This document shows positions 1-64,000 of a DNA stretch of 64,000 nucleotides, piece after piece (the first letter of the stretch is position 1; every line of letters starts with the position of its first letter). The position numbers and the translations under genes were made by a program. A model generated the notes under the pieces. The model was not told where the DNA came from. It saw only the letters and a list, made by a program, of their open reading frames with translations, and made no database searches. Source of the DNA: Abditibacterium sp. (lineage in GTDB: Bacteria > Armatimonadota > Abditibacteriia > Abditibacteriales > Abditibacteriaceae); assembly GCA_965199495.1 (NCBI GenBank), contig CBDASK010000003.1:800001-864000 (forward strand). The letters are read 5' to 3'.

Positions 1-663
1 GAATCGAACCCGGCGGCGCTGCAATGGTTACTCAAACAGGGCCTGCCGCTCGTCGCGCTTTCACACGCGCCGGTCGCGCCCTATCGCGTGCGCATCGATC
101 ACGGCGAAGTCGCTTATCGTGGCGCGACCGAACTGGCCCGGCGTGGCTGCCAGCGCATCGCGCTGTGGATTCCGGCGGGCGTCGGAATTGGGCCGGACGA
201 GACGAGCGCCGACTTCGAGGAATTGACGCAATTCAAGCGCGCGCTGGAAGAAAATAAGGCGAAATACGATGAAAAATTGGTTTTCAACCTTTCGCAATTG
301 AGCGCGAACGTGCCCGCGACGCCGCTGGGCAGCAATCGCGAGCAGGGCAAAAACGCCGCGCTCGAAGTTTTCGGCGGCGACAAATCGAATTGGCCCGATG
401 GCATCGTCTGCCTCGATGACATGATGGCGCTGGGCGCCTTGGCCGAAATGCGCAAACTACGCGTCGCTTTGGGCGAAGATGTGCAGTTCGCCACGCACAG
501 CAACGTCGGCTCGTCGTTGCTCATCGGTTTTGGCGACGATTTGATTCTGCTTCAGATCGATCCGGCCCGCGTGGCTGGTGCGATGTCGCAGATGTTGGAA
601 TCATTGCTGCGCGGCGAAGAGATTCGCGAACCGGTTGTGGCAGTCGGGCCGAGTGTGGGTTAG
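1..663 (+). CDS. LacI/GntR-type transcriptional regulator, C-terminal sugar-binding domain (5' truncated by window)
   Basis: Frame open from base 1 (ESNPAALQWLL...); motifs PDGIVCLDDMMALG and LGEDV typical of the LacI effector domain. Confidence 0.8.
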   Translation, partial: ESNPAALQWLLKQGLPLVALSHAPVAPYRVRIDHGEVAYRGATELARRGCQRIALWIPAGVGIGPDETSADFEELTQFKRALEENKAKYDEKLVFNLSQLSANVPATPLGSNREQGKNAALEVFGGDKSNWPDGIVCLDDMMALGALAEMRKLRVALGEDVQFATHSNVGSSLLIGFGDDLILLQIDPARVAGAMSQMLESLLRGEEIREPVVAVGPSVG

Positions 664-694
664 TTGCGGATGACGGATTGGGGGGGGGCGCGAT

Positions 695-828
695 TGTCAT
701 TTCGAGCGAAGCCGAGAAATCTGTTGCCCGCGCGGCAGCGCAAGTTCAATCTACATCTACGTTCAGGCTCTCGCCTCGTTTCCGCTGGCGCGGGGCCGAA
801 AGATTTCTCGGCTTCGCTCGAAATGACA
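695..828. repeat. Palindromic element, TGTCATTTCGAG family
   Basis: Perfect 28-bp inverted arms 695-722/801-828; spacer ends match the element at 8630 in reverse orientation. Confidence 0.9.
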
Positions 829-865
829 TCGCGCGCCATCCGAAATCCGTAATCCGTAATCCGAA

Positions 866-1999
866 ATGCACCTTTTCCTCAGCGTCGGCGATTTATCCGG
901 CGATATTCACTGTGCCGCGCTCGTGCGCGAATTGTTGAAGCGCCATCCCGATTGGCAAATCAGCGCGCTGGCCGGAGCAGCCACGGCGGCGGCGGGCGCG
1001 ACCATTATCGGCGATACAGGCGGTTTGGGCGTCATAGGATTTAGTTCGGCCCTCGCGGTCGTGCCGCGCAGTTTGCGACTCAAAAAACGCGCGTTTCAAT
1101 GGCTCGAAGCCAACCAGCCCGACGCGGCGATTTTGTGCGATTGGGGCGGTTTTAATACGCGCATTTTGCCCAATTTGAACGCGGCGAAAATCCCGGTTTT
1201 CTATTATTTCCCGCCGCGTTCGTGGCAAAAAGCGGGCGATGGCGGTTTGGGTATCGCGCCACATTGCGCGCGCATCGCGACGCCGTTTCCGTGGTCGGCC
1301 AAGCGATTGAACGAAGCAGGCGGCAAAGCCAGTTGGGTCGGTCATCCAATTTTGGAGCGATTGCAAAATGCAACGCCGCGCGAACAGTTGCGCGCCGAAT
1401 TCGGCGTCGCGCGAGGCGAAACGTTTATCGCGCTGTTGCCCGGCTCGCGTTCGATGGAACTGAAAAGTATCGCTCCGCACGTTGCGCGCGCGGTCGAAAT
1501 CTTGGCAAAACCCAATCGCGCCTTCGCCGTGGCTGCTGCGCCCGGCGCGGCGCCCGCGCTCCGCAAAATCTTCGGCGATAACATTCAAATCATCGAAGAC
1601 CGCACCTTTGATATTCTGCGCGCCGCCGATTTCGCCATCGTCAAAAGCGGCACTTCGACGCTCGAAGCCGCCGTCGCCAATTGTCCGCAAATCGTGGTTT
1701 ACGACGCGCCGCGCGCGCTGCACTGGCAAGTCGCGCTGACTGGTTTGAGAAAGAAAATCCCATTTATCGGTATGCCCAACGTCATCGCCGGGCGCTCGAT
1801 TATTCCAGAAATTTTAGGCGACGATTGTCGCGAGAAAAACATCGCGCAAGCCGTCGAATCTATTTTGGGTGACGCCACCAAACTCGCCCAAATGAGCCTC
1901 GATTACGCCCTCGTCAGGCGCGAATTAGGCGCCGATTTGCCGCGCGGCGCGACAGCAGCCACGGCGGATGGAATCGAAGAAATGCTGATTAACAGATAA
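866..1999 (+). CDS. lpxB: Lipid-A-disaccharide synthase
   Basis: GDLSGD, VGHP, LLPGSR, KSGTSTLE and MPN motifs; lipid A cluster context. Confidence 0.93.
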   Translation: MHLFLSVGDLSGDIHCAALVRELLKRHPDWQISALAGAATAAAGATIIGDTGGLGVIGFSSALAVVPRSLRLKKRAFQWLEANQPDAAILCDWGGFNTRILPNLNAAKIPVFYYFPPRSWQKAGDGGLGIAPHCARIATPFPWSAKRLNEAGGKASWVGHPILERLQNATPREQLRAEFGVARGETFIALLPGSRSMELKSIAPHVARAVEILAKPNRAFAVAAAPGAAPALRKIFGDNIQIIEDRTFDILRAADFAIVKSGTSTLEAAVANCPQIVVYDAPRALHWQVALTGLRKKIPFIGMPNVIAGRSIIPEILGDDCREKNIAQAVESILGDATKLAQMSLDYALVRRELGADLPRGATAATADGIEEMLINR

Positions 2000-2057
2000 A
2001 ACAATCGAAGGCGGCACCGCGCTTGCATCTTTGATTTTTCCCAAAAGGAACACAATT

Positions 2058-2303
2058 ATGGACATCAACCAAATTCAAGAGAAAATCGCGGAACACATGG
2101 AAGTCGTCGGTTCGGATGGCGAACACGTCGGCATCGTTGACCATTTGCAGGACGGCAAACTCAAGCTGACCAAGCACGATTCCAACTCCGATGGCGTGCA
2201 TCATTTCATCGAGCTTTCGACCATCGCCAGCATTGATACTTTCGTCACGCTCAACGTAACGGCTGACGAAGCGCAGGATGATTGGGAAGACGGCGAAGAA
2301 TAA
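2058..2303 (+). CDS. DUF2171-like small protein
   Basis: IAEHMEVVGSDGEHVGIVDH...KLTK...DGVHHFI pattern; AAGGA upstream of ATG 2058. Confidence 0.8.
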   Translation: MDINQIQEKIAEHMEVVGSDGEHVGIVDHLQDGKLKLTKHDSNSDGVHHFIELSTIASIDTFVTLNVTADEAQDDWEDGEE

Positions 2304-2320
2304 AATTTGTCGGTAGAATC

Positions 2321-2355
2321 AAACGGGATAAGTCAAATTGACTTGTCCCGTTTTT
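2321..2355 (+). terminator. Intrinsic terminator
   Basis: Hairpin AAACGGGATAAGTC/GACTTGTCCCGTTT followed by a T run. Confidence 0.65.
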
Positions 2356-2374
2356 GGTTGGGGAAAAAATAAAA

Positions 2375-2644
2375 ATGGACGAACTCATCGAAAAATTATC
2401 GCACATGAACAGCGCCGAAATGCAGCGTTTTTGCGAACTTGACGAAAACGAAGAAGAGCCAGCCGCCTTCAAACTTGAATCCTGCTTGCTGGAAATCATT
2501 GGTCAGCGCCTGCAATCGGAAACTTTTGGCGACGAAGACGAAGAAACCGTCGCCGAAAACTTGTTGCGCCAGTGCGTCGAAGCGATGGATATTCCCACGA
2601 CACTCGGCATGATTTTGACTTTGACCGACGAAGACGGCGAATAA
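2375..2644 (+). CDS. Small acidic hypothetical protein
   Basis: ORF fills the intergenic gap; protein-like composition. Confidence 0.6.
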   Translation: MDELIEKLSHMNSAEMQRFCELDENEEEPAAFKLESCLLEIIGQRLQSETFGDEDEETVAENLLRQCVEAMDIPTTLGMILTLTDEDGE

Positions 2645-2699
2645 TTCACGCTCTTAACGTTGACCAATGCGCGCGGCGCGTTAAAATAGATTCTCTTCT

Positions 2700-4514
2700 A
2701 TGGAAAATCTTAAACGCCTGTTGCCCTATTTGGCACCGCATCGCGGGATGATTATTTTGAGCCTGATTTTGACCGCATTATCGGGGGTGATGGCGACGGG
2801 ATTCGTGTGGCTTGCCACCAACGTTATCGAGCCGCTTATCTCAAATGCTGGCGTGCCAGCAGCGCAGCGTTTAGCAAGCCTCAATCTCGCAGTTTTGGCG
2901 ATCATTGGTTTTTCGATGCTGCAAACGGCGGTCAATTTCGGTCAGCAATACTTCACCCAGCGCACGGGACAACGCGTTTTGTTTCGGTTGCGCGAAGATT
3001 TGTTTTGCCATTTTCAGTCGCTTTCTGTCTCATTTTTCGAGCGCAAGCGCACCGGAGAAATCATGAGCCGCCTCACCAACGACATCGGTTCGTTGCAAGC
3101 CATCTTGACCGACGCCGTCAAAACCGTGGCGGGCGGGCCAATCGCGATTGTGGGTTTGGTCGGCTATATGTTTTGGGCGAACTGGCGTTTGTCGCTGTTT
3201 GTTTTGGTCGTTTTGCCACCGGTCTCGTGGCTCATCGGGCGCGGCGGGCGCCGCATCCGCGCGGCAACGCATCGTCTGCAAGTGCAAAACGCGATTTTGA
3301 CCAATTATCTGCAAGAAAAAATCTCCGCGATTCGCCTGATTCAGACGTTTGGCACCAGCAACTACGAAAACCGGCTTTTCAAAGAGACCAACGACGAGGC
3401 CTATGAAGCGACGATGACGCCGATTCGCATCGCGGCTTCGCTGGCGCCGAGCATCGAACTTATCGGCATGGCTGGCGTGGTGGCTTCGCTGTGGTTTGGC
3501 GGTCACGACGTGATTGAGGGAAGCATGAAGGCCAAACATCTGTTTGGTTTCGTGCTGGCGATGCAGCAAACCGGCGCCAGAGCCAAGTCGCTGGGCAACC
3601 TGAATCTCATCATCAAAGGCGCCGAAGCCGCCGCCGCGCGTTTGTGGGAAATTTTGGATACCAAACCCGAAATCGTCAACGCGCCCGGCGCCATCGCCCT
3701 GCCGCGCGCTACAGTCGCTGGCCACATCAAATTCGACAACGTGCGCTTTGCCTACGAAGATGGGCCGGAAGTTTTGAAGGGCGTTTCGTTCGAGATTAAA
3801 CCCGGCCAAGTGCTGGCGTTGGCCGGATTGAGCGGTTCGGGCAAAACCACAATCGCCGCGCTGTTGCCGCGCCTTTACGATCCAACGGGCGGCAAAGTCA
3901 CGCTCGATGGCCACGATTTGCGCGACGTTGACTTGCAATCGCTGCGCGATATGATCGGCGCCGTGCCCCAAGACGTGACGCTGTTTCACGGTTCGGTGCG
4001 CGACAACATTTCGTATGGCTCGCCCGATGCGACGCTCGAACAGATCGTTCAGGCCGCGCGCCGCGCCAACGCCGACGACTTCATTCGCGCCCTGCCCGGC
4101 GGCTACGATTCGCCAATTGGCGAAGGCGGCATCGGCTTTTCGGGTGGCCAACGCCAGAGATTAGCGATTGCGCGCGCGTTGCTGCGCGACCCAAAGTTGC
4201 TCATCTTGGATGAAGCCACGTCGGCTCTGGACGCCGAAAGCGAGGGCGCCGTGCAGGACGCGCTCGCCGAATTGATGAAAGGCCGCACGACGTTGATCAT
4301 CGCTCACCGTTTCTCGACAATCGTCGGCGCCGACCAAATTTTGGTAATGGATCAGGGCAACATCATCGAACGCGGTACGCACGCCGGTTTGTTGGCGCAA
4401 AAAGGGCAATATTGGAAGCTCTATCAAATGCAAGCGTTTCAGGCCAAACGCGGCGAAATCGAAGCGCAGGAAGCCAAAGATTCGTTGCGCGATGTCGAGA
4501 TTTCGGCGGCTTAG
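2700..4514 (+). CDS. msbA: MsbA-like ABC exporter (lipid A flippase)
   Basis: TM domain plus Walker A GLSGSGKT, signature FSGGQRQR and ILDEATSALD; lipid A cluster context. Confidence 0.8.
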   Translation: MENLKRLLPYLAPHRGMIILSLILTALSGVMATGFVWLATNVIEPLISNAGVPAAQRLASLNLAVLAIIGFSMLQTAVNFGQQYFTQRTGQRVLFRLREDLFCHFQSLSVSFFERKRTGEIMSRLTNDIGSLQAILTDAVKTVAGGPIAIVGLVGYMFWANWRLSLFVLVVLPPVSWLIGRGGRRIRAATHRLQVQNAILTNYLQEKISAIRLIQTFGTSNYENRLFKETNDEAYEATMTPIRIAASLAPSIELIGMAGVVASLWFGGHDVIEGSMKAKHLFGFVLAMQQTGARAKSLGNLNLIIKGAEAAAARLWEILDTKPEIVNAPGAIALPRATVAGHIKFDNVRFAYEDGPEVLKGVSFEIKPGQVLALAGLSGSGKTTIAALLPRLYDPTGGKVTLDGHDLRDVDLQSLRDMIGAVPQDVTLFHGSVRDNISYGSPDATLEQIVQAARRANADDFIRALPGGYDSPIGEGGIGFSGGQRQRLAIARALLRDPKLLILDEATSALDAESEGAVQDALAELMKGRTTLIIAHRFSTIVGADQILVMDQGNIIERGTHAGLLAQKGQYWKLYQMQAFQAKRGEIEAQEAKDSLRDVEISAA

Positions 4515-4523
4515 ACTATTTTT

Positions 4524-4820
4524 AGCCACAAAGGACACGAAGGAAACACAAAGGGCACAAAGAGATTAAAACATAGAAGAATTAGGAGTTACGCAGTTGA
4601 ACATTTTTCGTAGCTTGAAAGCTACGGCAGATGGCACTTCGTGCCGAACGTGCTTCGCACTTGGTGTTCATTTCAGTGCGCAGCACGTTCGGCGCAGCCA
4701 TCTGCCGTAGGCTTTAGCCTACGAATGCGTAAGTCCTAAGAACCATAATTTTGCTTTCATAAAATTAATTTCTTCTCATCTCTTTGTGTTCTTTGTGTGT
4801 TCTCCGCGTCCTTGGTGGCT
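4524..4820. repeat. Triple-nested palindromic element
   Basis: Outer AGCCAC..CACAAAG arms 4524-4565/4779-4820; middle TTAGGAGTTACGCA/TGCGTAAGTCCTAA 4582-4595/4726-4739; inner CTACGGCAGA-family arms ~4607-4661/4675-4725. Confidence 0.88.
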
Positions 4821-4827
4821 TGTCTCC

Positions 4828-6189
4828 ATGTTTCGATTTTTCAATTTTTTAGTTACCCCGTTCGTGCCTGCGCTCTGGCTTTATACGTTGCATCGCCGCT
4901 TCGTCCGAGGCAAATCGGCGGATTCTTATCGCGGACAATGGGGCCAAATCACGCCGCAGATGCGCGCATTTGGACGTTCAAGCGGCCCGAAAATTTGGCT
5001 GCACGCGGTTTCGGTTGGCGAAACGATGGCAGCGCGGCCCATCGCGCGCGCGCTCAAAGCGCGCCTGCCCGACGCGAAAATCGTGCTATCTTCGACGACC
5101 GATACCGGACACGAAGTCGCATTATCCGCCGTGAAAGCGGGCGAAGCGGATTTGGCGATTTATTTTCCGCTCGATTTGCCATTTGTTTTGCGGCGCGTTT
5201 TAAACGCGTTGCGGCCCGATGCGATTGGCTTCGTCGAAACCGAACTTTGGCCAAATTTGTTGGAATTGTCGCGAAGACGCGGCATCCAAACTTTTCAACT
5301 CAACGGACGTGTCAGCGACAATTTGCTCAAATCGGCGCCACGATTGGGGCCACTGTGGAAATGGATGAGCGGCAATGTCGGGCAGTTTCAAATGCGCGGC
5401 GAAACGGACGCGGAACGTTTGCGCTCGCTCGGCGTGGCTGATGAAAAGATCGTGGTCGTCGGCGATGTCAAATTGGAATCACCGCCGGTTTCGAGCGACG
5501 AATTGCGGCGCAAATGGCGCGGCGAATTGGGATTGCGCGATGAAGATAAGTTATTGATTTGCGGTTCGACGCACGCGGGCGAAGAAGCGATGATTTTGGA
5601 TGCGACGCGCGAAATCGAAGGTTTGAGTTTGGCGATTGCGCCGCGTCATATCGAACGCGCTGGCGAAGTCGCGGATTTGATCGAAACGCGTGGATTCAAA
5701 GTCGCGCGGCGTTCACGCGGCGAAAATCTGAGTGGGGCGGGGCTTGCGCCCTCTTCCAATCTTTCGCTTTCTGAAATCCGATTGGAAGAGGGCGCAAGCC
5801 CCGCCCAAGCTCACTCCGGCGACACGGTTTATTTGCTCGACACCGTCGGCGAATTAAGCGATTTTTATGCGGCGGGCGATATAACTTTCGTTGGCGGTAG
5901 CTTAATTCCACGCGGCGGACATAACGTTTTGGAACCGGTTCTGCGTGGCGCACCCGTTTTATTTGGGCCGCACATGATGAATTTCCGCGCCGCCGCGCAG
6001 TTGGTGAGAGAAAATGAGTTGGGCGAACAAGTCGAAAACGCCGCTGATTTAGCGCCAGCGATAAACCGCTGGTTCGATGCAGCCACGGCGCGCGGCGAGT
6101 TTGAAGCCCGCGTGGAAAAAGCGCTGTCATCTCATCGTGGCGCGGCGGCGCGCGCGGCGGATTTGGTCGCGCAAAGGTTGGATTTATAG
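4828..6189 (+). CDS. waaA: 3-deoxy-D-manno-octulosonic acid (Kdo) transferase
   Basis: IWLHAVSVGE, ETELWPN, GSTH, APRH and GGHNVLEP motifs. Confidence 0.95.
   Translation: MFRFFNFLVTPFVPALWLYTLHRRFVRGKSADSYRGQWGQITPQMRAFGRSSGPKIWLHAVSVGETMAARPIARALKARLPDAKIVLSSTTDTGHEVALSAVKAGEADLAIYFPLDLPFVLRRVLNALRPDAIGFVETELWPNLLELSRRRGIQTFQLNGRVSDNLLKSAPRLGPLWKWMSGNVGQFQMRGETDAERLRSLGVADEKIVVVGDVKLESPPVSSDELRRKWRGELGLRDEDKLLICGSTHAGEEAMILDATREIEGLSLAIAPRHIERAGEVADLIETRGFKVARRSRGENLSGAGLAPSSNLSLSEIRLEEGASPAQAHSGDTVYLLDTVGELSDFYAAGDITFVGGSLIPRGGHNVLEPVLRGAPVLFGPHMMNFRAAAQLVRENELGEQVENAADLAPAINRWFDAATARGEFEARVEKALSSHRGAAARAADLVAQRLDL
5735..5806. repeat. In-frame intragenic palindrome (CTCTTCCAAT family) within waaA
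   Basis: Perfect 27-bp arms 5735-5761/5780-5806; encodes GAGLAPSSNLSLSEIRLEEGASPA. Confidence 0.9.
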
Positions 6190-6356
6190 TGGGAGCATTG
6201 AGCGAGCGAATAAATTCGCGGCAACATAGGGCAAAGTCCGCCTGCGCGGACTGAGATTGGAACTCCGAAGAGTCCGCACGCAGTCCGCGCAGGCGGACTT
6301 TGCCCTATGTTGCCGCGAATTTATTCGCTCGCTCAATGCTCCCACTATAAATCCAA
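6178..6356. repeat. Palindromic element, GTCCGCGCAGGCGGAC family
   Basis: Perfect 76-bp arms 6178-6253/6281-6356, including the waaA stop codon. Confidence 0.93.
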
Positions 6357-6403
6357 CTCGAAAACCGGAAACTCGCGCGCATTTGCGCGTCCAAATTCAC
6401 GCC

Positions 6404-7459
6404 TTGAACCCGTTACTTTTGCCCGCCGAACCGCTTTACCGTCGCGCCATGCGGCGGCGGCGCGCGGCCAATTTGCAGTTGCGCGAACGCGCGAATGCGC
6501 CCTGCCCGATAATTTCGGTCGGCAACCTGACGACGGGCGGAACCGGCAAAACTCCGACGACGCAGTGGATCGCGCGCGCTCTGCAAAAACGCGGATTAAC
6601 TGTCGGCGTGGCTCTGCGCGGTTACGGCGGCAAAGTCGGCGACGCGGGCGCTTTGGTTTCCGATGGCGAGCAAACGTTTTTGGGGCCGCAAATCGTCGGC
6701 GACGAGGCGGTTTTGCACGCGCGCAACTTGCCGGGCGCGATTGTAGTTGTTGCCAAAGACCGCCATCGTGCCGTCGAGTTGGCCATACAAAATGGCGCGC
6801 AAATCGTGATTTTGGACGACGGTTTTCAATTTTGGAGTTTGCCGCGCGCCTTCGATTTGGTTTTGCTGGACGCCAAACGCCCGTGGGGCAACGGGCATTT
6901 GCTTCCAGTCGGGCGTTTGCGCGAAGAAAAAACCGAATTGGGAAGGGCCGATGCCGTGTTATTGACGCGCGTCGAACGACCCTCGTTGGAAGAATTGGCG
7001 CGCACCCACGCGCAAGTCCGCGAACTGACCGATGCGCCGATTTTCGAGTCGTGGCACAAACCCAAGGATTTACGCGTTGAGACAACGGGCGAGATTTTGC
7101 CGCTTTCGGCGCTCAAAAACGGGCGCGTCAAAGCGTTCGCGGGCTTGGCCGACAACACGCAATTTTATCGGATGTTGCGCTCGCTGGGCGTCTCGTTCAT
7201 CAATACTTTGCTACGCGAGCGCGGCGATCATCACGCGTGGAAAAAGCGCGATTTCAATTGGACGGTGCCCGATACGACCGTGATGGGCGCCAACGTCGAA
7301 CGCGCGTTTGGCGCGACGGTCACGACCGAAAAAGATGCCGTAAAAGTGGATCCAGATTGGTTTTCGACGCCGCTGTGGAGTTTGCGCATCGCGCTCGAAG
7401 TGCGCGACGATGCGAACGAATTAGAAAATTTGATCTGGAAATCGCTGGAGAAAAATTAG
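6404..7459 (+). CDS. lpxK: Tetraacyldisaccharide 4'-kinase
   Basis: SVGNLTTGGTGKTP, LDDGFQ, LLPVGRLRE and TTEKDAVK motifs; start uncertain (TTG 6404 chosen because the ORF-track start lies inside the palindrome). Confidence 0.92.
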   Translation: MNPLLLPAEPLYRRAMRRRRAANLQLRERANAPCPIISVGNLTTGGTGKTPTTQWIARALQKRGLTVGVALRGYGGKVGDAGALVSDGEQTFLGPQIVGDEAVLHARNLPGAIVVVAKDRHRAVELAIQNGAQIVILDDGFQFWSLPRAFDLVLLDAKRPWGNGHLLPVGRLREEKTELGRADAVLLTRVERPSLEELARTHAQVRELTDAPIFESWHKPKDLRVETTGEILPLSALKNGRVKAFAGLADNTQFYRMLRSLGVSFINTLLRERGDHHAWKKRDFNWTVPDTTVMGANVERAFGATVTTEKDAVKVDPDWFSTPLWSLRIALEVRDDANELENLIWKSLEKN

Positions 7460-7496
7460 CCACAGCGAGAATTGAAGAATAAATTACTCTTTAGGC

Positions 7497-7643
7497 CCAC
7501 GCCTGTCATTCTGAGCGAAGAGAGGCACGAATGTAGTCGAAGAATCCACCGGTTGCGACTGAAGCTAACTTTCGTCGGTAATTTTACTTCATAGATTCTT
7601 CGACTTCGTTCGTGCCTCTCTGCGCTCAGAATGACAGGCGTGG
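7497..7643. repeat. Palindromic element, TGTCATTCTGAG family
   Basis: ~50-bp imperfect arms 7497-7546/7594-7643; sister copy at 15765. Confidence 0.88.
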
Positions 7644-7703
7644 CCATTGAGTTATTCCTATTCTGCGTTTCTGCACGAAAATAAAGTATTGAATAAAAAA
7701 ATT

Positions 7704-8603
7704 ATGAATCGTAATTTAATTGAGACTGCCGCGATGGGCGCGGTCGGGCGCGTTTTCGAGACGCTTTCGTTTGATGCGTGCCGCTACGCGGGGGCATGGC
7801 TGGGATTGGGCATTTATGCGGCGCTGGGCAAAAGGCGCCCGATTTCGATCAATAATGTTCGTCTGGCGCTGGGCGTTTCTCCGGCGCGCGCCAATCAAAT
7901 TGTGCGGCGAGCGGTGATGAATTTCGGCATGACCTACGCCGAGTTCATGCACCTGCGCGTGGCCACGCGCGAAGAAGTGCGCGCCTATTCGTGGATCGAG
8001 GGTTTGGAACACGTCGAAAGCGCGCGCGCGGCGGGCAAAGGCGCGATTTTGCTGACGGCACATCTGGGCAACTGGGAAGTTATGGGCGCGCGCGCGGCGC
8101 AGGAGTTTCCGCTCACGGTCGTCGCGCGCCCGGCGGGCAACGCGGGCGTGCAAAGTTACATTGACGCCGGGCGCGCGGCGAGTGGAATCGGCGTGATTTC
8201 CAAATACGACAACGGGCGCGCTCCATTGCGGGTTTTGAAAAATAACGAAACGCTGGGCATTTTGCCCGACCAACACGCCGGAAGCGAGGGCGAATTGCTG
8301 CCGATGTTCGGCCAACCAACGCGCGTCTGGAGCGCGATTGCAAGGTTGGCGATGATGTCGGGCGCGCGCGTCGTGCCCGCGTTTGGCGTGCGACAAACGC
8401 CGTTTTTGGCCGACGGACGTATCGTCGCCAAAGTCAGTCCGAGTTGGAACGTTCCAAAATCAAACGATAAAAACGCCGCGATTCATGCGGGCACGCGCCG
8501 CACGGTGGCCGAATTAGAACGCATTATCGCCGCGCATCCCGACCAATGGCTGTGGCTTCATCGGCGCTGGCGCGAAGCCGATGGCGCGGTTTTTCCCGAT
8601 TGA
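7704..8603 (+). CDS. lpxL: Lipid A late acyltransferase (LpxL/HtrB family)
   Basis: TAHLGNWE, LPDQ and PDQWLWLHRRW motifs. Confidence 0.88.
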   Translation: MNRNLIETAAMGAVGRVFETLSFDACRYAGAWLGLGIYAALGKRRPISINNVRLALGVSPARANQIVRRAVMNFGMTYAEFMHLRVATREEVRAYSWIEGLEHVESARAAGKGAILLTAHLGNWEVMGARAAQEFPLTVVARPAGNAGVQSYIDAGRAASGIGVISKYDNGRAPLRVLKNNETLGILPDQHAGSEGELLPMFGQPTRVWSAIARLAMMSGARVVPAFGVRQTPFLADGRIVAKVSPSWNVPKSNDKNAAIHAGTRRTVAELERIIAAHPDQWLWLHRRWREADGAVFPD

Positions 8604-8629
8604 TTCTAATGATGGGATTCGAGGATCAA

Positions 8630-8846
8630 GCGGTCGTCTTGAAAAATTACGCGATAGACCTCGCCTGTCATTTCGAGTGAGGCACGAACCGAGAAATCTT
8701 GCGGCCCCGCGCCAGCGGATATAACGCGCTCGTTTCAACACCAAAAATTTCTGACTTGCGTTGCCGCGCGGGCGAAAGATTTCTCGGTTCGTGCCTCACT
8801 CGAAATGACAGGCGAGGTCTATCGCGTAATTTTTCAAGACGACCGC
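8630..8846. repeat. Palindromic element, TGTCATTTCGAG family, with extended arms
   Basis: Perfect 71-bp arms 8630-8700/8776-8846 between convergent genes. Confidence 0.93.
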
Positions 8847-8852
8847 GATCGT

Positions 8853-9500
8853 CTATTCGCTCGCCACGCGCGGCAACAAGTCGGCAACGGCAAATTCGAC
8901 TTCGGGTTGCCACAACGTCGCGGCGTGGCTGCTTTCGGGCACGATGAGGCGCACGCTGTAACCCCAGCCAAACGGCATCGCCGAATCGCGTTGCGTGCCG
9001 CGATGAATTTCGAGTTGGCGCTCTTCCACGTTCAATATCCAATACTCCGTGATTCCGGCGCGCGCATAAGCCGAGGCTTTGGCGCGGCGGTCAAAGGAAA
9101 GAGTCGCGTCCGAAACTTCCAATGCGAGCAAAACATCGTCTGGCGCCGGATGATTTTGGTAATCGTCGTCGGTGCCGCGCGCCAAAACCAAATCGGGTTC
9201 GGGTTCGGAAGTTTCGTTCAACCGAATCGGAAGCTGAATTCGGATGGCAACCTGGCCACCAAAAGCTGTGAAGAATGCGAGACTGGTTTTGCTAACCGCC
9301 ATCGCGTGCGGGCCGAGCATTGCTGCCATTTTGTCGTAAATTACTCCTTCAATTAATTCGACGCGGCGCCCTTCAAAGGCTCCGGCTTCGGTCAAGAGTT
9401 GATACTCGTGCCACGTTAACGCATGAGCGCGTGGCTCCTCGATTTGCGGCGAGAGCGCGCCCGCTTGAATCGCGATTTGTGGGCGTTCCAATGTTTGCAT
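8853..9500 (-). CDS. Uma2 (DUF820) family endonuclease
   Basis: RVELIEG, SEPEPDL, LEVSD and KASAYARAGITEYWILN motifs. Confidence 0.92.
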   Translation of the reverse strand: MQTLERPQIAIQAGALSPQIEEPRAHALTWHEYQLLTEAGAFEGRRVELIEGVIYDKMAAMLGPHAMAVSKTSLAFFTAFGGQVAIRIQLPIRLNETSEPEPDLVLARGTDDDYQNHPAPDDVLLALEVSDATLSFDRRAKASAYARAGITEYWILNVEERQLEIHRGTQRDSAMPFGWGYSVRLIVPESSHAATLWQPEVEFAVADLLPRVASE

Positions 9501-9501
9501 T

Positions 9502-10368
9502 TTACTTCTCCTCCTCGAACGGAATCGGGCGCACCGTGACTTTCTGGCCGTCTTCGCCTTCGACGTGCAGTTCCGTTCCCGGCGCGTTCCACTCGTTGCG
9601 CACGTAGGCCAGACCGATGGCGCCAAAGCGCGGACTTTCCAGGCAACTCGTCAAATATCCGGCGGGTTTGTCGCCGAACATTAATTTTTGGCGCGAAGGA
9701 CATTTGCATTCCAACTCCACGCCGACCAACTTTTGCTTGACTTTTTTATAAGTGTCCAAACGCGCGATAATTTCCTGGCCGTTATAGCAACCTTTGTTCA
9801 TCGAAACGGCGAAATCCAGACCGGCTTCCCACGGGTTGAAATCCTCGACGAGTTCGGCGCCCGCGACCGGAATGCCGTCTTCGACGCGCAAAACATTGAA
9901 GGTTTCGGTATCGCAATCGAGGGCGCCGTCGGACGGATCGAACGACAAAAAGCCGCCGCCGGGCAAACGTTTGGTTGGCCAGCGCGGGCCGACGACTTCG
10001 ATGGCGCGCGGGCCGAATAAGCCCCATAGCTTGTCGTCACCAGCCACGTCGTCAATGGTGACGACCTGGCGAAACAAAACGTAGCGCAACGCGTGATTTT
10101 TGAAGGATTGTTTGCGATTGGGCGACGTAATCACCCAGAAATCCGACGAGTGGCGCCGCAAAATCGTGAGCCAATCCAAAACGCGCGCCTGAGAAGTCAC
10201 CAGAGCGGCCTCGCGAACTTCGCCGGGGCGCATCGAATTTACGTCTTGCGTGGTCAGATGATGCAACAAATTCGCGGCATCTTTGCCCCACACGCGGTAG
10301 CGGCCAAAATGACTCATATCGCGCCGCACCAAACCGTGGCGGGCCGCTTCGTAGACTTCTAAATCCAT
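9502..10368 (-). CDS. ygfZ: Folate-binding GcvT/YgfZ family protein
   Basis: KGCYNGQE signature; LHHLTTQD. Confidence 0.85.
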   Translation of the reverse strand: MDLEVYEAARHGLVRRDMSHFGRYRVWGKDAANLLHHLTTQDVNSMRPGEVREAALVTSQARVLDWLTILRRHSSDFWVITSPNRKQSFKNHALRYVLFRQVVTIDDVAGDDKLWGLFGPRAIEVVGPRWPTKRLPGGGFLSFDPSDGALDCDTETFNVLRVEDGIPVAGAELVEDFNPWEAGLDFAVSMNKGCYNGQEIIARLDTYKKVKQKLVGVELECKCPSRQKLMFGDKPAGYLTSCLESPRFGAIGLAYVRNEWNAPGTELHVEGEDGQKVTVRPIPFEEEK

Positions 10369-10370
10369 AA

Positions 10371-12020
10371 TTAAAAAGGGCGCACCAAAGGCGCCAGAGT
10401 CGCCGACATCAACAACGTTTGCAAAGCCTGCAAACAAAGCAACGGCGCCCAATCGCGCCAGCGCAACTCATCGTGAAACGCAGCGAGTGCGCAGAGCGGC
10501 GCGAGCGAAAACAGCCACAATCGCTCGGCCTCGCCGCGCACGTTTCCACTAAGGCACAGCAACAATAAAACAGCTAAAGTCGCGACTCCCAGACAAAATC
10601 CGCCCGCGCTAAACCTTGCGCGCGTCGCGTTTTCTTTATAAAGTTTGACGCCTCGCGCCAAAAGCGCAACCACGGGCCAGCCGATAAAGAGCGCCCAAAC
10701 CCCTAAATTGAGCCAGACCCACGGCCAGTAACCGCGCGTTTCGAGCGTCGCGAAACGGTGCGCGCGGCCCGCGTTCAGCGCGATTTCGAGTGGATTAAAA
10801 CTTCCCCACATCGCCAAAATCGCCCACATTAAAACGAACGCGCCAACCGATAAAATCAACGCGCGCGCGCCACCGCGCGGGCGATAAATTAATATCGCGA
10901 GGATTAAAATCGCGCCAACGGCAAACGCGCCGATGGAAAGAAACGTGGTCAAAGCGAGCGCGATTCCACTGGCAATCCACCAGAAATCGGCAGATTTAGA
11001 CGGAGCGGGGCTGGCGCCCTCTTCCAATCGGGTTTCAGAAAGCGAGAGATTGGAAGAGAACACCAGCCCCGCCGCCTCAGATTTCATGCGATTCCAACCC
11101 AGCGCCGCGAAATACAAAGTCCACGCCGCGCCGCATGCGACCAGCGCATCAAGCGTGAAGGCGAACAGATTGGTTGTCGGCGCCAAAACCCACAGCGCCG
11201 CCGCGATGAGACCGCACTTTTCGGCGTTTTCGCCGCCGCCCAACGCGCCCAATCCGTAAACCGCCGGGAGCGATGCCACCAGCGAAAGTCCGAGTAGAAT
11301 CGCGCATAAAAGCGCGGCGCCAATCGCCGAATCGGGCAACGGCGGCGGGTCGGGCACGCCCAATCGTTGCCTCGTTGGCGTGGCGCGCGATTGTTGCGCG
11401 ACCTTGACTAATTCGGCGGATGTCATTCCGGTCACGGTTTGCGCCAACGATGTCAAGCCGCTTTGCAAAGCGGGCGAGCTTTCGTAGATTACGCGCACGC
11501 CATAAAACCACAAAACCGCGCCCGGCGGATGCGTGGCGACGTGCGCCTGAAGCCGCGATTGCGGATGCTGCGCCGTTTGCGCGTAATTGTGCGCGTAAGC
11601 CCGCGCGTCGTCGAAGGTGTAGGCGGCGCCGAAATATTCGGTGGAGAGATCGCTCCACAGCGCGGCGATAATGTTGGCGCGGCCTTCCAGCATCGGCGCG
11701 CCCACGCTATTTTTCAGTTTGCCCGGCCCCAGCATCGCCCAAGGCCACAGCATACCGAAAATCGCCAGACAAACCAGCGCCGTGACGGTCGAGTTGGTTT
11801 GTTCCTTGCGACTTTTGGCGCGCTTGAAGCGGTCGTAAACCGACAACGCCGCCGCGCCGCCAAAGACGACGGGAACACTGATTGGCAACAACCACGCGCC
11901 CGTTGGCCACGCCGCATGGGGCGTGAGCGCCCAATTGCCCGCGCCCAATGGCGCGCGCCAGACGAACAACCACAGCGCCGTCAAAGCGACGGCAACAAAA
12001 GCGAAAAGGACGCGAATCAT
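10371..12020 (-). CDS. Polytopic membrane protein, possibly a GT-C-fold glycosyltransferase
   Basis: Many TM segments; HVATHPPG and GEAERLWLF motifs. Confidence 0.6.
   Translation of the reverse strand: MIRVLFAFVAVALTALWLFVWRAPLGAGNWALTPHAAWPTGAWLLPISVPVVFGGAAALSVYDRFKRAKSRKEQTNSTVTALVCLAIFGMLWPWAMLGPGKLKNSVGAPMLEGRANIIAALWSDLSTEYFGAAYTFDDARAYAHNYAQTAQHPQSRLQAHVATHPPGAVLWFYGVRVIYESSPALQSGLTSLAQTVTGMTSAELVKVAQQSRATPTRQRLGVPDPPPLPDSAIGAALLCAILLGLSLVASLPAVYGLGALGGGENAEKCGLIAAALWVLAPTTNLFAFTLDALVACGAAWTLYFAALGWNRMKSEAAGLVFSSNLSLSETRLEEGASPAPSKSADFWWIASGIALALTTFLSIGAFAVGAILILAILIYRPRGGARALILSVGAFVLMWAILAMWGSFNPLEIALNAGRAHRFATLETRGYWPWVWLNLGVWALFIGWPVVALLARGVKLYKENATRARFSAGGFCLGVATLAVLLLLCLSGNVRGEAERLWLFSLAPLCALAAFHDELRWRDWAPLLCLQALQTLLMSATLAPLVRPF
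11005..11072. repeat. In-frame intragenic palindrome (CTCTTCCAAT family)
   Basis: Arms 11005-11029/11048-11072; encodes AGLVFSSNLSLSETRLEEGASPA on the minus strand. Confidence 0.88.
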
Positions 12021-12049
12021 GCGCGCTCAAGTTTACGCGACCGCCGCGA

Positions 12050-12982
12050 TTATTTTGGAATCGGCGCGGGCCACTGCGCAAATTTCAGCTTTTGCCCGGC
12101 TTTGACTTTCGATATATCTATCGGATCGAGCGCAAAAGCTAATGGCCAACGCTCGTCCGCGCTGATGCGGCCATGCAAATTGCCCATCGTTTTAAGCGGC
12201 GGAGACGCTGGCGCGCCCAAATTCCAGTTCACGATGCGGCGCAATGGATTTTTTGGCTCAACGGTTGCCTCAGAATCGCGACCGGAGCCGTAGGTCGTGC
12301 GCTTGAACGTGACCGTTCCCGACAAATCGACATCTACTGGCGTTTGAGCGTTCATGCCCGCGCCCAGTAAATCGAATTGGATTTCACCTTGAATCAAGCC
12401 CGTAGCTGCCGAAACGATTTTTACTGCGCGCACCCGAACTTGTGGCGTGCGCAGCATCGCCTTGAAATCGAAAGGCGCGAACTGCGCGCGATCGATTTTC
12501 CAGCGTCCCACGAGCGGCGGCCTCGGCGTGGCTGCGGGCACGCCGGGAGTAGGAGAATTGACCGAAATCGGTTGCGTTTTAAATTTAAAAGCGAGTTTCC
12601 CATCGGGAATTGCCAACGCGTTAATCGGCAAACGCAAGTTGTCTTTGTTGTAAAATTGACCTTTCCAAACTTTGTCCCAGGCGCTCGGAGTTGACCAGCT
12701 TTGGCTCGACCCGCGTTTCATGCCTTGTTCTGTTTGCACTTCCAAAAACGAGTCGGTTTTGCTGCTGTCCATTCTGAAGTTCTTCGCGTCATCGCCCCTA
12801 ATTTGCGCAGTCAAAGCCGCGTTCGCGCCTCCAAATGCTTCGAGCGTCGTCGGCTTTTTGATGCGAAATTCCACATGCAAAGGTATCGGCGCCGGGCGCG
12901 TCGCGACCCACAAACCCGCGCCCGCGATAAGAGCCACCGGCAAGCACAACAGCGCAAACTCGCGCGCGGAAAAACGATTCAT
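12050..12982 (-). CDS. Hypothetical protein with N-terminal membrane anchor
   Basis: 310-aa ORF with a hydrophobic N-terminus, in an operon-like arrangement. Confidence 0.7.
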   Translation of the reverse strand: MNRFSAREFALLCLPVALIAGAGLWVATRPAPIPLHVEFRIKKPTTLEAFGGANAALTAQIRGDDAKNFRMDSSKTDSFLEVQTEQGMKRGSSQSWSTPSAWDKVWKGQFYNKDNLRLPINALAIPDGKLAFKFKTQPISVNSPTPGVPAATPRPPLVGRWKIDRAQFAPFDFKAMLRTPQVRVRAVKIVSAATGLIQGEIQFDLLGAGMNAQTPVDVDLSGTVTFKRTTYGSGRDSEATVEPKNPLRRIVNWNLGAPASPPLKTMGNLHGRISADERWPLAFALDPIDISKVKAGQKLKFAQWPAPIPK

Positions 12983-12994
12983 GCGCTAATTTTA

Positions 12995-13333
12995 CTACTT
13001 TTCGTAAACCGTTTCTCCCGGCGGATAGCAAATCAACTCGACGGCGTTGCCCGCCGGGTCTTGGACGTAGATGCCTTTGGTGCCGTCGCGATGCGCGTCA
13101 ATCGGCACGCCCGCTTTGGCAGCAGCCACGGCGAGGGCGCTTTCGTCCACGCGTAACGCAACGTGCGGCGGATGTTGTGTCGGTGTGACCAAAGCGAGTT
13201 TGCCCTGCCCCAATTTCAAAAAGGCCCAGGTGTCGTCATGATACAAAACGGTGGCGCCGAAATTTTCGACATAAAAGGCAACGCCCTCGGCGATATTGGG
13301 AGCGGGCACGGCGACGTGATCGAGTTCAAACAT
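12995..13333 (-). CDS. VOC/glyoxalase family protein
   Basis: LDHVAV...FY...FG, HVAL and YVQDPAGNAVEL. Confidence 0.88.
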   Translation of the reverse strand: MFELDHVAVPAPNIAEGVAFYVENFGATVLYHDDTWAFLKLGQGKLALVTPTQHPPHVALRVDESALAVAAAKAGVPIDAHRDGTKGIYVQDPAGNAVELICYPPGETVYEK

Positions 13334-13365
13334 AATTTATGAGTTGCGAGTTACGCTCGCATTTT

Positions 13366-13587
13366 CGTTACTTAACCCGACTTGCCACCTATGTTCCGTA
13401 GGTTTCACCTACGGCAGAAGGCACAGGTGCCGGACGTGCTTCGCACTTAAAAACACCCAAATAGCGCTGAAAATTCTATCTTACCCCTGTTTTCATTTTC
13501 AGTTCAGTGCGAAGCACGTCCGGCACGCGTGCCTTCTGCCGCAGGTGAAATCTACGGAACATAGGTGGCAAGTCGGGTTAAGTAACG
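13366..13587. repeat. Palindromic element, CTACGGCAGA family, with outer TAACCCGACTTGCCACC arms
   Basis: ~82-bp near-perfect arms 13366-13447/13506-13587. Confidence 0.92.
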
Positions 13588-13634
13588 GCAAAAGCGGTCA
13601 TCGCAAGGCGCGCACGAAGCATACTCTCTGGCGA

Positions 13635-15236
13635 ATGCCCGATTCTTTGAGTCCTGATTCGCAAACTCCTCGCCGCGATGGAGCAAAACCCTCCGGCAAG
13701 CCCAATTATTTCTGGCGCCGCGTCGCCGTTTTGATCGTGTTCGCGGCGCTACTTTATAGCATCGGTTGGACGGTCTGGTCGGCTTATCAGGGCGCGCGCG
13801 ATGTCGTCGCGACGCATTTAGCGCCCGCGCCTACGCCCGCTCCGACGAAACCGGTGGACGTTCTGGTCGTGGGCGGCACACCGGCGGGCGTGGCGGCGGC
13901 GCTGGCGGCGGCGCGCGCGGGCGCGGACGTGACTTTGTTGGCGCAGCGCCCCAAGTTGGGCGGCGACATCGTTTACGCTTATCTCAACATGTTCGACGTG
14001 CCGCTAAGCGGCATGAACTCGCAAAGTTCGCCGGTGGCTTACGGGATTTTCGGCGATTTTTTCCACGAACTCGGCACCGCCTTCGACATGCAAAAGGCCG
14101 AAAGCTGGCTCGAACGCGCCGTCGCCAAACAGAAGAACGTGCGCGTCTTGTCCGATGTCGCCATCGAAAACGTGTTTTTGAGCGCCGGGCGCGTCAACGG
14201 CCTCGAAATCAAAATGAAGGACGGCTCAAGTCGCGTCATCAACGCCAAAACCGTGGTGGATGCGACCAACGACGCCGACGTGGCTGCAAGCGCGGGCGCG
14301 GGTTATTTTCTGGGGCGCGAGCAGGTCAATCCCGACAGCAAAATGCAGGCGGCGGGCCTGTTGTTCGCGGTCAAAAACGTGGATTGGCAGCAATTGCGCG
14401 CCTACGTCCGCAGCACCCGCACGATTTCGCTGCGTTCGGCGCGCCGCCTGAAACAGGGCAACGACGCGGGCATTGACATCCGCGTTCGCGGCGACCGCGC
14501 GACGATTCGGCGCGGCGGCATTCACGGCAACTACGCGTGGGAGCGCGGCAAAGTCGTCAAAGATTATGTGCCGCGCGGCCCCGATGTGGACGTGATTTCG
14601 ATCAACTTCGGGCGCCAATCCGACGGCTCGGTCGTGCTGAACACGCTCAACATCGTCGGCGTCAACGGTCTGAGCGAAACTTCGCGCCAGAGCGCCTACA
14701 AAGAGGGCAGCGATGAAATCCCATTTTTGATGACCTATCTGCGCCAGAAAATGCCCGGTTTCGCGAAGGCCGATCTGAAGCAAATCGCGCCCGAACTTTA
14801 CATTCGCGAAACGCGCCACGTTCGCGGTTTCACCACGATCACCGTCGAAGACATCAAGCGCGGCACGCCCTTTCCCGACCGCGTGGCTCTGGCTTCGTAT
14901 GCGCTCGATTTGCATCCGTATTCCAAAGGCGACCACAACCCGTTCGGGCCTGAACGCCATCTTTACGCCATCCCGATCAAAGCTCTGGTGCCAATCAACG
15001 TGGACGGCGTTTTCGTCGCCTCGCGCAGTTTGAGCGCGACCTATTCGGCAGCGGGATCGGCGCGCGTAATTCCCATTACGATGGCGGCGGGCCAGGCCGT
15101 CGGCACGGCGGCAGCGCAGTGCGCCAAAGGCGATTATTCGCCACACGATTTGGTGAAATCGAAAGCGCGCATCAAGCAGTTGCAAGCCGATTTGCGCAAA
15201 GCGGGCATGGACGTTGGGGATCGGTTAGCGAAATGA
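13635..15236 (+). CDS. Membrane-anchored FAD-dependent oxidoreductase
   Basis: DVLVVGGTPAGVAAA, VDAT, YIRETR and SARVIP motifs; N-terminal TM helix. Confidence 0.85.
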   Translation: MPDSLSPDSQTPRRDGAKPSGKPNYFWRRVAVLIVFAALLYSIGWTVWSAYQGARDVVATHLAPAPTPAPTKPVDVLVVGGTPAGVAAALAAARAGADVTLLAQRPKLGGDIVYAYLNMFDVPLSGMNSQSSPVAYGIFGDFFHELGTAFDMQKAESWLERAVAKQKNVRVLSDVAIENVFLSAGRVNGLEIKMKDGSSRVINAKTVVDATNDADVAASAGAGYFLGREQVNPDSKMQAAGLLFAVKNVDWQQLRAYVRSTRTISLRSARRLKQGNDAGIDIRVRGDRATIRRGGIHGNYAWERGKVVKDYVPRGPDVDVISINFGRQSDGSVVLNTLNIVGVNGLSETSRQSAYKEGSDEIPFLMTYLRQKMPGFAKADLKQIAPELYIRETRHVRGFTTITVEDIKRGTPFPDRVALASYALDLHPYSKGDHNPFGPERHLYAIPIKALVPINVDGVFVASRSLSATYSAAGSARVIPITMAAGQAVGTAAAQCAKGDYSPHDLVKSKARIKQLQADLRKAGMDVGDRLAK

Positions 15237-15298
15237 TTTGGACGAATCAAAATTTATTTTGCGGCGCGTGATGTTCAGGCGTGCGTCATCTTGAATCC

Positions 15299-15757
15299 AT
15301 GCAGAAAATTAGGCTCACGCGCAAAGAAAGCGCCCTGTTCATTTTGCCGCTTGTTGTTTTGTGCGGCGCGTGGTGGCAATCTTCACGCAAGAGCGATCTT
15401 AAGCCTGTTTTGCAAAAGTTGGCGGGGCCAAACGCGAAAGATTGTAGTTTCTCGATGATGCCCGTAGGCGAGGCGAAATGGAAGGCAATGCGAGAGTGTG
15501 CAGCCACCTCATTTCAAGCCAAGCGACCATTCTGGTCACATGATAATTACGATGCAAATGGACGAGGTTTCGATTCCGGTGTAGCTCTGGGGCCAGACCG
15601 AAATTTTTATCAGGTCACGCAAAAGCGAGCCTATTGGTTTTCGCCGGTTCAAACCGAAATTATGCGAGGAGTGGGGACAGAAGTTGTGATGAACCCGCAG
15701 ACAGGCGACCATTTTATTCGGAGCAATGGTCATGTTCGCGTGCCAAATACGCCTTGA
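15299..15757 (+). CDS. Hypothetical membrane-anchored protein
   Basis: ORF with an N-terminal TM segment. Confidence 0.6.
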   Translation: MQKIRLTRKESALFILPLVVLCGAWWQSSRKSDLKPVLQKLAGPNAKDCSFSMMPVGEAKWKAMRECAATSFQAKRPFWSHDNYDANGRGFDSGVALGPDRNFYQVTQKRAYWFSPVQTEIMRGVGTEVVMNPQTGDHFIRSNGHVRVPNTP

Positions 15758-15764
15758 AGAGGTA

Positions 15765-15895
15765 ACTATTCTGAGCGTCGAGAGGCACGAGCGAAGTCGA
15801 AGAATCCATGACATAAATCTACCAACGACAGTCAGATTCAGTCACAACCGATAGATTCTTCGACTTCGTTCGTTCCTCTCTACGCTCAGAATGAC
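15765..15895. repeat. Palindromic element, TGTCATTCTGAG family
   Basis: Arms and spacer match 7497-7643 in reverse orientation. Confidence 0.87.
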
Positions 15896-15947
15896 AACGT
15901 AGGCGAACGCGGGCGATATGGAGCCTCATAACAACTGGCACACCGCG

Positions 15948-17159
15948 TCACTTCGGCATTTGCAACACGCCGACATCTACCACAGCCACGCCAGGCGCGT
16001 CGGAGGCGACCCAGATTTCGATTTGCGAACCGGCGACAATCGGCTCGACAATCGCGAACGGCGCGTGCGCGGTGTCGTTGGCAGCCACGGGAATCAAGCG
16101 ATGCGGCATTCCGTTGACGACGGTGGAAATCACCACCATTTTGTCGCACATCACGCCGACGCGCACATAGCGGACGCCCGCGACGTGGCCGGCGGGCACG
16201 GTATAGGTCAGTTTGCGCGACAATAAATCGGGCGTTTTAATGCCGGTCGCGGCAAAATCGAAGGTGCCCTGCAACAACACCGGGCGCCCGGCGCCCACAC
16301 CGACTAAATCGGGTCGTTTTTCATCTTTGGCCATAACGGATAATTCACTCCAAAACTCGCGAAACGGCGTCGTGCAATGCCGCTTTAAATTCGATTCCTC
16401 GGCGGGCGACTTTTTTTCTAAGCCCTCTTCCAATTCCTGCGCGACAGTTTCCGGGCGGGCGCGTCCGGTTCGCGTGCCTTCTTCGGTCGAGCCGAAAAAG
16501 GCCCGCATTTTTATCAGCGCCGCTTCCAATCGGTTGCGCACTGCCGAACGCGACAAGCCCAACTCGCGCGCCATTTGCGCTTCGGTTTTCCCCAAAACGC
16601 AACAGCCCCACACCACGACGCGCTGCGTTTGCGGCAACGCATCGAGCGCCGCGCGCAAGCCCAGAACGCGTTCGATGTCGCGCGCTTCGTCGTCGAGCGA
16701 CGCGGGCATCCAATCGTCCAAATCGGCGCCTTCTTCGTTCATGGCGCCCAACTGCGAAAACGGCGTCGCCTGTCCGCGTCGTTGCGCGCGCAGCCACGTC
16801 CGCGCGTCCCACTCCAACATGCGCTCGATGTAGTGCGGAAAAAACACGCCTTTGCTCGCGTCGAACGCGTGCAGACGCGTCAGAAACATCAGCGTCATCT
16901 GCGATTCGATGTCGGCCCATTCGAGCGTGGACAATTCTTCGCGCACGGCAATCCACAGTCCGTGACTGCGCGAACGCAACAACGGTTGAAACTGTTCCAG
17001 CAACGCTTCGGTCGAGCCGTTATCGCCGTGTTGCGCGGCGGCGACGCGCGCTTCGAGCGCGAAATCGTGCGGTTGCGCCTCGTCGCCGGGCGCCAGTTCG
17101 CGCCGCGAAATGGGCACGCGCGGCGAGGCAAGAGAAGTCACGAACCAAAGGTTAGACAC
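15948..17159 (-). CDS. Sigma-70-family sigma factor with a C-terminal beta-rich domain
   Basis: Region 2-like EALLEQFQPLL...FDASKG; region 4 HTH KTEAQMARELGLSRSAV. Confidence 0.8.
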   Translation of the reverse strand: MSNLWFVTSLASPRVPISRRELAPGDEAQPHDFALEARVAAAQHGDNGSTEALLEQFQPLLRSRSHGLWIAVREELSTLEWADIESQMTLMFLTRLHAFDASKGVFFPHYIERMLEWDARTWLRAQRRGQATPFSQLGAMNEEGADLDDWMPASLDDEARDIERVLGLRAALDALPQTQRVVVWGCCVLGKTEAQMARELGLSRSAVRNRLEAALIKMRAFFGSTEEGTRTGRARPETVAQELEEGLEKKSPAEESNLKRHCTTPFREFWSELSVMAKDEKRPDLVGVGAGRPVLLQGTFDFAATGIKTPDLLSRKLTYTVPAGHVAGVRYVRVGVMCDKMVVISTVVNGMPHRLIPVAANDTAHAPFAIVEPIVAGSQIEIWVASDAPGVAVVDVGVLQMPK

Positions 17160-17250
17160 GCCGCGTCACGCGCGCGTGAAGCGGCGGTTACAATTGGGTT
17201 TCGTAAATCGAAATTATTGATGACTGCGCGGTGAACTCTCGGTGGGACGG

Positions 17251-17406
17251 TGTGTCCGCGCAGGCGGACAGTTGCGCGCGGAGCGCGATCTTAGACCCCG
17301 ATTTTAATCGGGGGATAACCGCGAAATTGTGCCTTCTCGTGAACCCATAATAAATTATGGGTCTGGAATCGCGCTCCGCGCGCAACTGTCCGCCTGCGCG
17401 GACACA
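17251..17406. repeat. Palindromic element, GTCCGCGCAGGCGGAC family
   Basis: 39-bp perfect arms 17251-17289/17368-17406 plus two internal hairpins. Confidence 0.88.
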
Positions 17407-17467
17407 TTATCTCACCAGACAACCGCAAAACATTTATCCTTTACCCTGAGCCTTCAGCTTCCCAACA

Positions 17468-18757
17468 ATGCCGTATCTTTCTCATATTCTCGGTCAGCGC
17501 GTGGTGGATTCCGTGGATGCGACCGTCGGGCGCATCGTGGACTTGGCCATTACCATCGAAGAACCGTTTGGCGGCGAATTTCCGCCCGTCACGCTTTTGG
17601 TCATCCGCGCCGGTTCGACCAATTTGCGCTTGCGCTCCGAATCCATCGCCGACTGGTCGGCCATCGAACGCGGCAACGCGGTTTTATTGGATTCGCCGCG
17701 CGCCAGATTAACCGTGGGCGCCGAGAAAACCGGCGAGGTTTATCTGCGCCGCGATATTCTGGACAAGCAAATTCTGGCGATTTCGCAGGCGCGATTAGTG
17801 CGCGTCAACGACGTGTTTCTGACCGAAGACGGCCCGATACTTCGCGCGGCGGGCGTGGACGTTTCGCTGCGCGGACTTTTGCGACGCATTCGCCTCGAAA
17901 CGCCGTCGTCTAAAATCGCGCGGCAGTTTCATATTCCCCTGCCGCGCCAGACGATTCCGTGGAATCAGGTCGAAGTCATGCGCGGCGAAGACGGCGGACA
18001 GATTATCTCCAAGGTGCCGACCGACAAATTATCCAAGTTGCACCCGACCGATTTGGCCGCCATCGTCACGCAAATGACGCCGCACGAACGCGCCGAACTC
18101 ATCGAAAATTTGGACGACGAAACCTTGGCGCAAACGCTGGAAGAGACCGACGACGAACTGGCCGCCGACATCATCGAAGAGATGGACATCGAGCGCGCGG
18201 CGGATGTTATCGAGGAAATGGATCCCGACGAAGCTGCCGACGTTTTGGCCGAAATGGACGACCAAAGCGCCGCCCACGCGATTTTGGAAAAGTTCGAGGA
18301 CGCCGAAGACGCCGAAGATATCAAGCATCTTTTGTCGTTCGAGGAAGGCACGGCAGGCGCGCTGATGAACTCGGACGTGATCACGCTGCCGCAACAAATG
18401 ACGTGCGCGCAGGGCATCCAGAGGTTGCGCGACGAAGCAGCCACGCCGCACACCGCGTTCAATTTATATCTCGAAAACGTCGAAGGCCGCGTCGTCGGCG
18501 TGGTTTCGCTGCCCGAAGCGGTTTTGGCGGCGCCCGAAACGCCGCTCATGGATTTAGTCGAAGACGAGTTGATTACAGTCGAAGCCGACGCCGACGCGGC
18601 GGAATGCGCGCGCCTCATCGCCAAATACGATTTATTGTCGCTGCCCGTTTTAGACGCCGACGGCGCGATGCTGGGTTTGATCACGGTTGATGACATCATG
18701 GACGAAGTCGTGCCCGAAGAGTGGCTTTCGGGCCGATTGGAAAAGCGGCGAAGTTGA
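17468..18757 (+). CDS. MgtE N-terminal/CBS-domain protein with PRC-like N-terminus, no membrane domain
   Basis: LHPTDLA, EEMDPDEAAD, TAGALM and GLITVDD motifs. Confidence 0.85.
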   Translation: MPYLSHILGQRVVDSVDATVGRIVDLAITIEEPFGGEFPPVTLLVIRAGSTNLRLRSESIADWSAIERGNAVLLDSPRARLTVGAEKTGEVYLRRDILDKQILAISQARLVRVNDVFLTEDGPILRAAGVDVSLRGLLRRIRLETPSSKIARQFHIPLPRQTIPWNQVEVMRGEDGGQIISKVPTDKLSKLHPTDLAAIVTQMTPHERAELIENLDDETLAQTLEETDDELAADIIEEMDIERAADVIEEMDPDEAADVLAEMDDQSAAHAILEKFEDAEDAEDIKHLLSFEEGTAGALMNSDVITLPQQMTCAQGIQRLRDEAATPHTAFNLYLENVEGRVVGVVSLPEAVLAAPETPLMDLVEDELITVEADADAAECARLIAKYDLLSLPVLDADGAMLGLITVDDIMDEVVPEEWLSGRLEKRRS

Positions 18758-18769
18758 TTCGGTTTGCAA

Positions 18770-18936
18770 TAGACCTCTTGCATAAGTCAATGGACATTTG
18801 AAGTCTGCGGGGCTGACGCCCTCTTCCAATCGGCAATCTTGCCAAGAACTTCGCCGATTGGAAGAGGGCGTCAGCCCCGCAGCACAAAAGATACAGAGCA
18901 ATGGCACGCTCAAAACTGACTTATGCAAGAGGTCTA
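18770..18936. repeat. Nested element: TAGACCTCTTGCA terminal repeats enclosing a CTCTTCCAAT palindrome
   Basis: Perfect 20-bp outer arms 18770-18789/18917-18936; 30-bp inner arms 18805-18834/18853-18882. Confidence 0.9.
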
Positions 18937-18966
18937 ATAGTTAGGTATGGTGGGATACGTGCGAGC

Positions 18967-19096
18967 GCGAGCGACTGAAGTCGCGGCAACGTAGAGGAAA
19001 GTCCGCCTACGCGGACTGCGGGCGAACGTCGAAGCGTAAATATTCAGTCCGCGCAGACGGACTTTCCTCTACGTTGCCGCGACTTCAGTCGCTCGC
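18967..19096. repeat. Palindromic element, GTCCGCGCAGGCGGAC family
   Basis: ~52-bp arms homologous to the inner part of 6178-6356. Confidence 0.9.
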
Positions 19097-19155
19097 ACCA
19101 AATAACGGTTTTCTTCCCCCACAATTTACGTTCTCCAAGCTAAGAATTTGAATTC

Positions 19156-20607
19156 CTACTTGCGATTCGCCATCCAATCTTTCACCGCGCGTTCCTGCGT
19201 CGGAAGCGGCTGGAATATCGCGCGTTTGCCCCGCAGATTGCGAAACGCGGCGTCGTAAGAAATGCCTTCGCGCGCAATCCAGAACGCAATCGCCATCGCC
19301 GCCGTGCGCTCCATTCCGGCGCGGCAATGCAAATAAACTTTGGCGTTCGATTGCGCGAGGGCTTTCTCGATCCACGCGACGGCGCGGTCGAAATCCTGCG
19401 GTTGCGGCGCGCCCATGTCTTCAATCGGCAGATGCAAACGCGTAATGCCCATTTTCGCCATTGCCTCGATGGCATCGGCGCCAAAGCGCGGCGGCGCCCA
19501 TTCGGTTTCTTCGCGCAAATCCAAAACGTGCGTGATGCCCGCCGCGCGCAATGCAGCCACGTCGCGCACCGAAAGCGGATTGCGTCCGGCGGCGATGCGA
19601 CGGTCGAGCCATTCCATCTCGAACGCAGGCAAATGCGGCGTAGTATAAATCTCCAGATGACCACGCAATTCCACCAGAGCATCGGCCAAATTCGAGATGA
19701 GTTCGCGCTCGAATAATGGTTCGAGCCAGCGCGCGGGAATCGCGTCCTCGCCCCACAACGCGCCCGCCGCGCCGCCCGCAACCGCCGCCATCGTGTCGGC
19801 TTCGCCCGCCAAATTGACGCATTGAATCATCGCGTCTTCATAACTTTCGCAGTTGAGCACGCACCAAACCGCCGCTTCCAGACATTCGACGCTATATCCG
19901 GCGTAGCCCGACGGCTGCAACGCTTCGTATTCCAAAGTGGGCGCTTTGCTCAGGCGTTGCCAGAAATCGTGCGGAAGCGGCGCCGGGCCAGCCGTATCGA
20001 ACCCGAAATAGGGCAAATGGCGCGCGTGGCGCAGCGCCAACTCCCACGCCTCGCGCGCGGGCATTTCGGCCAGCAGATACGAAATCCAAAAACAATAAAC
20101 GCCACAACAGACTTCGGCCTGCGTGTCCCAATGCGTCATCGCCGACAAGCGCGCGCTCTGGCGCAGCATCTCTTCGCCCAAAGGATAAGCCAGCGCGACC
20201 GGCAAAGTGCGCATCAGCGAGCCGTTGCCCGCCGCCTTGCCGTCCTTGGCCTGCGGCGTGTTACGCGAAGCCATAATCCAATCATCGTCGCGCTTGAAAC
20301 CAGCAATCGCCGCGCGAATCGTGCTGCCGACATCTTTGGCATCGGCTTCCCAGCGCACCCACAAACGCCCGGCTTCGGGACACGGATCGGCGGGACTGCG
20401 CAAAATTCCGCGCGCAATGGCGAGCGCCATCGCGGTATCGTCCGTCCATTCGCCGGGCGCCCACGTCGAGTTGCCGACCATTTGGGTCAGGTGCCCAAAG
20501 CGCGCCGTGGCTGCATCGCGCGACAGAAATTCGAGCGGCGCGCCCAACGCATCGCCCGTCGCCAAACCCAACAGCGCGCCACGCACGCGAGAAGCAAAAG
20601 AAATCAT
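19156..20607 (-). CDS. ADP-ribosylglycohydrolase fused to a C-terminal dual-specificity phosphatase
   Basis: GDALG, WTDDT, GNGSLMR and GEADT; phosphatase P-loop HCRAGMERT. Confidence 0.9.
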   Translation of the reverse strand: MISFASRVRGALLGLATGDALGAPLEFLSRDAATARFGHLTQMVGNSTWAPGEWTDDTAMALAIARGILRSPADPCPEAGRLWVRWEADAKDVGSTIRAAIAGFKRDDDWIMASRNTPQAKDGKAAGNGSLMRTLPVALAYPLGEEMLRQSARLSAMTHWDTQAEVCCGVYCFWISYLLAEMPAREAWELALRHARHLPYFGFDTAGPAPLPHDFWQRLSKAPTLEYEALQPSGYAGYSVECLEAAVWCVLNCESYEDAMIQCVNLAGEADTMAAVAGGAAGALWGEDAIPARWLEPLFERELISNLADALVELRGHLEIYTTPHLPAFEMEWLDRRIAAGRNPLSVRDVAALRAAGITHVLDLREETEWAPPRFGADAIEAMAKMGITRLHLPIEDMGAPQPQDFDRAVAWIEKALAQSNAKVYLHCRAGMERTAAMAIAFWIAREGISYDAAFRNLRGKRAIFQPLPTQERAVKDWMANRK

Positions 20608-20626
20608 TCTCTAAAATTTTAACTCA

Positions 20627-20767
20627 AGCCACAGAATTGACGGAGAACACTCAGAGGAACACAGAAAAGACGAGGAATTTTGGCGGAAGGCAAAGCGGTC
20701 TCCGGCAACTTGTATGGTTCTTCGTTTTCTCTGAACTGATTTGCGCATTCTCTGTGATTTCTGTGGC
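20627..20767. repeat. Degenerate AGCCACAGA-family palindrome
   Basis: AGCCACAGAA...TTCTGTGGC ends with CACAGA-like internal units. Confidence 0.7.
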
Positions 20768-20816
20768 CAATAAACTCAGCGCCGATGCCAAAATCAGCGC
20801 CGACGCCAAGGGATTG

Positions 20817-21302
20817 TTATTTCAATTTCGCGGCGCACAACGCGCGATTGATGGCACGCCACAGGCTGAGGACAAACGTGATAGACGCCGCCACATACAA
20901 CCAATTTTCGGAAGATAACCAAGGTGGCCACGGCTCGATAACACAGGAAACAAGCCCGACGAACAGACCCAATGCGAAAGAAGCGAAAAGCCAGAAGAGT
21001 ATCGTTTCGGCGAAAACCGCGCGAAAGAACGGGGAAACAAAAAGACTTTTGGGTTCGCGCGGAGGCGCGCATAATCCAGCAGTGCAACCGATAACCAAGC
21101 CAGCGACACAAAACGGTATTCCAATCGTGAGTCCCAATTGAGCGGCGTCCAGTGGATATTTCAGATTAGGAGGCAATGCCAGCGCCGTTGTCGCGAGGAA
21201 AAAGAACCCGCCCACGCAAATGCTCGATAACGCGCCCCAAACCAATATTCGGCGCGCGAGAGGAATCCACCAAATCGGTTCGCGTTGAAATTTACTTTTC
21301 AT
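20817..21302 (-). CDS. Four-TM membrane protein (paralog 1)
   Basis: Hydrophobic ORF; shares EPIW, CAP..EP...F.S.FFR and LWRA with its neighbour. Confidence 0.75.
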   Translation of the reverse strand: MKSKFQREPIWWIPLARRILVWGALSSICVGGFFFLATTALALPPNLKYPLDAAQLGLTIGIPFCVAGLVIGCTAGLCAPPREPKSLFVSPFFRAVFAETILFWLFASFALGLFVGLVSCVIEPWPPWLSSENWLYVAASITFVLSLWRAINRALCAAKLK

Positions 21303-21808
21303 GCAGAAGATTGCGCGTTACGTTTCGCCATCCGAAGTGCGCGCCATAAACAAAACGGGAAAATAACAAAGCCGACGATAAACGGTATTGAATCGGAAAA
21401 GGGGTGGAAGTCGTAGTAATCCCAGAGATTGATGCCAATCCACCAAATCGTGGCAAAGGCGATGAGCCACGCCAACAGAGTTTGCGCCATGACGATGCGG
21501 AAAAACGCCGATTGAAACGGGCGCGTTGGTTCTGTCGCGGGCGCGCAAATGACGCTGACCAAACCGATCAGTGCGCCCGCAACTAAAGGCAAAAATGCCA
21601 GCATCGTGGCTATCACGAATGTTGGAATGACATCGTTGCTCAAACTAATTTTATCGCCGGGATCGTGCATGAGCCAGCCAAACAAAGTGGACAAAACGAG
21701 CGTCAAAAGGAACGGCGGCAACGCCAAAACCGAGGCGCCCGCTGTTGCCCACAGAAATATTCGGTTCGTCGGCGAATAATCCCAAATCGGCTCGGTTGAA
21801 TTTGCCAT
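21299..21808 (-). CDS. Four-TM membrane protein (paralog 2)
   Basis: Same shared motifs; stop overlaps the start of paralog 1. Confidence 0.75.
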   Translation of the reverse strand: MANSTEPIWDYSPTNRIFLWATAGASVLALPPFLLTLVLSTLFGWLMHDPGDKISLSNDVIPTFVIATMLAFLPLVAGALIGLVSVICAPATEPTRPFQSAFFRIVMAQTLLAWLIAFATIWWIGINLWDYYDFHPFSDSIPFIVGFVIFPFCLWRALRMAKRNAQSSA

Positions 21809-21917
21809 GAATTCAACTTTAATTCGCTTGCCGCCAACTTTCAAGCAATTTTAAGTTTCCGATTGACATAAATCGCGCTTTCACCGATTTGGCTGTAAAC
21901 GGGTAAACTGCTGATTC

Positions 21918-23471
21918 ATGGCGAAACTCAAGACTCAATATCAGTGTCAGGCGTGCGGTTACCAATCGGCGAAGTGGATGGGGCGTTGTCCCGATTGTGG
22001 CGCGTTTTCGACGTTTTCCGAGGAAACCATTGTCACCCAGACCAAAGCGAAATCGTCTGCGCCATCGCGGCTGGTCGGCGGCGGAAATGGCGCCAAACCG
22101 CAGCCGCTCAGCGAAGTGCAGGACGTGCGCGTGACGCGACTTTCAACCGGAATGCCCGAACTCGACCGCGTTTTGGGCGGCGGCGTCGTGCCGGGCAGTT
22201 TGATTTTGATCGGCGGCGATCCGGGCATCGGCAAATCTACGCTTTTGATCGAGGCCGCCGTGCGATTGGCCAGCACTTACGGGTCGGGTTTGTATGCGTC
22301 GGGCGAAGAATCGGCGGCGCAAATCGGCGCGCGCGCGGCGCGTTTGCATCTGGCGGGTGAGGAACTGTTGCTGGCCAGCGAAACCGATTTGCTCAATATC
22401 GAGAATCATATTCGCGAGGCGAAACCGGCGGTTGTGGTGATTGATTCGATTCAGACGATTCAGCATCCGTTGCTGGATTCGTCGCCGGGCACGATTACCC
22501 AAGTGCGCGAGGGCGCGACGGTTTTGCAGAAGTTGGCCAAAGAATTGGACATCCCGATTTTTCTGGTCGGCCACGTCACCAAAGAAGGTAATTTGGCGGG
22601 GCCGCGCGTGTTGGAGCATATCGTTGACACGGTTTTGCAATTGGAAGGCGACGAGCATAATCAGTTTCGCATTTTGCGCGCGGTCAAAAATCGCTTTGGC
22701 AGCACCAACGAATTAGGCGTGTTCGAGATGACCGAAGAAGGCATGATTTCGGTCGAAAATCCGTCGCAACTGTTTTTGAGTCAGCGCCAGGAAAGCGCGC
22801 CCGGCAGCGCCGTGGCTGCAACGGTCGAAGGGTCGCGGCCTTTGTTGGTTGAAGTGCAGGCGTTGTGCGCGCCCAGTTATTTTGCCGCGCCGCGCCGCGT
22901 GGTGACGGGCGCCGATTACAATCGCGTGTTGGTCGTTTTGGCGGTTATCGAAAAACGATTGGGACTACGGCTGGGCGATATGGACGTTTATATCAACGTG
23001 GCGGGCGGCGTGAAAGTGACCGAACCGGCGCTCGATTTGGCGATGGCGTTGGCGATTGTTTCGAGCGTGCGCGATTCGCCTTTGCCCAATACATTATGCG
23101 CGTGGGGCGAAATCGGGTTGGGCGGCGAAGTGCGCGGCGTCGCGCATTCCGAGCGGCGCGCAACCGAGGCGTCGCGTTTGGGGTTTGGTGATTGCGCCCT
23201 GCCGCGCGCGGGTATCGAACGCTTGGGCAATTTAAAGGGCGATGTCAATTTGCGCGGCGTAGCTAATCTACGCGATGCCGTCGAAATGTGGTTGCCGGAC
23301 GCATTGCGCGATCAAAGTCGGAGCGCCTCGGAACAGCCACGGCGGGAGAGTCGCAAGAGTGGCAAAAGCGGAAGTATGAAGGATTCGCAGGATCGCGTCG
23401 CACAGATTCGCGCGCGTGGCACGCGAGATAACGATGAAGATGGCGAAGATGTTTTCGAGCCGGAGATGTAA
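21918..23471 (+). CDS. radA: DNA repair protein RadA/Sms
   Basis: C4 zinc finger, GDPGIGKST and KNRFG. Confidence 0.97.
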   Translation: MAKLKTQYQCQACGYQSAKWMGRCPDCGAFSTFSEETIVTQTKAKSSAPSRLVGGGNGAKPQPLSEVQDVRVTRLSTGMPELDRVLGGGVVPGSLILIGGDPGIGKSTLLIEAAVRLASTYGSGLYASGEESAAQIGARAARLHLAGEELLLASETDLLNIENHIREAKPAVVVIDSIQTIQHPLLDSSPGTITQVREGATVLQKLAKELDIPIFLVGHVTKEGNLAGPRVLEHIVDTVLQLEGDEHNQFRILRAVKNRFGSTNELGVFEMTEEGMISVENPSQLFLSQRQESAPGSAVAATVEGSRPLLVEVQALCAPSYFAAPRRVVTGADYNRVLVVLAVIEKRLGLRLGDMDVYINVAGGVKVTEPALDLAMALAIVSSVRDSPLPNTLCAWGEIGLGGEVRGVAHSERRATEASRLGFGDCALPRAGIERLGNLKGDVNLRGVANLRDAVEMWLPDALRDQSRSASEQPRRESRKSGKSGSMKDSQDRVAQIRARGTRDNDEDGEDVFEPEM

Positions 23472-23611
23472 AGAGCTGCTCTGATATCAGAGCAACTTAA
23501 AACTAAAAATTCGCCAGTCCAACGCGATAAATCAGGCAAACTGGAAACGTGGCCGGGAAGTCGCTCGTCGTTTCGCCCGAACGGGCGCGACGCGCTGCGA
23601 GCGAGAGATTT

Positions 23612-24844
23612 ATGAATACGCAACGTTTTGTCTGGGGCGCCACCGTCCTGTTATTCGCCATTGTGGGCGCTGTTTCGGGTTATTACGCCGGTGTCGCGTA
23701 TCTGCATTTGCCCATCGAAGGCGTGCAGGACGCGCGCTTGCCTTATGTGCCGCCGGTTGTTTCGATTGGTTTGGCGATTGTTGCGGCGCGCTTGGGGTCT
23801 TATGTGGCCGACCGTTTTCTGCTGCCCGGCGTGCGGCGTTTGGACGAACTCTCGGTGGCCGACCGCATTTTGGGTGTGGCGGGCGCGCTTATCGGCCTGA
23901 TTTTTGGCGTTCTGATCACGGTTTCCATCACCAATATTCCCAATCTCAATGGCGCGTTGCTCATCCTTATCAAGTTTTGTGTGCTGACGGTTTGCGCCGC
24001 GCTTGGCATGGCGATTTTGGGCGGTATGAGAAGCGAAATGTTGCGCGTTTTCCCGCGTTTGAGCCTCGAACCCGAAGTGCCCGTCGGCATGGGCGCGATG
24101 CCCAAATTTCTCGATACCAACATTATTATTGACGGAAGATTAAGCGAAATCTGCAAAACCGGTTTTATCGAAGGGCCACTTTATGTGCCGCAATTCGTCT
24201 TAGAAGAAGTGCAATACGTCGCCGATTCGAGCGACGGGATTCGGCGCGCGCGCGGGCGGCGCGGGCTGGACGTATTGAACGAAATGAAAGAACTTTCGGT
24301 CACGCGCCATGTGGATGGCGAGCCGGTGGCTGTTCCGCTCGTCCACGTTTTGAGCGATATTTCGCCCGCCGTGCAAAAAATTAAAGCGGTTGACTCCAAG
24401 CTCGTCGCTCTGGCCAAAGAGCGGGACGGCGCGATTGTGACTAACGATTTCAACTTGAATAAGGTCGCTGAACTTCAGGGCGTGCGAGTTTTGAATTTGA
24501 ACGAACTGGCGCAAGCGATGAAGCCCGTCGTTTTGCCGGGCGAAGAGATGACAGTCACCATAGTCAAAGAGGGCAAAGAGGCCGGTCAGGGCATCGGCTA
24601 TCTGGAAGATGGCACCATGATCGTCGTGGGCGATGGCGGCGATCACGTCGGCGAAACCTGCGCCATCACGATTTCGAGCGTTTATCAAACTGTCGCGGGC
24701 AAGATGATTTTCGCCGACCTCAAAGACAAGGACCAGACGCCCGTGCGTCCGCAGCAACGCGGCGGCGGCGATGATCTGTTCGACGACAGCGTCAACGAAC
24801 CGAGCGGACAAACTCAGCGGGGGCGCAAACCATCCAGACGGTAA
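23612..24844 (+). CDS. yacL: PIN/TRAM-domain membrane protein (YacL family)
   Basis: LDTNIIIDGR, RGRRGLD, TNDFNLNK and GYLEDGTM; radA-yacL-ispD order. Confidence 0.92.
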   Translation: MNTQRFVWGATVLLFAIVGAVSGYYAGVAYLHLPIEGVQDARLPYVPPVVSIGLAIVAARLGSYVADRFLLPGVRRLDELSVADRILGVAGALIGLIFGVLITVSITNIPNLNGALLILIKFCVLTVCAALGMAILGGMRSEMLRVFPRLSLEPEVPVGMGAMPKFLDTNIIIDGRLSEICKTGFIEGPLYVPQFVLEEVQYVADSSDGIRRARGRRGLDVLNEMKELSVTRHVDGEPVAVPLVHVLSDISPAVQKIKAVDSKLVALAKERDGAIVTNDFNLNKVAELQGVRVLNLNELAQAMKPVVLPGEEMTVTIVKEGKEAGQGIGYLEDGTMIVVGDGGDHVGETCAITISSVYQTVAGKMIFADLKDKDQTPVRPQQRGGGDDLFDDSVNEPSGQTQRGRKPSRR

Positions 24845-24849
24845 GCATT

Positions 24850-25602
24850 GTGGTTCCGGCGGCGGGTTGCGGCGCGCGCGCCGGACTGGGCGCCAACAAA
24901 ATTTTGGCGCCGCTCAATGGTCGCCCGCTTTTGAGTTGGACTTTGCAAGCGTTGTGGGCCGCGCAACCCGTCGAGTGGATCGTCGCGTGTAAGGCCGACG
25001 AGCGCGCCGCCATCAAAAATGCCTTTGGTATAGCCAACAACGCGCGCTTCAACACGCTGTTGCAAAGCGGTTTATTTCCGCGTTCGCGCCCATTGCAATG
25101 GATCGAAACGCCCGACCAAGCGCGCGACGAAAACGCGACGCCCGTCGTCTTGGTCGAAGGCGGCACGACACGGCAAGATTCGGTATTGAACGCGGTGCGC
25201 GCCGCCAATAGCGAGTGGATTTTGGTTCACGACGCCGCGCGTCCGTGCGTGAGTCGCGCGATAATTTCGGCGACGCTTGGGGCAGCCACGGCGACGGGCG
25301 CGGCGATTGCTGCTCTGCCGGTTTCCGATACCGTCAAGCGCGCCGCGCCCGATGGTTGCGTTGCGCAAACTTTAAATCGCGACGAAATTTGGCTGGCGCA
25401 AACGCCGCAGGTTTTCCGCCGCGAACCGTTTTTGGCGGCGCTGCAAAGCGCGCAAAGCGACGGTTGGCAGGGCACCGATTGCGCCTCGATCATGGAGCGC
25501 GCCGGGCATAAAGTCGCCCTCGTCGCGGGCGAAGCGAATAATTTGAAAGTGACTTACGCCGCCGATTTAGCGCGTGCATCGGCGATTTTGGCGGAGCGAT
25601 AA
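24850..25602 (+). CDS. ispD: 2-C-methyl-D-erythritol 4-phosphate cytidylyltransferase
   Basis: PAAG.G.R, RQDSV, HDAARP, AQTPQ and NLKVT motifs; true start probably slightly upstream. Confidence 0.93.
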   Translation: MVPAAGCGARAGLGANKILAPLNGRPLLSWTLQALWAAQPVEWIVACKADERAAIKNAFGIANNARFNTLLQSGLFPRSRPLQWIETPDQARDENATPVVLVEGGTTRQDSVLNAVRAANSEWILVHDAARPCVSRAIISATLGAATATGAAIAALPVSDTVKRAAPDGCVAQTLNRDEIWLAQTPQVFRREPFLAALQSAQSDGWQGTDCASIMERAGHKVALVAGEANNLKVTYAADLARASAILAER

Positions 25603-25613
25603 TTTTTTATTAA

Positions 25614-25741
25614 CCACAAAAACGCAAAAATCACCGAGGACACAAAAAATTCAAAAGGTTTTGAAGAACAGTATTTAAAAAAACAGTTCAACGCACTTTT
25701 TTGAATTTTTTGTGCCCTCGGTGATTTTTGCGTTTTTGTGG
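25614..25741. repeat. CCAC-ended palindromic element
   Basis: ~43-bp arms 25614-25656/25699-25741. Confidence 0.85.
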
Positions 25742-25823
25742 ATAGAAATCTATTCGCGAATGCCCCGATAGAGCGGGTCGGATTCGTCCAAATCAAAGCT
25801 TTCCGCCTGCTGCGAGTCCCTTT

Positions 25824-27404
25824 CTAATTTGATGGGTTTTCAACAGTCGGCGCGCCGTCAACCGAGCGCATGATTTGGAGCGGATTATCGTCGCGTAATG
25901 CGGACGGCAATAAGTCTTGAGGCGCGTTCTGGTAACTGACGTAGCGCGCCCAACGCGTGATGGCGCGCGTGCCGACCGAGGTCGTACGCCCGTCGCTGGT
26001 CGCTGGATATGGCCCGCCGTGAACAATCGCGTCGCCGACTTCGACGCCAGTCGAAAAACCGTTGAACACCACGCGTCCGGCTTTACGCGCGGCGATGGGC
26101 ACGAGGCCACTGGCGCCGATTTCTTCGGGTTGGCCCCAAATAGAAAAGGTCAGTTGACCTTCCAACGCCTGCGCCGCTTCGCGCGCCTGCGCGGCGTCAT
26201 CGTAGCGAATAACGAGCGCGGCGGGGCCGAAAACTTCGGCCATCAATTCGCCATTGGCGATCCATTCGCGCGCGCTCGTTTGGAATAAGGCCGCGTGCGC
26301 GCGTTGCGGATTGTCCAATTTGGGCGCAATAATCGTCTCGACTTGGTCGTCGTCACGCCATTTGGAAACGCCTTTGCCATAGTTTTTGCCGATGCCAAGG
26401 GTCAGCATCGGAAGAGCAGCCACGGCGCCCAGCTTCTCGCTTAATTGAGCGATAAAAGCGTCGCCCACCGCGCCAATTGGAATAAAAATCAAACCCGGTT
26501 TGGTGCAAAACTGGCCGACGCCGTTGGAAATCGAAGCCGCCAATCCATCGGCCAACGAATCGTCTTCCAGCGCGGAAGAGAGCAAAAACAAGGGATTGAC
26601 GCTGCTCATTTCGGCGTAAACCGGAATCGGTTTGGGGCGCGCGGCGGCGACATCCATTAAGGCGCGCCCGCCTTTGCGCGAGCCGGTGAAACCGACGGCT
26701 TTAATTTGCGGATTTCCGACTAATTCGACGCCGATTTCGATGCCGTCGTCGTAAAGCATCGAGAAAACGCTGTCGGGCATCGAAGTTTCGCGCGCGGCGC
26801 TTTGGATAATCGCGCCCACAAGCGCGCTGGTGCCCGGATGCGCAGGGTGCGCTTTGACGATGACCGGACAGCCCGCCGCGAGGGCCGACGCGGTATCGCC
26901 GCCCGCGACCGAATAGGCGAGCGGAAAATTGCTGGCGCCAAAAACCGCGACCGGCCCCATCGGAAGGAGCATCGAGCGCAGATCGGGCTTGGGCTGCGGT
27001 TTGCGATTTTCGTCGGCGCTGTCCAGACGCGCCTCGACCCAATTGCCGTCTTCGATGAGCCGGGCGAACATCCGCAATTGTCCCGTTGTGCGCGCCATTT
27101 CGCCGCTCAAGCGCGCGGGCGCAAGTCCAGTTTCGGCTTCGGCGCGCGCGCTGATGGCGGCTTGGGCGGCGTCCATTTTGTCGGCGATGGAACGCAGAAA
27201 ACGCGCGCGATGAATCGCGTCGAGCGTGCCGTAAATCGCGAACGCGTCGGTCGCCAAATGCGCCGCCGTTTCGACATCGGCGCTCGAAGCGACATGAAAT
27301 TCCGGCTCCAACGCCGCGCCGGTGGCTGCATTGACCGCGCGAAAAGTGCGGCCCCTGTTGGCGGCGGTTTGCGCGCCGATAATCGAAGTCGTGATGAAAT
27401 CCAT
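25824..27404 (-). CDS. NADP-dependent aldehyde dehydrogenase (alpha-ketoglutaric semialdehyde dehydrogenase-like)
   Basis: FGASNFPLA, GFTGS, YAEMSSVNP, GQFCTKPG and HGGPYPAT motifs. Confidence 0.88.
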   Translation of the reverse strand: MDFITTSIIGAQTAANRGRTFRAVNAATGAALEPEFHVASSADVETAAHLATDAFAIYGTLDAIHRARFLRSIADKMDAAQAAISARAEAETGLAPARLSGEMARTTGQLRMFARLIEDGNWVEARLDSADENRKPQPKPDLRSMLLPMGPVAVFGASNFPLAYSVAGGDTASALAAGCPVIVKAHPAHPGTSALVGAIIQSAARETSMPDSVFSMLYDDGIEIGVELVGNPQIKAVGFTGSRKGGRALMDVAAARPKPIPVYAEMSSVNPLFLLSSALEDDSLADGLAASISNGVGQFCTKPGLIFIPIGAVGDAFIAQLSEKLGAVAALPMLTLGIGKNYGKGVSKWRDDDQVETIIAPKLDNPQRAHAALFQTSAREWIANGELMAEVFGPAALVIRYDDAAQAREAAQALEGQLTFSIWGQPEEIGASGLVPIAARKAGRVVFNGFSTGVEVGDAIVHGGPYPATSDGRTTSVGTRAITRWARYVSYQNAPQDLLPSALRDDNPLQIMRSVDGAPTVENPSN

Positions 27405-27458
27405 GATTTACGTGAAGCGCGAAATGCGCGCCAACGCGATTTGGAGGATGCGCCAATT

Positions 27459-29360
27459 TCAACTCTCCCGAATCCACACTTGCATCCGCCCGACCTCACG
27501 ATTGGCCCACGCGTAATACGGAATCGCGGTGAACTCGATTTCGCGCGCCGAATTGTTGGTTGGCGGCACGGTGCGATAAAGCTGTGCATCGTCGGTAGGA
27601 GCATTCACCCGCGCGTGGCTCTTGACCACAGCCACGCCGCCCAGCAGGTTCGGCTCGAAGTGCGCGTTTAGCGCCGCATCGGCGGGCAAAACCAAATCGC
27701 GCAAATCTATCGCGGACACGTCAACCGCCTCGACGCAATAGAGCAACGGGCCGCGCATCAGCGCCACGCGCCCGGCGTTTTCGGCCACGCTTCGATGACA
27801 ATAAACGCGACGAACCGGCATCGGCAACTCCAATTCGATGATGTCGCCGACTTGCCAATCGCGGCGCACTTCGACGAACGAACCCGCGCCCGTGGCTGAG
27901 TTCAACACGGCGCCATTGACGCGGATTTGCGCGTTTTGGCACCAAGCGGGCACGCGCAATTGAAAGCCGAAATTTCCGGCGTTTTCGAGCGCTATTTTCA
28001 CGACGCCGTCCCACGGATAGCGCGTTTGAACGTCAAAAGCGACGCTTTGTCCATCGCCCAATTCGACGCAGGCGCGGCCTTGGGCGTATAAGTTCATCCA
28101 AACGTTGTTGTGGTCGGTCGCCAAAAAGTAGCCGGGCAATTGCGCCAACAAACGCGCGATGTTGGGCGGGCAACAGGCGCAGCCAAACCACGCGCTGCGC
28201 CGGTGCGTGCCATCGTTTTCCAACGGATTTTGGTAGAAATACTCTTTGCCGTCGAGCGACAAACCCGGCAAAACCGCGTTGTATAACGTGTGTTCGAGCA
28301 AATCGGCAGTGCGCGCGTCGGGCCGCAAACTCAACAGACGCAAATTCCACATCGCGCTGGCGATGGCGGCGCAGGTCTCGGTGTAGGCGCGCGCATTGGG
28401 CAATTCGTAATCGGCGCCAAACGCTTCGCCCTCATAGCGCGCGCCCGCGCCGCCGCTCACGTAAATGCGTTTGGTCGTAAAATTATCCCACTGCGCGTCA
28501 ATGGCTCGGCGCAGTTCGGCGTCGCCATTTTCCAAAACAATATCGGTCGCGCCCGCCGCCAGATACAACATGCGCACGGCGTGACCGGTGACTTCTGCGA
28601 GCTGATTATAAGGCACATGGTCTTGCCGATACGCGTCGCCATTCACGTAACTCGAATCGCCGACTTTGTGGCAAACCGACGGCTTACGTCCGCGCATCGC
28701 GACTTGAAATTCGGCTTGCTCCAAATAACGCGCGTCGCCCGTCGCGCGCGTCAATTCGACTAATGCCATTTCGATTTCGGGATGACCGCCCGTGCCCAAT
28801 TTTTGGCCGTCGCCCGCGCCGAAAACCGCGCAGATATTGTCGGCGACGCGGCGGGCGACATCGAGCAACCGCGTCGAATTCGTCGCGCGAACATGGGCAA
28901 TCGCGGCCTGAATAAAATGGCCCGCGCAATACATTTCGTGGTCGTCGCGCAAGTTCGTCCAACGCTTGGTGGCGTTGTCGAATAGGAAAGCCGTATCGAG
29001 ATAGCCGTCGCTTTGCAGCGCGCCTTCGATTAACGTGGTGGCTTCGTCCACCATTTTTTGCAGTTCGGGCGTCGGGTGCGTGCCCAGCGTGGTGGCGGCG
29101 GCTTCGAGCCATTTGTAAAGGTCGGAGTCCATGAAAACGAAACCGCGAAACTCGCCCGTTTTAGCGCCCGAAGCGCGGCGAAAATTATCCAAGCAGCCGC
29201 TCTCTTCGAGCTTAGCGAACTGAAACGCCAGCGTCTCTTCGCGATTAGTGCGGCGCCGTGGCTCCCAGAACGCGTCGGCCAATTCAAACGCCGCAATCGG
29301 CGCCGGATGCGCGCGCGCCGCAGAACTGTCGGTCAAGTTGATGATGGTATTGGTGGGCAT
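27459..29360 (-). CDS. GH127 beta-L-arabinofuranosidase-family glycoside hydrolase
   Basis: DSDLYKWLEA, HEMYCAGH, GHAVR, YTETCA and CACCPPN motifs. Confidence 0.92.
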   Translation of the reverse strand: MPTNTIINLTDSSAARAHPAPIAAFELADAFWEPRRRTNREETLAFQFAKLEESGCLDNFRRASGAKTGEFRGFVFMDSDLYKWLEAAATTLGTHPTPELQKMVDEATTLIEGALQSDGYLDTAFLFDNATKRWTNLRDDHEMYCAGHFIQAAIAHVRATNSTRLLDVARRVADNICAVFGAGDGQKLGTGGHPEIEMALVELTRATGDARYLEQAEFQVAMRGRKPSVCHKVGDSSYVNGDAYRQDHVPYNQLAEVTGHAVRMLYLAAGATDIVLENGDAELRRAIDAQWDNFTTKRIYVSGGAGARYEGEAFGADYELPNARAYTETCAAIASAMWNLRLLSLRPDARTADLLEHTLYNAVLPGLSLDGKEYFYQNPLENDGTHRRSAWFGCACCPPNIARLLAQLPGYFLATDHNNVWMNLYAQGRACVELGDGQSVAFDVQTRYPWDGVVKIALENAGNFGFQLRVPAWCQNAQIRVNGAVLNSATGAGSFVEVRRDWQVGDIIELELPMPVRRVYCHRSVAENAGRVALMRGPLLYCVEAVDVSAIDLRDLVLPADAALNAHFEPNLLGGVAVVKSHARVNAPTDDAQLYRTVPPTNNSAREIEFTAIPYYAWANREVGRMQVWIRES

Positions 29361-29489
29361 CCCCTTTAATTTACTCGATACAATTCAAATTCACGCGTTT
29401 TGTTTCGCGACTTTGCGCGGGAGACAGTCGGCGAAAAGCAAGAGGCGCCGAAGGAACTCACCAATTACACTTTTCACTCGATCCTTCTC

Positions 29490-30815
29490 ATGGCTTCCAC
29501 TCGCTACCAACCGCTCGATTCCGCGCTCTTCATTTCCAATCGCCAGCGTCTGACCGCGCTCTTACCCAAAGGCGCGCTCGCGATTTTCAACTCCAACGAT
29601 GTAATGCCAACCAACGCCGACGGCACGATGGGCTTTCGGCAGAATAACGATCTCTATTATCTTTCGGGCGTTGATCAGGAAGAATCGGTTTTGCTGCTCT
29701 TTCCCGACGCGCGCGACCCGAAACGCCGCGAAATTTTGTTCGTGCGCGAAACCTCGGAGCTGCTGGCGGTTTGGGAAGGCGCCAAATTGGACAAAGACGC
29801 CGCGCGCGCGGTTTCTGGCATCGAAAACGTGCGCTGGACGAGCGATTTACCGCAAATTCTACGCGAAATGGCGCTCGAAGCGCAAACGATTTATCTGAAT
29901 CAAAACGAACATTTGCGCGCTGATGTGACAGTTGAAACGCGCGACGCCCGTTTCTTGAAGCAGATTCAACGCGATTTTCCGTTTCATCAATTGGGCCGAT
30001 TGGCGCCGCTAATGCACCAACTGCGCATGATCAAATCGCCGCTCGAAATCGCGGCGATTCAGACCGCGAGCGACACCACGGCGGCGGGTTTCGAGCGTTT
30101 ATTGAAGTTCATCAAACCCGGCGTGACCGAATTTCAAATTGAGGCCGAATTGCTGCACGAATACACGCGCGGTCGCTCGCGCGGCTTCGCTTATACGCCG
30201 ATTTTGGCGTCGGGCGCCAACGCGTGCGTTTTGCATTACATCGAAAACAACGCCGTTTGCGAAGACGGCGAACTGATTTTAATGGACGTGGCTGCCGAAT
30301 ACGCCAACTACAATTCGGATATGACGCGCACGATTCCCGTCAACGGTCGTTTCACGCCGCGCCAACGCGACGTTTATAACGCGGTTTTGCGCATCTTTCG
30401 TGCGTGTCCCAAAATGCTCAAACCGGGCGTTTTGCTCAAAGAATACCAACGCGATGTCGAGTCGTTAATGGAAGACGAACTCATCGGATTGGGATTGATG
30501 ACCGCCGACCAGAAGCGCGACCCGCAAGACCGGAGCGACGCGCGCGATGCAGCCACGCCGCCCGCCTTTCGCCAATATTTCATGCACGGCGTTTCGCATC
30601 ACATCGGTTTGGACGTTCACGATGTCAACGATGCCAACACGCCACTCACGCCCGGCATGGTCTTGACAATTGAACCGGGCATTTACATTCGCGAAGAAGG
30701 GTTGGCGGTGCGTATCGAAAACATCGTCGTCATCGAAGAAAACGGCGCGCGCGATTTAATGGCGAACGTGCCCATCGAAGCTGACGAAATCGAAGAGGCT
30801 ATGAACGCGAGTTAA
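29490..30815 (+). CDS. pepP: Xaa-Pro aminopeptidase
   Basis: LHY, SDMTRT, HGVSHHIGLDVHD, TIEPGIY and RIE motifs. Confidence 0.92.
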   Translation: MASTRYQPLDSALFISNRQRLTALLPKGALAIFNSNDVMPTNADGTMGFRQNNDLYYLSGVDQEESVLLLFPDARDPKRREILFVRETSELLAVWEGAKLDKDAARAVSGIENVRWTSDLPQILREMALEAQTIYLNQNEHLRADVTVETRDARFLKQIQRDFPFHQLGRLAPLMHQLRMIKSPLEIAAIQTASDTTAAGFERLLKFIKPGVTEFQIEAELLHEYTRGRSRGFAYTPILASGANACVLHYIENNAVCEDGELILMDVAAEYANYNSDMTRTIPVNGRFTPRQRDVYNAVLRIFRACPKMLKPGVLLKEYQRDVESLMEDELIGLGLMTADQKRDPQDRSDARDAATPPAFRQYFMHGVSHHIGLDVHDVNDANTPLTPGMVLTIEPGIYIREEGLAVRIENIVVIEENGARDLMANVPIEADEIEEAMNAS

Positions 30816-30838
30816 TGCACCAAACTTCGCATTGTGTT

Positions 30839-30935
30839 CGTAGAGACACCGACTTGTCGTGTCTAAAAGGTCGAAAGTTTTTTCAGAGTCAAAGCAAATT
30901 CAACCTTTTAGACACGACAAGTCGGTGTCTCTACG
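30839..30935. repeat. GTAG-tagged REP doublet (GTAGAGAC family)
   Basis: Perfect 33-bp arms 30839-30871/30903-30935. Confidence 0.9.
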
Positions 30936-30949
30936 GACGCCTACAAAAT

Positions 30950-31954
30950 TTACTTCCATTTACGCTCGATGCGCCGCGCGAGCGGCGCCTTTTCGTTACC
31001 GCGCGATTCACTGCGACGATTTTCGCTATTCCGAGTTTCGCCCGCGCGTGCGCTATTGGCGCGACCATTATTGGAGCGGCTCATGCGCGGATGCGGCGTG
31101 GCTTCGCGCGCGGGTTTTTCCGGCTCGGCGTCTTCGGGAGATGCGCCGCGCGGATGCGGTTTGGGACGCGCGCGCGGGCGGCTTTTGGCTTTGAGTCCGG
31201 CTTCGGCGACGCGGCGCAGTTTTTTGACTTCGACCGGCAATAATTCGCGGTATTCGCCCGGCGCCATGCCTTCCAGTTCGACGCCAGCGAAATACACCCG
31301 GCGCAACGAAGAGGCGGCGTGGCCGACGGCTTCCATCATGCGACGCACCTGACGATTGCGGCCTTCGCGCAGCGTGATTTCCACCAGCGCATTTTTCTCG
31401 CGTTGCGCCAAAACGCGCGCGCGGCATGGCGCGGTCATGCCATCTTCGAGGCGCACGCCGCGCTCCAAATGTTCGATGGCTTCTTTGCCGACTTCTCCGC
31501 GCGCGCGCGCTTCATAAATCTTCTCGACACCATGCGAGGGATGCGTCAGCATATGCGTCAGCGTGCCGTCATCGGTGAGCAACAGCACGCCCGAAGTCTC
31601 GAAATCTAAGCGCCCGACCGAATGCAAATTGCCGAATTTATGCGGCAACAAGCTGTAAACCGTCGGGCGATTTTCTGGGTCGTCGCGCGTAGTGATGGTA
31701 TATTTCGGCTTGTGCAAAACGATGACAATCGGCGGTTTGTCTTCGAGTTTCAAAAGCGTGCCGTCAACCGTAATTTTGTCTTTTTCCGGGTCGGCTTTGA
31801 TGCCCTGCTCGGTCACAAAATGCCCGTTGACCGCCACGCGTCCGGCGGCGATGAGGTCTTCCGCCGCGCGCCGTGACGCCAGCCCTGCGCGCGCGATGAG
31901 CTTGGAAACGCGCTCGTTTTTCGCGTCCTCGGATGGTTGATTGGAATTGGGCAT
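30950..31954 (-). CDS. rluB: 23S rRNA pseudouridine synthase, RluB/RsuA family
   Basis: S4 domain, VGRLDFETSGVLLLT and EGRNRQVRRM. Confidence 0.88.
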   Translation of the reverse strand: MPNSNQPSEDAKNERVSKLIARAGLASRRAAEDLIAAGRVAVNGHFVTEQGIKADPEKDKITVDGTLLKLEDKPPIVIVLHKPKYTITTRDDPENRPTVYSLLPHKFGNLHSVGRLDFETSGVLLLTDDGTLTHMLTHPSHGVEKIYEARARGEVGKEAIEHLERGVRLEDGMTAPCRARVLAQREKNALVEITLREGRNRQVRRMMEAVGHAASSLRRVYFAGVELEGMAPGEYRELLPVEVKKLRRVAEAGLKAKSRPRARPKPHPRGASPEDAEPEKPAREATPHPRMSRSNNGRANSARAGETRNSENRRSESRGNEKAPLARRIERKWK

Positions 31955-32004
31955 AATGCTCTTAGTGTGAACGAAATCGCCAAAGGCGAGTTGAAGTGCA
32001 TCGG

Positions 32005-32150
32005 TTGCATCCGTGCCAGCGAATGAATTCGCGGCTGGGAGGCTAAAGCCGGAAGTCCGCCTACGCGGACAAAATGCCATCGCGTCCCCGCAGGGGGACG
32101 CCCGGCGGAACGCCTCCCAGCCGCGAATTCATTCGCTGGCACGGATGCAA
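32005..32150. repeat. Palindromic element, GTCCGC family
   Basis: 39-bp perfect arms 32005-32043/32112-32150; internal AAGTCCGCCTACGCGGAC. Confidence 0.88.
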
Positions 32151-32231
32151 AAGGTCTAATAAACCGCTTGCTTCAACGCGTTGTGATTTGAATTTTGGCG
32201 GGGCACAAGCCCCGCCGACGTTTGAAATTGC

Positions 32232-33680
32232 TTACAAACGCCGAGTTGGGCGCGGCGCTGAACGATAGGAATCATCGCGCGGCAGATTGACGACTTCCAA
32301 TGTTTGCGCGGCGCGCGCGCGTTTGCGGCGCTGGCGCAAAGCGGCGCGACGGCGCGCGGCGATCAAAGCCAAAACGAAAAGCGTGCCCGCGCCCGCCAGC
32401 AACAGCGTGCCGTAACGTTTAATCGGCGACCAAAAACTGACGCGTTGGCCAACGGCGGGGACGGTTTTCGCCAGCAGAGTTTCGGGCACCGCGCCCGCCG
32501 CCACGAGCGGAAAGCGCGCGATGGGTTTGCCATCAGCCCAGAAAACCGCGTCGCCCACGCGCGCGCCTTTTTCGATGGGCGCTTTTAAATCGCGCAATTC
32601 CAATTTTTCTTGGAGCGAAGCCGACTCTTGATCGCGGAGCGGCAAGCGCGCCTGACCGACGGTGACGGCTTCGAGCGGAAACGCGCCGCCCGCGATGTCG
32701 CCCGTCCACATCTGCGCGCCATCCTTGCCGACTTGCTGCGGACGATATTTCGCGAACGCGCGTTTGAGCAAAACTTCGCCATCGTTGAACGAACTGCCCG
32801 GCATTGACTTCATCGTGACCGCCAACAGGCGCCACGGTTTGCCCGTCGTCGGATCGGGCATCGTCGCCGTCGCCACCAGACAGTTGCCCGCCTGACGCGT
32901 GTAGCCGGTTTTGAGGCCGTCGCATTTGTCCCAGCGCCACAATAGTTTGTTGCGATTGAGCATCAATCGCGTCGGCCCGATTTTCCAGTTGCCATTAATC
33001 GTCACCGTTTTTTCGTCGGCGATCTGGTTCAAAACCGGGACGTGCGTCACCGCCTGCGCGATGAGCGCCAGGTCGCGCGGCGTGGTGTAATGATTCGGGT
33101 CGTGCAGCCCGTGCGGATTGACGAAGTGCGTGTTTTTCAGGCCCAATTCTTTGGCGCGGGCGTTCATCAACGCCACGAATTTGGCCTGCGTGCCACTGAT
33201 CCCTTCGGCCATATCCACGCACGAATCGTTGGCCGAGTGCACCAGCGCGGCTTCGAGCAATTCTTTCAAGGTGTGATTTTCGCCCGCCAACAACCCGATG
33301 CCGCTCTCGCCCGTGGCTGCGGCGGCGGGCGAGGCGCGAAGTATCTGGTTCAAATCGCCCTTTTCGGTCGCGACCAAACACGTCATCAACTTGGTTGTCG
33401 AGGCCGGAAATAAGCGTTTGTCGGGATTGCGCGCGTCCAAAATGCGGCCCGAATCCAAATCCATCACCACGTAACCGACCGCCGTAATCGGCGCGGGCGT
33501 GGCGATGGGCACCGCACCGAGCGTCGCTAAGGGCGGCGCATTGAGAGGCGCACCGGGCAATGCAGCCACGGCGGGTTTACGTTGCGGCACAAAGTCGCGC
33601 GCAAAGGCGGCGGGCGCGACGCAAAACGACGATGAGAGCAATAAAACTGTGGCAAAAATGGGGACGGCGCGCGAAATCAT
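32232..33680 (-). CDS. D-alanyl-D-alanine carboxypeptidase (peptidase S11)
   Basis: PASTTK, SAND and KTG motifs; C-terminal TM anchor. Confidence 0.92.
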   Translation of the reverse strand: MISRAVPIFATVLLLSSSFCVAPAAFARDFVPQRKPAVAALPGAPLNAPPLATLGAVPIATPAPITAVGYVVMDLDSGRILDARNPDKRLFPASTTKLMTCLVATEKGDLNQILRASPAAAATGESGIGLLAGENHTLKELLEAALVHSANDSCVDMAEGISGTQAKFVALMNARAKELGLKNTHFVNPHGLHDPNHYTTPRDLALIAQAVTHVPVLNQIADEKTVTINGNWKIGPTRLMLNRNKLLWRWDKCDGLKTGYTRQAGNCLVATATMPDPTTGKPWRLLAVTMKSMPGSSFNDGEVLLKRAFAKYRPQQVGKDGAQMWTGDIAGGAFPLEAVTVGQARLPLRDQESASLQEKLELRDLKAPIEKGARVGDAVFWADGKPIARFPLVAAGAVPETLLAKTVPAVGQRVSFWSPIKRYGTLLLAGAGTLFVLALIAARRRAALRQRRKRARAAQTLEVVNLPRDDSYRSAPRPTRRL

Positions 33681-33806
33681 CTCTTTTAATTTTACGAAAA
33701 CGAAAGATGCACGGATTTGGCGCCACCTAAAGAAGCGGTGGATATTTTCCGAACTTCACAGGAAGTTCACTTGACTTCCTCTTCGATTCTTATTATCATC
33801 TATTCA

Positions 33807-34367
33807 ATGAAAAAAGCGTTTATCCCTCTTCTTCTGGGCGCGTCGCTGTGGATTATTCCGGCGCGCGCCTATGAAGAAGCCGATTTAATCGCCCTCGCGC
33901 GCGCCAATGTCGAGGCGGCGGTGCAAAACAAAACGCCGCCCGCGACCAGCCACGGCGAGCGGGCGCGCCCGGTTTTCGTGACGATTGAGCGCGCGGGCCA
34001 AGTCATCGGTTGTCGCGGAACTCTGCAAGCGCGTTTTGGTTCGCTCGAAGCCGAAGTTGGCAACGCGGCCCGCAGCGCCGCGCGCACCGATCCGCGTTAT
34101 CGGCCACTTACGCCCGCCGATTTGAAAAATTATTTAGTGACGGTGACGGTTATCGAGAGCCAGACGCCGCTGGAAATTGCGGACATCAGTTCGCTGCAAC
34201 GGGACGAAGGTTTGGTGTTGCAAAGCGGCAATCGCGTCGGCGTGGTTTTGCCGTGGGAAGGCAACGATGCGCGCGTTCGCTTAGGTTGGACCTACAAAAA
34301 AGCGGGCGTCGCGCCCGGCGCGAGTTGCCGTTTATATCGGTTGCAGGCGGAGCGGTTTCGCGGTTAG
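33807..34367 (+). CDS. AMMECR1-domain protein with signal peptide
   Basis: VFVTI..GQVIGCRG, DPRY.PL and G.VLP; N-terminus MKKAFIPLLLGASLWIIPARA. Confidence 0.8.
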   Translation: MKKAFIPLLLGASLWIIPARAYEEADLIALARANVEAAVQNKTPPATSHGERARPVFVTIERAGQVIGCRGTLQARFGSLEAEVGNAARSAARTDPRYRPLTPADLKNYLVTVTVIESQTPLEIADISSLQRDEGLVLQSGNRVGVVLPWEGNDARVRLGWTYKKAGVAPGASCRLYRLQAERFRG

Positions 34368-34382
34368 TGATGGAGAGTTTCA

Positions 34383-34545
34383 ACCTTTCACACCCCCTCT
34401 GTCCTTCGGACATTTCCCCTCCGAAAGGGGGAGAGGCGCTAAAACCGTCCGTTACTCGCGAAATTTGCGGCAATGTCGAGGGGAGAAGCGCCTCTCCCCC
34501 TTTCGGAGGGGGAGATGTCCGAAGGACAGAGGGGGTGTGAAAGGT
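34383..34545. repeat. Palindromic element, CCCCCTCTGTCC family
   Basis: ~58-bp near-perfect arms 34383-34440/34487-34545. Confidence 0.9.
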
Positions 34546-34590
34546 GATGATCACTTGAAAACATAATTTCCTTAAAAAGAACAATTCCCC

Positions 34591-37500
34591 ATGAAAATCA
34601 CCTCAATACTCGCACTTTTACTTTGCTTTTGCGTCCCAACTTATGCGCAAACCAAAATCAAACAGCAACCGCCGACGGTCAACGTCGGCGTCGGGCGCGA
34701 TGTGGCGCCGGGACGCAAAATTCAACTCACGATCAACACGCGCAACCAGCCCAGCGTCAACGTTTCGGCGTGGCGCTTGAACGATTTCAAGTGGTTGCTC
34801 AATCGCGAGCGCAGTTCGCGCCCGCGTCCGCAAACAAGCGGCAGACCCGATTTGTTCTTCAAATCGAGCGTGGTTGCGCCCAATGAAAAGCCGAACAAAT
34901 ATCAAATTGACGTTTATCGTTCGCGCCAGATTAATTTGCCGTTGACGCGGCCCGGCGTTTATTTGGTCGAGGCCAGCGGCGGCGGCGCGTCCGATTGGGG
35001 CGTGGTCAACGTCACGAATTTGGCGGTTGTGGCCAAGCGTTCGCCGCATCATTTGCTGAGTTGGGTCACGGATTTTCACAGCGGCAAAGTTGTGACAAAT
35101 GCGCGCGTCGAATTGTGGAATCGCGATGGCAACGCAGTAAGCGGAGCGCGCAACCAAACCGGCGCCGACGGCGCGGCGCTGTTAAAAACTGGCGGCGGAA
35201 CCGATCAAGTTTTGGTCGTGACCAAGGGCGACGACGCGGCGGGCGTGACGGTTTCCAACGCCGAACCCGACGGAAAGTTAAAAACGCATTTTCAGACCGA
35301 CCGACCGATTTATCGGCCCGGCCAAACCGTGTTTTGGAAAGCCATTTTGCGCCGCACCCAATCGAACGGCTGGGCGCCCGTGGCTGGCGCCGAGTGCGCC
35401 GTGCAAGTGCGCGATTCCAAAGATGTCGTGCTGTTTCAGGAAACCGTAAAAACCGACGCGCGCAGCACGTTAAACAGTCAAATTTTGCTGCCGCAAGAGG
35501 GTTCGCTGGGCCAATATTCGATCACGATTACGCCGCCGGGTGAGGACGCGCAATACGGCAGTTTTACCGTCGCGGCCTATCGCAAGCCGGAATATCAAGT
35601 CCAAATCGAACCGCTCCAAAAGCGATATTTAGCGGGCGAAACCGTCAAATTTAAGCTGAGCGCGACCTACTTTTTCGGCGCGCCCGTGCCCAAAGCCACG
35701 GTGAAATATACCATTCGGCGCTCGCCGTTGCCGTTACAATGGAAAAGCGGCGACGACGATGACGTGGATTATTTTTACGGCGGCGACGGCAATCTTTACG
35801 ACAGCGATTCTTATAACCAAAACGATGCCGTCGCCGACGAATCGGCGGATTTGGACGACAAAGGCGAAGCGGTAATCAGCGTGCAATCGCCGCGCGATGC
35901 GCCCGACGCGACTTATACGATTTCGGCGACCATCACCGACGGTTCGCGGCGCCAAGTGGACGGAAGCGCCAACGCGCCGGTTTACAGCGCGGCCAAACGC
36001 GTTGCGGTCGCGGGCGAAGTTTCGTATGTGCCGGTCGGCTATTTGATGCCGCTGCAAATTCGCGTCGCCGATCTGGACGGCAAACCGACATCGGGCACGG
36101 TGAATTTGGAACTGCAACAACCGGTTTACAACGAAAAAGAAGGACGCTACCGTTACAAGAAAATCACCTCGACAACGGTGCAAGTGCCCGCGAGCGGCGT
36201 CGCCAAAGCGACATTGCCCGCGCAAAGCGAGGGAACGTTGCGGGTGCGCGCGACTTTAGCCGATGGCGGTGGGCGCACCGCGATTGCGATGTGGGATTTC
36301 TACGTTTCCGGCCCGATGAGTTCGTGGCAAAGCGAAGACAAATCACCGACTGTCACGGTCAAGCCGGATAAGCGCTCGTATAAGCCGGGCGAAACCATGA
36401 AAATTTTGGTTTCGACGAATGTCAAAGAACGTCCGATTTTGGCGACCATCGAAGGTTTGGACGTGTGGAATTATCGTGTGATCGGGGCGGGCAACGCGAG
36501 CTTTATCTGGAAAGTTCCGGCGCGCCTCGAACTTTCGCCCAATGCCTACGCCGCCGCCGCGCAGTGGACGCCAAACGGTTTAATCGGCGACAACAAAATT
36601 CTGCCGATTCCCGACCCGTCGCGCAAATTATTGGTCGAAATCAAAAGCGACAAAACGATTTACCGGCCCGGCGAAACCGCGCATTATACGCTCACGACGC
36701 GCGACGATGGTGGCAAACCGATTTCCGCCGAAGTCGCCGTGGCTGTGATTGATAGCGCCTTACTCAGCATTCGGCCCGACAACACGCCCGATTTATATGC
36801 GACGTTCTGGGCCAATCGCGAAAACTTCGTCGCGACTTCTTCGTCGGCGCCGACCGAAGTTTCGGGCGGCGCGTATCAGCGCGTCGGCAAAACCGCCAGC
36901 ATTCGCAGCGTTTTCAAAGACACAGCTTATTGGAACGCGCGCGTCGAAACCGATAAATCGGGCATGGCGAAATTTGATGTGCAAGTGCCCGGCAATCTGA
37001 CGACGTGGAAAGCTACGGCGCGCGCCATCACCGCCGATACGCGCGTCGGCATGGCGGAGTCTTCGATGATGGCGACGCGGCCCGTGACGATGCGTCTGGC
37101 GACACCGCGCCAATTAGTGCAGGGCGATGTCCTTGATTTAATCGCCAGCGTCAACAATCGCACCGACAAACCGCTCGATTTGGAAACCGCGCTGTCGGCG
37201 CAGGGATTATTGATTGAGGGCGCCAAAACCAAGACTTTGCCCGCGCCTGCTAAGGGCGAGGCGAAAACGACGTTTCCGATTCGCGCCAATTCTCTGCCCG
37301 AAAACGGCGAAGCGGTTTTGACCGGGCGCACCTTGGCTTCGAGCGCGACCAAAGAGAACGCCGAAGATTTGTCGGACGCCTTGGAAAGTCGAATTCCGGT
37401 TTTGCCCAACGGCATCGCACGGCGCATCGTGCAGGGCGGCGCGTTGGAAACCAAAATTGACGCAAAAATTCAATTGCCCGACGACCGCATCGAACCGGCG

Positions 37501-38886
37501 ACGACGGCGACTCTGACCATCGCGCGCGGATTTGGCGAAGTCGCGCAGGGTTTGGGCGCCGATATTTTGCGCGGCGACCGCGAATCGGCGCCCGACGCGG
37601 CGGCGCGTTTGGTGGCCGTGGCTCTGCTCAAGCCCGATGGTTGGAAACGCGAGGCGTTGGAAAATATCGCCATGTTGGCGCGCTATCAAACCGGTCAGGG
37701 CGGCTGGAATTGGTGGGAAGATCAGCGCCCCGATCCGCGCGTAACGGCGTTCGTTTTGTCGAGCTTAGACCGCGCGCAAGCGCTGGGCGTGACTGTGCCC
37801 GAAGCGCTCAAACAGCGCGGCATCGGCGGCGCGGTTCAGCTTTATAACAGCAACGGTTTGTGGGAAGAGCGCGCCCTGCTCGCCTCGGCGCTGGCGATTA
37901 ACGGCAACAACGACGGCGACCGTTTGGCCGAGGTGCAGCGCCGGGCCGAAGATTTATCGCCGTTCGCCCGATTGACTTTGGCCGAAGCGTTGATTTCGGT
38001 CAAACGCGAGGCGCAAGCGCGCGCGATATTGGACGACGTTTTAAAAGACGCCAACATCGGCACCAGCGTGGCTTCGATTCCCGTCGGCGCGCGCGATGGC
38101 TGGGAAAACGGCACATCGGACGCAACTGCCGCCGCGCTTTCGCTGTTGCTGCAACTCGACACCAATCGCGCGTTGCAAAGCAAGTTCGCGCGCTTTTTGT
38201 CTTATTCGGCGGATTATCAAAGCCGCGATAGCCAGACCAACCGTCTGCGCGCCTTGTGGAAATACGACCAAGCGCATCCCGGCGCGCGCGTGATCGGCGC
38301 GTTGACGGTGACGCTCAACGGACAAAACGTGAAAGTGCCCACCGAAGTGGATTACAAACCGCTCGAAATTCCGCTCCCGCGTTTGTGGAAAGATGGCGAC
38401 AACATTTTGCAAATCGAGCGCGACGGAACGGGCGAAGTGTTCTGGCAAGTCGAGGCGCGCGTATTTCAGCCAGCGAGCGTCGAAGTCGGCAAAAACGTGC
38501 GCGTTTTCCGGCGCTACGAAACGCAAAACGCGGCGTTGACGTGGCGCGAATTGGACGGCCCGGTGAAAGTCGGAAGCCCGGTGCGTTGCACCGTTGTCGT
38601 CTGGCCCGACGACCGCGCCGACGCTTTGAAAGTCGTCGAGCCGATTCCGGCGGGCTTTGAATACGTGGATTCCGACGGCGATTACGGGAAAAGCGGCGAC
38701 ACCGAAGTGCGCGATGGCGCCGTCGTGCATTACCTGCACGGCAACGGTTTGCCGGTGACGTTTCGCTATTATTTGCGAAGCGAAACCACGGGCCGCGTCA
38801 CGGCTTTGCCCGCGCTCGCCGAAGTCGTGCAACGGCCCGACGCGCGCGGCAATTCGGACGTGACGAAGTTTGTGGTGACGGAGTGA
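34591..38886 (+). CDS. Bacterial alpha-2-macroglobulin family protein
   Basis: TDRPIYRPGQTV (MG2), YRKPEY, FKDTAYW, PGNLTTW and Q...GGW.WW; signal peptide. Confidence 0.9.
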   Translation: MKITSILALLLCFCVPTYAQTKIKQQPPTVNVGVGRDVAPGRKIQLTINTRNQPSVNVSAWRLNDFKWLLNRERSSRPRPQTSGRPDLFFKSSVVAPNEKPNKYQIDVYRSRQINLPLTRPGVYLVEASGGGASDWGVVNVTNLAVVAKRSPHHLLSWVTDFHSGKVVTNARVELWNRDGNAVSGARNQTGADGAALLKTGGGTDQVLVVTKGDDAAGVTVSNAEPDGKLKTHFQTDRPIYRPGQTVFWKAILRRTQSNGWAPVAGAECAVQVRDSKDVVLFQETVKTDARSTLNSQILLPQEGSLGQYSITITPPGEDAQYGSFTVAAYRKPEYQVQIEPLQKRYLAGETVKFKLSATYFFGAPVPKATVKYTIRRSPLPLQWKSGDDDDVDYFYGGDGNLYDSDSYNQNDAVADESADLDDKGEAVISVQSPRDAPDATYTISATITDGSRRQVDGSANAPVYSAAKRVAVAGEVSYVPVGYLMPLQIRVADLDGKPTSGTVNLELQQPVYNEKEGRYRYKKITSTTVQVPASGVAKATLPAQSEGTLRVRATLADGGGRTAIAMWDFYVSGPMSSWQSEDKSPTVTVKPDKRSYKPGETMKILVSTNVKERPILATIEGLDVWNYRVIGAGNASFIWKVPARLELSPNAYAAAAQWTPNGLIGDNKILPIPDPSRKLLVEIKSDKTIYRPGETAHYTLTTRDDGGKPISAEVAVAVIDSALLSIRPDNTPDLYATFWANRENFVATSSSAPTEVSGGAYQRVGKTASIRSVFKDTAYWNARVETDKSGMAKFDVQVPGNLTTWKATARAITADTRVGMAESSMMATRPVTMRLATPRQLVQGDVLDLIASVNNRTDKPLDLETALSAQGLLIEGAKTKTLPAPAKGEAKTTFPIRANSLPENGEAVLTGRTLASSATKENAEDLSDALESRIPVLPNGIARRIVQGGALETKIDAKIQLPDDRIEPATTATLTIARGFGEVAQGLGADILRGDRESAPDAAARLVAVALLKPDGWKREALENIAMLARYQTGQGGWNWWEDQRPDPRVTAFVLSSLDRAQALGVTVPEALKQRGIGGAVQLYNSNGLWEERALLASALAINGNNDGDRLAEVQRRAEDLSPFARLTLAEALISVKREAQARAILDDVLKDANIGTSVASIPVGARDGWENGTSDATAAALSLLLQLDTNRALQSKFARFLSYSADYQSRDSQTNRLRALWKYDQAHPGARVIGALTVTLNGQNVKVPTEVDYKPLEIPLPRLWKDGDNILQIERDGTGEVFWQVEARVFQPASVEVGKNVRVFRRYETQNAALTWRELDGPVKVGSPVRCTVVVWPDDRADALKVVEPIPAGFEYVDSDGDYGKSGDTEVRDGAVVHYLHGNGLPVTFRYYLRSETTGRVTALPALAEVVQRPDARGNSDVTKFVVTE

Positions 38887-38904
38887 ATAGAAAATGAAAC
38901 AGAG

Positions 38905-39031
38905 TTTCAATTTCGCCAATGTAGTAGGGGCGGGGTTTCCCCGCCCAGACGGAGGTAACCATGAATAAGAAGAGGCTCCATCAGATTTCGGGCGGGGGAA
39001 CCCCGCCCCTACTACATTGGCGAAATTGAAA
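38905..39031. repeat. GTAG-tagged REP doublet (GTAGGGGCG family)
   Basis: 42-bp arms 38905-38946/38990-39031, each with an internal hairpin. Confidence 0.9.
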
Positions 39032-39057
39032 TTGGGCTTCGATCCACTTCAACCAAT

Positions 39058-39930
39058 ATGAAACCCCAACTCACCATCGCCCTACTCTGCGCGCTCGCGA
39101 CGTGCAGCCACGCCGCGCCGCTCGTGGGCGAAAAGTTGCCTGTAATCGAACTCGCCAACGCGCGCGGGCAGACCAAAAGCGCGTGGCAAAGTGGGCGCGT
39201 CACCGTCGTTTCGTTCGTCGCGTTTTGGTGCGATACCTGGAAACCGCAATCGCAACGCCTCGACAGCGCGCGCGCCGAACTACGCGGTTTGCCGGTGGAT
39301 TGGACGTTTATTTCGGTGGATGGTCGTTGGAGCGGTTTGGCAAATCAGGGCACATGGAGCGACATCGCGCGCGGCGCATTGCTCGATAGCGGCAGCCGTT
39401 GGACGCACAAACTCGAAGTTTCGAGCGTGCCCTATACGCTGGTTGTGGATGGTAACGGCACGATTCGCTACTCGGCACAGGGCATCGCGCGCGGCGCGCA
39501 GTTGCGCCCAGCGATTGCGGCGGCTCTGTCTAATCAAGCGCCGCAAAACGGCGTTTTGCATCTGGCCTTCGACGATTTCCCTTCGCGCAATCCCAAAATG
39601 GACGACGAATTGTTGGACATTTTGCGCGCGCGCAAAATCAAAGTCAGCTTCTACGGCGACCCGGCGCGCTTGAAAATTTCGCCCGCGATCGTGGCGCGCG
39701 CGCGGCGCGAAGGCCACCAAATTCACGGCGTGTTTTCAAGCGCAAACAAAAGCGTAGTTGATCCGTTCGATTTCAAATCGCCCGGCGAAAACGAGATTTT
39801 GCGCCGCGCGTCGGGCGCCGTGGCTGCTAACAAGACACTACTATTGCGCGTCGGCGTGCGCCAGACGCTCAACGTTTTGCCGCGCTTGCTCGATTCGTTT
39901 CAGGCGCGCGGTTTGGATGTCGGCGCGTGA
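39058..39930 (+). CDS. Secreted TlpA-like thioredoxin domain fused to a degenerate polysaccharide-deacetylase domain
   Basis: SFVAFWCDTW and VPYTLVVD.NG.I; LAFDDFP...LLDIL...REGHQI. Confidence 0.7.
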   Translation: MKPQLTIALLCALATCSHAAPLVGEKLPVIELANARGQTKSAWQSGRVTVVSFVAFWCDTWKPQSQRLDSARAELRGLPVDWTFISVDGRWSGLANQGTWSDIARGALLDSGSRWTHKLEVSSVPYTLVVDGNGTIRYSAQGIARGAQLRPAIAAALSNQAPQNGVLHLAFDDFPSRNPKMDDELLDILRARKIKVSFYGDPARLKISPAIVARARREGHQIHGVFSSANKSVVDPFDFKSPGENEILRRASGAVAANKTLLLRVGVRQTLNVLPRLLDSFQARGLDVGA

Positions 39931-39936
39931 AACGCG

Positions 39937-40022
39937 AAAAGGGGCGGGTGCTCTGCGCCCTCTTCCAAACTTTGGTTACTTAAAAACCGTTTGGAAAAGG
40001 GCGCAGAACACCCGCCCCTTTT
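39937..40022. repeat. Palindrome related to the CTCTTCCAA family
   Basis: 34-bp arms 39937-39970/39989-40022 between convergent genes. Confidence 0.85.
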
Positions 40023-40035
40023 ATCTGCAAACTTT

Positions 40036-40638
40036 TTAAAAATACCGTTCGCACATCCGGCGCGAGGCCAAATCCAAATGTTCGCAGTTGGGCACTTCGT
40101 AGCGGCGGCCTTCGGTATCGGTGATAAAGATGCGCGGATAACGCGCGTTTTGCACGTCCTCGTTGCCCGCGATGTGAAACACGATTTCGCGGCCCATCGT
40201 CAATTGGCCGGGCTGCGCTTCTTCCTTTTTGACGCCCGCTTTTTTCAGCAGACGCAATCCCAATGCGGGCTTGATGCCCATAGGAAGTTGCGGTTCGTCG
40301 TCGCCATTGTTTTCGACTTCGACGGCCCAACGAATCAAACCCGAAATAGGGTCGCGCTTGATGGACAAAACGCGCTCAATGATCGTCGCGCGATACATCT
40401 CGTAAAGCTCTTCGGCCAACAGTTGGCGCGAGTCCGGCTCCAAGTCATCCAAATGGCGAATAATGCCGATCTCTTTGCCGTCTTCGTCGCTCAAAACGAT
40501 GAACTCGTCGGGCGCCGAAAGCGGAATCGCGCGGCGCGGCGGCGCGATTTTCACGCACTGGCCGTCCATCTTCAAAATCAAAGCGCCATCGCGACACTTG
40601 ATCTTGATTTTGTTGGCGCACAGAAAATGTTTGTCCAT
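40036..40638 (-). CDS. DUF1854-like protein
   Basis: RRAIPLSAPDEFI...DGKEIGII and ITDTEGRRYEV...LD..SR. Confidence 0.75.
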   Translation of the reverse strand: MDKHFLCANKIKIKCRDGALILKMDGQCVKIAPPRRAIPLSAPDEFIVLSDEDGKEIGIIRHLDDLEPDSRQLLAEELYEMYRATIIERVLSIKRDPISGLIRWAVEVENNGDDEPQLPMGIKPALGLRLLKKAGVKKEEAQPGQLTMGREIVFHIAGNEDVQNARYPRIFITDTEGRRYEVPNCEHLDLASRRMCERYF

Positions 40639-42383
40639 TAAATCATCACCGCCTCTTTGCCGAGTTGCGTTTGCATCTCGACCAATTTTTTATACAAACC
40701 ACCATCCACCTCGACCAATTCATCGTGCGTGCCTTCCTCGACGATTTGTCCGCCGTCCAAAACGATGAGTTTATCGGCGTTTTTTACCGTGGATAAACGG
40801 TGAGCAATCGCCACCGTCGTGCGGCCCTTCATCAAGTTTTCTAAGGCGTTTTGAATCAAAAATTCACTTTCGGTATCAACGGCTGAGGTCGCTTCATCCA
40901 AAATCAGGATGCGCGGGTTGTCCAAAATCGCGCGCGCAATCGCGATGCGCTGGCGCTGTCCGCCCGAAAGTTTGGTGCCGCGTTCGCCGACGTGCGTATC
41001 ATAGCCGTGCGTTAATTTCATGATGAACTCGTGCGCATTGGCGGCACGCGCGGCTTCCAAAACATCCTCAAAACTCGCATCGGGCCGACCGTAAGCGATG
41101 TTTTCGCGAATCGAACCGTGGAACAAATATGGGTCTTGCGGCACCATCGAAATATGGGCGCGCAAATCTTGCAGCGAAATATCGCGCACATCGGTGCCGT
41201 CCACTTTCAGCGCGCCTTCTTTCACATCGTAAAAACGCGAAATCAGTTGCACCATCGTGGATTTGCCACTGCCCGAAGGCCCGACTAAACCGATCATCTG
41301 GCCCGGCTCGATGGTCAAATTGATATTGGTCAACGCGCTCTCGCTCGAATCGTAGCCGAAACTGAGGTTTTCCATTTCGATGCGCCCTTCCATCTGCGGT
41401 AGCGCAACGGCATTGGGTTTCGACTCGATGTCGGCGTCGGTATCCATAATTTCATAAATCCGCTCGGCGCTGGTAGTTGTGTTGGCGAACAGGTTGAACG
41501 TGTTGGCCAAACTCTGAACCGGCGAGTAAAACAGGCCGACGTAACCCGAAAACATCACGAACTCGCCGGGCGTGAGGCGCCCGCGCAACACTTCGTTGCC
41601 GCCGACGAACCAAACGATGACCAGACCAATGCCAAAGGTCAGGTTGACCGACGGAATGAAGACCGCTTGCAGGTTTTGCGTCGAAAGCCCGGCGACTTGA
41701 AATTCACGGCTTTTGCTGCGAAATTTATCGGCCTCGTGTTCTTCCTGACCGAAAATTTGCACGACGCGAATGCCGCCGATGGTGTCGCTCAAAATCGAGT
41801 TCATGTCGGCCAAACGCTTGCGCATCGTTTTATAAGACGCGCGAATGCGCGTCTGAAAAACGCGTGTGCCGATGGCGAGTGGAATGGTGGGAATCAGCAC
41901 CATAAACGCCAGATACGCGTTGGTATGAAACAACAGCGCCGCGATAATCAAGATGCGTAGCGCGTTCAAAGTAAATTCGCGCACGCCTTCGACGATGAAT
42001 TGCTCGAACACAGCCACGTCGTTGGTGACGCGCGACATAATGGCGCCCGTGCGCTTGTTGCCGTAAAACGCCAGCGACAGTTTTTGCAGGTGATCGTAGA
42101 GGTTGGTGCGCACCTGATACAGCACGTTGTGCGCGACGATGCCGGTCTGCTTCATGCGCAGGTGGTGCGAAATCGTGCGCAAAATCAGCGCGGCGATGAG
42201 AGCATAGGCCAGCATATGCAGGAGCGGCCCGTCGCGCAGGGGCAACGCTCTGTCAATCAGCGGCTTGGTGAGGGCGGGCGGCACCATTTCCATCGCGGTC
42301 ATGACCACGCTCCATAACATGGCGGCGGTCATGATCTTCCAGTGCGGGCGGATTTCGTTTAAAAGTCGGGCGTAGGTATTCAA
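40638..42383 (-). CDS. ABC exporter, fused permease/ATPase
   Basis: GPSGSGKST, LSGGQRQR and ILDEATS; TTG start with GGAG upstream. Confidence 0.93.
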   Translation of the reverse strand: MNTYARLLNEIRPHWKIMTAAMLWSVVMTAMEMVPPALTKPLIDRALPLRDGPLLHMLAYALIAALILRTISHHLRMKQTGIVAHNVLYQVRTNLYDHLQKLSLAFYGNKRTGAIMSRVTNDVAVFEQFIVEGVREFTLNALRILIIAALLFHTNAYLAFMVLIPTIPLAIGTRVFQTRIRASYKTMRKRLADMNSILSDTIGGIRVVQIFGQEEHEADKFRSKSREFQVAGLSTQNLQAVFIPSVNLTFGIGLVIVWFVGGNEVLRGRLTPGEFVMFSGYVGLFYSPVQSLANTFNLFANTTTSAERIYEIMDTDADIESKPNAVALPQMEGRIEMENLSFGYDSSESALTNINLTIEPGQMIGLVGPSGSGKSTMVQLISRFYDVKEGALKVDGTDVRDISLQDLRAHISMVPQDPYLFHGSIRENIAYGRPDASFEDVLEAARAANAHEFIMKLTHGYDTHVGERGTKLSGGQRQRIAIARAILDNPRILILDEATSAVDTESEFLIQNALENLMKGRTTVAIAHRLSTVKNADKLIVLDGGQIVEEGTHDELVEVDGGLYKKLVEMQTQLGKEAVMI

Positions 42384-42650
42384 AAGTGGTCTCCTTTTCG
42401 GGGTTTATGACAAAAACGGGGCGCTTAAAAAAGCAAAACAAAAACCACCGCAAAGAACTTCGTCACGCCTTGCGTGCCCTGTGTTCTTCCGGTGGCTCCA
42501 ATTGCGCGTGGCGCGCCAGTTTTCAAGGTAAATCAATCATCAAAAAAAGCGGTTTTGTCCCCGCGTTCAATTATTTTTATACAGAACCGCAGCTTAACCC
42601 TTTCGCTCCCATTATATAGCTACTCATTGTTTATAGATGTATTTCTTACC

Positions 42651-42690
42651 AAAAAATAGGCTTTCGCAAAATAATTGCGAAAGCCTATTT
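42651..42690 (-). terminator. Intrinsic terminator of the FKBP gene
   Basis: AATAGGCTTTCGCAA/TTGCGAAAGCCTATT hairpin with a T run on the minus strand. Confidence 0.7.
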
Positions 42691-42708
42691 GGTAAACAGC
42701 GAAAACAG

Positions 42709-43266
42709 TTACGAAGTTTTGCCGTTGACCGACAGCAGTTCGACCTCGAAAATCAGCGTCGCGTTGGGCGGAATGGGGCCTTGACCACTCGCGCCATAAC
42801 CCATGCCGGGTGGAATGACGAGTTTGCGTTTGCCGCCGACTTTCATGCCGAGGATGCCTTTGTCCCAACCTTCGATGACTTTGCCCGCACCCAACTGAAA
42901 ATCAAACGGCGCGCGTCCATAAGATTGGTCGAAGACTTTACCGTTGGTAAGCGTGCCTTTGTAATTCATGCTCAATTGGTCGCCGGTGTTGGCGACGGGG
43001 CCGGTGCCGACGCGCTCGTCAATGACTTTGAGTTCGGTCACATCGGCGGCGGGATTGGTTTCGGTCGGAGCGGCACCCTCAGGGGCAGTGGCTGCATTGG
43101 TGGCAGGCGCGGCATTCGTGTCGGCGGGCTTGACGATGGCCGTGGGTTGCGGGTCTTCATCGTGATCTTCGTGGCCTTCGGCGGGTGGGTCTTGCATTTT
43201 GCTGTAAAGCAAAGCGCCCCCGATGCAGACCAAAAGGGCGACGGCGATAATTTTTGATTTATCCAT
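42709..43266 (-). CDS. FKBP-type peptidyl-prolyl isomerase
   Basis: [18 protein letters not shown] and [13 protein letters not shown]. Confidence 0.95.
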
Positions 43267-43363
43267 GATGGTAATTTCTAAGTGTCCCTGAATTTGCAGA
43301 GAAGAGAAGTGTTGCGAATTTTACCGCAACGCGCCTCTCTTGCGCGAGTATAAAAAGCAAAAG

Positions 43364-43765
43364 ATGTCAACTTTTCCCCAAAAACCTGCGCGCCACTTAG
43401 TGTTGTGGGATGGCGATTGCGGATTTTGCCGCCGCAGCGTTGAATGGCTCGCCGCCCACGACAGACGCGGCGCGCTCGATTATCGGCCTTATCAAAGCGT
43501 TGATTTGGCGCCTTCGTTAAAAGAAGCGTGCAGTCAGGCGATGCACGTCATCAAAACCGATGGCGAAGTGATTCGCGGCGGGCGCGCCATGATGTTTTGC
43601 GGATTGTTCACGCCGTTTCGCGGCTGGGCGCGCATTGGCTTATGGCCGATATTTTTGCCATTCATCGAAATCGGTTACCAATTCGTCGCCAGCCATCGGG
43701 CGCTGATTTCCAAGTTTTTCTTCAAAACCGAACGCCCCGAACAATTCGATCGTGTCACCGAATAA
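43364..43765 (+). CDS. DCC1-like (DUF393) thiol-disulfide oxidoreductase
   Basis: WDGDCGFC motif. Confidence 0.85.
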   Translation: MSTFPQKPARHLVLWDGDCGFCRRSVEWLAAHDRRGALDYRPYQSVDLAPSLKEACSQAMHVIKTDGEVIRGGRAMMFCGLFTPFRGWARIGLWPIFLPFIEIGYQFVASHRALISKFFFKTERPEQFDRVTE

Positions 43766-44513
43766 TTTTACTGATATTGATCGCGGCGCCCCGCGCCATC
43801 GCCCCGCCGGGCCAATCGTGATGCGCCCGAACTGGCGCGAACTGTTGTTTTTGCACTGGCCATTCGAGCCGCACATCGTTCAAGATTTATTGCCCGCCGG
43901 TTTAGAAGTGGACACGTTTGAAAATCGCGCTTATGTCGGATTGGTGCCGTTTCGCATGGAGCAAGTGCGTCCGAACTGGGTGCCGAATCTGGGCCGTTTC
44001 GGCAGGTTTTACGATACGTTCGCCGAGTTAAATGTGCGCACTTATGTCGTGCGCGATGGCGTGCCGGGCGTGTGGTTTTTCTCGCTCGATGCCGCCAGCG
44101 CTCTGGCGACAATCGCGGCGCGCGCGTGGTTTCGGTTGCCCTACTTCAAAGCGCGTATGCGCAGCCACGTCGCCGATAATGGCACGATTTCGTATTGGAG
44201 CAAACGCTTGTGGCCCGCACCTTTGCCCGCGCTTTGCAGCGCCAAATATCGCCCACACGGCGAGATTTTTCACGCGCAAACCGGCACGCTCGAAGATTTC
44301 TTGGTCGAACGCTACGTCCTCTATTCGGCGCGCGGTGGCTGCTTGTATCGCGGGCGCGTGCATCACACGCCGTATCCGTTGCAAAACGCCGAACTATTGA
44401 ATTTACGCGAAAGTTGTTTCGCGGCGGCGGGTTTTGCACGGCCCGACGAAGCGCCGCACATTTTGTATTCGCCCGGCGTTGATGTTTCAGTTTGGCCGCA
44501 GGAGCGGGCGTAA
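43752..44513 (+). CDS. YqjF/DUF2071 family protein
   Basis: WRELLFLHW, ELNVRTYV, GVWFFSLDA and FLVERY. Confidence 0.88.
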   Translation: MSPNNFTDIDRGAPRHRPAGPIVMRPNWRELLFLHWPFEPHIVQDLLPAGLEVDTFENRAYVGLVPFRMEQVRPNWVPNLGRFGRFYDTFAELNVRTYVVRDGVPGVWFFSLDAASALATIAARAWFRLPYFKARMRSHVADNGTISYWSKRLWPAPLPALCSAKYRPHGEIFHAQTGTLEDFLVERYVLYSARGGCLYRGRVHHTPYPLQNAELLNLRESCFAAAGFARPDEAPHILYSPGVDVSVWPQERA

Positions 44514-44536
44514 AAATCTCGGCTTAAATTTGCTAT

Positions 44537-44645
44537 TTTCTTCCGTAGAGACGCCGATTTATCGCGTCTAAAATGTCAAATTTTCTCAACTGAATAGCAA
44601 TTCCCACATTTTAGACGCGATAAATCGGCGTCTCTACGGAAGAAA
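44537..44645. repeat. GTAG-tagged REP doublet (GTAGAGAC family)
   Basis: Perfect 40-bp arms 44537-44576/44606-44645. Confidence 0.9.
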
Positions 44646-44800
44646 CCAATCAACCTTCCCACTTCCATCAAACCCAAACGCACTTATAGACAAAAAATGC
44701 GTGTCGCGTGCCTTGTTTCGCGCGTCAAACGAAGGTAAAGTTAAATCCCGACCGAAAAACTCGGATTAAGATTTGCCCGCTTCTTAATCAAAGGCTTTCC

Positions 44801-45109
44801 ATGATCAAGCGACTGTTTTTGCGCCGTCCTTTGCACGACGCGCACGCCGACCACAAAGCGCACTGCACTTCGCTGTGCTGCGCGCGGAGCGGCGCGTGCG
44901 TGAACATCACCGAAATTTGCGGTTGCGAAGAAGAAGCCGCCAAATTGCGCGATCTGGGCGTGCGAGAAGGCGCGCAGGTCACGGTTGTGCGCGCGGGCAA
45001 TCCGTTGTTGGTGCGCGTCGAAGGCGCGCGCTTTGGCATCGGCGAATTGGCTGCACAAAACGTGATGTGCGAAACCGTCGAAAAATCGCGCGGCGAGAAA
45101 TCCAAATGA
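44801..45109 (+). CDS. feoA: FeoA-family protein with His/Cys-rich N-terminus
   Basis: KLRDLGVREGAQVTV..GNPLLVRV; feo operon context. Confidence 0.8.
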   Translation: MIKRLFLRRPLHDAHADHKAHCTSLCCARSGACVNITEICGCEEEAAKLRDLGVREGAQVTVVRAGNPLLVRVEGARFGIGELAAQNVMCETVEKSRGEKSK

Positions 45110-45330
45110 CACTGGCAGATTTAAAGCCGGGCGAACGCGCCCGCGTCCTCGAAATCATCGGCGACGACGAAGCCGCCGACCGCTTGATGGAAATGGGTTT
45201 GGTCGAAGACACGACAATTCAAGTCATCAAATTCGCGCCTTTGGGAGACCCAATAGAAATCGCGGTGCGCGGTTATCATCTGACGTTGCGCAAGACCGAA
45301 GCGGCGAATGTTGGTGTCGAAAAACTCTGA
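45106..45330 (+). CDS. feoA: Ferrous iron transport protein A
   Basis: RLMEMGL and APLGDPIEI.VRGY.L.LR..EA. Confidence 0.93.
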   Translation: MTLADLKPGERARVLEIIGDDEAADRLMEMGLVEDTTIQVIKFAPLGDPIEIAVRGYHLTLRKTEAANVGVEKL

Positions 45331-45362
45331 CAGTTGTCAGAGTTTTCGCTTTTTTAGTAGAA

Positions 45363-47504
45363 ATGCCCACCGAAGTCATCGCCCCGCCGAAACTGCGTCG
45401 CATCGCGCTCGCAGGTAATCCGAACGCGGGCAAAACCACGCTCTTTAATGCGCTGACCGGAATGCGCCAGAAAGTCGGCAATTATCCCGGCGTCACCGTC
45501 GAAAAGAAAGAGGGCCAAGCTCGTTTAATTGACGGCGCACAGGCCACGATTTTGGATTTGCCGGGCACTTACTCGCTGACGCCCAAATCGCCCGACGAGG
45601 AAGTCGCGCGCGACGTCTTGTTAGGTCTGCGCGCCGATACGCCCGCGCCCGACGCGGTTTTGATCGTGGTTGATGCGTCCAATTTGGAGCGTAATCTCTA
45701 TCTGGCAACGCAGATTCTCGAATTGGGTTTGCCTTCTGTCATCGCACTCAACATGGTGGATGTAGCCACGGCGGCGGGCAAGACCGTGGACGCCGGGCAA
45801 TTATCGCATGATTTGGGCTGCCCGGTCTTCCCGATTATCGCCGTCAAAGGCGAAGGTTTGGACGCGTTGCGCGCCGAACTCGCCGGAGATTTGCCGATTC
45901 CCCATCCGCCCGCGCTCGATTTGCCGCCCGCGCTCGAAAGCGCACGGACGCAATTGGCGCGCGCTATTGAAACCGATTCGGACAACGCCGACGATGCGAC
46001 CGTAACGAGCGGCCCACGCGGTATTGCGCTACGATTGTTGTGCGGTAACGCTTCCGCCGACACGGTTGCGCGCGTTTACGGCGAAAACGTCGGTCACGTT
46101 TTGGACGAAGTGCGCGCGCAAAATAAGGTGCGCCCGGCGCAGGAATCCGGCCCGCGCTACAAAATGCTGGGCGCCGTCGTCACCAACGCGCTCGAACTAT
46201 CGGGGCGCGAACTGTCGCAGGATTTCACCGACCGCGCCGACGCGATTTTGACGCACAAAGTCTGGGGCATCGTCGCGTTCGCGGCGATTGTTTTGTTGGT
46301 TTTTCAATCCATTTACAGCTTCGCCAACCTACCGATGGAATGGATCGAGGCGCTACAAACCGGTTCGCAAACGTTTTTGTCCACGCATTTGCCCGCCGGG
46401 CCGCTACGCGATTTGTTGGTTGATGGCGTCGTGGCTGGTGTCGGCGCGGTCATCGTGTTTTTGCCGCAAATTCTGATTCTGTTCTTCTTCATCGGCATTT
46501 TGGAAGATTCGGGTTACATGGCGCGCGCCGCGTTCATCATGGACAAAACGATGGGCCGCGTTGGGTTGCACGGGCGCTCGTTCATCCCGCTTTTGTCGAG
46601 TTTCGCGTGCGCGATCCCCGGCGTAATGGCGACGCGCACGATCTCCTCAAGGCGCGACCGCATGACGACGATTCTCATCGCGCCCTTAATGAGTTGCTCG
46701 GCGCGACTGCCGGTTTATACCTTAATGATCGGCGCGTTCATTCCCGAACGTTACTTGTTCGGATTTTTATCGCAACGCGCGGCTGTGATGTTTTCGATGT
46801 ATGTGTTGGGTGTCGTGGTAGCAATGGCGGCAGCTTATGTTTTCAAGAAAACGATTTTCAAAGGCCCACCGCCCGCGCTACTTTTGGAACTTCCACCCTA
46901 CAAAGTGCCCGCGCCGCGCAATGTTTTGGTCACGATGTGGGAGCGTGGCGCACAATTTTTGGTGCGCGCCGGAACCACGATTTTCGCGTTGTCGGTGATT
47001 TTGTGGTTCGCGCTCAATTATCCGAAGCCATCGCCAGCACAGTTAGCCGCGCAACCCGACGACAACGCGCGCGCGGCTTTAATCGCGCGCAATTCGGCGG
47101 CGGGCACGGTCGGACGTTTCATCGAACCGACGATTGCGCCGTTGGGCTACAATTGGAAAATCGGCGTCGGTTTGATCGGCGCGATGGCGGCGCGCGAAGT
47201 CTTCGTCTCAACGATGGGCACGGTTTACAGCACGGGCGCCGATACCGACGAGGAATCGAAGCCGCTCCGCCAAAAATTGGGCGAAGACAAATGGCCCGAC
47301 GGTCGCCCGGTCTGGACAACAGCCACGGCGATCTCGATCTTGGTTTATTTCGTCATCGCCATGCAATGCGTCTCGACATTAGCGGTCGTCAAACGCGAAA
47401 CTAACAGCTGGAAATGGCCGATTTTCATGCAGGTTTACATGACGGGATTGGCTTGGATTGCCGCGTTTATCGCGTTTCACGGCGCCAAAATGTTTGGACT
47501 TTAA
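45363..47504 (+). CDS. feoB: Ferrous iron transport protein B
   Basis: GNPNAGKT, GNYPGVTV, DLPG and MSCSARLPVY. Confidence 0.97.
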   Translation: MPTEVIAPPKLRRIALAGNPNAGKTTLFNALTGMRQKVGNYPGVTVEKKEGQARLIDGAQATILDLPGTYSLTPKSPDEEVARDVLLGLRADTPAPDAVLIVVDASNLERNLYLATQILELGLPSVIALNMVDVATAAGKTVDAGQLSHDLGCPVFPIIAVKGEGLDALRAELAGDLPIPHPPALDLPPALESARTQLARAIETDSDNADDATVTSGPRGIALRLLCGNASADTVARVYGENVGHVLDEVRAQNKVRPAQESGPRYKMLGAVVTNALELSGRELSQDFTDRADAILTHKVWGIVAFAAIVLLVFQSIYSFANLPMEWIEALQTGSQTFLSTHLPAGPLRDLLVDGVVAGVGAVIVFLPQILILFFFIGILEDSGYMARAAFIMDKTMGRVGLHGRSFIPLLSSFACAIPGVMATRTISSRRDRMTTILIAPLMSCSARLPVYTLMIGAFIPERYLFGFLSQRAAVMFSMYVLGVVVAMAAAYVFKKTIFKGPPPALLLELPPYKVPAPRNVLVTMWERGAQFLVRAGTTIFALSVILWFALNYPKPSPAQLAAQPDDNARAALIARNSAAGTVGRFIEPTIAPLGYNWKIGVGLIGAMAAREVFVSTMGTVYSTGADTDEESKPLRQKLGEDKWPDGRPVWTTATAISILVYFVIAMQCVSTLAVVKRETNSWKWPIFMQVYMTGLAWIAAFIAFHGAKMFGL

Positions 47505-47515
47505 GAAGAAATATC

Positions 47516-47701
47516 ATGCAAGACATCATCGTTTACATCATCGTGGCGGGCGCGGCGTTTTACGTCGGGCGCAGTTGGTATCTGTCGAGCAAAGAAGGTG
47601 GCGGCGGTTGCGGCGGTTGCAAAAGCAAAGGTTGCGCGACCAAACCGCAAGCCGAAAAGCCATTGGTTCAGATTGATTTGGGCGGCAGTTGGAAAGGTTA
47701 A
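47516..47701 (+). CDS. FeoB-associated Cys-rich membrane protein
   Basis: TM helix followed by GCGGC..GC, directly after feoB. Confidence 0.8.
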   Translation: MQDIIVYIIVAGAAFYVGRSWYLSSKEGGGGCGGCKSKGCATKPQAEKPLVQIDLGGSWKG

Positions 47702-47710
47702 ATCCAGCGC

Positions 47711-48577
47711 ATGATTTCGGTTCTCATCGTCAACTGGAATACGCGCGATTTGTTGCGTGCCTGTCTCCATTCGCTCGATAAAATTACGCTCCAACACGAA
47801 ATTATCGTGGTAGATTGCGCCTCGTCCGACGAATCTGCCGTGATGGTCGCGCGCGAATTTCCCGACGTGCGTTTAGTCGCCAGCAACGAAAATTTGGGTT
47901 TCGCTGTGGGCAACAATCGCGCTTACGAAATCGCGCGCGGCGAATGGATTTGGTTGCTCAATCCCGACACCGAAATTTACGCGGACGCCGCCGAAATTTT
48001 AGTTGATTTTTTGCAAACTCGCCCGCAAGTCGGCGCCGTGGCTTCTGCTTTGGTGGACGCGCGCGATGGCCATATTCAGCGTTCGTGCCGCACTTTCCCG
48101 ACGCCCAGCGCGTTGTGGGCACAAGCAAGCGGTTTGGCAGCGCTGTTTCCGCGCTCCAAACGGTTCGGCTTTTACAAAATGGGGCATTGGAATTATCGCG
48201 ACGCGCGACGCGTCGAGCAGCCGATGGCGTCGAGTTTGATGTTGCGACGCACAGCCATTGAAAATATCGGCGAATTATTCGACGAACAATTCCCGATATT
48301 TTTCAACGATGTGGATTTGTGTTACCGCCTGAAACACGCGAATTGGCAGATTTGGTTTGAACCGCGTAGCCGCGTTGGGCATTGGGGCGGCGCTTCGACC
48401 AGCCAGTTAAAACCGGAAATGATCGCGCAATCGCACCAAAGTTTGCGCCGTTTTTACGCCAAGCATTACAGCAACCACGTCGCGGCACCGTTGTATTTCG
48501 CGACGATGGAAATGAGCGAATTGGCGGGATGGGCCAGAATTTTATCCACGAAAAGGCGCAAAAAAAGACAAAAATAG
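47711..48577 (+). CDS. GT2 glycosyltransferase (WbbL-like)
   Basis: IVNWNT, NLGFAVGNN, LLNPDT and DVDLC. Confidence 0.88.
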   Translation: MISVLIVNWNTRDLLRACLHSLDKITLQHEIIVVDCASSDESAVMVAREFPDVRLVASNENLGFAVGNNRAYEIARGEWIWLLNPDTEIYADAAEILVDFLQTRPQVGAVASALVDARDGHIQRSCRTFPTPSALWAQASGLAALFPRSKRFGFYKMGHWNYRDARRVEQPMASSLMLRRTAIENIGELFDEQFPIFFNDVDLCYRLKHANWQIWFEPRSRVGHWGGASTSQLKPEMIAQSHQSLRRFYAKHYSNHVAAPLYFATMEMSELAGWARILSTKRRKKRQK

Positions 48578-48653
48578 GGGAAGAAATCGCAGTGAGTTAA
48601 AGCGATTTCTTCCCCTATTTTTGTCTTTTTTTGCGCCTTTTCGTGGATAAAAT
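48539..48653. repeat. CCAC-ended palindrome overlapping the GT2 3' end
   Basis: Perfect 52-bp arms 48539-48590/48602-48653. Confidence 0.9.
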
Positions 48654-48658
48654 AAGCT

Positions 48659-49576
48659 TTACTCGCGCTTCAGGGAAGTTGTTTCGACGCGTTCGTTGAT
48701 CCAGTTGCCTTCGACGCGCACGCGTTGGTTGACGCGAAAATCGTCCAGCTGTGTGCGCGGCGCGCGAATCGTGTAGGTGTAGCCGTTGCCAGCGCGCACG
48801 CGGGCTTCTTCGCGATTGAGGTCAATGCTGAGGATCGGTCCAGAGAAACTCACGTAACTGCCGCCATTGTTCTGGTTGTTATTGCCGTTGTAATCGTCGC
48901 CGACTTCAACGACGGAATTGGCGCGAATAATATTTCCATTCAATTCGCCGCGCGCTTCGACGCGGTCGCCTTCGCGAATCGAGTTGGGCAACGAATTGTC
49001 AGTGCGCACGCGGTAAATCGTGCCGTCATCGTCGTCGCGCACCTCGAAATCGGTGCGACTGGTGATGCGCGTGACACGCCCGGTCAACGTCACTTGCTGG
49101 CCCTGATAATTACTCGGCGGATTGTAATTACCGTTGCCGTTGTTATAATTGCCGTTACCGTTATTGTAACTGCCGTTATTATAATCGCCGTTGTTGTTAT
49201 CGCCGTAACCGTCGTCGTAGCGGTCGTTGGTAAAATCGCCGACGGTGACCAGACGCGCTTCAAACGTCGAGCCGCGCAAATCGCCGACGACGCGCACTTC
49301 GCTATTCTTTTGCAAGCCGAGCGGCACGCGCATATTGACGCGATAGGTGCGGCCATCTTTCGCGCGCAAATCGAACGAGTTGGCGTTAGAAACGCGGTCA
49401 ACGGTGCCGCGCAAAACGTCGCCACGCCGATTGCGGTCGTTGCTCCCGGAACGAATCGGCGGATTCGGATCGGGCGCGGCCATCGCAGGCGCCAGAATTC
49501 CGACGCTGAGCATCGCCGACAAACCAAGGGCAGAAATAGCGCGCGCCGGGCGCGCCAGAGTGGAATTTTTGAACAT
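48659..49576 (-). CDS. Secreted protein with three OB-fold-like repeats and Asn/Gly/Tyr linkers
   Basis: Signal peptide; three G.V..I...F..R..DG..Y.V...VRVEG-like units. Confidence 0.7.
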   Translation of the reverse strand: MFKNSTLARPARAISALGLSAMLSVGILAPAMAAPDPNPPIRSGSNDRNRRGDVLRGTVDRVSNANSFDLRAKDGRTYRVNMRVPLGLQKNSEVRVVGDLRGSTFEARLVTVGDFTNDRYDDGYGDNNNGDYNNGSYNNGNGNYNNGNGNYNPPSNYQGQQVTLTGRVTRITSRTDFEVRDDDDGTIYRVRTDNSLPNSIREGDRVEARGELNGNIIRANSVVEVGDDYNGNNNQNNGGSYVSFSGPILSIDLNREEARVRAGNGYTYTIRAPRTQLDDFRVNQRVRVEGNWINERVETTSLKRE

Positions 49577-49649
49577 AATGGGGAAATCTCCAATGAAACT
49601 TTCAGATTGGGGAATCTGGCCGTTTCGACGGCAACAACGCGCCCAATGT

Positions 49650-50039
49650 TCAATCAGATTGCGTGAAGAAATCTGGCCTGTCGCCCTCGAACTTCTCGCC
49701 ATAAAACTGCGTGATGACCTGAATCGGCGCCATAATACGCGAATTAAATTCGTCCAATTCCTCGGCGGGCACCCACAACTCCTGATGCACGCGCCCGCCC
49801 ACAACTTGAACCGGATAGCGCGCGGCGAATTGGTCGTCAATCTCGAAGCGCAACACGAAACCGCAATAGCCCGAAACTGGATCGGCGACGTTCCATTGTT
49901 GTGCGATATGCGTCGCATATTCTGGGTTGAGAACCGGATAAAATATCGGTTGAATTGGCAAACGCAGCGGAAACGCGCGAAAGTTTAAGTCGGCGATAAG
50001 TCGAAGTTCGGCCAAGCCGACGGGACGATAAAGTTTCAT
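49650..50039 (-). CDS. Conserved hypothetical protein
   Basis: LYRPVG..EL, FP.RLP.QPIFYPVLN and ELWVPAEEL.EFN; recognised as a conserved family of unclear function. Confidence 0.75.
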   Translation of the reverse strand: MKLYRPVGLAELRLIADLNFRAFPLRLPIQPIFYPVLNPEYATHIAQQWNVADPVSGYCGFVLRFEIDDQFAARYPVQVVGGRVHQELWVPAEELDEFNSRIMAPIQVITQFYGEKFEGDRPDFFTQSD

Positions 50040-50269
50040 TTTTATTCGAGCGTGATTTTGCGACTAACGAGAACTAACTTTTCGCAGACAAGCTTTGGCG
50101 GATTCCATAGATTGGAGATTTACACTGTAAGGATCGAAGGGACTATTGTCTGCCACCAACTCTTCCCTTTTGCAACATGCTTTTAAGGCTGGATTGAGAT
50201 GTGCGACAAAATGGCGCGGTAGGGAATGTTCTGATAGACACTTACTGTTCCAGTGATCCCCAGACCCCT

Positions 50270-50641
50270 TTATTCTATCGGCGGAGGCGGACAAGAGCCT
50301 TGATACGGATACCCTTCGCAGTAAACAAACTTCCCTTCGCGATCAAACTGAATCATAAGAAGCGTTTCTGGTTTCGTCTGAACTCGAACAAATATCATGT
50401 CAGATTCTGAGCAATCTGCCTTTAAGCTGTTGCAGTAAAGCCAATATTCAACTCGCTGCTTCGTAGAGCCTTTAGGAACTTGCTGATAAAAGTATTTTTG
50501 CACTTCCTCCGTCTTTAAATTATTCAGACGAAATTGAGAGTAAAACCATTCAATGATAAATAAACCTGCAATAAGCGAAAACACGAATAGACATAACATT
50601 TTTCTCCGTCGATTAGAGAATATTAGAGTAATTATTTTCAT
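50270..50641 (-). CDS. Low-GC hypothetical membrane-anchored protein
   Basis: 123-aa ORF in an AT-rich patch. Confidence 0.5.
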   Translation of the reverse strand: MKIITLIFSNRRRKMLCLFVFSLIAGLFIIEWFYSQFRLNNLKTEEVQKYFYQQVPKGSTKQRVEYWLYCNSLKADCSESDMIFVRVQTKPETLLMIQFDREGKFVYCEGYPYQGSCPPPPIE

Positions 50642-50826
50642 GATTTTCTAAATATTACCTGCTTTGAACCTACACTCATTTATGAGTAATGTTAGATTCG
50701 ACCTTACTCTGTATTTGTGATCCGTTTTATATTTCATTCGTTTGTGACGCGACTGTCGAGCTTTGCACCACAACTCAATTCTGGATAGATAGTTTATCGT
50801 TTCAAAAGATTTGCTAACCTTTAAAG

Positions 50827-51369
50827 GTGCGCTATTTGTTGCCCGGTTTGTGGCACTTCGCGGCGGCGATGGCGTTTGCGGCCTCGTTCGGCGTTTTCCA
50901 AAAGCAGGACTTGACTTTCTGGTTGCAACAACCGGTTTTCACCATCGCTCTGATCGTTTGTTCATCGGCCTTTTTTTTCGTACCGGACAGATGGTCGAAA
51001 AAGGGTTTGCTCAAGTTTTTTCATTACCCGTTGCCCGATTGGGACGTATTGTTTTTGGGGCCAGCCTCGCATCGCAACTGGCTGACGCACTCGCCGTTTT
51101 TGGCGATTTTGTGTTTGGGCGCGCTGTGGAAATGGCCGCACAGCGCGAGTTTCCCTGGCGTCATGGCGGGCGCGATGGGCGTTTGTATTGGCGTGGGCAG
51201 CCATCTGTTTTGGGATTGCGTGGGCAGCAAGCAACACAAAATCATCGTGGTGCCGCATTGGATTCATCTGCGCGAAGTCGCCTCGCGATTGTATTTGCTC
51301 ATTGGCGCCTTCATTTGCCTCGCCGTGGCTGGTGCCATCGCTGCGGCGTTTTCGGTGAAACCGATTTGA
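50827..51369 (+). CDS. Membrane protein, putative metal-dependent hydrolase (YdjM-like motifs)
   Basis: LPDWD, HRNWLTHS and SHLFWD. Confidence 0.65.
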   Translation: MRYLLPGLWHFAAAMAFAASFGVFQKQDLTFWLQQPVFTIALIVCSSAFFFVPDRWSKKGLLKFFHYPLPDWDVLFLGPASHRNWLTHSPFLAILCLGALWKWPHSASFPGVMAGAMGVCIGVGSHLFWDCVGSKQHKIIVVPHWIHLREVASRLYLLIGAFICLAVAGAIAAAFSVKPI

Positions 51370-51372
51370 TTT

Positions 51373-51527
51373 TGAAGCCACAGAGTTCACAGAGGACGCA
51401 CCAAGGGCACAGAGAAGCGCGAGGAGAATAATTCGTGAAAGCAAAATTATAAATAGTTCTTCTCCTTTTTAACTTCTTCGCGCTTCTCTGTGCCCTTGGT
51501 GCGTCCTCTGTGAACTCTGTGGCTTCA
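51373..51527. repeat. AGCCACAGAG-family palindromic element
   Basis: Perfect 50-bp arms 51373-51422/51478-51527. Confidence 0.92.
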
Positions 51528-51591
51528 GAAATTGCCTTAACACCCGCAAACGCGCTATAATTTCCGGGCACTCCCCCGTTTTTCTTTCCTC

Positions 51592-53613
51592 ATGAAAAGT
51601 CGTCCGCTTCAATACTTGGGACTGGCCTTGCTGCTTTTAGCGAGTCTGGTCGTCATCTTTTTCCCCATTGGCTCAGCGCCGCAATCGCAACCGTTTACGG
51701 TGTCGGTCGTGGCGCCCAAGCCGTTTAGCGAGCTGGCGCCCAAAGGCAAATCGCCCACCGATGCCGCCGATGCCGCGTTCGTTACGGCGTTCAAAAACTC
51801 GACTTTGCCCGGCGCTCTCACCGTCGGCACCGATCCAAAAACGGCCACAGTCGAAGCGCAGGCCACAACTCAGGCCGATGCGCGCGACAAAGCCGCGCGC
51901 ATCGTTTCGGCGCTCGACACGCAGTTCAAAGGCGTGCAACTGGCGCCGACGTTCTCGGTTGCCGATTTGCCCGCCAAACCGTTGGTTTCGCTCGGCAAAT
52001 ACGCGGTTTTCCCGTCGCGCGAGCGCAACGGTAGCGTCGAACCCGCCGTGAAACTCGGCCTCGATTTGCAGGGCGGCGTCAATCTCGTGTTGCAAGTCCG
52101 CCGCGCGATGTTTCCTTATACGATAACCAATGCGCCGACCGATCCCGCCGCGCGCGAGGAAATACTGAACCAAATCCGCGCCAAGTTAGCAGCCACGTCG
52201 GACGACTTGGGACTGCGCGGCGCCGATGTCGGGTTCAACAAAACAGCACCCGACCAAATCGAAGTGCGTTCGCAGGCCAAAGATAAAGACCAATTTAACG
52301 CGCAGGCCAAAGTTATTGGCGACGCGATGGCGAGCCTGAAAGGCGTGCAAATCGCGCCGACGCGGGCGCCGCAGTTTTATGTGCCCGACATTAAACCCGG
52401 CCAAACCGGCACCACCAACGCCGATTTACTGGCGACGACTGTGGAAATCATTCGTTCGCGCGTTGACAAATTGGGCGTTTCGGAACCTTTAATTCAATCG
52501 CAGCCGCCAGATCGCGTTTTGGTACAGTTGCCCGGCGTCAACGATCCGCAAAAAGCAGTCAATATCATCGGCCAGACGGCGCAGATGGAAATCCGTTTGT
52601 TGCCCCAGAACCTGCGCCCGATTGAAAATCCGAAAGACCCCAACAGCACTTTGTTCGCTGATGCGCAGGGCAATTTGGTGCCGACTGCCAAAGCGCGCGA
52701 CGAATCGGAATTGTTGGTTTCGGGCATTGACGTGAAGCCGACGACCGCCGCCGGTTTCGGTCAAAACGGCGAGCCTTTGGTCTCGTTCGAGTTGCAGGGC
52801 GAAGGCGCGCGCAAATTCGCGCAGGTCACGACCGAAGTCGCGGGCAAAAACCGTTTCATCCCGATTTTCCTGGACGATACCGCGATTTCGGCGCCCGTCG
52901 TGCAAAGCGCCATTACGGGCGGCAGCGGCCAAATTTCGGGCGGCTTCAAAACCATCGAAGAAGCGCAATCCTTGGCGGTTCTGCTCAATTCGGGCGCCCT
53001 GCCCGCGCCGATTGATGTCGTGGAAAACCGCACCGTTTCGGCGACATTGGGCCAGGATTCGCTCGTCAAATCGCTGCACGCGGGCGCCATCGGTTTGCTC
53101 GCCGTCGCGATTTTCATGGTCGTGTTTTATCGTCTGGCCGGAATGCTGGCGAACTGCGCGGTCATGGTTTATACCATTCTCAACCTCGTGGTTTTCATCT
53201 TGGTTGGCGGCACGTTGACCCTCCCCGGTATCGCCGGGTTTTTACTGGCGTTGGCGATGTCGCTCGATACCAACATTTTGATTTTTGAACGCTTGCGCGA
53301 AGAGATGGCGATTCAGCCGACGTTTGCGGCAGCGTTTCGCGCGGCTTTTGCGCGCGCTTGGACGGCGATTTTGGATTCGCACGTCACCACGCTGATTGCG
53401 GCGGTCGTCTTGTTTTACTTTGGCACCGGCCCGATCAAAGGCTTCGCTTTGACGCTGGGCATCGGCGTCATTTTGAGCCTGTTCTCGGCGATTTCGGTGA
53501 CGCGCCTGTTCATGTGGAGCGTCGCTAAATTCGGCGAAACTCACCCGAATATGTTCGCGGGCAAAATTCCCGAACGCGAGGCGGTTTTGATGGAGCGAGG
53601 CACAAAAGGCTAA
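51592..53613 (+). CDS. secD: Protein translocase subunit SecD
   Basis: LGLDLQGG, RVDKLGVSEP, SGALP and NILIFER. Confidence 0.96.
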   Translation: MKSRPLQYLGLALLLLASLVVIFFPIGSAPQSQPFTVSVVAPKPFSELAPKGKSPTDAADAAFVTAFKNSTLPGALTVGTDPKTATVEAQATTQADARDKAARIVSALDTQFKGVQLAPTFSVADLPAKPLVSLGKYAVFPSRERNGSVEPAVKLGLDLQGGVNLVLQVRRAMFPYTITNAPTDPAAREEILNQIRAKLAATSDDLGLRGADVGFNKTAPDQIEVRSQAKDKDQFNAQAKVIGDAMASLKGVQIAPTRAPQFYVPDIKPGQTGTTNADLLATTVEIIRSRVDKLGVSEPLIQSQPPDRVLVQLPGVNDPQKAVNIIGQTAQMEIRLLPQNLRPIENPKDPNSTLFADAQGNLVPTAKARDESELLVSGIDVKPTTAAGFGQNGEPLVSFELQGEGARKFAQVTTEVAGKNRFIPIFLDDTAISAPVVQSAITGGSGQISGGFKTIEEAQSLAVLLNSGALPAPIDVVENRTVSATLGQDSLVKSLHAGAIGLLAVAIFMVVFYRLAGMLANCAVMVYTILNLVVFILVGGTLTLPGIAGFLLALAMSLDTNILIFERLREEMAIQPTFAAAFRAAFARAWTAILDSHVTTLIAAVVLFYFGTGPIKGFALTLGIGVILSLFSAISVTRLFMWSVAKFGETHPNMFAGKIPEREAVLMERGTKG

Positions 53614-53664
53614 ACGACATTTGCAGGGGCGAACAGAATTTCGCTCTTGCAATGAAGGAATATT

Positions 53665-54705
53665 ATGGATTTTCGTGGAAAAAATATAGACCTCGTCGGC
53701 AAAATGTGGCTGTGGTTTGGCATTTCGATAGCGGTCATGTTGATTGGTCTCGTCGGCTGGCTTATCCCGCCGACGGGCCTCAACCTGGGCATTGATTTCA
53801 AGGGCGGCTCGCAATATACCTATCGCATTCCGGCCAATGTGCGCCCGCAGGCGGGTCAGGAAATCGGGCTTTTGCAAAAGGTCAATGGCAATTTGAACGG
53901 CGGCAAACTCTTGGGCACGCGCACGCAAATCGCGGGCGGCCAAGACCTCATCGTCAATACTTCGGCGGCCTCATCGTCGGAAGCCACAGCGCAACAGGGC
54001 ATCGTGGATAGCGCCGTCGCCAAAGCGTTTGGCGTGCCGCAAATCAAGCCCGAAAGCCAGCAACAGGTCGGCGCCGTCATCGGCGACGAACTGCGCGCTA
54101 ACGCCATCAAAGGCGTTTTGGTCGGCGTGATTCTCATCGCGTGCTGGATTTATATCCGCTACAACTTCGCGGGCGACGGCCTCCGCTACGCCGTGGCTGG
54201 TATCGTCGCCTTAGTTCACGACGTAATCGTGTTGCTTGGATTGTTCGCGCTCATCGGCAAAATTGATCCGCGCATCGAAGTGGACAGCGGCTTTATCGCG
54301 GCACTTTTGACGGTCGTCGGTTACTCGATTAACGATTCGGTGGTTATTTTCGACCGCGTGCGCGAGAACCTGCGCACACGGCGCAAAGAATCGTTCGAGA
54401 AAATCGTCAACGATTCGCTGCTGGAAACCATGAGCCGCTCGATTAACACTGGTTTGACGGTTTTAATTATGCTGTTCGCGCTGTTGATGTTGGGTGGCGA
54501 GAGCATTTACAGCTTTGTTTTGGCGATGTTGATTGGCATCGCTTCGGGTCTGTATTCCTCGATTTTCAACGCGTCTATGGTGATTGTGGCGTGGCATCGT
54601 TGGGACGAGAAAAAAGCGGAACAGGCGCGCGCCAATCGTTCCAATCGCCCGCAGGTCAAAGTGCGCGAAACCGGTCGCGGAACCGGCGTGACGCGCAGCA
54701 AATAA
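53665..54705 (+). CDS. secF: Protein translocase subunit SecF
   Basis: LGIDFKGG, GYSINDSVVIFDRVRE and YSSIF. Confidence 0.96.
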   Translation: MDFRGKNIDLVGKMWLWFGISIAVMLIGLVGWLIPPTGLNLGIDFKGGSQYTYRIPANVRPQAGQEIGLLQKVNGNLNGGKLLGTRTQIAGGQDLIVNTSAASSSEATAQQGIVDSAVAKAFGVPQIKPESQQQVGAVIGDELRANAIKGVLVGVILIACWIYIRYNFAGDGLRYAVAGIVALVHDVIVLLGLFALIGKIDPRIEVDSGFIAALLTVVGYSINDSVVIFDRVRENLRTRRKESFEKIVNDSLLETMSRSINTGLTVLIMLFALLMLGGESIYSFVLAMLIGIASGLYSSIFNASMVIVAWHRWDEKKAEQARANRSNRPQVKVRETGRGTGVTRSK

Positions 54706-54750
54706 CGCGGTATAAATTGCATCTGCACGCGTTAAACTCTGACCATCCAA

Positions 54751-55347
54751 ATGTCGCAACTTCTTCCCTTTCTGCCGATTGTTTGCGCCGCGCTCATCGT
54801 GTGCGTTTTGGTTCAGTTCGCGCTGATTTCGAGCATCAACGCGCGTTTCGCACGGCAAACGAAAATGATGCGCCAGTTTTTCAGCGGGCCGCAGGGTGAA
54901 GATTTGGAAGCGTTGCTCGAACGCACCTTGACGCAATCGCAGTTGGCGATGGAAAATTCGGAGAAGGCTTTGGAGCGAGCCACACACGAAGTCGCGCGCA
55001 ATCAGGGCGGGATCCAAAAGTTCGCGTTGTTGCGCTACAACGCGTTTGAAGACGTGACCGGCGAGCAATCGTTTTCCATCGCTTTGCTCGACGGCAACAG
55101 CAATGGCACGGTGATTACCTCGATTCTGGGACGCCAGAACTCGCGCTGTTTCGGCAAATCCATCGTCAAAGGTCAACCGATGCAGCCGCTTTCGGACGAA
55201 GAACAACTCGTGTTTTTGCAGGCGTGCCAGTCGAACAACGATTTCAAAGTGGATGCCACCGAAATCGAGAGAAATCGCATGAACGGCAAAGAGAAAATCG
55301 AGCAGACCCATTTAAACAATGTCGCGTTGGAGGCCAGCCCCAATTGA
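54751..55347 (+). CDS. DUF4446-like protein
   Basis: [27 protein letters not shown]-terminal TM. Confidence 0.8.
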
Positions 55348-55778
55348 CGCTGAAATTTAAACGTTTACCCAACGGCGCCGATTTGGAATTGCCTCATTAT
55401 CAAACGGCGGGCAGCGCCGGAATGGACGTGCGCGCGGCGGCGGATTTGACGTTGGAAGTCGGTCAAACAAAGTTAGTGCCGACCGGTTTCGCGATGGAAA
55501 TCCCGCCTGGCACTGAAGTGCAATTGCGCCCGCGTTCAGGTCTGGCGCTCAAACATTCGCTGACGATGCTCAATTCGCCCGCGACCATTGACAGCGATTA
55601 TCGCGGCGAAGTCGGCGTGATTTTGACGAATTTAGGCCAGCAACCCTTCGAGATTAAACGCGGCGACCGCATCGCGCAAATGGTTGTAGCGCGCGTCGAA
55701 CACGCCGAAATTATCGAGGTTGACGAATTGGGCGATTCGGATCGTGGTGCGGGCGGATTCGGGCATACCGGCGTTTGA
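55344..55778 (+). CDS. dut: dUTP diphosphatase
   Basis: [22 protein letters not shown] and [13 protein letters not shown] start overlaps the upstream stop. Confidence 0.95.
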
Positions 55779-55813
55779 AAAATCGCGCGCAATCCGGTAA
55801 AATAGAATGGCGT

Positions 55814-55896
55814 GGAGAGATGGCAGAGTGGTCGATTGCGACGGTCTTGAAAACCGTTGAACGCAAGTTCCGAGGGTTCGAATCCCTCTCTCTCCT
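55814..55896 (+). tRNA. tRNA-Ser (anticodon TGA)
   Basis: GGAGAGA/TCTCTCC acceptor stem; ACGGT-CTTGAAA-ACCGT anticodon arm; variable arm; GGTTCGAATCC; CCA not encoded. Confidence 0.93.
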
Positions 55897-55907
55897 TTGA
55901 ATAAATC

Positions 55908-55944
55908 AAAACAGCCGCTTCCGATTTCGGAAGCGGCTGTTTTT
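55908..55944. terminator. Bidirectional intrinsic terminator
   Basis: AAAACAGCCGCTTCCG/CGGAAGCGGCTGTTTT between convergent genes. Confidence 0.8.
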
Positions 55945-55957
55945 GTTTTTCCAGAGC

Positions 55958-56473
55958 TTAATAACCTTCAACAGCGTTGCTATCGGCGGGCGCGGCGTTG
56001 GTCGCCGTGGCTGCATTGTCGGCGTTAGTCGAGTCGGGTGCAATCGGCTTGGCTTTGTTGGCGCTGCCCGAAGGCGCGGGCGGATTGATAATCGTGTTAT
56101 TGATTGTCGTTTTGCCTTTGTCCGAATTATCGGCGGGTGGGCTGGCGACGGGGGCGCGCGGCGCTGGATCGGTGTTGCGCATGGTCGTTTTTGTTTGCGT
56201 TGTCGTCGTGCTGACGGGCGGCGCCACGACGATGGTGTTGGGCGCGGGCACAGCCGTCGGCGCGACGATAATCGTCGTGTTGGATTCGGGCACCGGAGTA
56301 TTGGCGACAATCGTTTCTTTTTCGTGATTGATGATAACCGGACTGGTTTCGGGCGTGGCGGGGTGGCGCGTGGCGAAATAAGCCAGCGCGGCGCCGCCCA
56401 CGACGAGAAGCGCGATAAGGCCCATAATCAGGGCCGAGTTGCTCTGTTTGCGAGCTTGAGGATCGTATGCCAT
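55958..56473 (-). CDS. Single-TM Pro/Thr/Ala-rich hypothetical protein
   Basis: TM helix followed by a low-complexity tail; GGAA upstream of ATG. Confidence 0.7.
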   Translation of the reverse strand: MAYDPQARKQSNSALIMGLIALLVVGGAALAYFATRHPATPETSPVIINHEKETIVANTPVPESNTTIIVAPTAVPAPNTIVVAPPVSTTTTQTKTTMRNTDPAPRAPVASPPADNSDKGKTTINNTIINPPAPSGSANKAKPIAPDSTNADNAATATNAAPADSNAVEGY

Positions 56474-56632
56474 AGTTTTTTTCCTTGAAGGTGAGACCAC
56501 GCTAAATTGCGGTCTTCACAGCGCGCATGGGACGCAATGCCGATGGCGAGAGTTCAATTTTACCCAGTCAACCTCTCTTATGGCAACTTTGCCAATTGAC
56601 ACCGAAGCGTGAAAGTCCGCAAACTGGCGGCG

Positions 56633-57529
56633 ATGAAAGGAATTATTCTCGCCGGTGGTAGCGGCACGCGCCTCCACCCGCTCACGCTCGCCGTCTCCAA
56701 ACAATTATTACCAATATACGACAAGCCGATGATTTATTATCCGCTTTCCACGCTGATGTTGGCGGGCATCCGCGACATTTTGATTATCTCGACGCCGCAC
56801 GATTTGCCGCTTTTCGAGCATTTGCTGGGCGACGGCTCCAACTGGGGCATCAATTTGACCTATGCCGTGCAGCCATCGCCCGACGGTTTGGCGCAGGCGT
56901 TTGTTATCGGGCGCGAATTTCTCGACGGCGGCCCAGCCTGTCTGATTTTAGGCGACAACATTTTTTATGCCGATGGTTTAAGCGGAACACTGCAAAAATC
57001 CGCGCAAATTCAGAGCGGCGCACAGGTTTTCGGCTACTGGGTCGCCGACCCGGAGCGTTACGGCGTTATCGAATGGGAGTCGCAGCCCAAAGGTCTGGCG
57101 AGCAGCAGCCACGGCGGCGGCAAGGTGCTTTCGATTGAAGAAAAACCCGACCAGCCCAAATCGAATTACGCCGTCGTCGGTTTGTATTTCTACGATTCAC
57201 AAATCTCCGACATCGCGCAACAAGTCAAACCTTCCAAACGCGGCGAACTGGAAATTACCGAAGTCAACAATTTGTATCTAAAACAAGAGCAACTCCACGC
57301 CACACGCTTGGGACGCGGCGCGGCGTGGCTCGATACAGGCACGCATGAATCGCTGCTCGAAGCCTCGAATTTCATCGAAGTCATCGAAAAACGTCAGGGC
57401 TTGAAAATCGCCTGTTTGGAAGAAATCGCTTACCAGATGGATTGGATAGACGCCGAATCGGTTTTGCGTCAGGCCCGCGCGCTGGGCAAAACCGAATATG
57501 GGCGCTATCTGGAACGCTTGGTGAAATAA
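56633..57529 (+). CDS. rfbA: Glucose-1-phosphate thymidylyltransferase
   Basis: [32 protein letters not shown] and WLDTGT. Confidence 0.97.
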
Positions 57530-57664
57530 GCCACAGAGTTCACAGAGGGACACAGAGAAGAGCGAAGAAAATTTTACGTAAAGGCAAAGCTATAAAAATA
57601 GTTCTTCACCGTTTTAATTTCTTCGCTCTTCTCTGTGTCCCTCTGTGAACTCTGTGGCTTATTT
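57524..57664. repeat. AGCCACAGAG-family palindromic element
   Basis: Perfect 47-bp arms 57524-57570/57618-57664; spacer homologous to the copy at 51373. Confidence 0.92.
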
Positions 57665-57667
57665 ATT

Positions 57668-60600
57668 TTATTTCCAATTTAAATTCGCGATTCGATAACT
57701 CGAATCCATGTCGTTGCCGTCGAAGCCGACCCAGCGATAAGCGTCGCCCTGCATCGCGCCCAGACGCAGCGTCTGAATTTTCCACGATTTTTCGCCGGGG
57801 AACTCTTTCGCCAACGCCGCGCCGATGTCGAAGCTGTAAGCGTTGCCCGCGTTTTTCATCGCGCCTAAAACGGGGGCCATCGGGTCGGGCTTTTGGCCGC
57901 CGTCAATTGTAATGGTGTGCCACTGATCGTCAATCATCGCGTAGAGATCAACTTTCACACCGGCGGGCACGGCGGCGTTCATCGAGAACTTGGTCTCCGG
58001 CGTGGCTGTTAGCGGCGCGCGGTTCAAATCTACGGCGAAGATGCCGCCCGCAACCGGATTAGTAATCGTCCATGCGTCTTTGTCGGGCGCGACAATCGCG
58101 GTTTTGATGTCGGTTTCGACAACCCCAACCGGCGCCAAACCGTCCGTTTTGGGCGCGCTGTCGGTGTCCACATAAGCCGCTTCCATCAGGCCGGATGGCA
58201 GGGCGCGCGTGCCCATTTTTTCGGCTTCGATTTTGGCGCGCGCGATCATCATCGTCGAATCGAGCGTCCAAAACGCGACGCGTCCGCCGTCTTTATACAA
58301 GGGCAGCGGATCGGGATCGAAATAATCGAGCAGCTTTTCGTCGTTGAACGAGAGCGAAACCAGAACGCCGTTTTTGCCGTTTTGCGTGGCGGCGCGGGCG
58401 CTGGCGCGGATGTAATACCACACGCGATGCCACGCCATATTGTGGTTGATCGTGTTTTTGAAAATGCCACCGCTGTCCGTTTTTTCCGCCACGACTTTGT
58501 TGCCGCGCAGAATTTTGGTCGCCGTATTGTTGTCGCCCGCCAGCACGAACGAATAGCCGCTCGCCGGGTTTTTGCCGTCGCCGCACAGCGAAATATTCAG
58601 GTCGCCCGGATGCGAGTAGCCCGGTTCTTTGGGCAAGTCCATTTGCGGGTGCGCATAAAATTCGGCGACGACATCGCCGCCATAAGTGCGCTTGCTCCAC
58701 AAAGTCGGATGGCGTCCCGCCCCGCCGAAGAACGACCAATCGCCATAGCAGGGCCAGCGCGAAAACACGTTCCAGCGACCCGACGGCGCGTAAAAATCAA
58801 CGGGCGCTTCGGTGAAGGTATAGTCGTCGCGGTTGGCCGTTGTCGCGAGCAGTTTTTCGGTGCGCACGCGCACGCCGCTCGAACGCACGCCCATTGATCT
58901 GCCCGTCGGCGGAGAGGGATCGAGATACGACAAAATCGGCGTTTCGCCCGCCAAAAGCATCAAGCCGTTGCCGGTCAATTGCAGATGCAGCGTGCCGCCT
59001 TCGGGCGTGTTAATATCGGGCAAATCGGCGTAAGGCATCGTCGCACTCGCCAGAGTTTTGCCGCCGCGAATCAAAGTCCACTCAATTTTTTTGGCCGCCT
59101 GATCGGAAGAGGCGCGCAGCAGATAACCCGAATCAAAATCGCCGCGTTTGGCGCGTAGCGCCGCCTCAAACTTGCTGGACGGCCAGCTCGCGCGCCACGG
59201 AAAATCGAGCGTGGTGTCGCCGAAAAATTCGCCGGTATTCCAAAACTCCAAGCCGCTCGCGCCCGGCGTCGGCGGCCACTGGCCGCTCGAACTCGCCCAA
59301 CCGACCATGTAGGCGTCGTCTTCCATTTTGGTGGCGACCGTGGGCGGTTCGGGCGGCGGCGGGAAATAAATCACCGCGTCCTTGAAAGCCGCCGACGTGG
59401 CTCCCGGCGCCAGCAGACCGAATCGTCCGTTGGTCAAATTAGGCGCGCTCGCCTGCGCGATGAGTTCATCGCCCGCCTTGACACGCAAAACGCCGTTGCG
59501 CGCGTCAATCTGGAAGCGCGCGTAACCATCTTTGTCGGTCTGCGCGGCCAAATCGGCGTCACCCTCGAACAGCGTTGTTTTTGCGCCATTCACCACGCGA
59601 ATAATGCGCGCTTTTTTATCCGGCGAAATTTGGAAGGCCGTATAATTCTTGGCATCGCGCACGCCGACCGCATAACCCAGCGTCGCGCCGGGTTTGATTT
59701 GCGCCGAAATGTGGGCGCGGTAACCGTCCCAGTTGCGCGCGCCCGTCACCAATAAGCCGTCGTTCTGACCAGCAGCCACGCCGCCCGCCAACTTCCAATC
59801 GCCGCTGGCTTTTTCCCACGCGCCGTTGTTGGAAAACGCGGTTCGCAGAAAATCGTAGGAGCGCACTTCGACATCGTCGAATTCGGCGGCGTCCATATTT
59901 TTGGCCCACAAACCGACGCCGCCCTGCCCCAACGCCTCGTTGTTGGCGCGCAAAACTGGCACGCCATCCACAATCGCCTCAATGTAACCGGGCGAAGTGC
60001 GAATCCCGATTTTATACCATTGTTTGGGCAAAAACGCGCCTTTGGCCTGCGCCAAAACCGTGACTTTACCATCGGCCACGCGCACCAGTTGGCGCGCGCC
60101 ATCGCCTTCTTCGCTGCTCCAGCGAAAGGCCAGATAATTTTTGGCGTCCTTGACATAAGCCGCCATGCCGATTTGCCCGGCGCCGCCCGGTCGCACGGCA
60201 ACGCGCGCATCGTAGGAATCCCAGAACCAGCGGCCCGTCGTCGCCAACGATTCGGCGTTTGGGCTGACGACTTGAAACGCGAACGGATTAGAACTCATGT
60301 CGGCGTTTTTGGTGGAAATATGCTCCGACGAAGTGGACAATTGCCACTTGCCCGTCGTTTTCCACAAATCGTCGCCCTCGCCGCCGATGCGAGTGAAGTC
60401 GTCGTCGAAGCGCACTACGTCCAAAGGTTGCACGCGCAGTTCTCCCCAATCGGCGGGCGCGGTGCCGATTTTCCCGGCGTCGAACGAGGCGTCGAACCCA
60501 CGGAGCGCGACGTTATCGTCCACCACCAATTGCATCAGCCACGGGCGCCGTTGCAGCACGATTTGGTTTTTGGCGTCCCACTTAATCGGCGCGCTATTGA

Positions 60601-60847
60601 TCGTTTTTTTTGCGCCGTCAACGGTGCGCGAAAACGTGGCGCCCGTGGGCGTTAAGTCGAGCGAGTAGAAATTTTTTGCGTCTTTGTAATCGAAAACCAA
60701 CGTTTGCGAAGCCACCGGGCGCGGCATATCCCACGAAACGTTGGTGGATGGTTCGGCGGCATCGTCGAGAAATTGGGGCGCGGCATGAACGTGAGGAGCG
60801 CAGAATGCGAGCGCGGACAGTGCAATGGCGAAGCGATATGGAAGCAT
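57668..60847 (-). CDS. Large secreted protein with repeated concanavalin-like beta-sandwich domains
   Basis: Signal peptide; recurring D.KN(Y/F)(Y/L/T) units and FDDVEV. Confidence 0.65.
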   Translation of the reverse strand: MLPYRFAIALSALAFCAPHVHAAPQFLDDAAEPSTNVSWDMPRPVASQTLVFDYKDAKNFYSLDLTPTGATFSRTVDGAKKTINSAPIKWDAKNQIVLQRRPWLMQLVVDDNVALRGFDASFDAGKIGTAPADWGELRVQPLDVVRFDDDFTRIGGEGDDLWKTTGKWQLSTSSEHISTKNADMSSNPFAFQVVSPNAESLATTGRWFWDSYDARVAVRPGGAGQIGMAAYVKDAKNYLAFRWSSEEGDGARQLVRVADGKVTVLAQAKGAFLPKQWYKIGIRTSPGYIEAIVDGVPVLRANNEALGQGGVGLWAKNMDAAEFDDVEVRSYDFLRTAFSNNGAWEKASGDWKLAGGVAAGQNDGLLVTGARNWDGYRAHISAQIKPGATLGYAVGVRDAKNYTAFQISPDKKARIIRVVNGAKTTLFEGDADLAAQTDKDGYARFQIDARNGVLRVKAGDELIAQASAPNLTNGRFGLLAPGATSAAFKDAVIYFPPPPEPPTVATKMEDDAYMVGWASSSGQWPPTPGASGLEFWNTGEFFGDTTLDFPWRASWPSSKFEAALRAKRGDFDSGYLLRASSDQAAKKIEWTLIRGGKTLASATMPYADLPDINTPEGGTLHLQLTGNGLMLLAGETPILSYLDPSPPTGRSMGVRSSGVRVRTEKLLATTANRDDYTFTEAPVDFYAPSGRWNVFSRWPCYGDWSFFGGAGRHPTLWSKRTYGGDVVAEFYAHPQMDLPKEPGYSHPGDLNISLCGDGKNPASGYSFVLAGDNNTATKILRGNKVVAEKTDSGGIFKNTINHNMAWHRVWYYIRASARAATQNGKNGVLVSLSFNDEKLLDYFDPDPLPLYKDGGRVAFWTLDSTMMIARAKIEAEKMGTRALPSGLMEAAYVDTDSAPKTDGLAPVGVVETDIKTAIVAPDKDAWTITNPVAGGIFAVDLNRAPLTATPETKFSMNAAVPAGVKVDLYAMIDDQWHTITIDGGQKPDPMAPVLGAMKNAGNAYSFDIGAALAKEFPGEKSWKIQTLRLGAMQGDAYRWVGFDGNDMDSSYRIANLNWK

Positions 60848-61100
60848 GAGAGGAGAAACGGCAAAGGGATTGGCCAAAATTTTGACCGGTAAAACAGCGT
60901 TAAGACAGGAATACTCAGACGTAGTTTCCCGCTCGAAGGCGCCGAAATTCTTTGAGTCGAGTGAGCAGGCGCAAAACTTTTCGCACTTGAATTGGTGCTT
61001 TTTTGCGCGAATTAGTGTAAAATTAATGGCAGTCCGCACCGCAGGGCCATAAACGCATCAAAGGATGAGATGGCATCGCGGTTTGCTTCACGAGGTTTTT

Positions 61101-62972
61101 ATGGCACTTTCCACCCCTCCCTCCAAGCACACGCAGCGCATGCTGCAACTGCTGGTCTCGAAGAACAAGATTTCCAAAGAGCAAGCCCTGCAAATTTGGA
61201 ACGATTCACAAGGCGACTCGGCACAGGCCGAACAGATCGCGGGCGAAATGAAAGTGCCCGAAGTGGATGTCGTTTCCGCCAAAGCCGAAGCGATGGGCGT
61301 TCCTTTCGTTGATCTGCATAAGACCAAACCTTCGGAAGAATCCAAAGATTTGGTGGATGCCGAAATGCAAGACCGCCTCAAAGCCGTCCCGCTTTATCAG
61401 GAAGGCGACACGTTAGTTGTGGCGATGGATGACCCCAAAAACTTCCACGCCATCGAAGATTTGCGTATTAAAACCGGACGCAAAATCCGCGGCGTTTTGG
61501 CGCCGCCTTCGCAGTTGCTGGCGTTTCGCAATGGCACCAACGGTTTCGCGGCCAAACCCGTTAACAACGACGGCGAAAAAGAAGCGCCCGAAGTCAATCT
61601 CGATGACAATGGCGATTGGGCTGGCAACGACGCGAGCATTGACGAAATGCTCGAAGGTTTGAAGCCCGTCCAAAAGATAGCCAACCTCGACGCAAAAAAT
61701 AGCAACAAAAATAAGCGCACGGCGGAAGATACCGACCGCGATGACAATGACGTCGCTGAACTCGATCCCAGTTCCATCGCGGGCGATAAAGAGGCGGGCG
61801 AAGAAGCGCCCATCATTCGCATCGTCAACACGATTTTGCTTTACGCCATTAAAGAAGGCGCTTCGGATATTCATATCGAGCCGCAATCCAAAGGCGTGCG
61901 CGTGCGCTACCGCATTGACGGCGTGTTGCACGAGCAGATGAAAATTCCGCAATACGTCTTGAACCCGCTCATTTCGCGCGTGAAAATCATGTCGGAGATG
62001 AACATCGCCGAACGCCGCATCCCGCAAGACGGTCGCATCAAAATCACCATGCAGGGGAAGGAATTCGACATGCGCGTCAACACCTGTCCGTCGGTCTTTG
62101 GCGAAAAGATCGTTATGCGTATTCTGGATAAATCTTCGGTTATGTTGGGTTTGGATAAAATCGGACTTTACGAAGATATGCAGGCGATGTTGCTCGATAT
62201 TGCCCTCCAACCCAACGGCATGCTGATTGTGTGCGGCCCGACCGGTTCGGGCAAAACCACGACGCTTTATTCGCTTTTGAACGTGGTTTCGACGATTGAG
62301 AAAAACGTCTCGACCGTCGAAGACCCGGTTGAGTATCAGTTGCCCGGCCTGACGCAGGTGCAGGTCAACCGCAAAGCCGGTTTGACATTCGCGACGGCAT
62401 TGCGCGCGTTCTTGCGCCAAGACCCCGACGTGATTATGGTTGGAGAAATCCGCGACCTTGAAACCGCCGAAATCGCGGTTCAGGCGTCGCTAACCGGTCA
62501 CCTTGTGTTATCTACGATTCACACTAACGATGCGCCTTCGAGCGCGACGCGTTTGGGCGACATGGGCGTCGAACCGTTCTTGATTTCGGCTTCGATGTCG
62601 GGCGCGTTGGCTCAACGATTGGCGCGACAGATTTGCAAAAGCTGCAAGGAAGAATATGAGCCACCGCGCGAGACTCTTTTGCGCTTTGGTTTCGACCCGC
62701 TCAAACATCCCGATCAGAAGTTCTACCGTGGGCGTGGCTGCGATGTCTGCAAGCAAACCGGCTACAAAGGCCGCACCGGCATTTACGAGTTGATGCAAAT
62801 CAATGAAGAGTTGCAGGAACTTATCGTGCGCCGCGCACCTGTGACTGAAGTTAAAGAAGCGGCACGCGCCAATGGCATGATGACGTTGCAGGAAGATGGC
62901 TTCCGCAAATGTAAAGATGGTCACACGACCGTGGAAGAAGTCATGCGCGTTGTGTTCACGGGCGGGCATTAA
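61101..62972 (+). CDS. pilB: Type IV pilus assembly ATPase (PilB/GspE family)
   Basis: ASDIHIEP, GPTGSGKTTTLY, LRQDPDVIMVGEIRD and tetracysteine motif. Confidence 0.93.
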   Translation: MALSTPPSKHTQRMLQLLVSKNKISKEQALQIWNDSQGDSAQAEQIAGEMKVPEVDVVSAKAEAMGVPFVDLHKTKPSEESKDLVDAEMQDRLKAVPLYQEGDTLVVAMDDPKNFHAIEDLRIKTGRKIRGVLAPPSQLLAFRNGTNGFAAKPVNNDGEKEAPEVNLDDNGDWAGNDASIDEMLEGLKPVQKIANLDAKNSNKNKRTAEDTDRDDNDVAELDPSSIAGDKEAGEEAPIIRIVNTILLYAIKEGASDIHIEPQSKGVRVRYRIDGVLHEQMKIPQYVLNPLISRVKIMSEMNIAERRIPQDGRIKITMQGKEFDMRVNTCPSVFGEKIVMRILDKSSVMLGLDKIGLYEDMQAMLLDIALQPNGMLIVCGPTGSGKTTTLYSLLNVVSTIEKNVSTVEDPVEYQLPGLTQVQVNRKAGLTFATALRAFLRQDPDVIMVGEIRDLETAEIAVQASLTGHLVLSTIHTNDAPSSATRLGDMGVEPFLISASMSGALAQRLARQICKSCKEEYEPPRETLLRFGFDPLKHPDQKFYRGRGCDVCKQTGYKGRTGIYELMQINEELQELIVRRAPVTEVKEAARANGMMTLQEDGFRKCKDGHTTVEEVMRVVFTGGH

Positions 62973-63058
62973 AGGCAAGGATAAAGGCTGAGTGTAAAGG
63001 ATAAAAATGGGGAGTAGAAATTTTTATCCTTCCATTCTTTTTAATTTAGAGGTGACGA

Positions 63059-63592
63059 ATGACCAGCAAAATTCTAAAAGCCCTGTCCTTGCGAATTGCC
63101 GATTCGGCGAGCATCGAACTGTTGTTAAACGACGGGGGCGGCGAAGAACGGCAGCCACCGCCGCGCAAATTTGTTGTTTCCGATGAGCGCCACCCGGCGC
63201 ATCATTCGCCTGAGCAGTCGCCCGCGCAAACGTTGGCGGTTTGGACGGGACAGGAACCGGGCGAACGCATCGCCAACACGATTCTGTTGTGCGCGATCCG
63301 GGATCGGGCGTGGCAAGTCACTCTCGAACCCGAAGCCGCCGGAGTTAAAGTGCGCTTTCAAATCGAGAGCGGCGTGCGCGAGCAAAAGTTGCCAGCCTTC
63401 GCCCTCGCGCCGATTGTTCGTCATTTTAAAGCTCTGACGAGCGCTCGACAAGCGCCGCCGGAAAACGAAAATTTCGAGTTGTCGGGCGCCGTCTATATCG
63501 CCGTTGACGAACAGTTTTACGAAGTCCAGTTTTCTCCCTTCGCCAACCAATGGGGCAAAGGCGTCGAAGTGCGGCTTTCGCCGCAAAAATAG
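63059..63592 (+). CDS. Stand-alone PilB N2-like domain protein without an ATPase domain
   Basis: RIANTILLCAI...LEP..GVKVRFQI aligns by eye with PilB RIVNTILLYAI...IEP..GVRVRYRI. Confidence 0.65.
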   Translation: MTSKILKALSLRIADSASIELLLNDGGGEERQPPPRKFVVSDERHPAHHSPEQSPAQTLAVWTGQEPGERIANTILLCAIRDRAWQVTLEPEAAGVKVRFQIESGVREQKLPAFALAPIVRHFKALTSARQAPPENENFELSGAVYIAVDEQFYEVQFSPFANQWGKGVEVRLSPQK

Positions 63593-63762
63593 AGTTGAGG
63601 TTGCGTCAAGCAATTTTTGTCAATCGCTTCGGCTGGATGCGCGTCCTCCAATTGTCTTTTTAATTTTGGTATTTAATCAAGGGATACCGTTGTTCCGAGG
63701 CTCTAATCCGCCGCAAATCCACTATTTAACTCGCATTCGTGCGGTTTAAACATTTTCTTCTC

Positions 63763-64000
63763 ATGGCTCAAGCACCCACCCAAATTGGTCGTCCCCCCGC
63801 TGCTGGCGGCGCGACACCCGCGCGTCCTCTGGCTCCCAGCACGAATGGACTGCGTCCGCGTCCGCCGATGCAGCAAGAGATGCCCGGCAACTATCAAAAT
63901 GGCACCGAAGAACCCGTCGCCGCGCCCGTCGAACCGGTCGAACTTTATGAGTTGGATGAAGTTCACCTCGACGAACTTTTGCAGCACGTCATTGATTCCA
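63763..64000 (+). CDS. Probable PilT-family retraction ATPase, N-terminus only (3' truncated)
   Basis: Open frame MAQAPTQ...VHLDELLQHVIDS resembles the PilT start; lies downstream of pilB. Confidence 0.55.
   Translation, partial: MAQAPTQIGRPPAAGGATPARPLAPSTNGLRPRPPMQQEMPGNYQNGTEEPVAAPVEPVELYELDEVHLDELLQHVIDS

Follow-up and report, generated by a model that had tools for sequence, protein, structure and literature searches.

Why does a single eight-base word recur, on both strands, throughout a stretch of bacterial chromosome? The window analyzed here, a 64,000-nt stretch of an Abditibacterium chromosome, contains 46 exact copies of CAGCCACG/CGTGGCTG (25 plus, 21 minus; Table 1), against a mean of 2.33 (sd 1.40, largest 6) in 100 dinucleotide-preserving shuffles of the window. 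A preliminary description had listed 45 of them, and every coordinate and strand proved correct, with one copy overlooked. Its claim of over-representation extends to the whole 4.72-Mb chromosome, which holds 3,083 copies where Markov models of orders 0–3 predict 161–248, and the nCG continuation and preceding G that it called common are found in 36/46 and 29/46 of the window copies, respectively. The full consensus form is W-G-CAGCCACG-N-C-G; the 12-mer GCAGCCACGNCG occurs 1,350 times, its one-letter variants at most 348 times, and sequence likeness among copies stops after 13 bases. Two small extrachromosomal contigs carry eight copies in total, near background (0.08–0.09 per kb vs 0.65 per kb on the chromosome). 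The host is a little-studied, soil-type bacterium.

Table 1. Copies of the word in the 64,000-nt window, with called gene, orientation and frame relative to the gene (encoded residues in parentheses) and remarks
Copy	Position	Strand	Gene	Frame (residues)	Remark
GGCAGCCACGCCG	142..149	-	CDS	antisense 0	
ACCAGCCACGCGG	570..577	-	CDS	antisense 2 (R-V-A-G)	
AGCAGCCACGGCG	978..985	+	lpxB-like CDS	sense 1 (A-A-T-A)	
AGCAGCCACGGCG	1528..1535	-	lpxB-like CDS	antisense 2 (A-V-A-A)	
AGCAGCCACGGCG	1956..1963	+		sense 1 (A-A-T-A)	
ATCAGCCACGCCG	5433..5440	-	kdtA-like CDS	antisense 2	
TGCAGCCACGGCG	6080..6087	+		sense 1 (A-A-T-A)	
AGCAGCCACGCCG	8924..8931	-		sense 2 (S-S-H-A)	
ACCAGCCACGTCG	10041..10048	+		antisense 2	
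CGCAGCCACGCCG	12527..12534	-		sense 1 (A-A-T-P)	
AGCAGCCACGGCG	13123..13130	+		antisense 2 (A-V-A-A)	
TGCAGCCACGTCG	14279..14286	-		antisense 2 (D-V-A-A)	
CACAGCCACGCCA	15983..15990	+		antisense 2	no nCG
GGCAGCCACGGGA	16082..16089	+			no nCG; 99 bp from same-strand copy 15983..15990 (also no nCG)
CGCAGCCACGTCC	16791..16798	+		antisense 1 (T-W-L-R)	no nCG
AGCAGCCACGCCG	18438..18445	+	mgtE-like CDS	sense 1	
TGCAGCCACGTCG	19554..19561	+		antisense 2	
TGCAGCCACGGCG	20506..20513	-		sense 1	
TGCAGCCACGGCG	22811..22818	-	radA	(S-A-V-A-A)	
AACAGCCACGGCG	23334..23341	+	radA	sense 0 (Q-P-R-R)	common to L001
GGCAGCCACGGCG	25283..25290	+	ispD CDS	sense 1	
AGCAGCCACGGCG	26417..26424	+		antisense 2	
CACAGCCACGCCG	27629..27636	+		antisense 2	
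CTCAGCCACGGGC	27891..27898	-		sense 1	no nCG
GGCAGCCACGTCC	30287..30294	-		antisense 2	no nCG
TGCAGCCACGCCG	30550..30557	+		sense 1	
CGCAGCCACGGGC	33312..33319	-		sense 1	no nCG
TGCAGCCACGGCG	33563..33570	+		antisense 2	
ACCAGCCACGGCG	33947..33954	+		sense 2	
GCCAGCCACGGGC	35379..35386	-		antisense 2	no nCG
CACAGCCACGGCG	36738..36745	-		antisense 2	
TGCAGCCACGCCG	39105..39112	+		sense 2	
AGCAGCCACGGCG	39819..39826	-		antisense 2	
CACAGCCACGTCG	42011..42018	+		antisense 2	
CGCAGCCACGTCG	44162..44169	+		sense 2	
ACCAGCCACGACG	46430..46437	-	feoB CDS	antisense 2	
AACAGCCACGGCG	47320..47327	+	feoB CDS	sense 1	
ACCAGCCACGGCG	51324..51331	-		antisense 2	
AGCAGCCACGTCG	52190..52197	+	secD CDS	sense 1	
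ACCAGCCACGGCG	54192..54199	-	secF CDS	antisense 2	
TGCAGCCACGGCG	56006..56013	-		sense 1	
AGCAGCCACGGCG	57106..57113	+		sense 2	
AACAGCCACGCCG	58001..58008	-		sense 1	
AGCAGCCACGCCG	59773..59780	+		antisense 2	
ATCAGCCACGGGC	60536..60543	+		antisense 1	no nCG; overlooked earlier
CGCAGCCACGCCC	62733..62740	-	PilB-like ATPase gene	antisense 0	no nCG

The word is written into the DNA by the choice of synonymous codons, often rare ones, and is not a protein or codon artefact. Using open reading frames and coding sequences from a simple in-house gene caller, we found 93% of chromosomal copies (2,854/3,083) within genes, at 0.71 per kb compared with 0.32 per kb between genes. The earlier statement that the copies lie inside genes in all six frames holds for location, all 46 window copies falling in called open reading frames, and holds genome-wide for the six frame/orientation classes, but only five of the six are represented in the window. 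Among the 9,129 codon positions able to spell the word synonymously, 2,854 (31%) do so, compared with a neutral baseline of 268 (2.9%, or about 3%) under a protein-preserving shuffle. The 2,855 copies counted in coding sequences fell to 268 after within-gene synonymous codon shuffling, to 500 when the next base was kept and to 915 when the next two were kept (10 shuffles each); the earlier proposal of a DNA-level signal, which a loss of enrichment under such nulls was to overturn, therefore stands. The commonest spellings are xCA-GCC-ACG and xxC-GTG-GCT-Gxx, and the remark that the word draws on rare alanine codons was correct, with GCT and GCA making up 10% and 6% of alanine codons over the called genes, vs 51% for GCG and 33% for GCC. 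Occupancy of possible sites does not differ between the sense and the antisense strand, with position along the gene or with gene class. In radA, the conserved S-A-V-A-A is written GCC GTG GCT GCx, which spells the word, only in this chromosome (G000; other G and L labels denote comparison genomes) and in L001, with no indel, while eight other relatives choose different synonymous codons.

Copies are spread evenly over the whole chromosome in both orientations, with roughly equal plus and minus counts in each 200-kb bin. The GC skew, very weak as in the cyanobacterial hosts of HIP1, defines two arms, on each of which the orientations stand at 52:48 (bins summed); no replichore polarity was found across the chromosome in 200-kb bins, bearing out the reported absence of a Chi- or KOPS-type bias. 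The interleaving of orientations is also real and beyond chance, since 1,940 of 3,082 neighboring pairs alternate (z = 14.4). Same-orientation pairs occur at 0.08–0.14 of the expected number below 100 bp, at 0.29 for 100–400 bp and at 0.42–0.65 for 400–800 bp, reaching 1.0 beyond 1.5 kb; for pairs in opposite orientation the ratio remains close to 1.0. Likewise, possible sites are filled in 10 of 396 cases (2.5%) where a same-strand copy lies no more than 50 bp away, rising to 614 of 1,231 (~50%) at 2–3 kb, and occupancy is flat (0.22–0.36) with distance to opposite-strand copies. The exclusion reaches across gene borders, and nine of ten control 8-mers do not have it (same-orientation ratio 1.11–1.87 at 20–400 bp); the exception, AGCCACCG (ratio 0.48), matches the extended word in register at seven of eight letters. 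Because occupancy beside a same-strand copy (2.5–5%) equals the neutral baseline of 2.9%, the effect is one of redundancy rather than harm. Each strand holds its own lattice of copies, in which a same-strand copy within a few hundred bases makes another useless and a further one gains in full only beyond about 1–2 kb, and copies on the other strand have no influence on occupancy. This strand-specific redundancy is the new result, and is not what the nucleoid-protein site suggested earlier predicts. The spacing rule is seen again in G011, a replication that is not independent because most of its sites are common by descent with G000.

Only three of 13 Abditibacterium genomes carry the word, and they fall into dialects, G000 and G011 on one side and G004, whose differing form is set in extragenic hairpins, on the other. 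Word sites are held more constant between sister species than other sequence, 109 of 156 G000 sites being identical in G011 where phase-matched 8-mers predict 55. Hairpin-forming word pairs lie between genes in G000 (12 pairs), G004 and G017. The G004 word occupies the 21-bp arm of long extragenic palindromes, with close pairs arranged 67 '+-' vs 5 '-+' and 145 of 230 extended copies intergenic; that of G017 is 81% intergenic, with 70% in palindromic pairs. Other genera of the family have unrelated hyper-abundant words, AGTACGGTCGA and the AGTACT-centered palindromes TCGAGTACTCGA (2,770 sites in G020, 2,510 in G024) and GCAAGTACTTGC (hyper-abundant in G014).

Our leading but tentative reading, by analogy and as a possibility rather than a probability, is that the word is a self-DNA signal of the DUS/USS/HIP1 class, specific to one Abditibacterium subclade and recognized on a single strand in the course of transformation or recombination. 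The analogy, already drawn in the preliminary description, gains from likeness in abundance, lineage restriction, dialects, extrachromosomal scarcity and hairpin pairs. Recognition would be of one strand only, as single-stranded DNA or by a one-way tracking enzyme, and a single copy per roughly 1-kb strand stretch would suffice. The best-fitting process would be recombination of DNA entering or processed as single strands, presumably in natural transformation itself or in a step that directly follows uptake; a preference for word-bearing strands in uptake, protection or integration would then propagate the word through biased transmission (molecular drive) until each strand was saturated at fragment-length spacing. 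HIP1 raises transformation efficiency and has been proposed as an uptake signal, according to excerpts of 10.1101/2024.09.10.611283 and PMC13756078; the literature searched yielded no uptake, binding or transformation data for the present phylum. Since Haemophilus uptake reportedly does not depend on uptake-sequence orientation (PMC1939737, in excerpt), a classical double-stranded DNA surface receptor predicts opposite-strand redundancy, which is not seen, and an orientation-blind receptor of this kind does not predict the strand-specific 1-kb redundancy observed. The type IV pilus ATPase noted earlier is confirmed as a PilB-like gene in the window, and the genome carries ComEC, DprA, ComEA, secretins and many pilin-like genes; these competence genes do not discriminate, because they are equally intact in relatives without any word and in those with one.

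The palindromes of the sister genera are built as methyltransferase sites and HIP1 typically are, and fit an alternative without any uptake role, in which a methyltransferase and mismatch nuclease ratchet near-matches into matches. Elhai's ratchet proposal, as cited in the excerpted text of PMC5861425, counts in its favor. Kilobase-scale repair tracts could in principle also yield the same-strand range. We consider this unlikely, given that C5 methyltransferase genes show no pattern following the words (they are absent from G014, and G020 has just a 220-aa fragment), that known effects of very-short-patch repair on word frequency are small, and that such a ratchet is not an obvious source of same-strand neutrality below 1 kb with the opposite strand unaffected. 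HIP1 itself is now reported, in the part of 10.1101/2024.09.10.611283 at hand, to be active in transformation. A Chi-like break-repair signal, which in one orientation would halt degradation by a helicase-nuclease moving in from a DNA end, would need both orientations because breaks have two ends, and its one-way enzyme predicts orientation-specific redundancy. Gene content within the genus agrees: an AddB-like gene was found in 10/10 wordless and 0/3 word-bearing genomes, and a 1,421-aa protein with PD-(D/E)XK nuclease and SF1 helicase domains in 0/10 and 3/3. However, the three genomes with the word all belong to one clade, and this pattern thus counts as a single event. The nuclease-helicase is also encoded in G016, G038 and G039, whose 73-, 32- and 60-kb samples show no such word, and it was found in neither G020 nor G014, both of which carry words. 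RecC was not found in any of five genomes, nor an AddAB-like gene in G000, which makes a classical Chi site less plausible; the absence of replichore polarity, an enrichment greatly exceeding that of known Chi sites, and the long hairpin forms of G004 and G017, which have no Chi parallel, also make this explanation quite improbable.

The two independent lattices, their kilobase range and the very weak GC skew would suit a per-strand replication or repair signal (fixed primase starts, programmed nicks or mismatch-repair strand discrimination) needed about once per 1–3 kb of each strand. We regard this as very unlikely, as priming of the lagging strand in replication from one fixed origin should give replichore-opposed orientations rather than the 52:48 observed on each arm, and the scarcity on small contigs is left without a reason. 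A mobile hairpin repeat of the REP/REPIN, MITE or Ssn type would account for the palindromic, largely intergenic arrangements in G004 and G017, and Y1 transposase genes are present in all five genomes tested; these include wordless ones, however, and the hairpin repeat flanking the Ssn-like nuclease in G000 is its own and differs from the word. With G000 copies overwhelmingly genic, alike over 13 bases only and arisen by substitution without indels, this last origin is contradicted for G000, and overall we hold it to be exceedingly improbable.

Among known systems, REP/REPIN sequences with their RAYT transposases resemble the G004 and G017 palindromes, at hundreds to thousands of copies, but differ from the 93% intragenic, 13-nt G000 copies made by point substitution. 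NTS/SRM hairpin repeats with Ssn nucleases are a precedent for repeats spread over a genome that are recognized strand-specifically in single-stranded form and influence transformation; Ssn, however, cuts and lowers integration (both points from an excerpt of PMC11893778), so that selection would act against the word, and the repeat beside the Ssn-like gene of G000 differs from CAGCCACG. Chi (RecBCD/AddAB) is likewise an asymmetric, orientation-dependent octamer whose second downstream copy is redundant, whereas our word has much higher enrichment, 13-nt information content and no co-orientation with replication, in a genome where RecC and AddAB-like genes were not found. Cyanobacterial HIP1 (GCGATCGC) is hyper-abundant by 15- to 300-fold, the same order as here, and its periodicity of 18–94 kb differs from our sub-kilobase to 1-kb same-strand exclusion (PMC5861425, in excerpt). 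It too is conserved above background with no explanation in codon or peptide preference, and has palindromic counterparts in the sister genera, while CAGCCACG is asymmetric. The self-DNA signal that we tentatively favor finds close parallels in the DUS/USS of Neisseriaceae and Pasteurellaceae which, as the excerpted part of PMC1939737 describes them, share a non-palindromic 8–13-nt word at about 0.65 per kb, equal orientations without replichore polarity, writing through genes at the DNA level, sister-species dialects, inverted pairs as intergenic hairpins, few copies on extrachromosomal DNA and hosts with a competence gene set. The present word differs in its phylum (Abditibacteriota/Armatimonadota), in being scarcer between genes than in them, and in a strand-specific redundancy that contrasts with the orientation-independent uptake of USS in that same excerpt.

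Exact copies of the word CAGCCACG/CGTGGCTG number 46 in the window (25 plus, 21 minus); 100 dinucleotide-preserving shuffles averaged 2.33 copies and never exceeded 6. All 45 positions given for it in the preliminary description are correct, with a single plus-strand copy at 60536 overlooked; the nCG extension proposed there follows 36 of the 46 copies, and a G precedes 29 of them. The 4.72-Mb contig (C3) of the source genome (G000) holds 3,083 copies (1,558 plus and 1,525 minus, 0.65 per kb) where Markov models of order 0 to 3 expect 161-248, and the two small contigs of 24.7 and 64.6 kb have 2 and 6 copies (0.08-0.09 per kb). Alignment of the sites gives the consensus W-G-CAGCCACG-N-C-G, with no similarity past these 13 nt. 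The form GCAGCCACGNCG occurs 1,350 times in G000, compared with at most 348 copies for any one-letter variant and at most 112 for variants at every position except the first. No paper on the word was found, the matches listed being of primer type only, and the papers listed for Abditibacterium (15 of 62) were all ecological or taxonomic, none treating a genome word.

The word is written into genes at the level of DNA. All 46 window copies lie within called open reading frames, and across the genome, using gene calls from our own simple and crude codon-model finder (3,602 genes, 85% coding sequence), 2,854 copies fall in coding sequences (CDS; 0.71 per kb), 221 between genes (0.32 per kb) and 8 across a gene border. 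Every frame and orientation class is used, as had been proposed from the window, and the dominant spellings, xCA-GCC-ACG (841 copies, Ala-Ala-Thr) and xxC-GTG-GCT-Gxx (1,227 copies, Val-Ala), do rely on the rarest alanine codons, GCA and GCT (6% and 10%). Synonymous-codon shuffles within genes retained 268 copies against 2,855 observed, rising to 500 when the following base was kept and to 915 when the following two were kept (10 shuffles each), although these tighter nulls partly preserve the word itself. The enrichment thus survives three protein-preserving shuffles, which rule out a codon or peptide artefact and bear out the earlier claim of a DNA-level signal. Peptide sequence permits the word at 9,129 CDS positions, and it is present at 2,854 of them (31%), a fraction that we call occupancy. 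The conserved SAVAA in radA has the spelling GCC GTG GCT GCx only in G000 and its nearest relative; eight other relatives use different synonymous codons, with no indel (the nearest radA loci carry record titles of Abditibacterium and Abditibacteriales).

Copies on the two strands are even in each 200-kb bin of C3, so that the word has no replichore polarity, as the window had suggested. The GC skew of this contig is very weak, with its cumulative minimum at 1.92 Mb and an amplitude near 6,000 across the 4.7 Mb; its gene-strand bias is small. Counts per 20 kb have a mean of 13.1 and a variance of 12.7; only four such windows have 4 copies or fewer, three of them at 1.14-1.22 Mb. There, a word-poor stretch of about 100 kb with low GC (0.48-0.54) contains 6 of the 21 largest gaps between copies, including five of the top six, and is probably a recently acquired island. 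Since the word marks native DNA, it is of practical use in these organisms for recognising foreign islands and designing transforming DNA. Occupancy does not vary along genes, varies little between gene classes (0.23-0.34) and is the same on sense and antisense strands; together with a spacing rule that spans gene borders, this rules out a transcript-level signal.

Spacing depends on strand. Adjacent copies alternate in orientation in 1,940 of 3,082 cases (z = 14.4), and same-orientation pairs are depleted out to more than 1 kb. To control for protein constraint, we binned possible sites by distance to the nearest other same-strand copy, and occupancy rose with that distance; measured against the nearest opposite-strand copy, it was flat (0.22-0.36). 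This supports reading the alternation as a by-product of two lattices, one per strand. The same-strand exclusion is somewhat stronger around nCG-extended copies.

Spacing of word copies in G000: ratio of observed to expected pairs by orientation, and occupancy of possible sites by distance to the nearest same-strand copy
Distance	Pair ratio, same orientation	Pair ratio, opposite orientation	Occupied/possible sites	Occupancy
Below 50 bp			10/396	2.5%
50-100 bp			14/279	5.0%
Below 100 bp	0.08-0.14	excess below 25 bp, else 0.64-1.19		
100-400 bp	0.29-0.30	0.77-1.01		11-12% (bins unsummed)
400-600 bp	0.42	0.97-1.14	144/846	17%
600-800 bp	0.65	1.00-1.03	201/793	25%
800-1,000 bp			234/735	32%
Up to 1,250 bp	~0.8	0.99-1.24		
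Beyond 1 kb				39-50% (bins unsummed)
Beyond 1.5 kb	1.0	~1.0		

Next to a same-strand copy, occupancy is at the neutral level that the shuffles give (268/9,129, 2.9%), and a second copy is therefore useless, not harmful. Harm from short direct repeats was rejected as the cause of the deficit because occupancy does not fall under this neutral baseline and because 9 of 10 control asymmetric 8-mers lack a deficit, their same-orientation ratios at 20-400 bp being 1.11-1.87; the exceptional control, AGCCACCG (ratio 0.48), matches the extended word in register at 7 of 8 letters. Inverted pairs less than 25 bp apart are in 2.3-3-fold excess by pair counts, but occupancy there is 0.36 versus about 0.31, so that the excess is mostly sequence context, and selection for hairpins inside genes was dismissed once possible sites were counted. 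Among 99 close inverted pairs, 85 are intragenic and 12 intergenic, some of the latter with terminator-like T-rich flanks. This strand-specific redundancy is a new result that constrains the mechanism quantitatively: it implies that a single strand is read, with one copy serving about 1 kb. We found no description of it for the uptake sequences of Neisseriaceae (DUS) or Pasteurellaceae (USS), including in the available portion of PMC1939737. The occupancy-versus-distance test is applicable to DUS and USS, where it would separate an orientation-blind surface receptor from a strand-read step. In gonococcal transformation, a strand preference has reportedly been seen for DUS-containing single-stranded DNA.

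Within the genus, 3 of 13 genomes carry the word. Among the 41 genomes of the set, GCAGCCACGNCG is abundant only in G000 (1,350) and in two other Abditibacterium genomes, G011 (1,047) and G004 (431); all others have at most 36 copies, like the reversed control. In a 385-kb sample of G011 the logo and spacing rule are as in G000, same-orientation pairs below 400 bp numbering 5 (27.5 expected) and opposite pairs 35 (27.1 expected). At 85.1% identity, 113 sites are common to the two genomes, 27 are found only in G011 and 48 only in G000, and the G011 spacing is for this reason not independent evidence. Compared with phase-matched 8-mers, 109 of 156 G000 sites are identical in G011 (55 expected); for G004, the count of 52 of 199 (53 expected) shows no excess. 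The 369 copies in a 500-kb sample of G004 have a different dialect and flanks: 230 read CGAYAC-CAGCCACG-TCCTA(C), 145 of them between genes. These dialect copies are mostly arms of long palindromes 33 bp apart (67 '+-' versus 5 '-+' close pairs), which are flanked by A- and T-runs and occur in every intergenic arrangement; another 103 copies are of the G000-like type, 79 of them in genes.

De novo k-mer screens of sampled DNA revealed further words in the family. The word AGTACGGTCGA has 2,412 copies genome-wide in G017 and at most 4 in each of the 40 other genomes; 81% are intergenic, 70% belong to palindromic pairs, and spacings below 400 bp are excluded in all orientations. The palindrome TCGAGTACTCGA has 2,770 sites in G020 and 2,510 in G024, and G022 has 144 such sites together with a looser CGAGTACTCG at about 0.96 per kb. 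In G020 it occurs at 0.70 per kb in genes, in all three frames, and at 1.87 per kb between genes, with short spacings depleted (12.5% below 400 bp versus 33% expected). Another palindrome, GCAAGTACTTGC, is present in G014 at 0.76 per kb. No hyper-abundant word was found in a 400-kb sample of G012, nor in the smaller samples, which can miss sparse words, of G009, G010, G002 and G006 (100 kb each), G023 (93 kb), G016 (73 kb), G039 (60 kb) and G038 (32 kb). Sister lineages with different words, asymmetric or palindromic, offer a ready-made comparison in the search for the reader protein. The screened DNA contains other repeats as well: a second REP-like hairpin family in C3 of G000 (consensus CGTAGAGACACCGACTTGTCGTGTCTAAAACGT, 161 copies of its 10-mer core), a long repeat with 41 copies in the sample of G006 contig C24, and an array in G004 (see table below).

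Candidate machinery was compared across the same genomes. G000 has ComEC, DprA, ComEA and eight secretin matches. In Neisseriaceae the specific receptor is a ComP-type minor pilin; pilin-like N_methyl matches number 48 in G000 and 143 in G012, which lacks the word, too many for one candidate to stand out. Nearly all of the 41 genomes have ComEA and ComEC, and truncated or split frames of either gene occur only in G012 (ComEA in a 62-aa and ComEC in a 558-aa frame) and in G023, likewise word-less (ComEC split into 180-aa and 202-aa frames). These genes do not discriminate, since other word-less genomes have intact copies; RAYT/Y1 transposases occur with and without the word, and C5 methyltransferases form no pattern matching the words. 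RecC was found in 0 of 5 genomes. An AddAB-like pair is present in G012 and G006, and neither a Pfam search nor tblastn with the G012 pair recovered an AddAB-like gene in G000. Within the genus, an AddB-like gene occurs in 10 of 10 word-less and 0 of 3 word-bearing genomes, and a 1,421-aa nuclease-helicase in exactly the three genomes that lack the AddAB-like pair (3 of 3 word-bearing, 0 of 10 word-less). As the word-bearing genomes form one clade, this pattern amounts to a single event. The nuclease-helicase gene adjoins a topoisomerase IB gene, and its product matches no known defence or repair family over its full length; outside the genus its distribution does not track words, and it was discarded as the word's partner. 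A small Ssn-type GIY-YIG gene has a long hairpin repeat starting TGTCATTTCGAGC on either side; the core of this repeat, GTCATTTCGAGC, occurs 90 times on the chromosome and is absent from the small contigs. Gene and repeat look like the Ssn/SRM (Ssn-related motif) pair described in the available portion of PMC11893778, and with its own, different repeat this nuclease was rejected as the word's reader.

Locations of candidate genes and other features
Feature	Location	Strand	Remarks
Nuclease-helicase, 1,421 aa	G000:C3:4111368-4115630 = L123:5365-9630	-	N-terminal PD-(D/E)XK, C-terminal SF1 (AAA_11/AAA_12)
GIY-YIG gene, small, stand-alone	G000:C3:3607828-3608181	-	Ssn type, low GC; outside window
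ComEA/ComEC locus, truncated or split frame	G012:C1:2735017-2735154		
ComEA/ComEC locus, truncated or split frame	G012:C1:1341240-1341905		
ComEA/ComEC locus, truncated or split frame	G023:C8:739589-740301		
Word-poor stretch	G000:C3 ~1,119,000-1,225,000		
Array of long repeats	G004:C3:1-100000 (L098-L102)		~107 copies containing CCTAGGGTGCTATTCCGGC; possibly a large CRISPR array
ADP-ribosylglycohydrolase fused to dual-specificity phosphatase domain	window 19156-20607	-	

Taken together, the observations call for a force at the level of DNA that is specific to one lineage's chromosome and blind to the direction of transcription and replication, that saturates, and that is evaluated per strand over about 1 kb. 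All of this fits a signal that is read, when incoming or resected DNA recombines, either on single strands or by an enzyme tracking one way. The two known word classes of such abundance fit as well, both now being linked to transformation. The strand specificity is at odds with a receptor for double strands that acts purely at the surface and is blind to orientation. Classical Chi is disfavoured because its enzymes were not found in G000, and REP-type mobility because it has no means of creating words through synonymous changes. The word may instead stem from a methylation-repair ratchet or serve as a per-strand signal of replication or repair.

Tentatively, and with the odds in our view against it, these observations may be joined in one reading for the Abditibacteriaceae. 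A fast-evolving rule of one word per kb per strand would run through the family and serve a recombination gate that reads single strands, a hybrid of uptake sequence and Chi choosing which incoming or resected strand recombines. The words would switch between sister lineages, among CAGCCACG in its two dialects, AGTACGGTCGA and the palindromes TCGAGTACTCGA and GCAAGTACTTGC, and because they differ in this way the gate would act as a genetic species barrier. If this gate exists, the per-strand exclusion length would be the working fragment length of the system. To our knowledge, textbook hyper-abundant words are confined to two proteobacterial families (uptake sequences) and the cyanobacteria (HIP1), and the present case brings them to a little-studied phylum and a whole family.

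Compared with known systems, the G000 word differs from Chi in having no co-orientation with replication and in that no RecBCD or AddAB reader was recovered (RecC not found in any of 5 genomes, nor an AddAB-like gene in G000). REP/REPIN elements are extragenic palindromes inserted as units, whereas 93% of the G000 copies lie in CDS, with no indel and similarity limited to 13 nt; the G004 form of the word does resemble them. SRM are hairpin repeats beside a small GIY-YIG ssn gene, a place that in G000 is taken by the GTCATTTCGAGC repeat; according to the available portion of PMC11893778, hairpin repeats on single-stranded DNA are recognised in a strand-specific way by Ssn nucleases, which lower transformation. 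HIP1 is palindromic, as are the words of G020, G022, G024 and G014, and CAGCCACG is asymmetric; conservation beyond background, another HIP1 trait, holds for the G000 word against G011, without excess against G004. The mechanism of HIP1 is still debated. According to the available portions of the cited reports, HIP1 is conserved and periodic at 18-94 kb (PMC5861425), and it raises transformation efficiency in a methylation-dependent manner and has been proposed as an uptake signal (10.1101/2024.09.10.611283, PMC13756078). With DUS and USS the G000 word shares a short form in hundreds to thousands of copies, about one per kb and far above composition expectation, imposition on coding DNA, equal orientations without chromosomal polarity (1,558 plus versus 1,525 minus), and restriction to a lineage with dialects (3 of 13 genomes, with different flanks in G004). 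As far as the available text of PMC1939737 and PMC2346458 goes, uptake sequences have an intragenic bias (PMC2346458); USS and DUS are not biased in orientation and about 10% of them form inverted repeats, with 65% in H. influenzae and 35% in N. gonorrhoeae lying within ORFs, and uptake does not depend on orientation (PMC1939737). The Haemophilus rule given there, of one copy per fragment in any orientation, differs from that of G000, where redundancy holds only between copies on the same strand.

Follow-up and report, generated by a model that had tools for sequence, protein, structure and literature searches.

Two unrelated genes of Abditibacterium sp. carry what looks like the same palindrome, read in the same frame, which raises the question of what this element is and how it came to be part of two proteins. 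Both genes lie in a 64,000-nucleotide stretch of contig CBDASK010000003.1, analysed as a whole and referred to here as the window. The first, waaA (4786..6189, + strand; 467 aa as called), encodes a Kdo transferase that matches PF04413 (E 9.5e-51) and the PDB entries 2xci and 4bfc, with scores under the cut-off of the NCBIfam PRK05749 models; it lies in an lpxB-msbA-waaA-lpxK-lpxL-like cluster in which the adjacent lpxK is identified by Pfam (PF02606), and the remaining members are presumably lpxB, msbA and lpxL, named by their motifs. The second (10371..12020, − strand) encodes a 549 aa polytopic membrane protein that gave no match in Pfam and NCBIfam searches; its Atlas neighbours are mostly unnamed, one cluster has PF13231 on 59% of its members, and a GT-C (PMT_2-like) glycosyltransferase is a possible identity that serves as a lead only. 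The core in waaA (5737..5804, + strand) is composed of a 25-bp arm, an 18-bp spacer and the inverted 25-bp arm, and comes with a net insertion of 27 codons; the core in the membrane-protein gene (11005..11072, − strand) is its sister copy, located between two hydrophobic segments in a loop whose length varies. An earlier note on this DNA had described these two hairpins as sharing one reading frame, and this stands: both encode AGL..SSNLSLSE.RLEEGASPA. By their spacers the two copies are closest mutual relatives (alignment score 14; the next best of 101 scores 5), and a similar 9-base stretch containing CT precedes each. As single-stranded DNA the waaA copy is predicted to fold at −43.5 kcal/mol (z −11.6) and the membrane-protein copy at −27.7 kcal/mol (z −5.9), with 0 of 200 shuffled sequences folding as well. 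A contig of run X1, which is probably the source sample, spans the waaA insert without differences and also bridges the insert in the membrane-protein gene; contigs of four runs contain no empty-site joint at either insert.

The element extends well beyond the window: it is dispersed and seems to be mobile, in line with the selfish palindrome proposed in the earlier note. The genome holds 102 paired copies (doublets of 59-84 bp) and 17 single arms, giving 119 loci against 0 in the reversed control, and the element is found in 18 of 26 other Abditibacteriaceae genomes. By the gene calls of this analysis ten of the 119 loci (about 8%) are mid-gene and in frame, and the other 109 are outside mid-gene positions; L250 was excluded because native sequence had matched by chance, and L073 and L258 were dropped as in-gene copies since they are located upstream of starts. 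Two intergenic relatives had been proposed in the window, both of which lie between convergent genes: that at 18807..18880 is a typical family member, whereas that at 39937..40022 is divergent and escapes the arm profile, and a pattern built from it matches one copy. Searches of Rfam (window positions 4700-41000) and of plasmid and phage databases gave no match. Copies outside coding regions are over-represented between convergent genes (36/109, compared with 318/2399 gaps) and scarce between divergent genes (8/109 versus 487/2399), which would fit a family kept for a host RNA function such as termination or mRNA stability, with the coding copies as by-products. This is considered unlikely: the same orientation bias is described for REPs in general (PMC3733652, in the part of the text consulted) and follows from promoter avoidance, and within a single genus the number of arms ranges between 0 and about 200. 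Such a function is nevertheless compatible with the explanation preferred below, rather than exclusive of it.

The identity of the element is indicated by its partner in related genomes. In six Abditibacteriaceae genomes and on one metagenome contig (L326), arms of the family flank a REP-associated tyrosine transposase (RAYT, NF047646; both of the two proteins tested score above the cut-off) whose HUH motif and catalytic-type Tyr are invariant in 6/6 RAYTs and whose best PDB match is E. coli TnpA-REP, 4er8. The arm profile matches L326 and five of the six genomic loci, the sixth having partial arms recognised by eye at a contig end; controls gave 0/79 for more distant RAYT loci and 0/36 for other Y1_Tnp loci. 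The cognate RAYT is found in 6 of the 19 family genomes that bear the element, all six genomes with the RAYT carry the element, and the RAYT has a different set of neighbours in every one of the five genomes with flank matches. The element is therefore likely a REPIN (a REP doublet) of a REPIN-RAYT family and not a Rickettsia palindromic element (RPE). Calling it RPE-like remains apt for the outcome, an in-frame palindrome in unrelated proteins with a conserved peptide, but not for the element itself, a REP doublet tied to a RAYT. This genome has no copy of the cognate RAYT, and the family here is probably an orphan whose RAYT is gone; the genome's own RAYTs were rejected as partners, as each has its own repeat and the nearest is 25% identical (E 0.001).

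The structure of the doublet also bears on how it is copied. Each arm contains a small palindrome with a 4-bp stem and a 4-nt loop; 378 arms show 55 compensatory cells against a shuffle mean of 7.9, although 47 of these represent one inherited variant, and single arms fold weakly (z −0.3 to −1.7 in three arms, the fourth being unfolded). The base directly before the core is a near-invariant G, preceded by A in about half of the arms; GGAG immediately before the core is found in just 17/204 arms of this genome and is seen at several RAYT-flanking arms, and no conserved base pattern is found outside the core. Rare variants occur on both arms at 13/95 sites (1.65 expected), and flanks are mirrored over at least 3 bp in 46/102 doublets versus 4% of random pairs, reaching 34 bp and often being copy-specific. 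Comparisons of empty and filled sites showed no consistent direct repeat, at sites too diverged to judge; identity to the nearest empty sites is about 85%, too low to define the ends and target site of the element exactly. A classical MITE, mobilised by a DDE IS transposase for which the arms serve as terminal inverted repeats, would likewise show long and nearly perfect inverted arms, a variable spacer between them, a weak tetranucleotide tag and no RAYT in this genome; the RAYT link would then be incidental. That origin is highly improbable, as arms flank 7/7 loci of one RAYT clade (one by eye) and 0/115 controls, the flanks are mirror images and not direct duplications, and both head-to-head and tail-to-tail doublets exist.

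Whether the REPINs in genes are additions to working proteins can be judged from homologues. The two nearest WaaA homologues (88% and 79% identical) lack 81 bp, i.e. 27 codons, at the insert site, and the inserted peptide is present in 0/29 homologous loci; orthologues with the peptide but without the palindrome had been named in the earlier note as a finding that would refute its reading. The note's description of the site as a short loop in typical WaaA is accurate for most homologues, but the loop varies in length: one (L015) has an unrelated insert of ~40 aa and five others have 10-20 additional residues. In the predicted WaaA fold (model mean pLDDT 89.5) the insert is a low-confidence loop, with residues 317-343 below pLDDT 50 between strands 305-308 and 347-350. 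In the sister genome G011 the membrane protein is shorter here by a net 11 residues, and the same loop in G004 holds an apparent decayed family copy (21/25 bases by eye; profile E 0.17). For nine of the ten in-frame copies, homologues exist in which the element is absent or reduced to a decayed trace. Three in-frame insert sites are common to this genome and G011, at a dS of 0.6 where measured; sites are shared with G011 in 3/4 genes and in 1/4 scorable intergenic sites (16/20 intergenic sites being unscorable), and the G011 bioF copy was left unscored as the assembly breaks at the site. Mismatches between arms average 1.6 in in-frame copies and 1.4 in others (P 0.41), a comparison that gives no sign of selection weakening the hairpin inside genes.

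The in-frame copies are likely translated, adding ~24 residues to protein loops, as judged from coding constraint. The conserved WaaA motifs are invariant despite the insert, dN/dS against G011 is 0.11 for waaA, and the branch leading to this genome, which spans time before and after the insertion, has 9 amino-acid and 45 synonymous changes; on this sequence evidence waaA remains under purifying selection. The value for the membrane-protein gene is 0.20, and six of six insert-bearing genes tested fall at 0.11-0.21. A reading in which the copies go untranslated, the genes being crippled or the hairpin removed or cleaved in RNA, draws on the −70 kcal/mol hairpin predicted for waaA mRNA and on a distant PF04413 (WaaA-like) paralogue elsewhere in the genome; it is improbable given frames open on both sides of the inserts, the retained motifs and dN/dS values, and inserts that stay in frame in two species, and the frame bias described next is hard to account for without translation. 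The proposal that an insert is tolerated in a normally essential gene thus holds for a waaA that keeps its motifs and purifying selection, while the paralogue leaves the essentiality of this waaA unproven.

The in-frame insertions also share a preferred reading frame. Among 24 independent insertions over six genomes (G003 not being sampled), 21 read the reverse arm as LEEGxSPA, where the open frames would predict 10.9 (P 4e-6); with G000 and G011 left out the count is 12/13 (P 0.002). Where length permits, the f0/r1 frame pair is used in 17/17 cases (8.3 expected), and the null hardly shifts when flanks are included. In G003 133 arms are found by the arm pattern, and one gapped pattern matches none there. 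Selection on the added peptide is the likely cause of the one-frame bias. A more doubtful account sets the bias at the DNA or codon level, through skewed insertion phase or rare Arg codons, with the peptide itself unselected: the cut sites described for RAYTs include the dinucleotides CT and CA, the CT-containing stretch recurs before both window copies, and the avoided frames often contain AGG or AGA, which are rare codons here (0.6 and 1.1 per 1000). A fixed insertion phase is difficult to reconcile with the distance from the apparent junction to the core, which can be as short as a few bases or as long as about 20 codons, with the lack of conserved bases beyond the core, and with three tail-to-tail copies that keep the same two frames despite their reversed arm order.

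Taken together, the element is very probably a REPIN copied by the RAYT that flanks it in relatives, with ten of ~119 copies inserted in frame in protein loops, where they are probably translated. In the mechanism we infer, the RAYT would recognise the small stem-loop of each arm on single-stranded DNA and copy the doublet to new sites. Hairpin-templated copying or repair would leave the two arms, and often their flanks, as mirror images. Most insertions into genes would be purged. Those that survive would add a net number of bases divisible by three to loops of already variable length and be read as small and acidic residues (AGLxPSSN...LEEGxSPA) in place of the basic or aromatic alternatives; once fixed, such inserts may drift as near-neutral linkers.

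As described for Pseudomonas (Bertels & Rainey 2011, PMC3116915) and for group 3 REPtrons (PMC8266576), REPIN-RAYT systems are like this family in having arms of about 25 bp that contain a short stem-loop and are paired as inverted doublets around a spacer of variable length, a copy number of about 100, a repeat-flanked RAYT and RAYT loss in some genomes, and the arm resembles the GI/GII REP 16-mers of P. fluorescens. In those same accounts the known systems differ in their fixed GTAG tag, which is not apparent here, in a low in-gene share (14/1,067 16-mers in SBW25 versus 8-24% of the copies scored here), and in RAYTs described as staying at one site, in contrast to the different neighbours in five genomes here. 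In Opitutus terrae, about 70 in-frame REP dimers are reported, one of them in the lipid A gene lpxK (Di Nocera 2013, PMC3733652); as presented there, these GTAG REPs, of O. terrae and other bacteria, are likewise mid-gene and in frame, add 20-30 residues to unrelated and housekeeping proteins including LpxK, and give listed peptides that recur in the same frames, but they belong to another sequence family and phylum. The consulted part of that paper holds no frame-bias test, orthologue comparison or account of persistence, and the term 'Armatimon' is absent from its four supplements. RPEs of Rickettsia, compared by review descriptions (PMC10969869, PMC3184786), are likewise palindromes that sit in frame in unrelated genes and encode a conserved peptide, which is said to suit the fold; they are about 105-150 bp long, nearly half intragenic and found in an intracellular alphaproteobacterium, whereas the present element measures about 70 bp, lies mostly outside genes (10/119 mid-gene) and is linked to a RAYT.

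That palindromes can be translated as part of housekeeping genes is already published; new here are the family and the lineage, for which a literature search found no report of such an element, in agreement with the earlier note, together with the strong frame filter, the inserts shared between sister species and the copy-specific mirrored arms and flanks. A separate literature search on frame preference listed no such report either. The finding adds the Abditibacteriaceae to the lineages with REPIN-RAYT systems and identifies the partner transposase, and the mirrored flanks offer a clue to REPIN copying, which is still unsettled. Each arm offers three possible peptides, from which 24 independent insertions mostly choose one, making the rules of tolerated loop insertion testable in WaaA. 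It is tentatively suggested that this REPIN family has partly left its extragenic niche, with a RAYT mobile as a cassette, copying that overwrites arm and flank by their mirror image, proteins that filter for an acidic, disorder-prone reading, and the same loops reoccupied over time; if so, the family would provide a measurable natural experiment on which new peptide loops proteins accept.

The element, a REP doublet (REPIN) of two inverted 25-bp arms around a variable spacer, has cores at window positions 5737-5804 in waaA and 11005-11072 in the gene for a 549-aa membrane protein; both hairpins fold far more strongly than shuffled sequence. The earlier note's claim that they lie in the two genes in the same frame is borne out, both encoding AGL..SSNLSLSE.RLEEGASPA, and the empty site that it proposed to look for in WaaA orthologues is found: the peptide is absent from all 29 homologous loci (from 40 relatives), and the closest homologues lack 27 codons at the insert site. 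The predicted WaaA fold (mean pLDDT 89.5) is confident except at residues 317-343, which are the insert and form a loop between two strands; as low pLDDT is expected for any unaligned insert, this shows its placement rather than disorder. The length of this loop varies naturally, and waaA of the relative G020 (locus L015) has an unrelated insert of ~40 residues there that does not match the element arm. The membrane-protein loop also varies, being 11 residues shorter in the sister genome G011 and containing an apparently decayed copy of the family in the relative G004. The spacers of the two window copies are near-identical, and none among 101 copies comes close to this match, which suggests that one window copy served locally as the source of the other or that both derive from a common nearby source. 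Further repeat families, marked by read-depth spikes and loose ends, lie between waaA and lpxK (6205-6251), between lpxK and lpxL (7504-7636) and after lpxL (8666-8910). A second, distant PF04413 WaaA-like gene (L322:1011-2522; contig C3, about 2483010-2484520) has neighbours which we take to be heptosyltransferase-like genes.

The 25-bp arm profile finds 221 arms in the window's genome (G000), of which 102 pairs form head-to-head doublets and 17 stand alone, and has no matches on the same genome reversed; the arm pattern also occurs in 18 of 26 other Abditibacteriaceae genomes and in 1 of 1 from the order, and in 0 of 33 more distant ones. With genes called by the genome's own codon model (3,594), 10 of 119 loci are mid-gene and in frame, in waaA, the membrane protein, bioF-like, RsmB-like, ModF-like ABC ATPase, SDR, YYY-domain membrane protein and PP2C-domain protein genes, and two unnamed ones. 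For nine, the compared homologues contain no element or only a trace; the remaining copy sits in a C-terminal tail common to G011. Only 8% of copies fall in genes in a genome over 80% coding, indicating strong depletion. An outer repeat starting TATAG adjoins about 22 of 204 arms (C3:272263, 1285523, 2333070, 2581143); it makes some inserts longer, that of locus L103 reaching about 60 residues. Many intergenic copies in G011 and G004 have two flanks mapping to different places in G000, and copies may mark synteny breaks.

Host genes have dN/dS of 0.11-0.21 against G011 (6/6 genes), which shares the RsmB-like, ModF-like and PP2C-tail inserts; ModF of G004 appears to keep a decayed trace. Among sampled copies of relatives (17 near locus edges left out), with calls leaning on the G000 codon model and proteome, those in frame number 7/61 in G006, 5/21 in G011, 5/25 in G009, 2/16 in G004 and 1/13 in G016. 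One loop of a large protein (homologue of C3:1949825-1953199) carries copies in G006 (L172:1392-1529, a doubled insert) and G009 (L243:1479-1504), and is a possible insertion hot spot. G000 pairs are head-to-head only, whereas tail-to-tail doublets predominate in G009 (14/21 scored pairs; L191, L239, L245); within genes the latter are read in the same frames.

Reading frames were counted over 24 events, after removal of two copies shared with G000, one tandem twin, single arms and one chance match; the expected numbers follow from the frames left open in each element itself. For the reverse arm the reading is LEEGxSPA in 21 events (10.9 expected, P 4e-6) and for the forward arm AGLxPSSN in 19 (11.1 expected, P 4e-4); the two occur together in all 17 events whose length permits the pair, and the LEEGxSPA bias persists outside G000 and G011 (12/13). 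Three exceptions (forward/reverse frames f1/r0, f0/r0 and f0/r2) show that the filter is not absolute. Selection at the peptide level is preferred as the probable cause; insertion phase or rare codons, the less likely alternative, could also give the bias. The waaA copy has a net charge of -2 in the used reading versus +4 and +5 in the alternatives.

Arms differ by a mean of 1.4 bases within a copy versus 3.4 between copies, rare variants are mirrored on both arms in 13 of 95 (1.65 expected), and flanks mirror over at least 3 bp in 46 of 102 doublets (4% by chance; maximum 34 bp), some of the long ones belonging to a shared outer repeat and others being copy-specific. Together these point to hairpin-templated copying or repair, which would make arms and flanks mirror.

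In a survey of the Pfam transposase domain Y1_Tnp over 27 Abditibacteriaceae genomes, G005 and G009 each showed a gene with a full element on either side; both proteins pass as REP-associated tyrosine transposases (RAYT) by the NCBIfam cut-off and match TnpA-REP 4er8. This element-flanked clade is present in 6 of 27 genomes, was not found in G000 (3 contigs, 95% complete), and occurs in records titled Abditibacteriaceae or Armatimonadota. Arms adjoin the RAYT at five of six genomic loci by profile, at the sixth by eye and at one metagenome locus; none of 79 distant RAYT loci and none of 36 loci of other Y1_Tnp genes has them. The G005 gene is flanked by arms of the variant that G005 itself carries, whose small stem bears a compensatory change; over 378 arms such changes number 55 versus 7.9 in shuffles, most being one inherited variant. 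The GTAG-type tag is weak in the element arms. The RAYT neighbours differ in each genome with flank hits, the G009 gene with its flanking arms (L073:1503-2147) lying between type III mod (methylase) and res (restriction) genes, which suggests that the cassette itself moves. Three other Y1_Tnp genes in G000, at C3:21595-22189 (L003), 1873449-1874485 (L008) and 3721255-3722005 (L004), have their own flanking repeats, with 4, 24 and 31 genome-wide matches, respectively; the one at L008 carries a GTAG tag, and its stem is similar to the outer stem of the waaA-type element.

The comparison with known REPIN/RAYT systems drew on PMC3116915, PMC8266576, bioRxiv 10.1101/119743 and 10.1101/2021.07.10.451892, and that with Rickettsia palindromic elements on reviews. 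Di Nocera 2013 (PMC3733652) reports REPs inside genes of O. terrae, about 70 in number, whose peptides recur; one of them lies in the lipid A protein LpxK. Judged from its sequence features, the element is a new REPIN-RAYT family in Abditibacteriaceae, a minority of whose copies would be translated; what gives the finding weight is that the frame filter has been quantified and the transposase identified.
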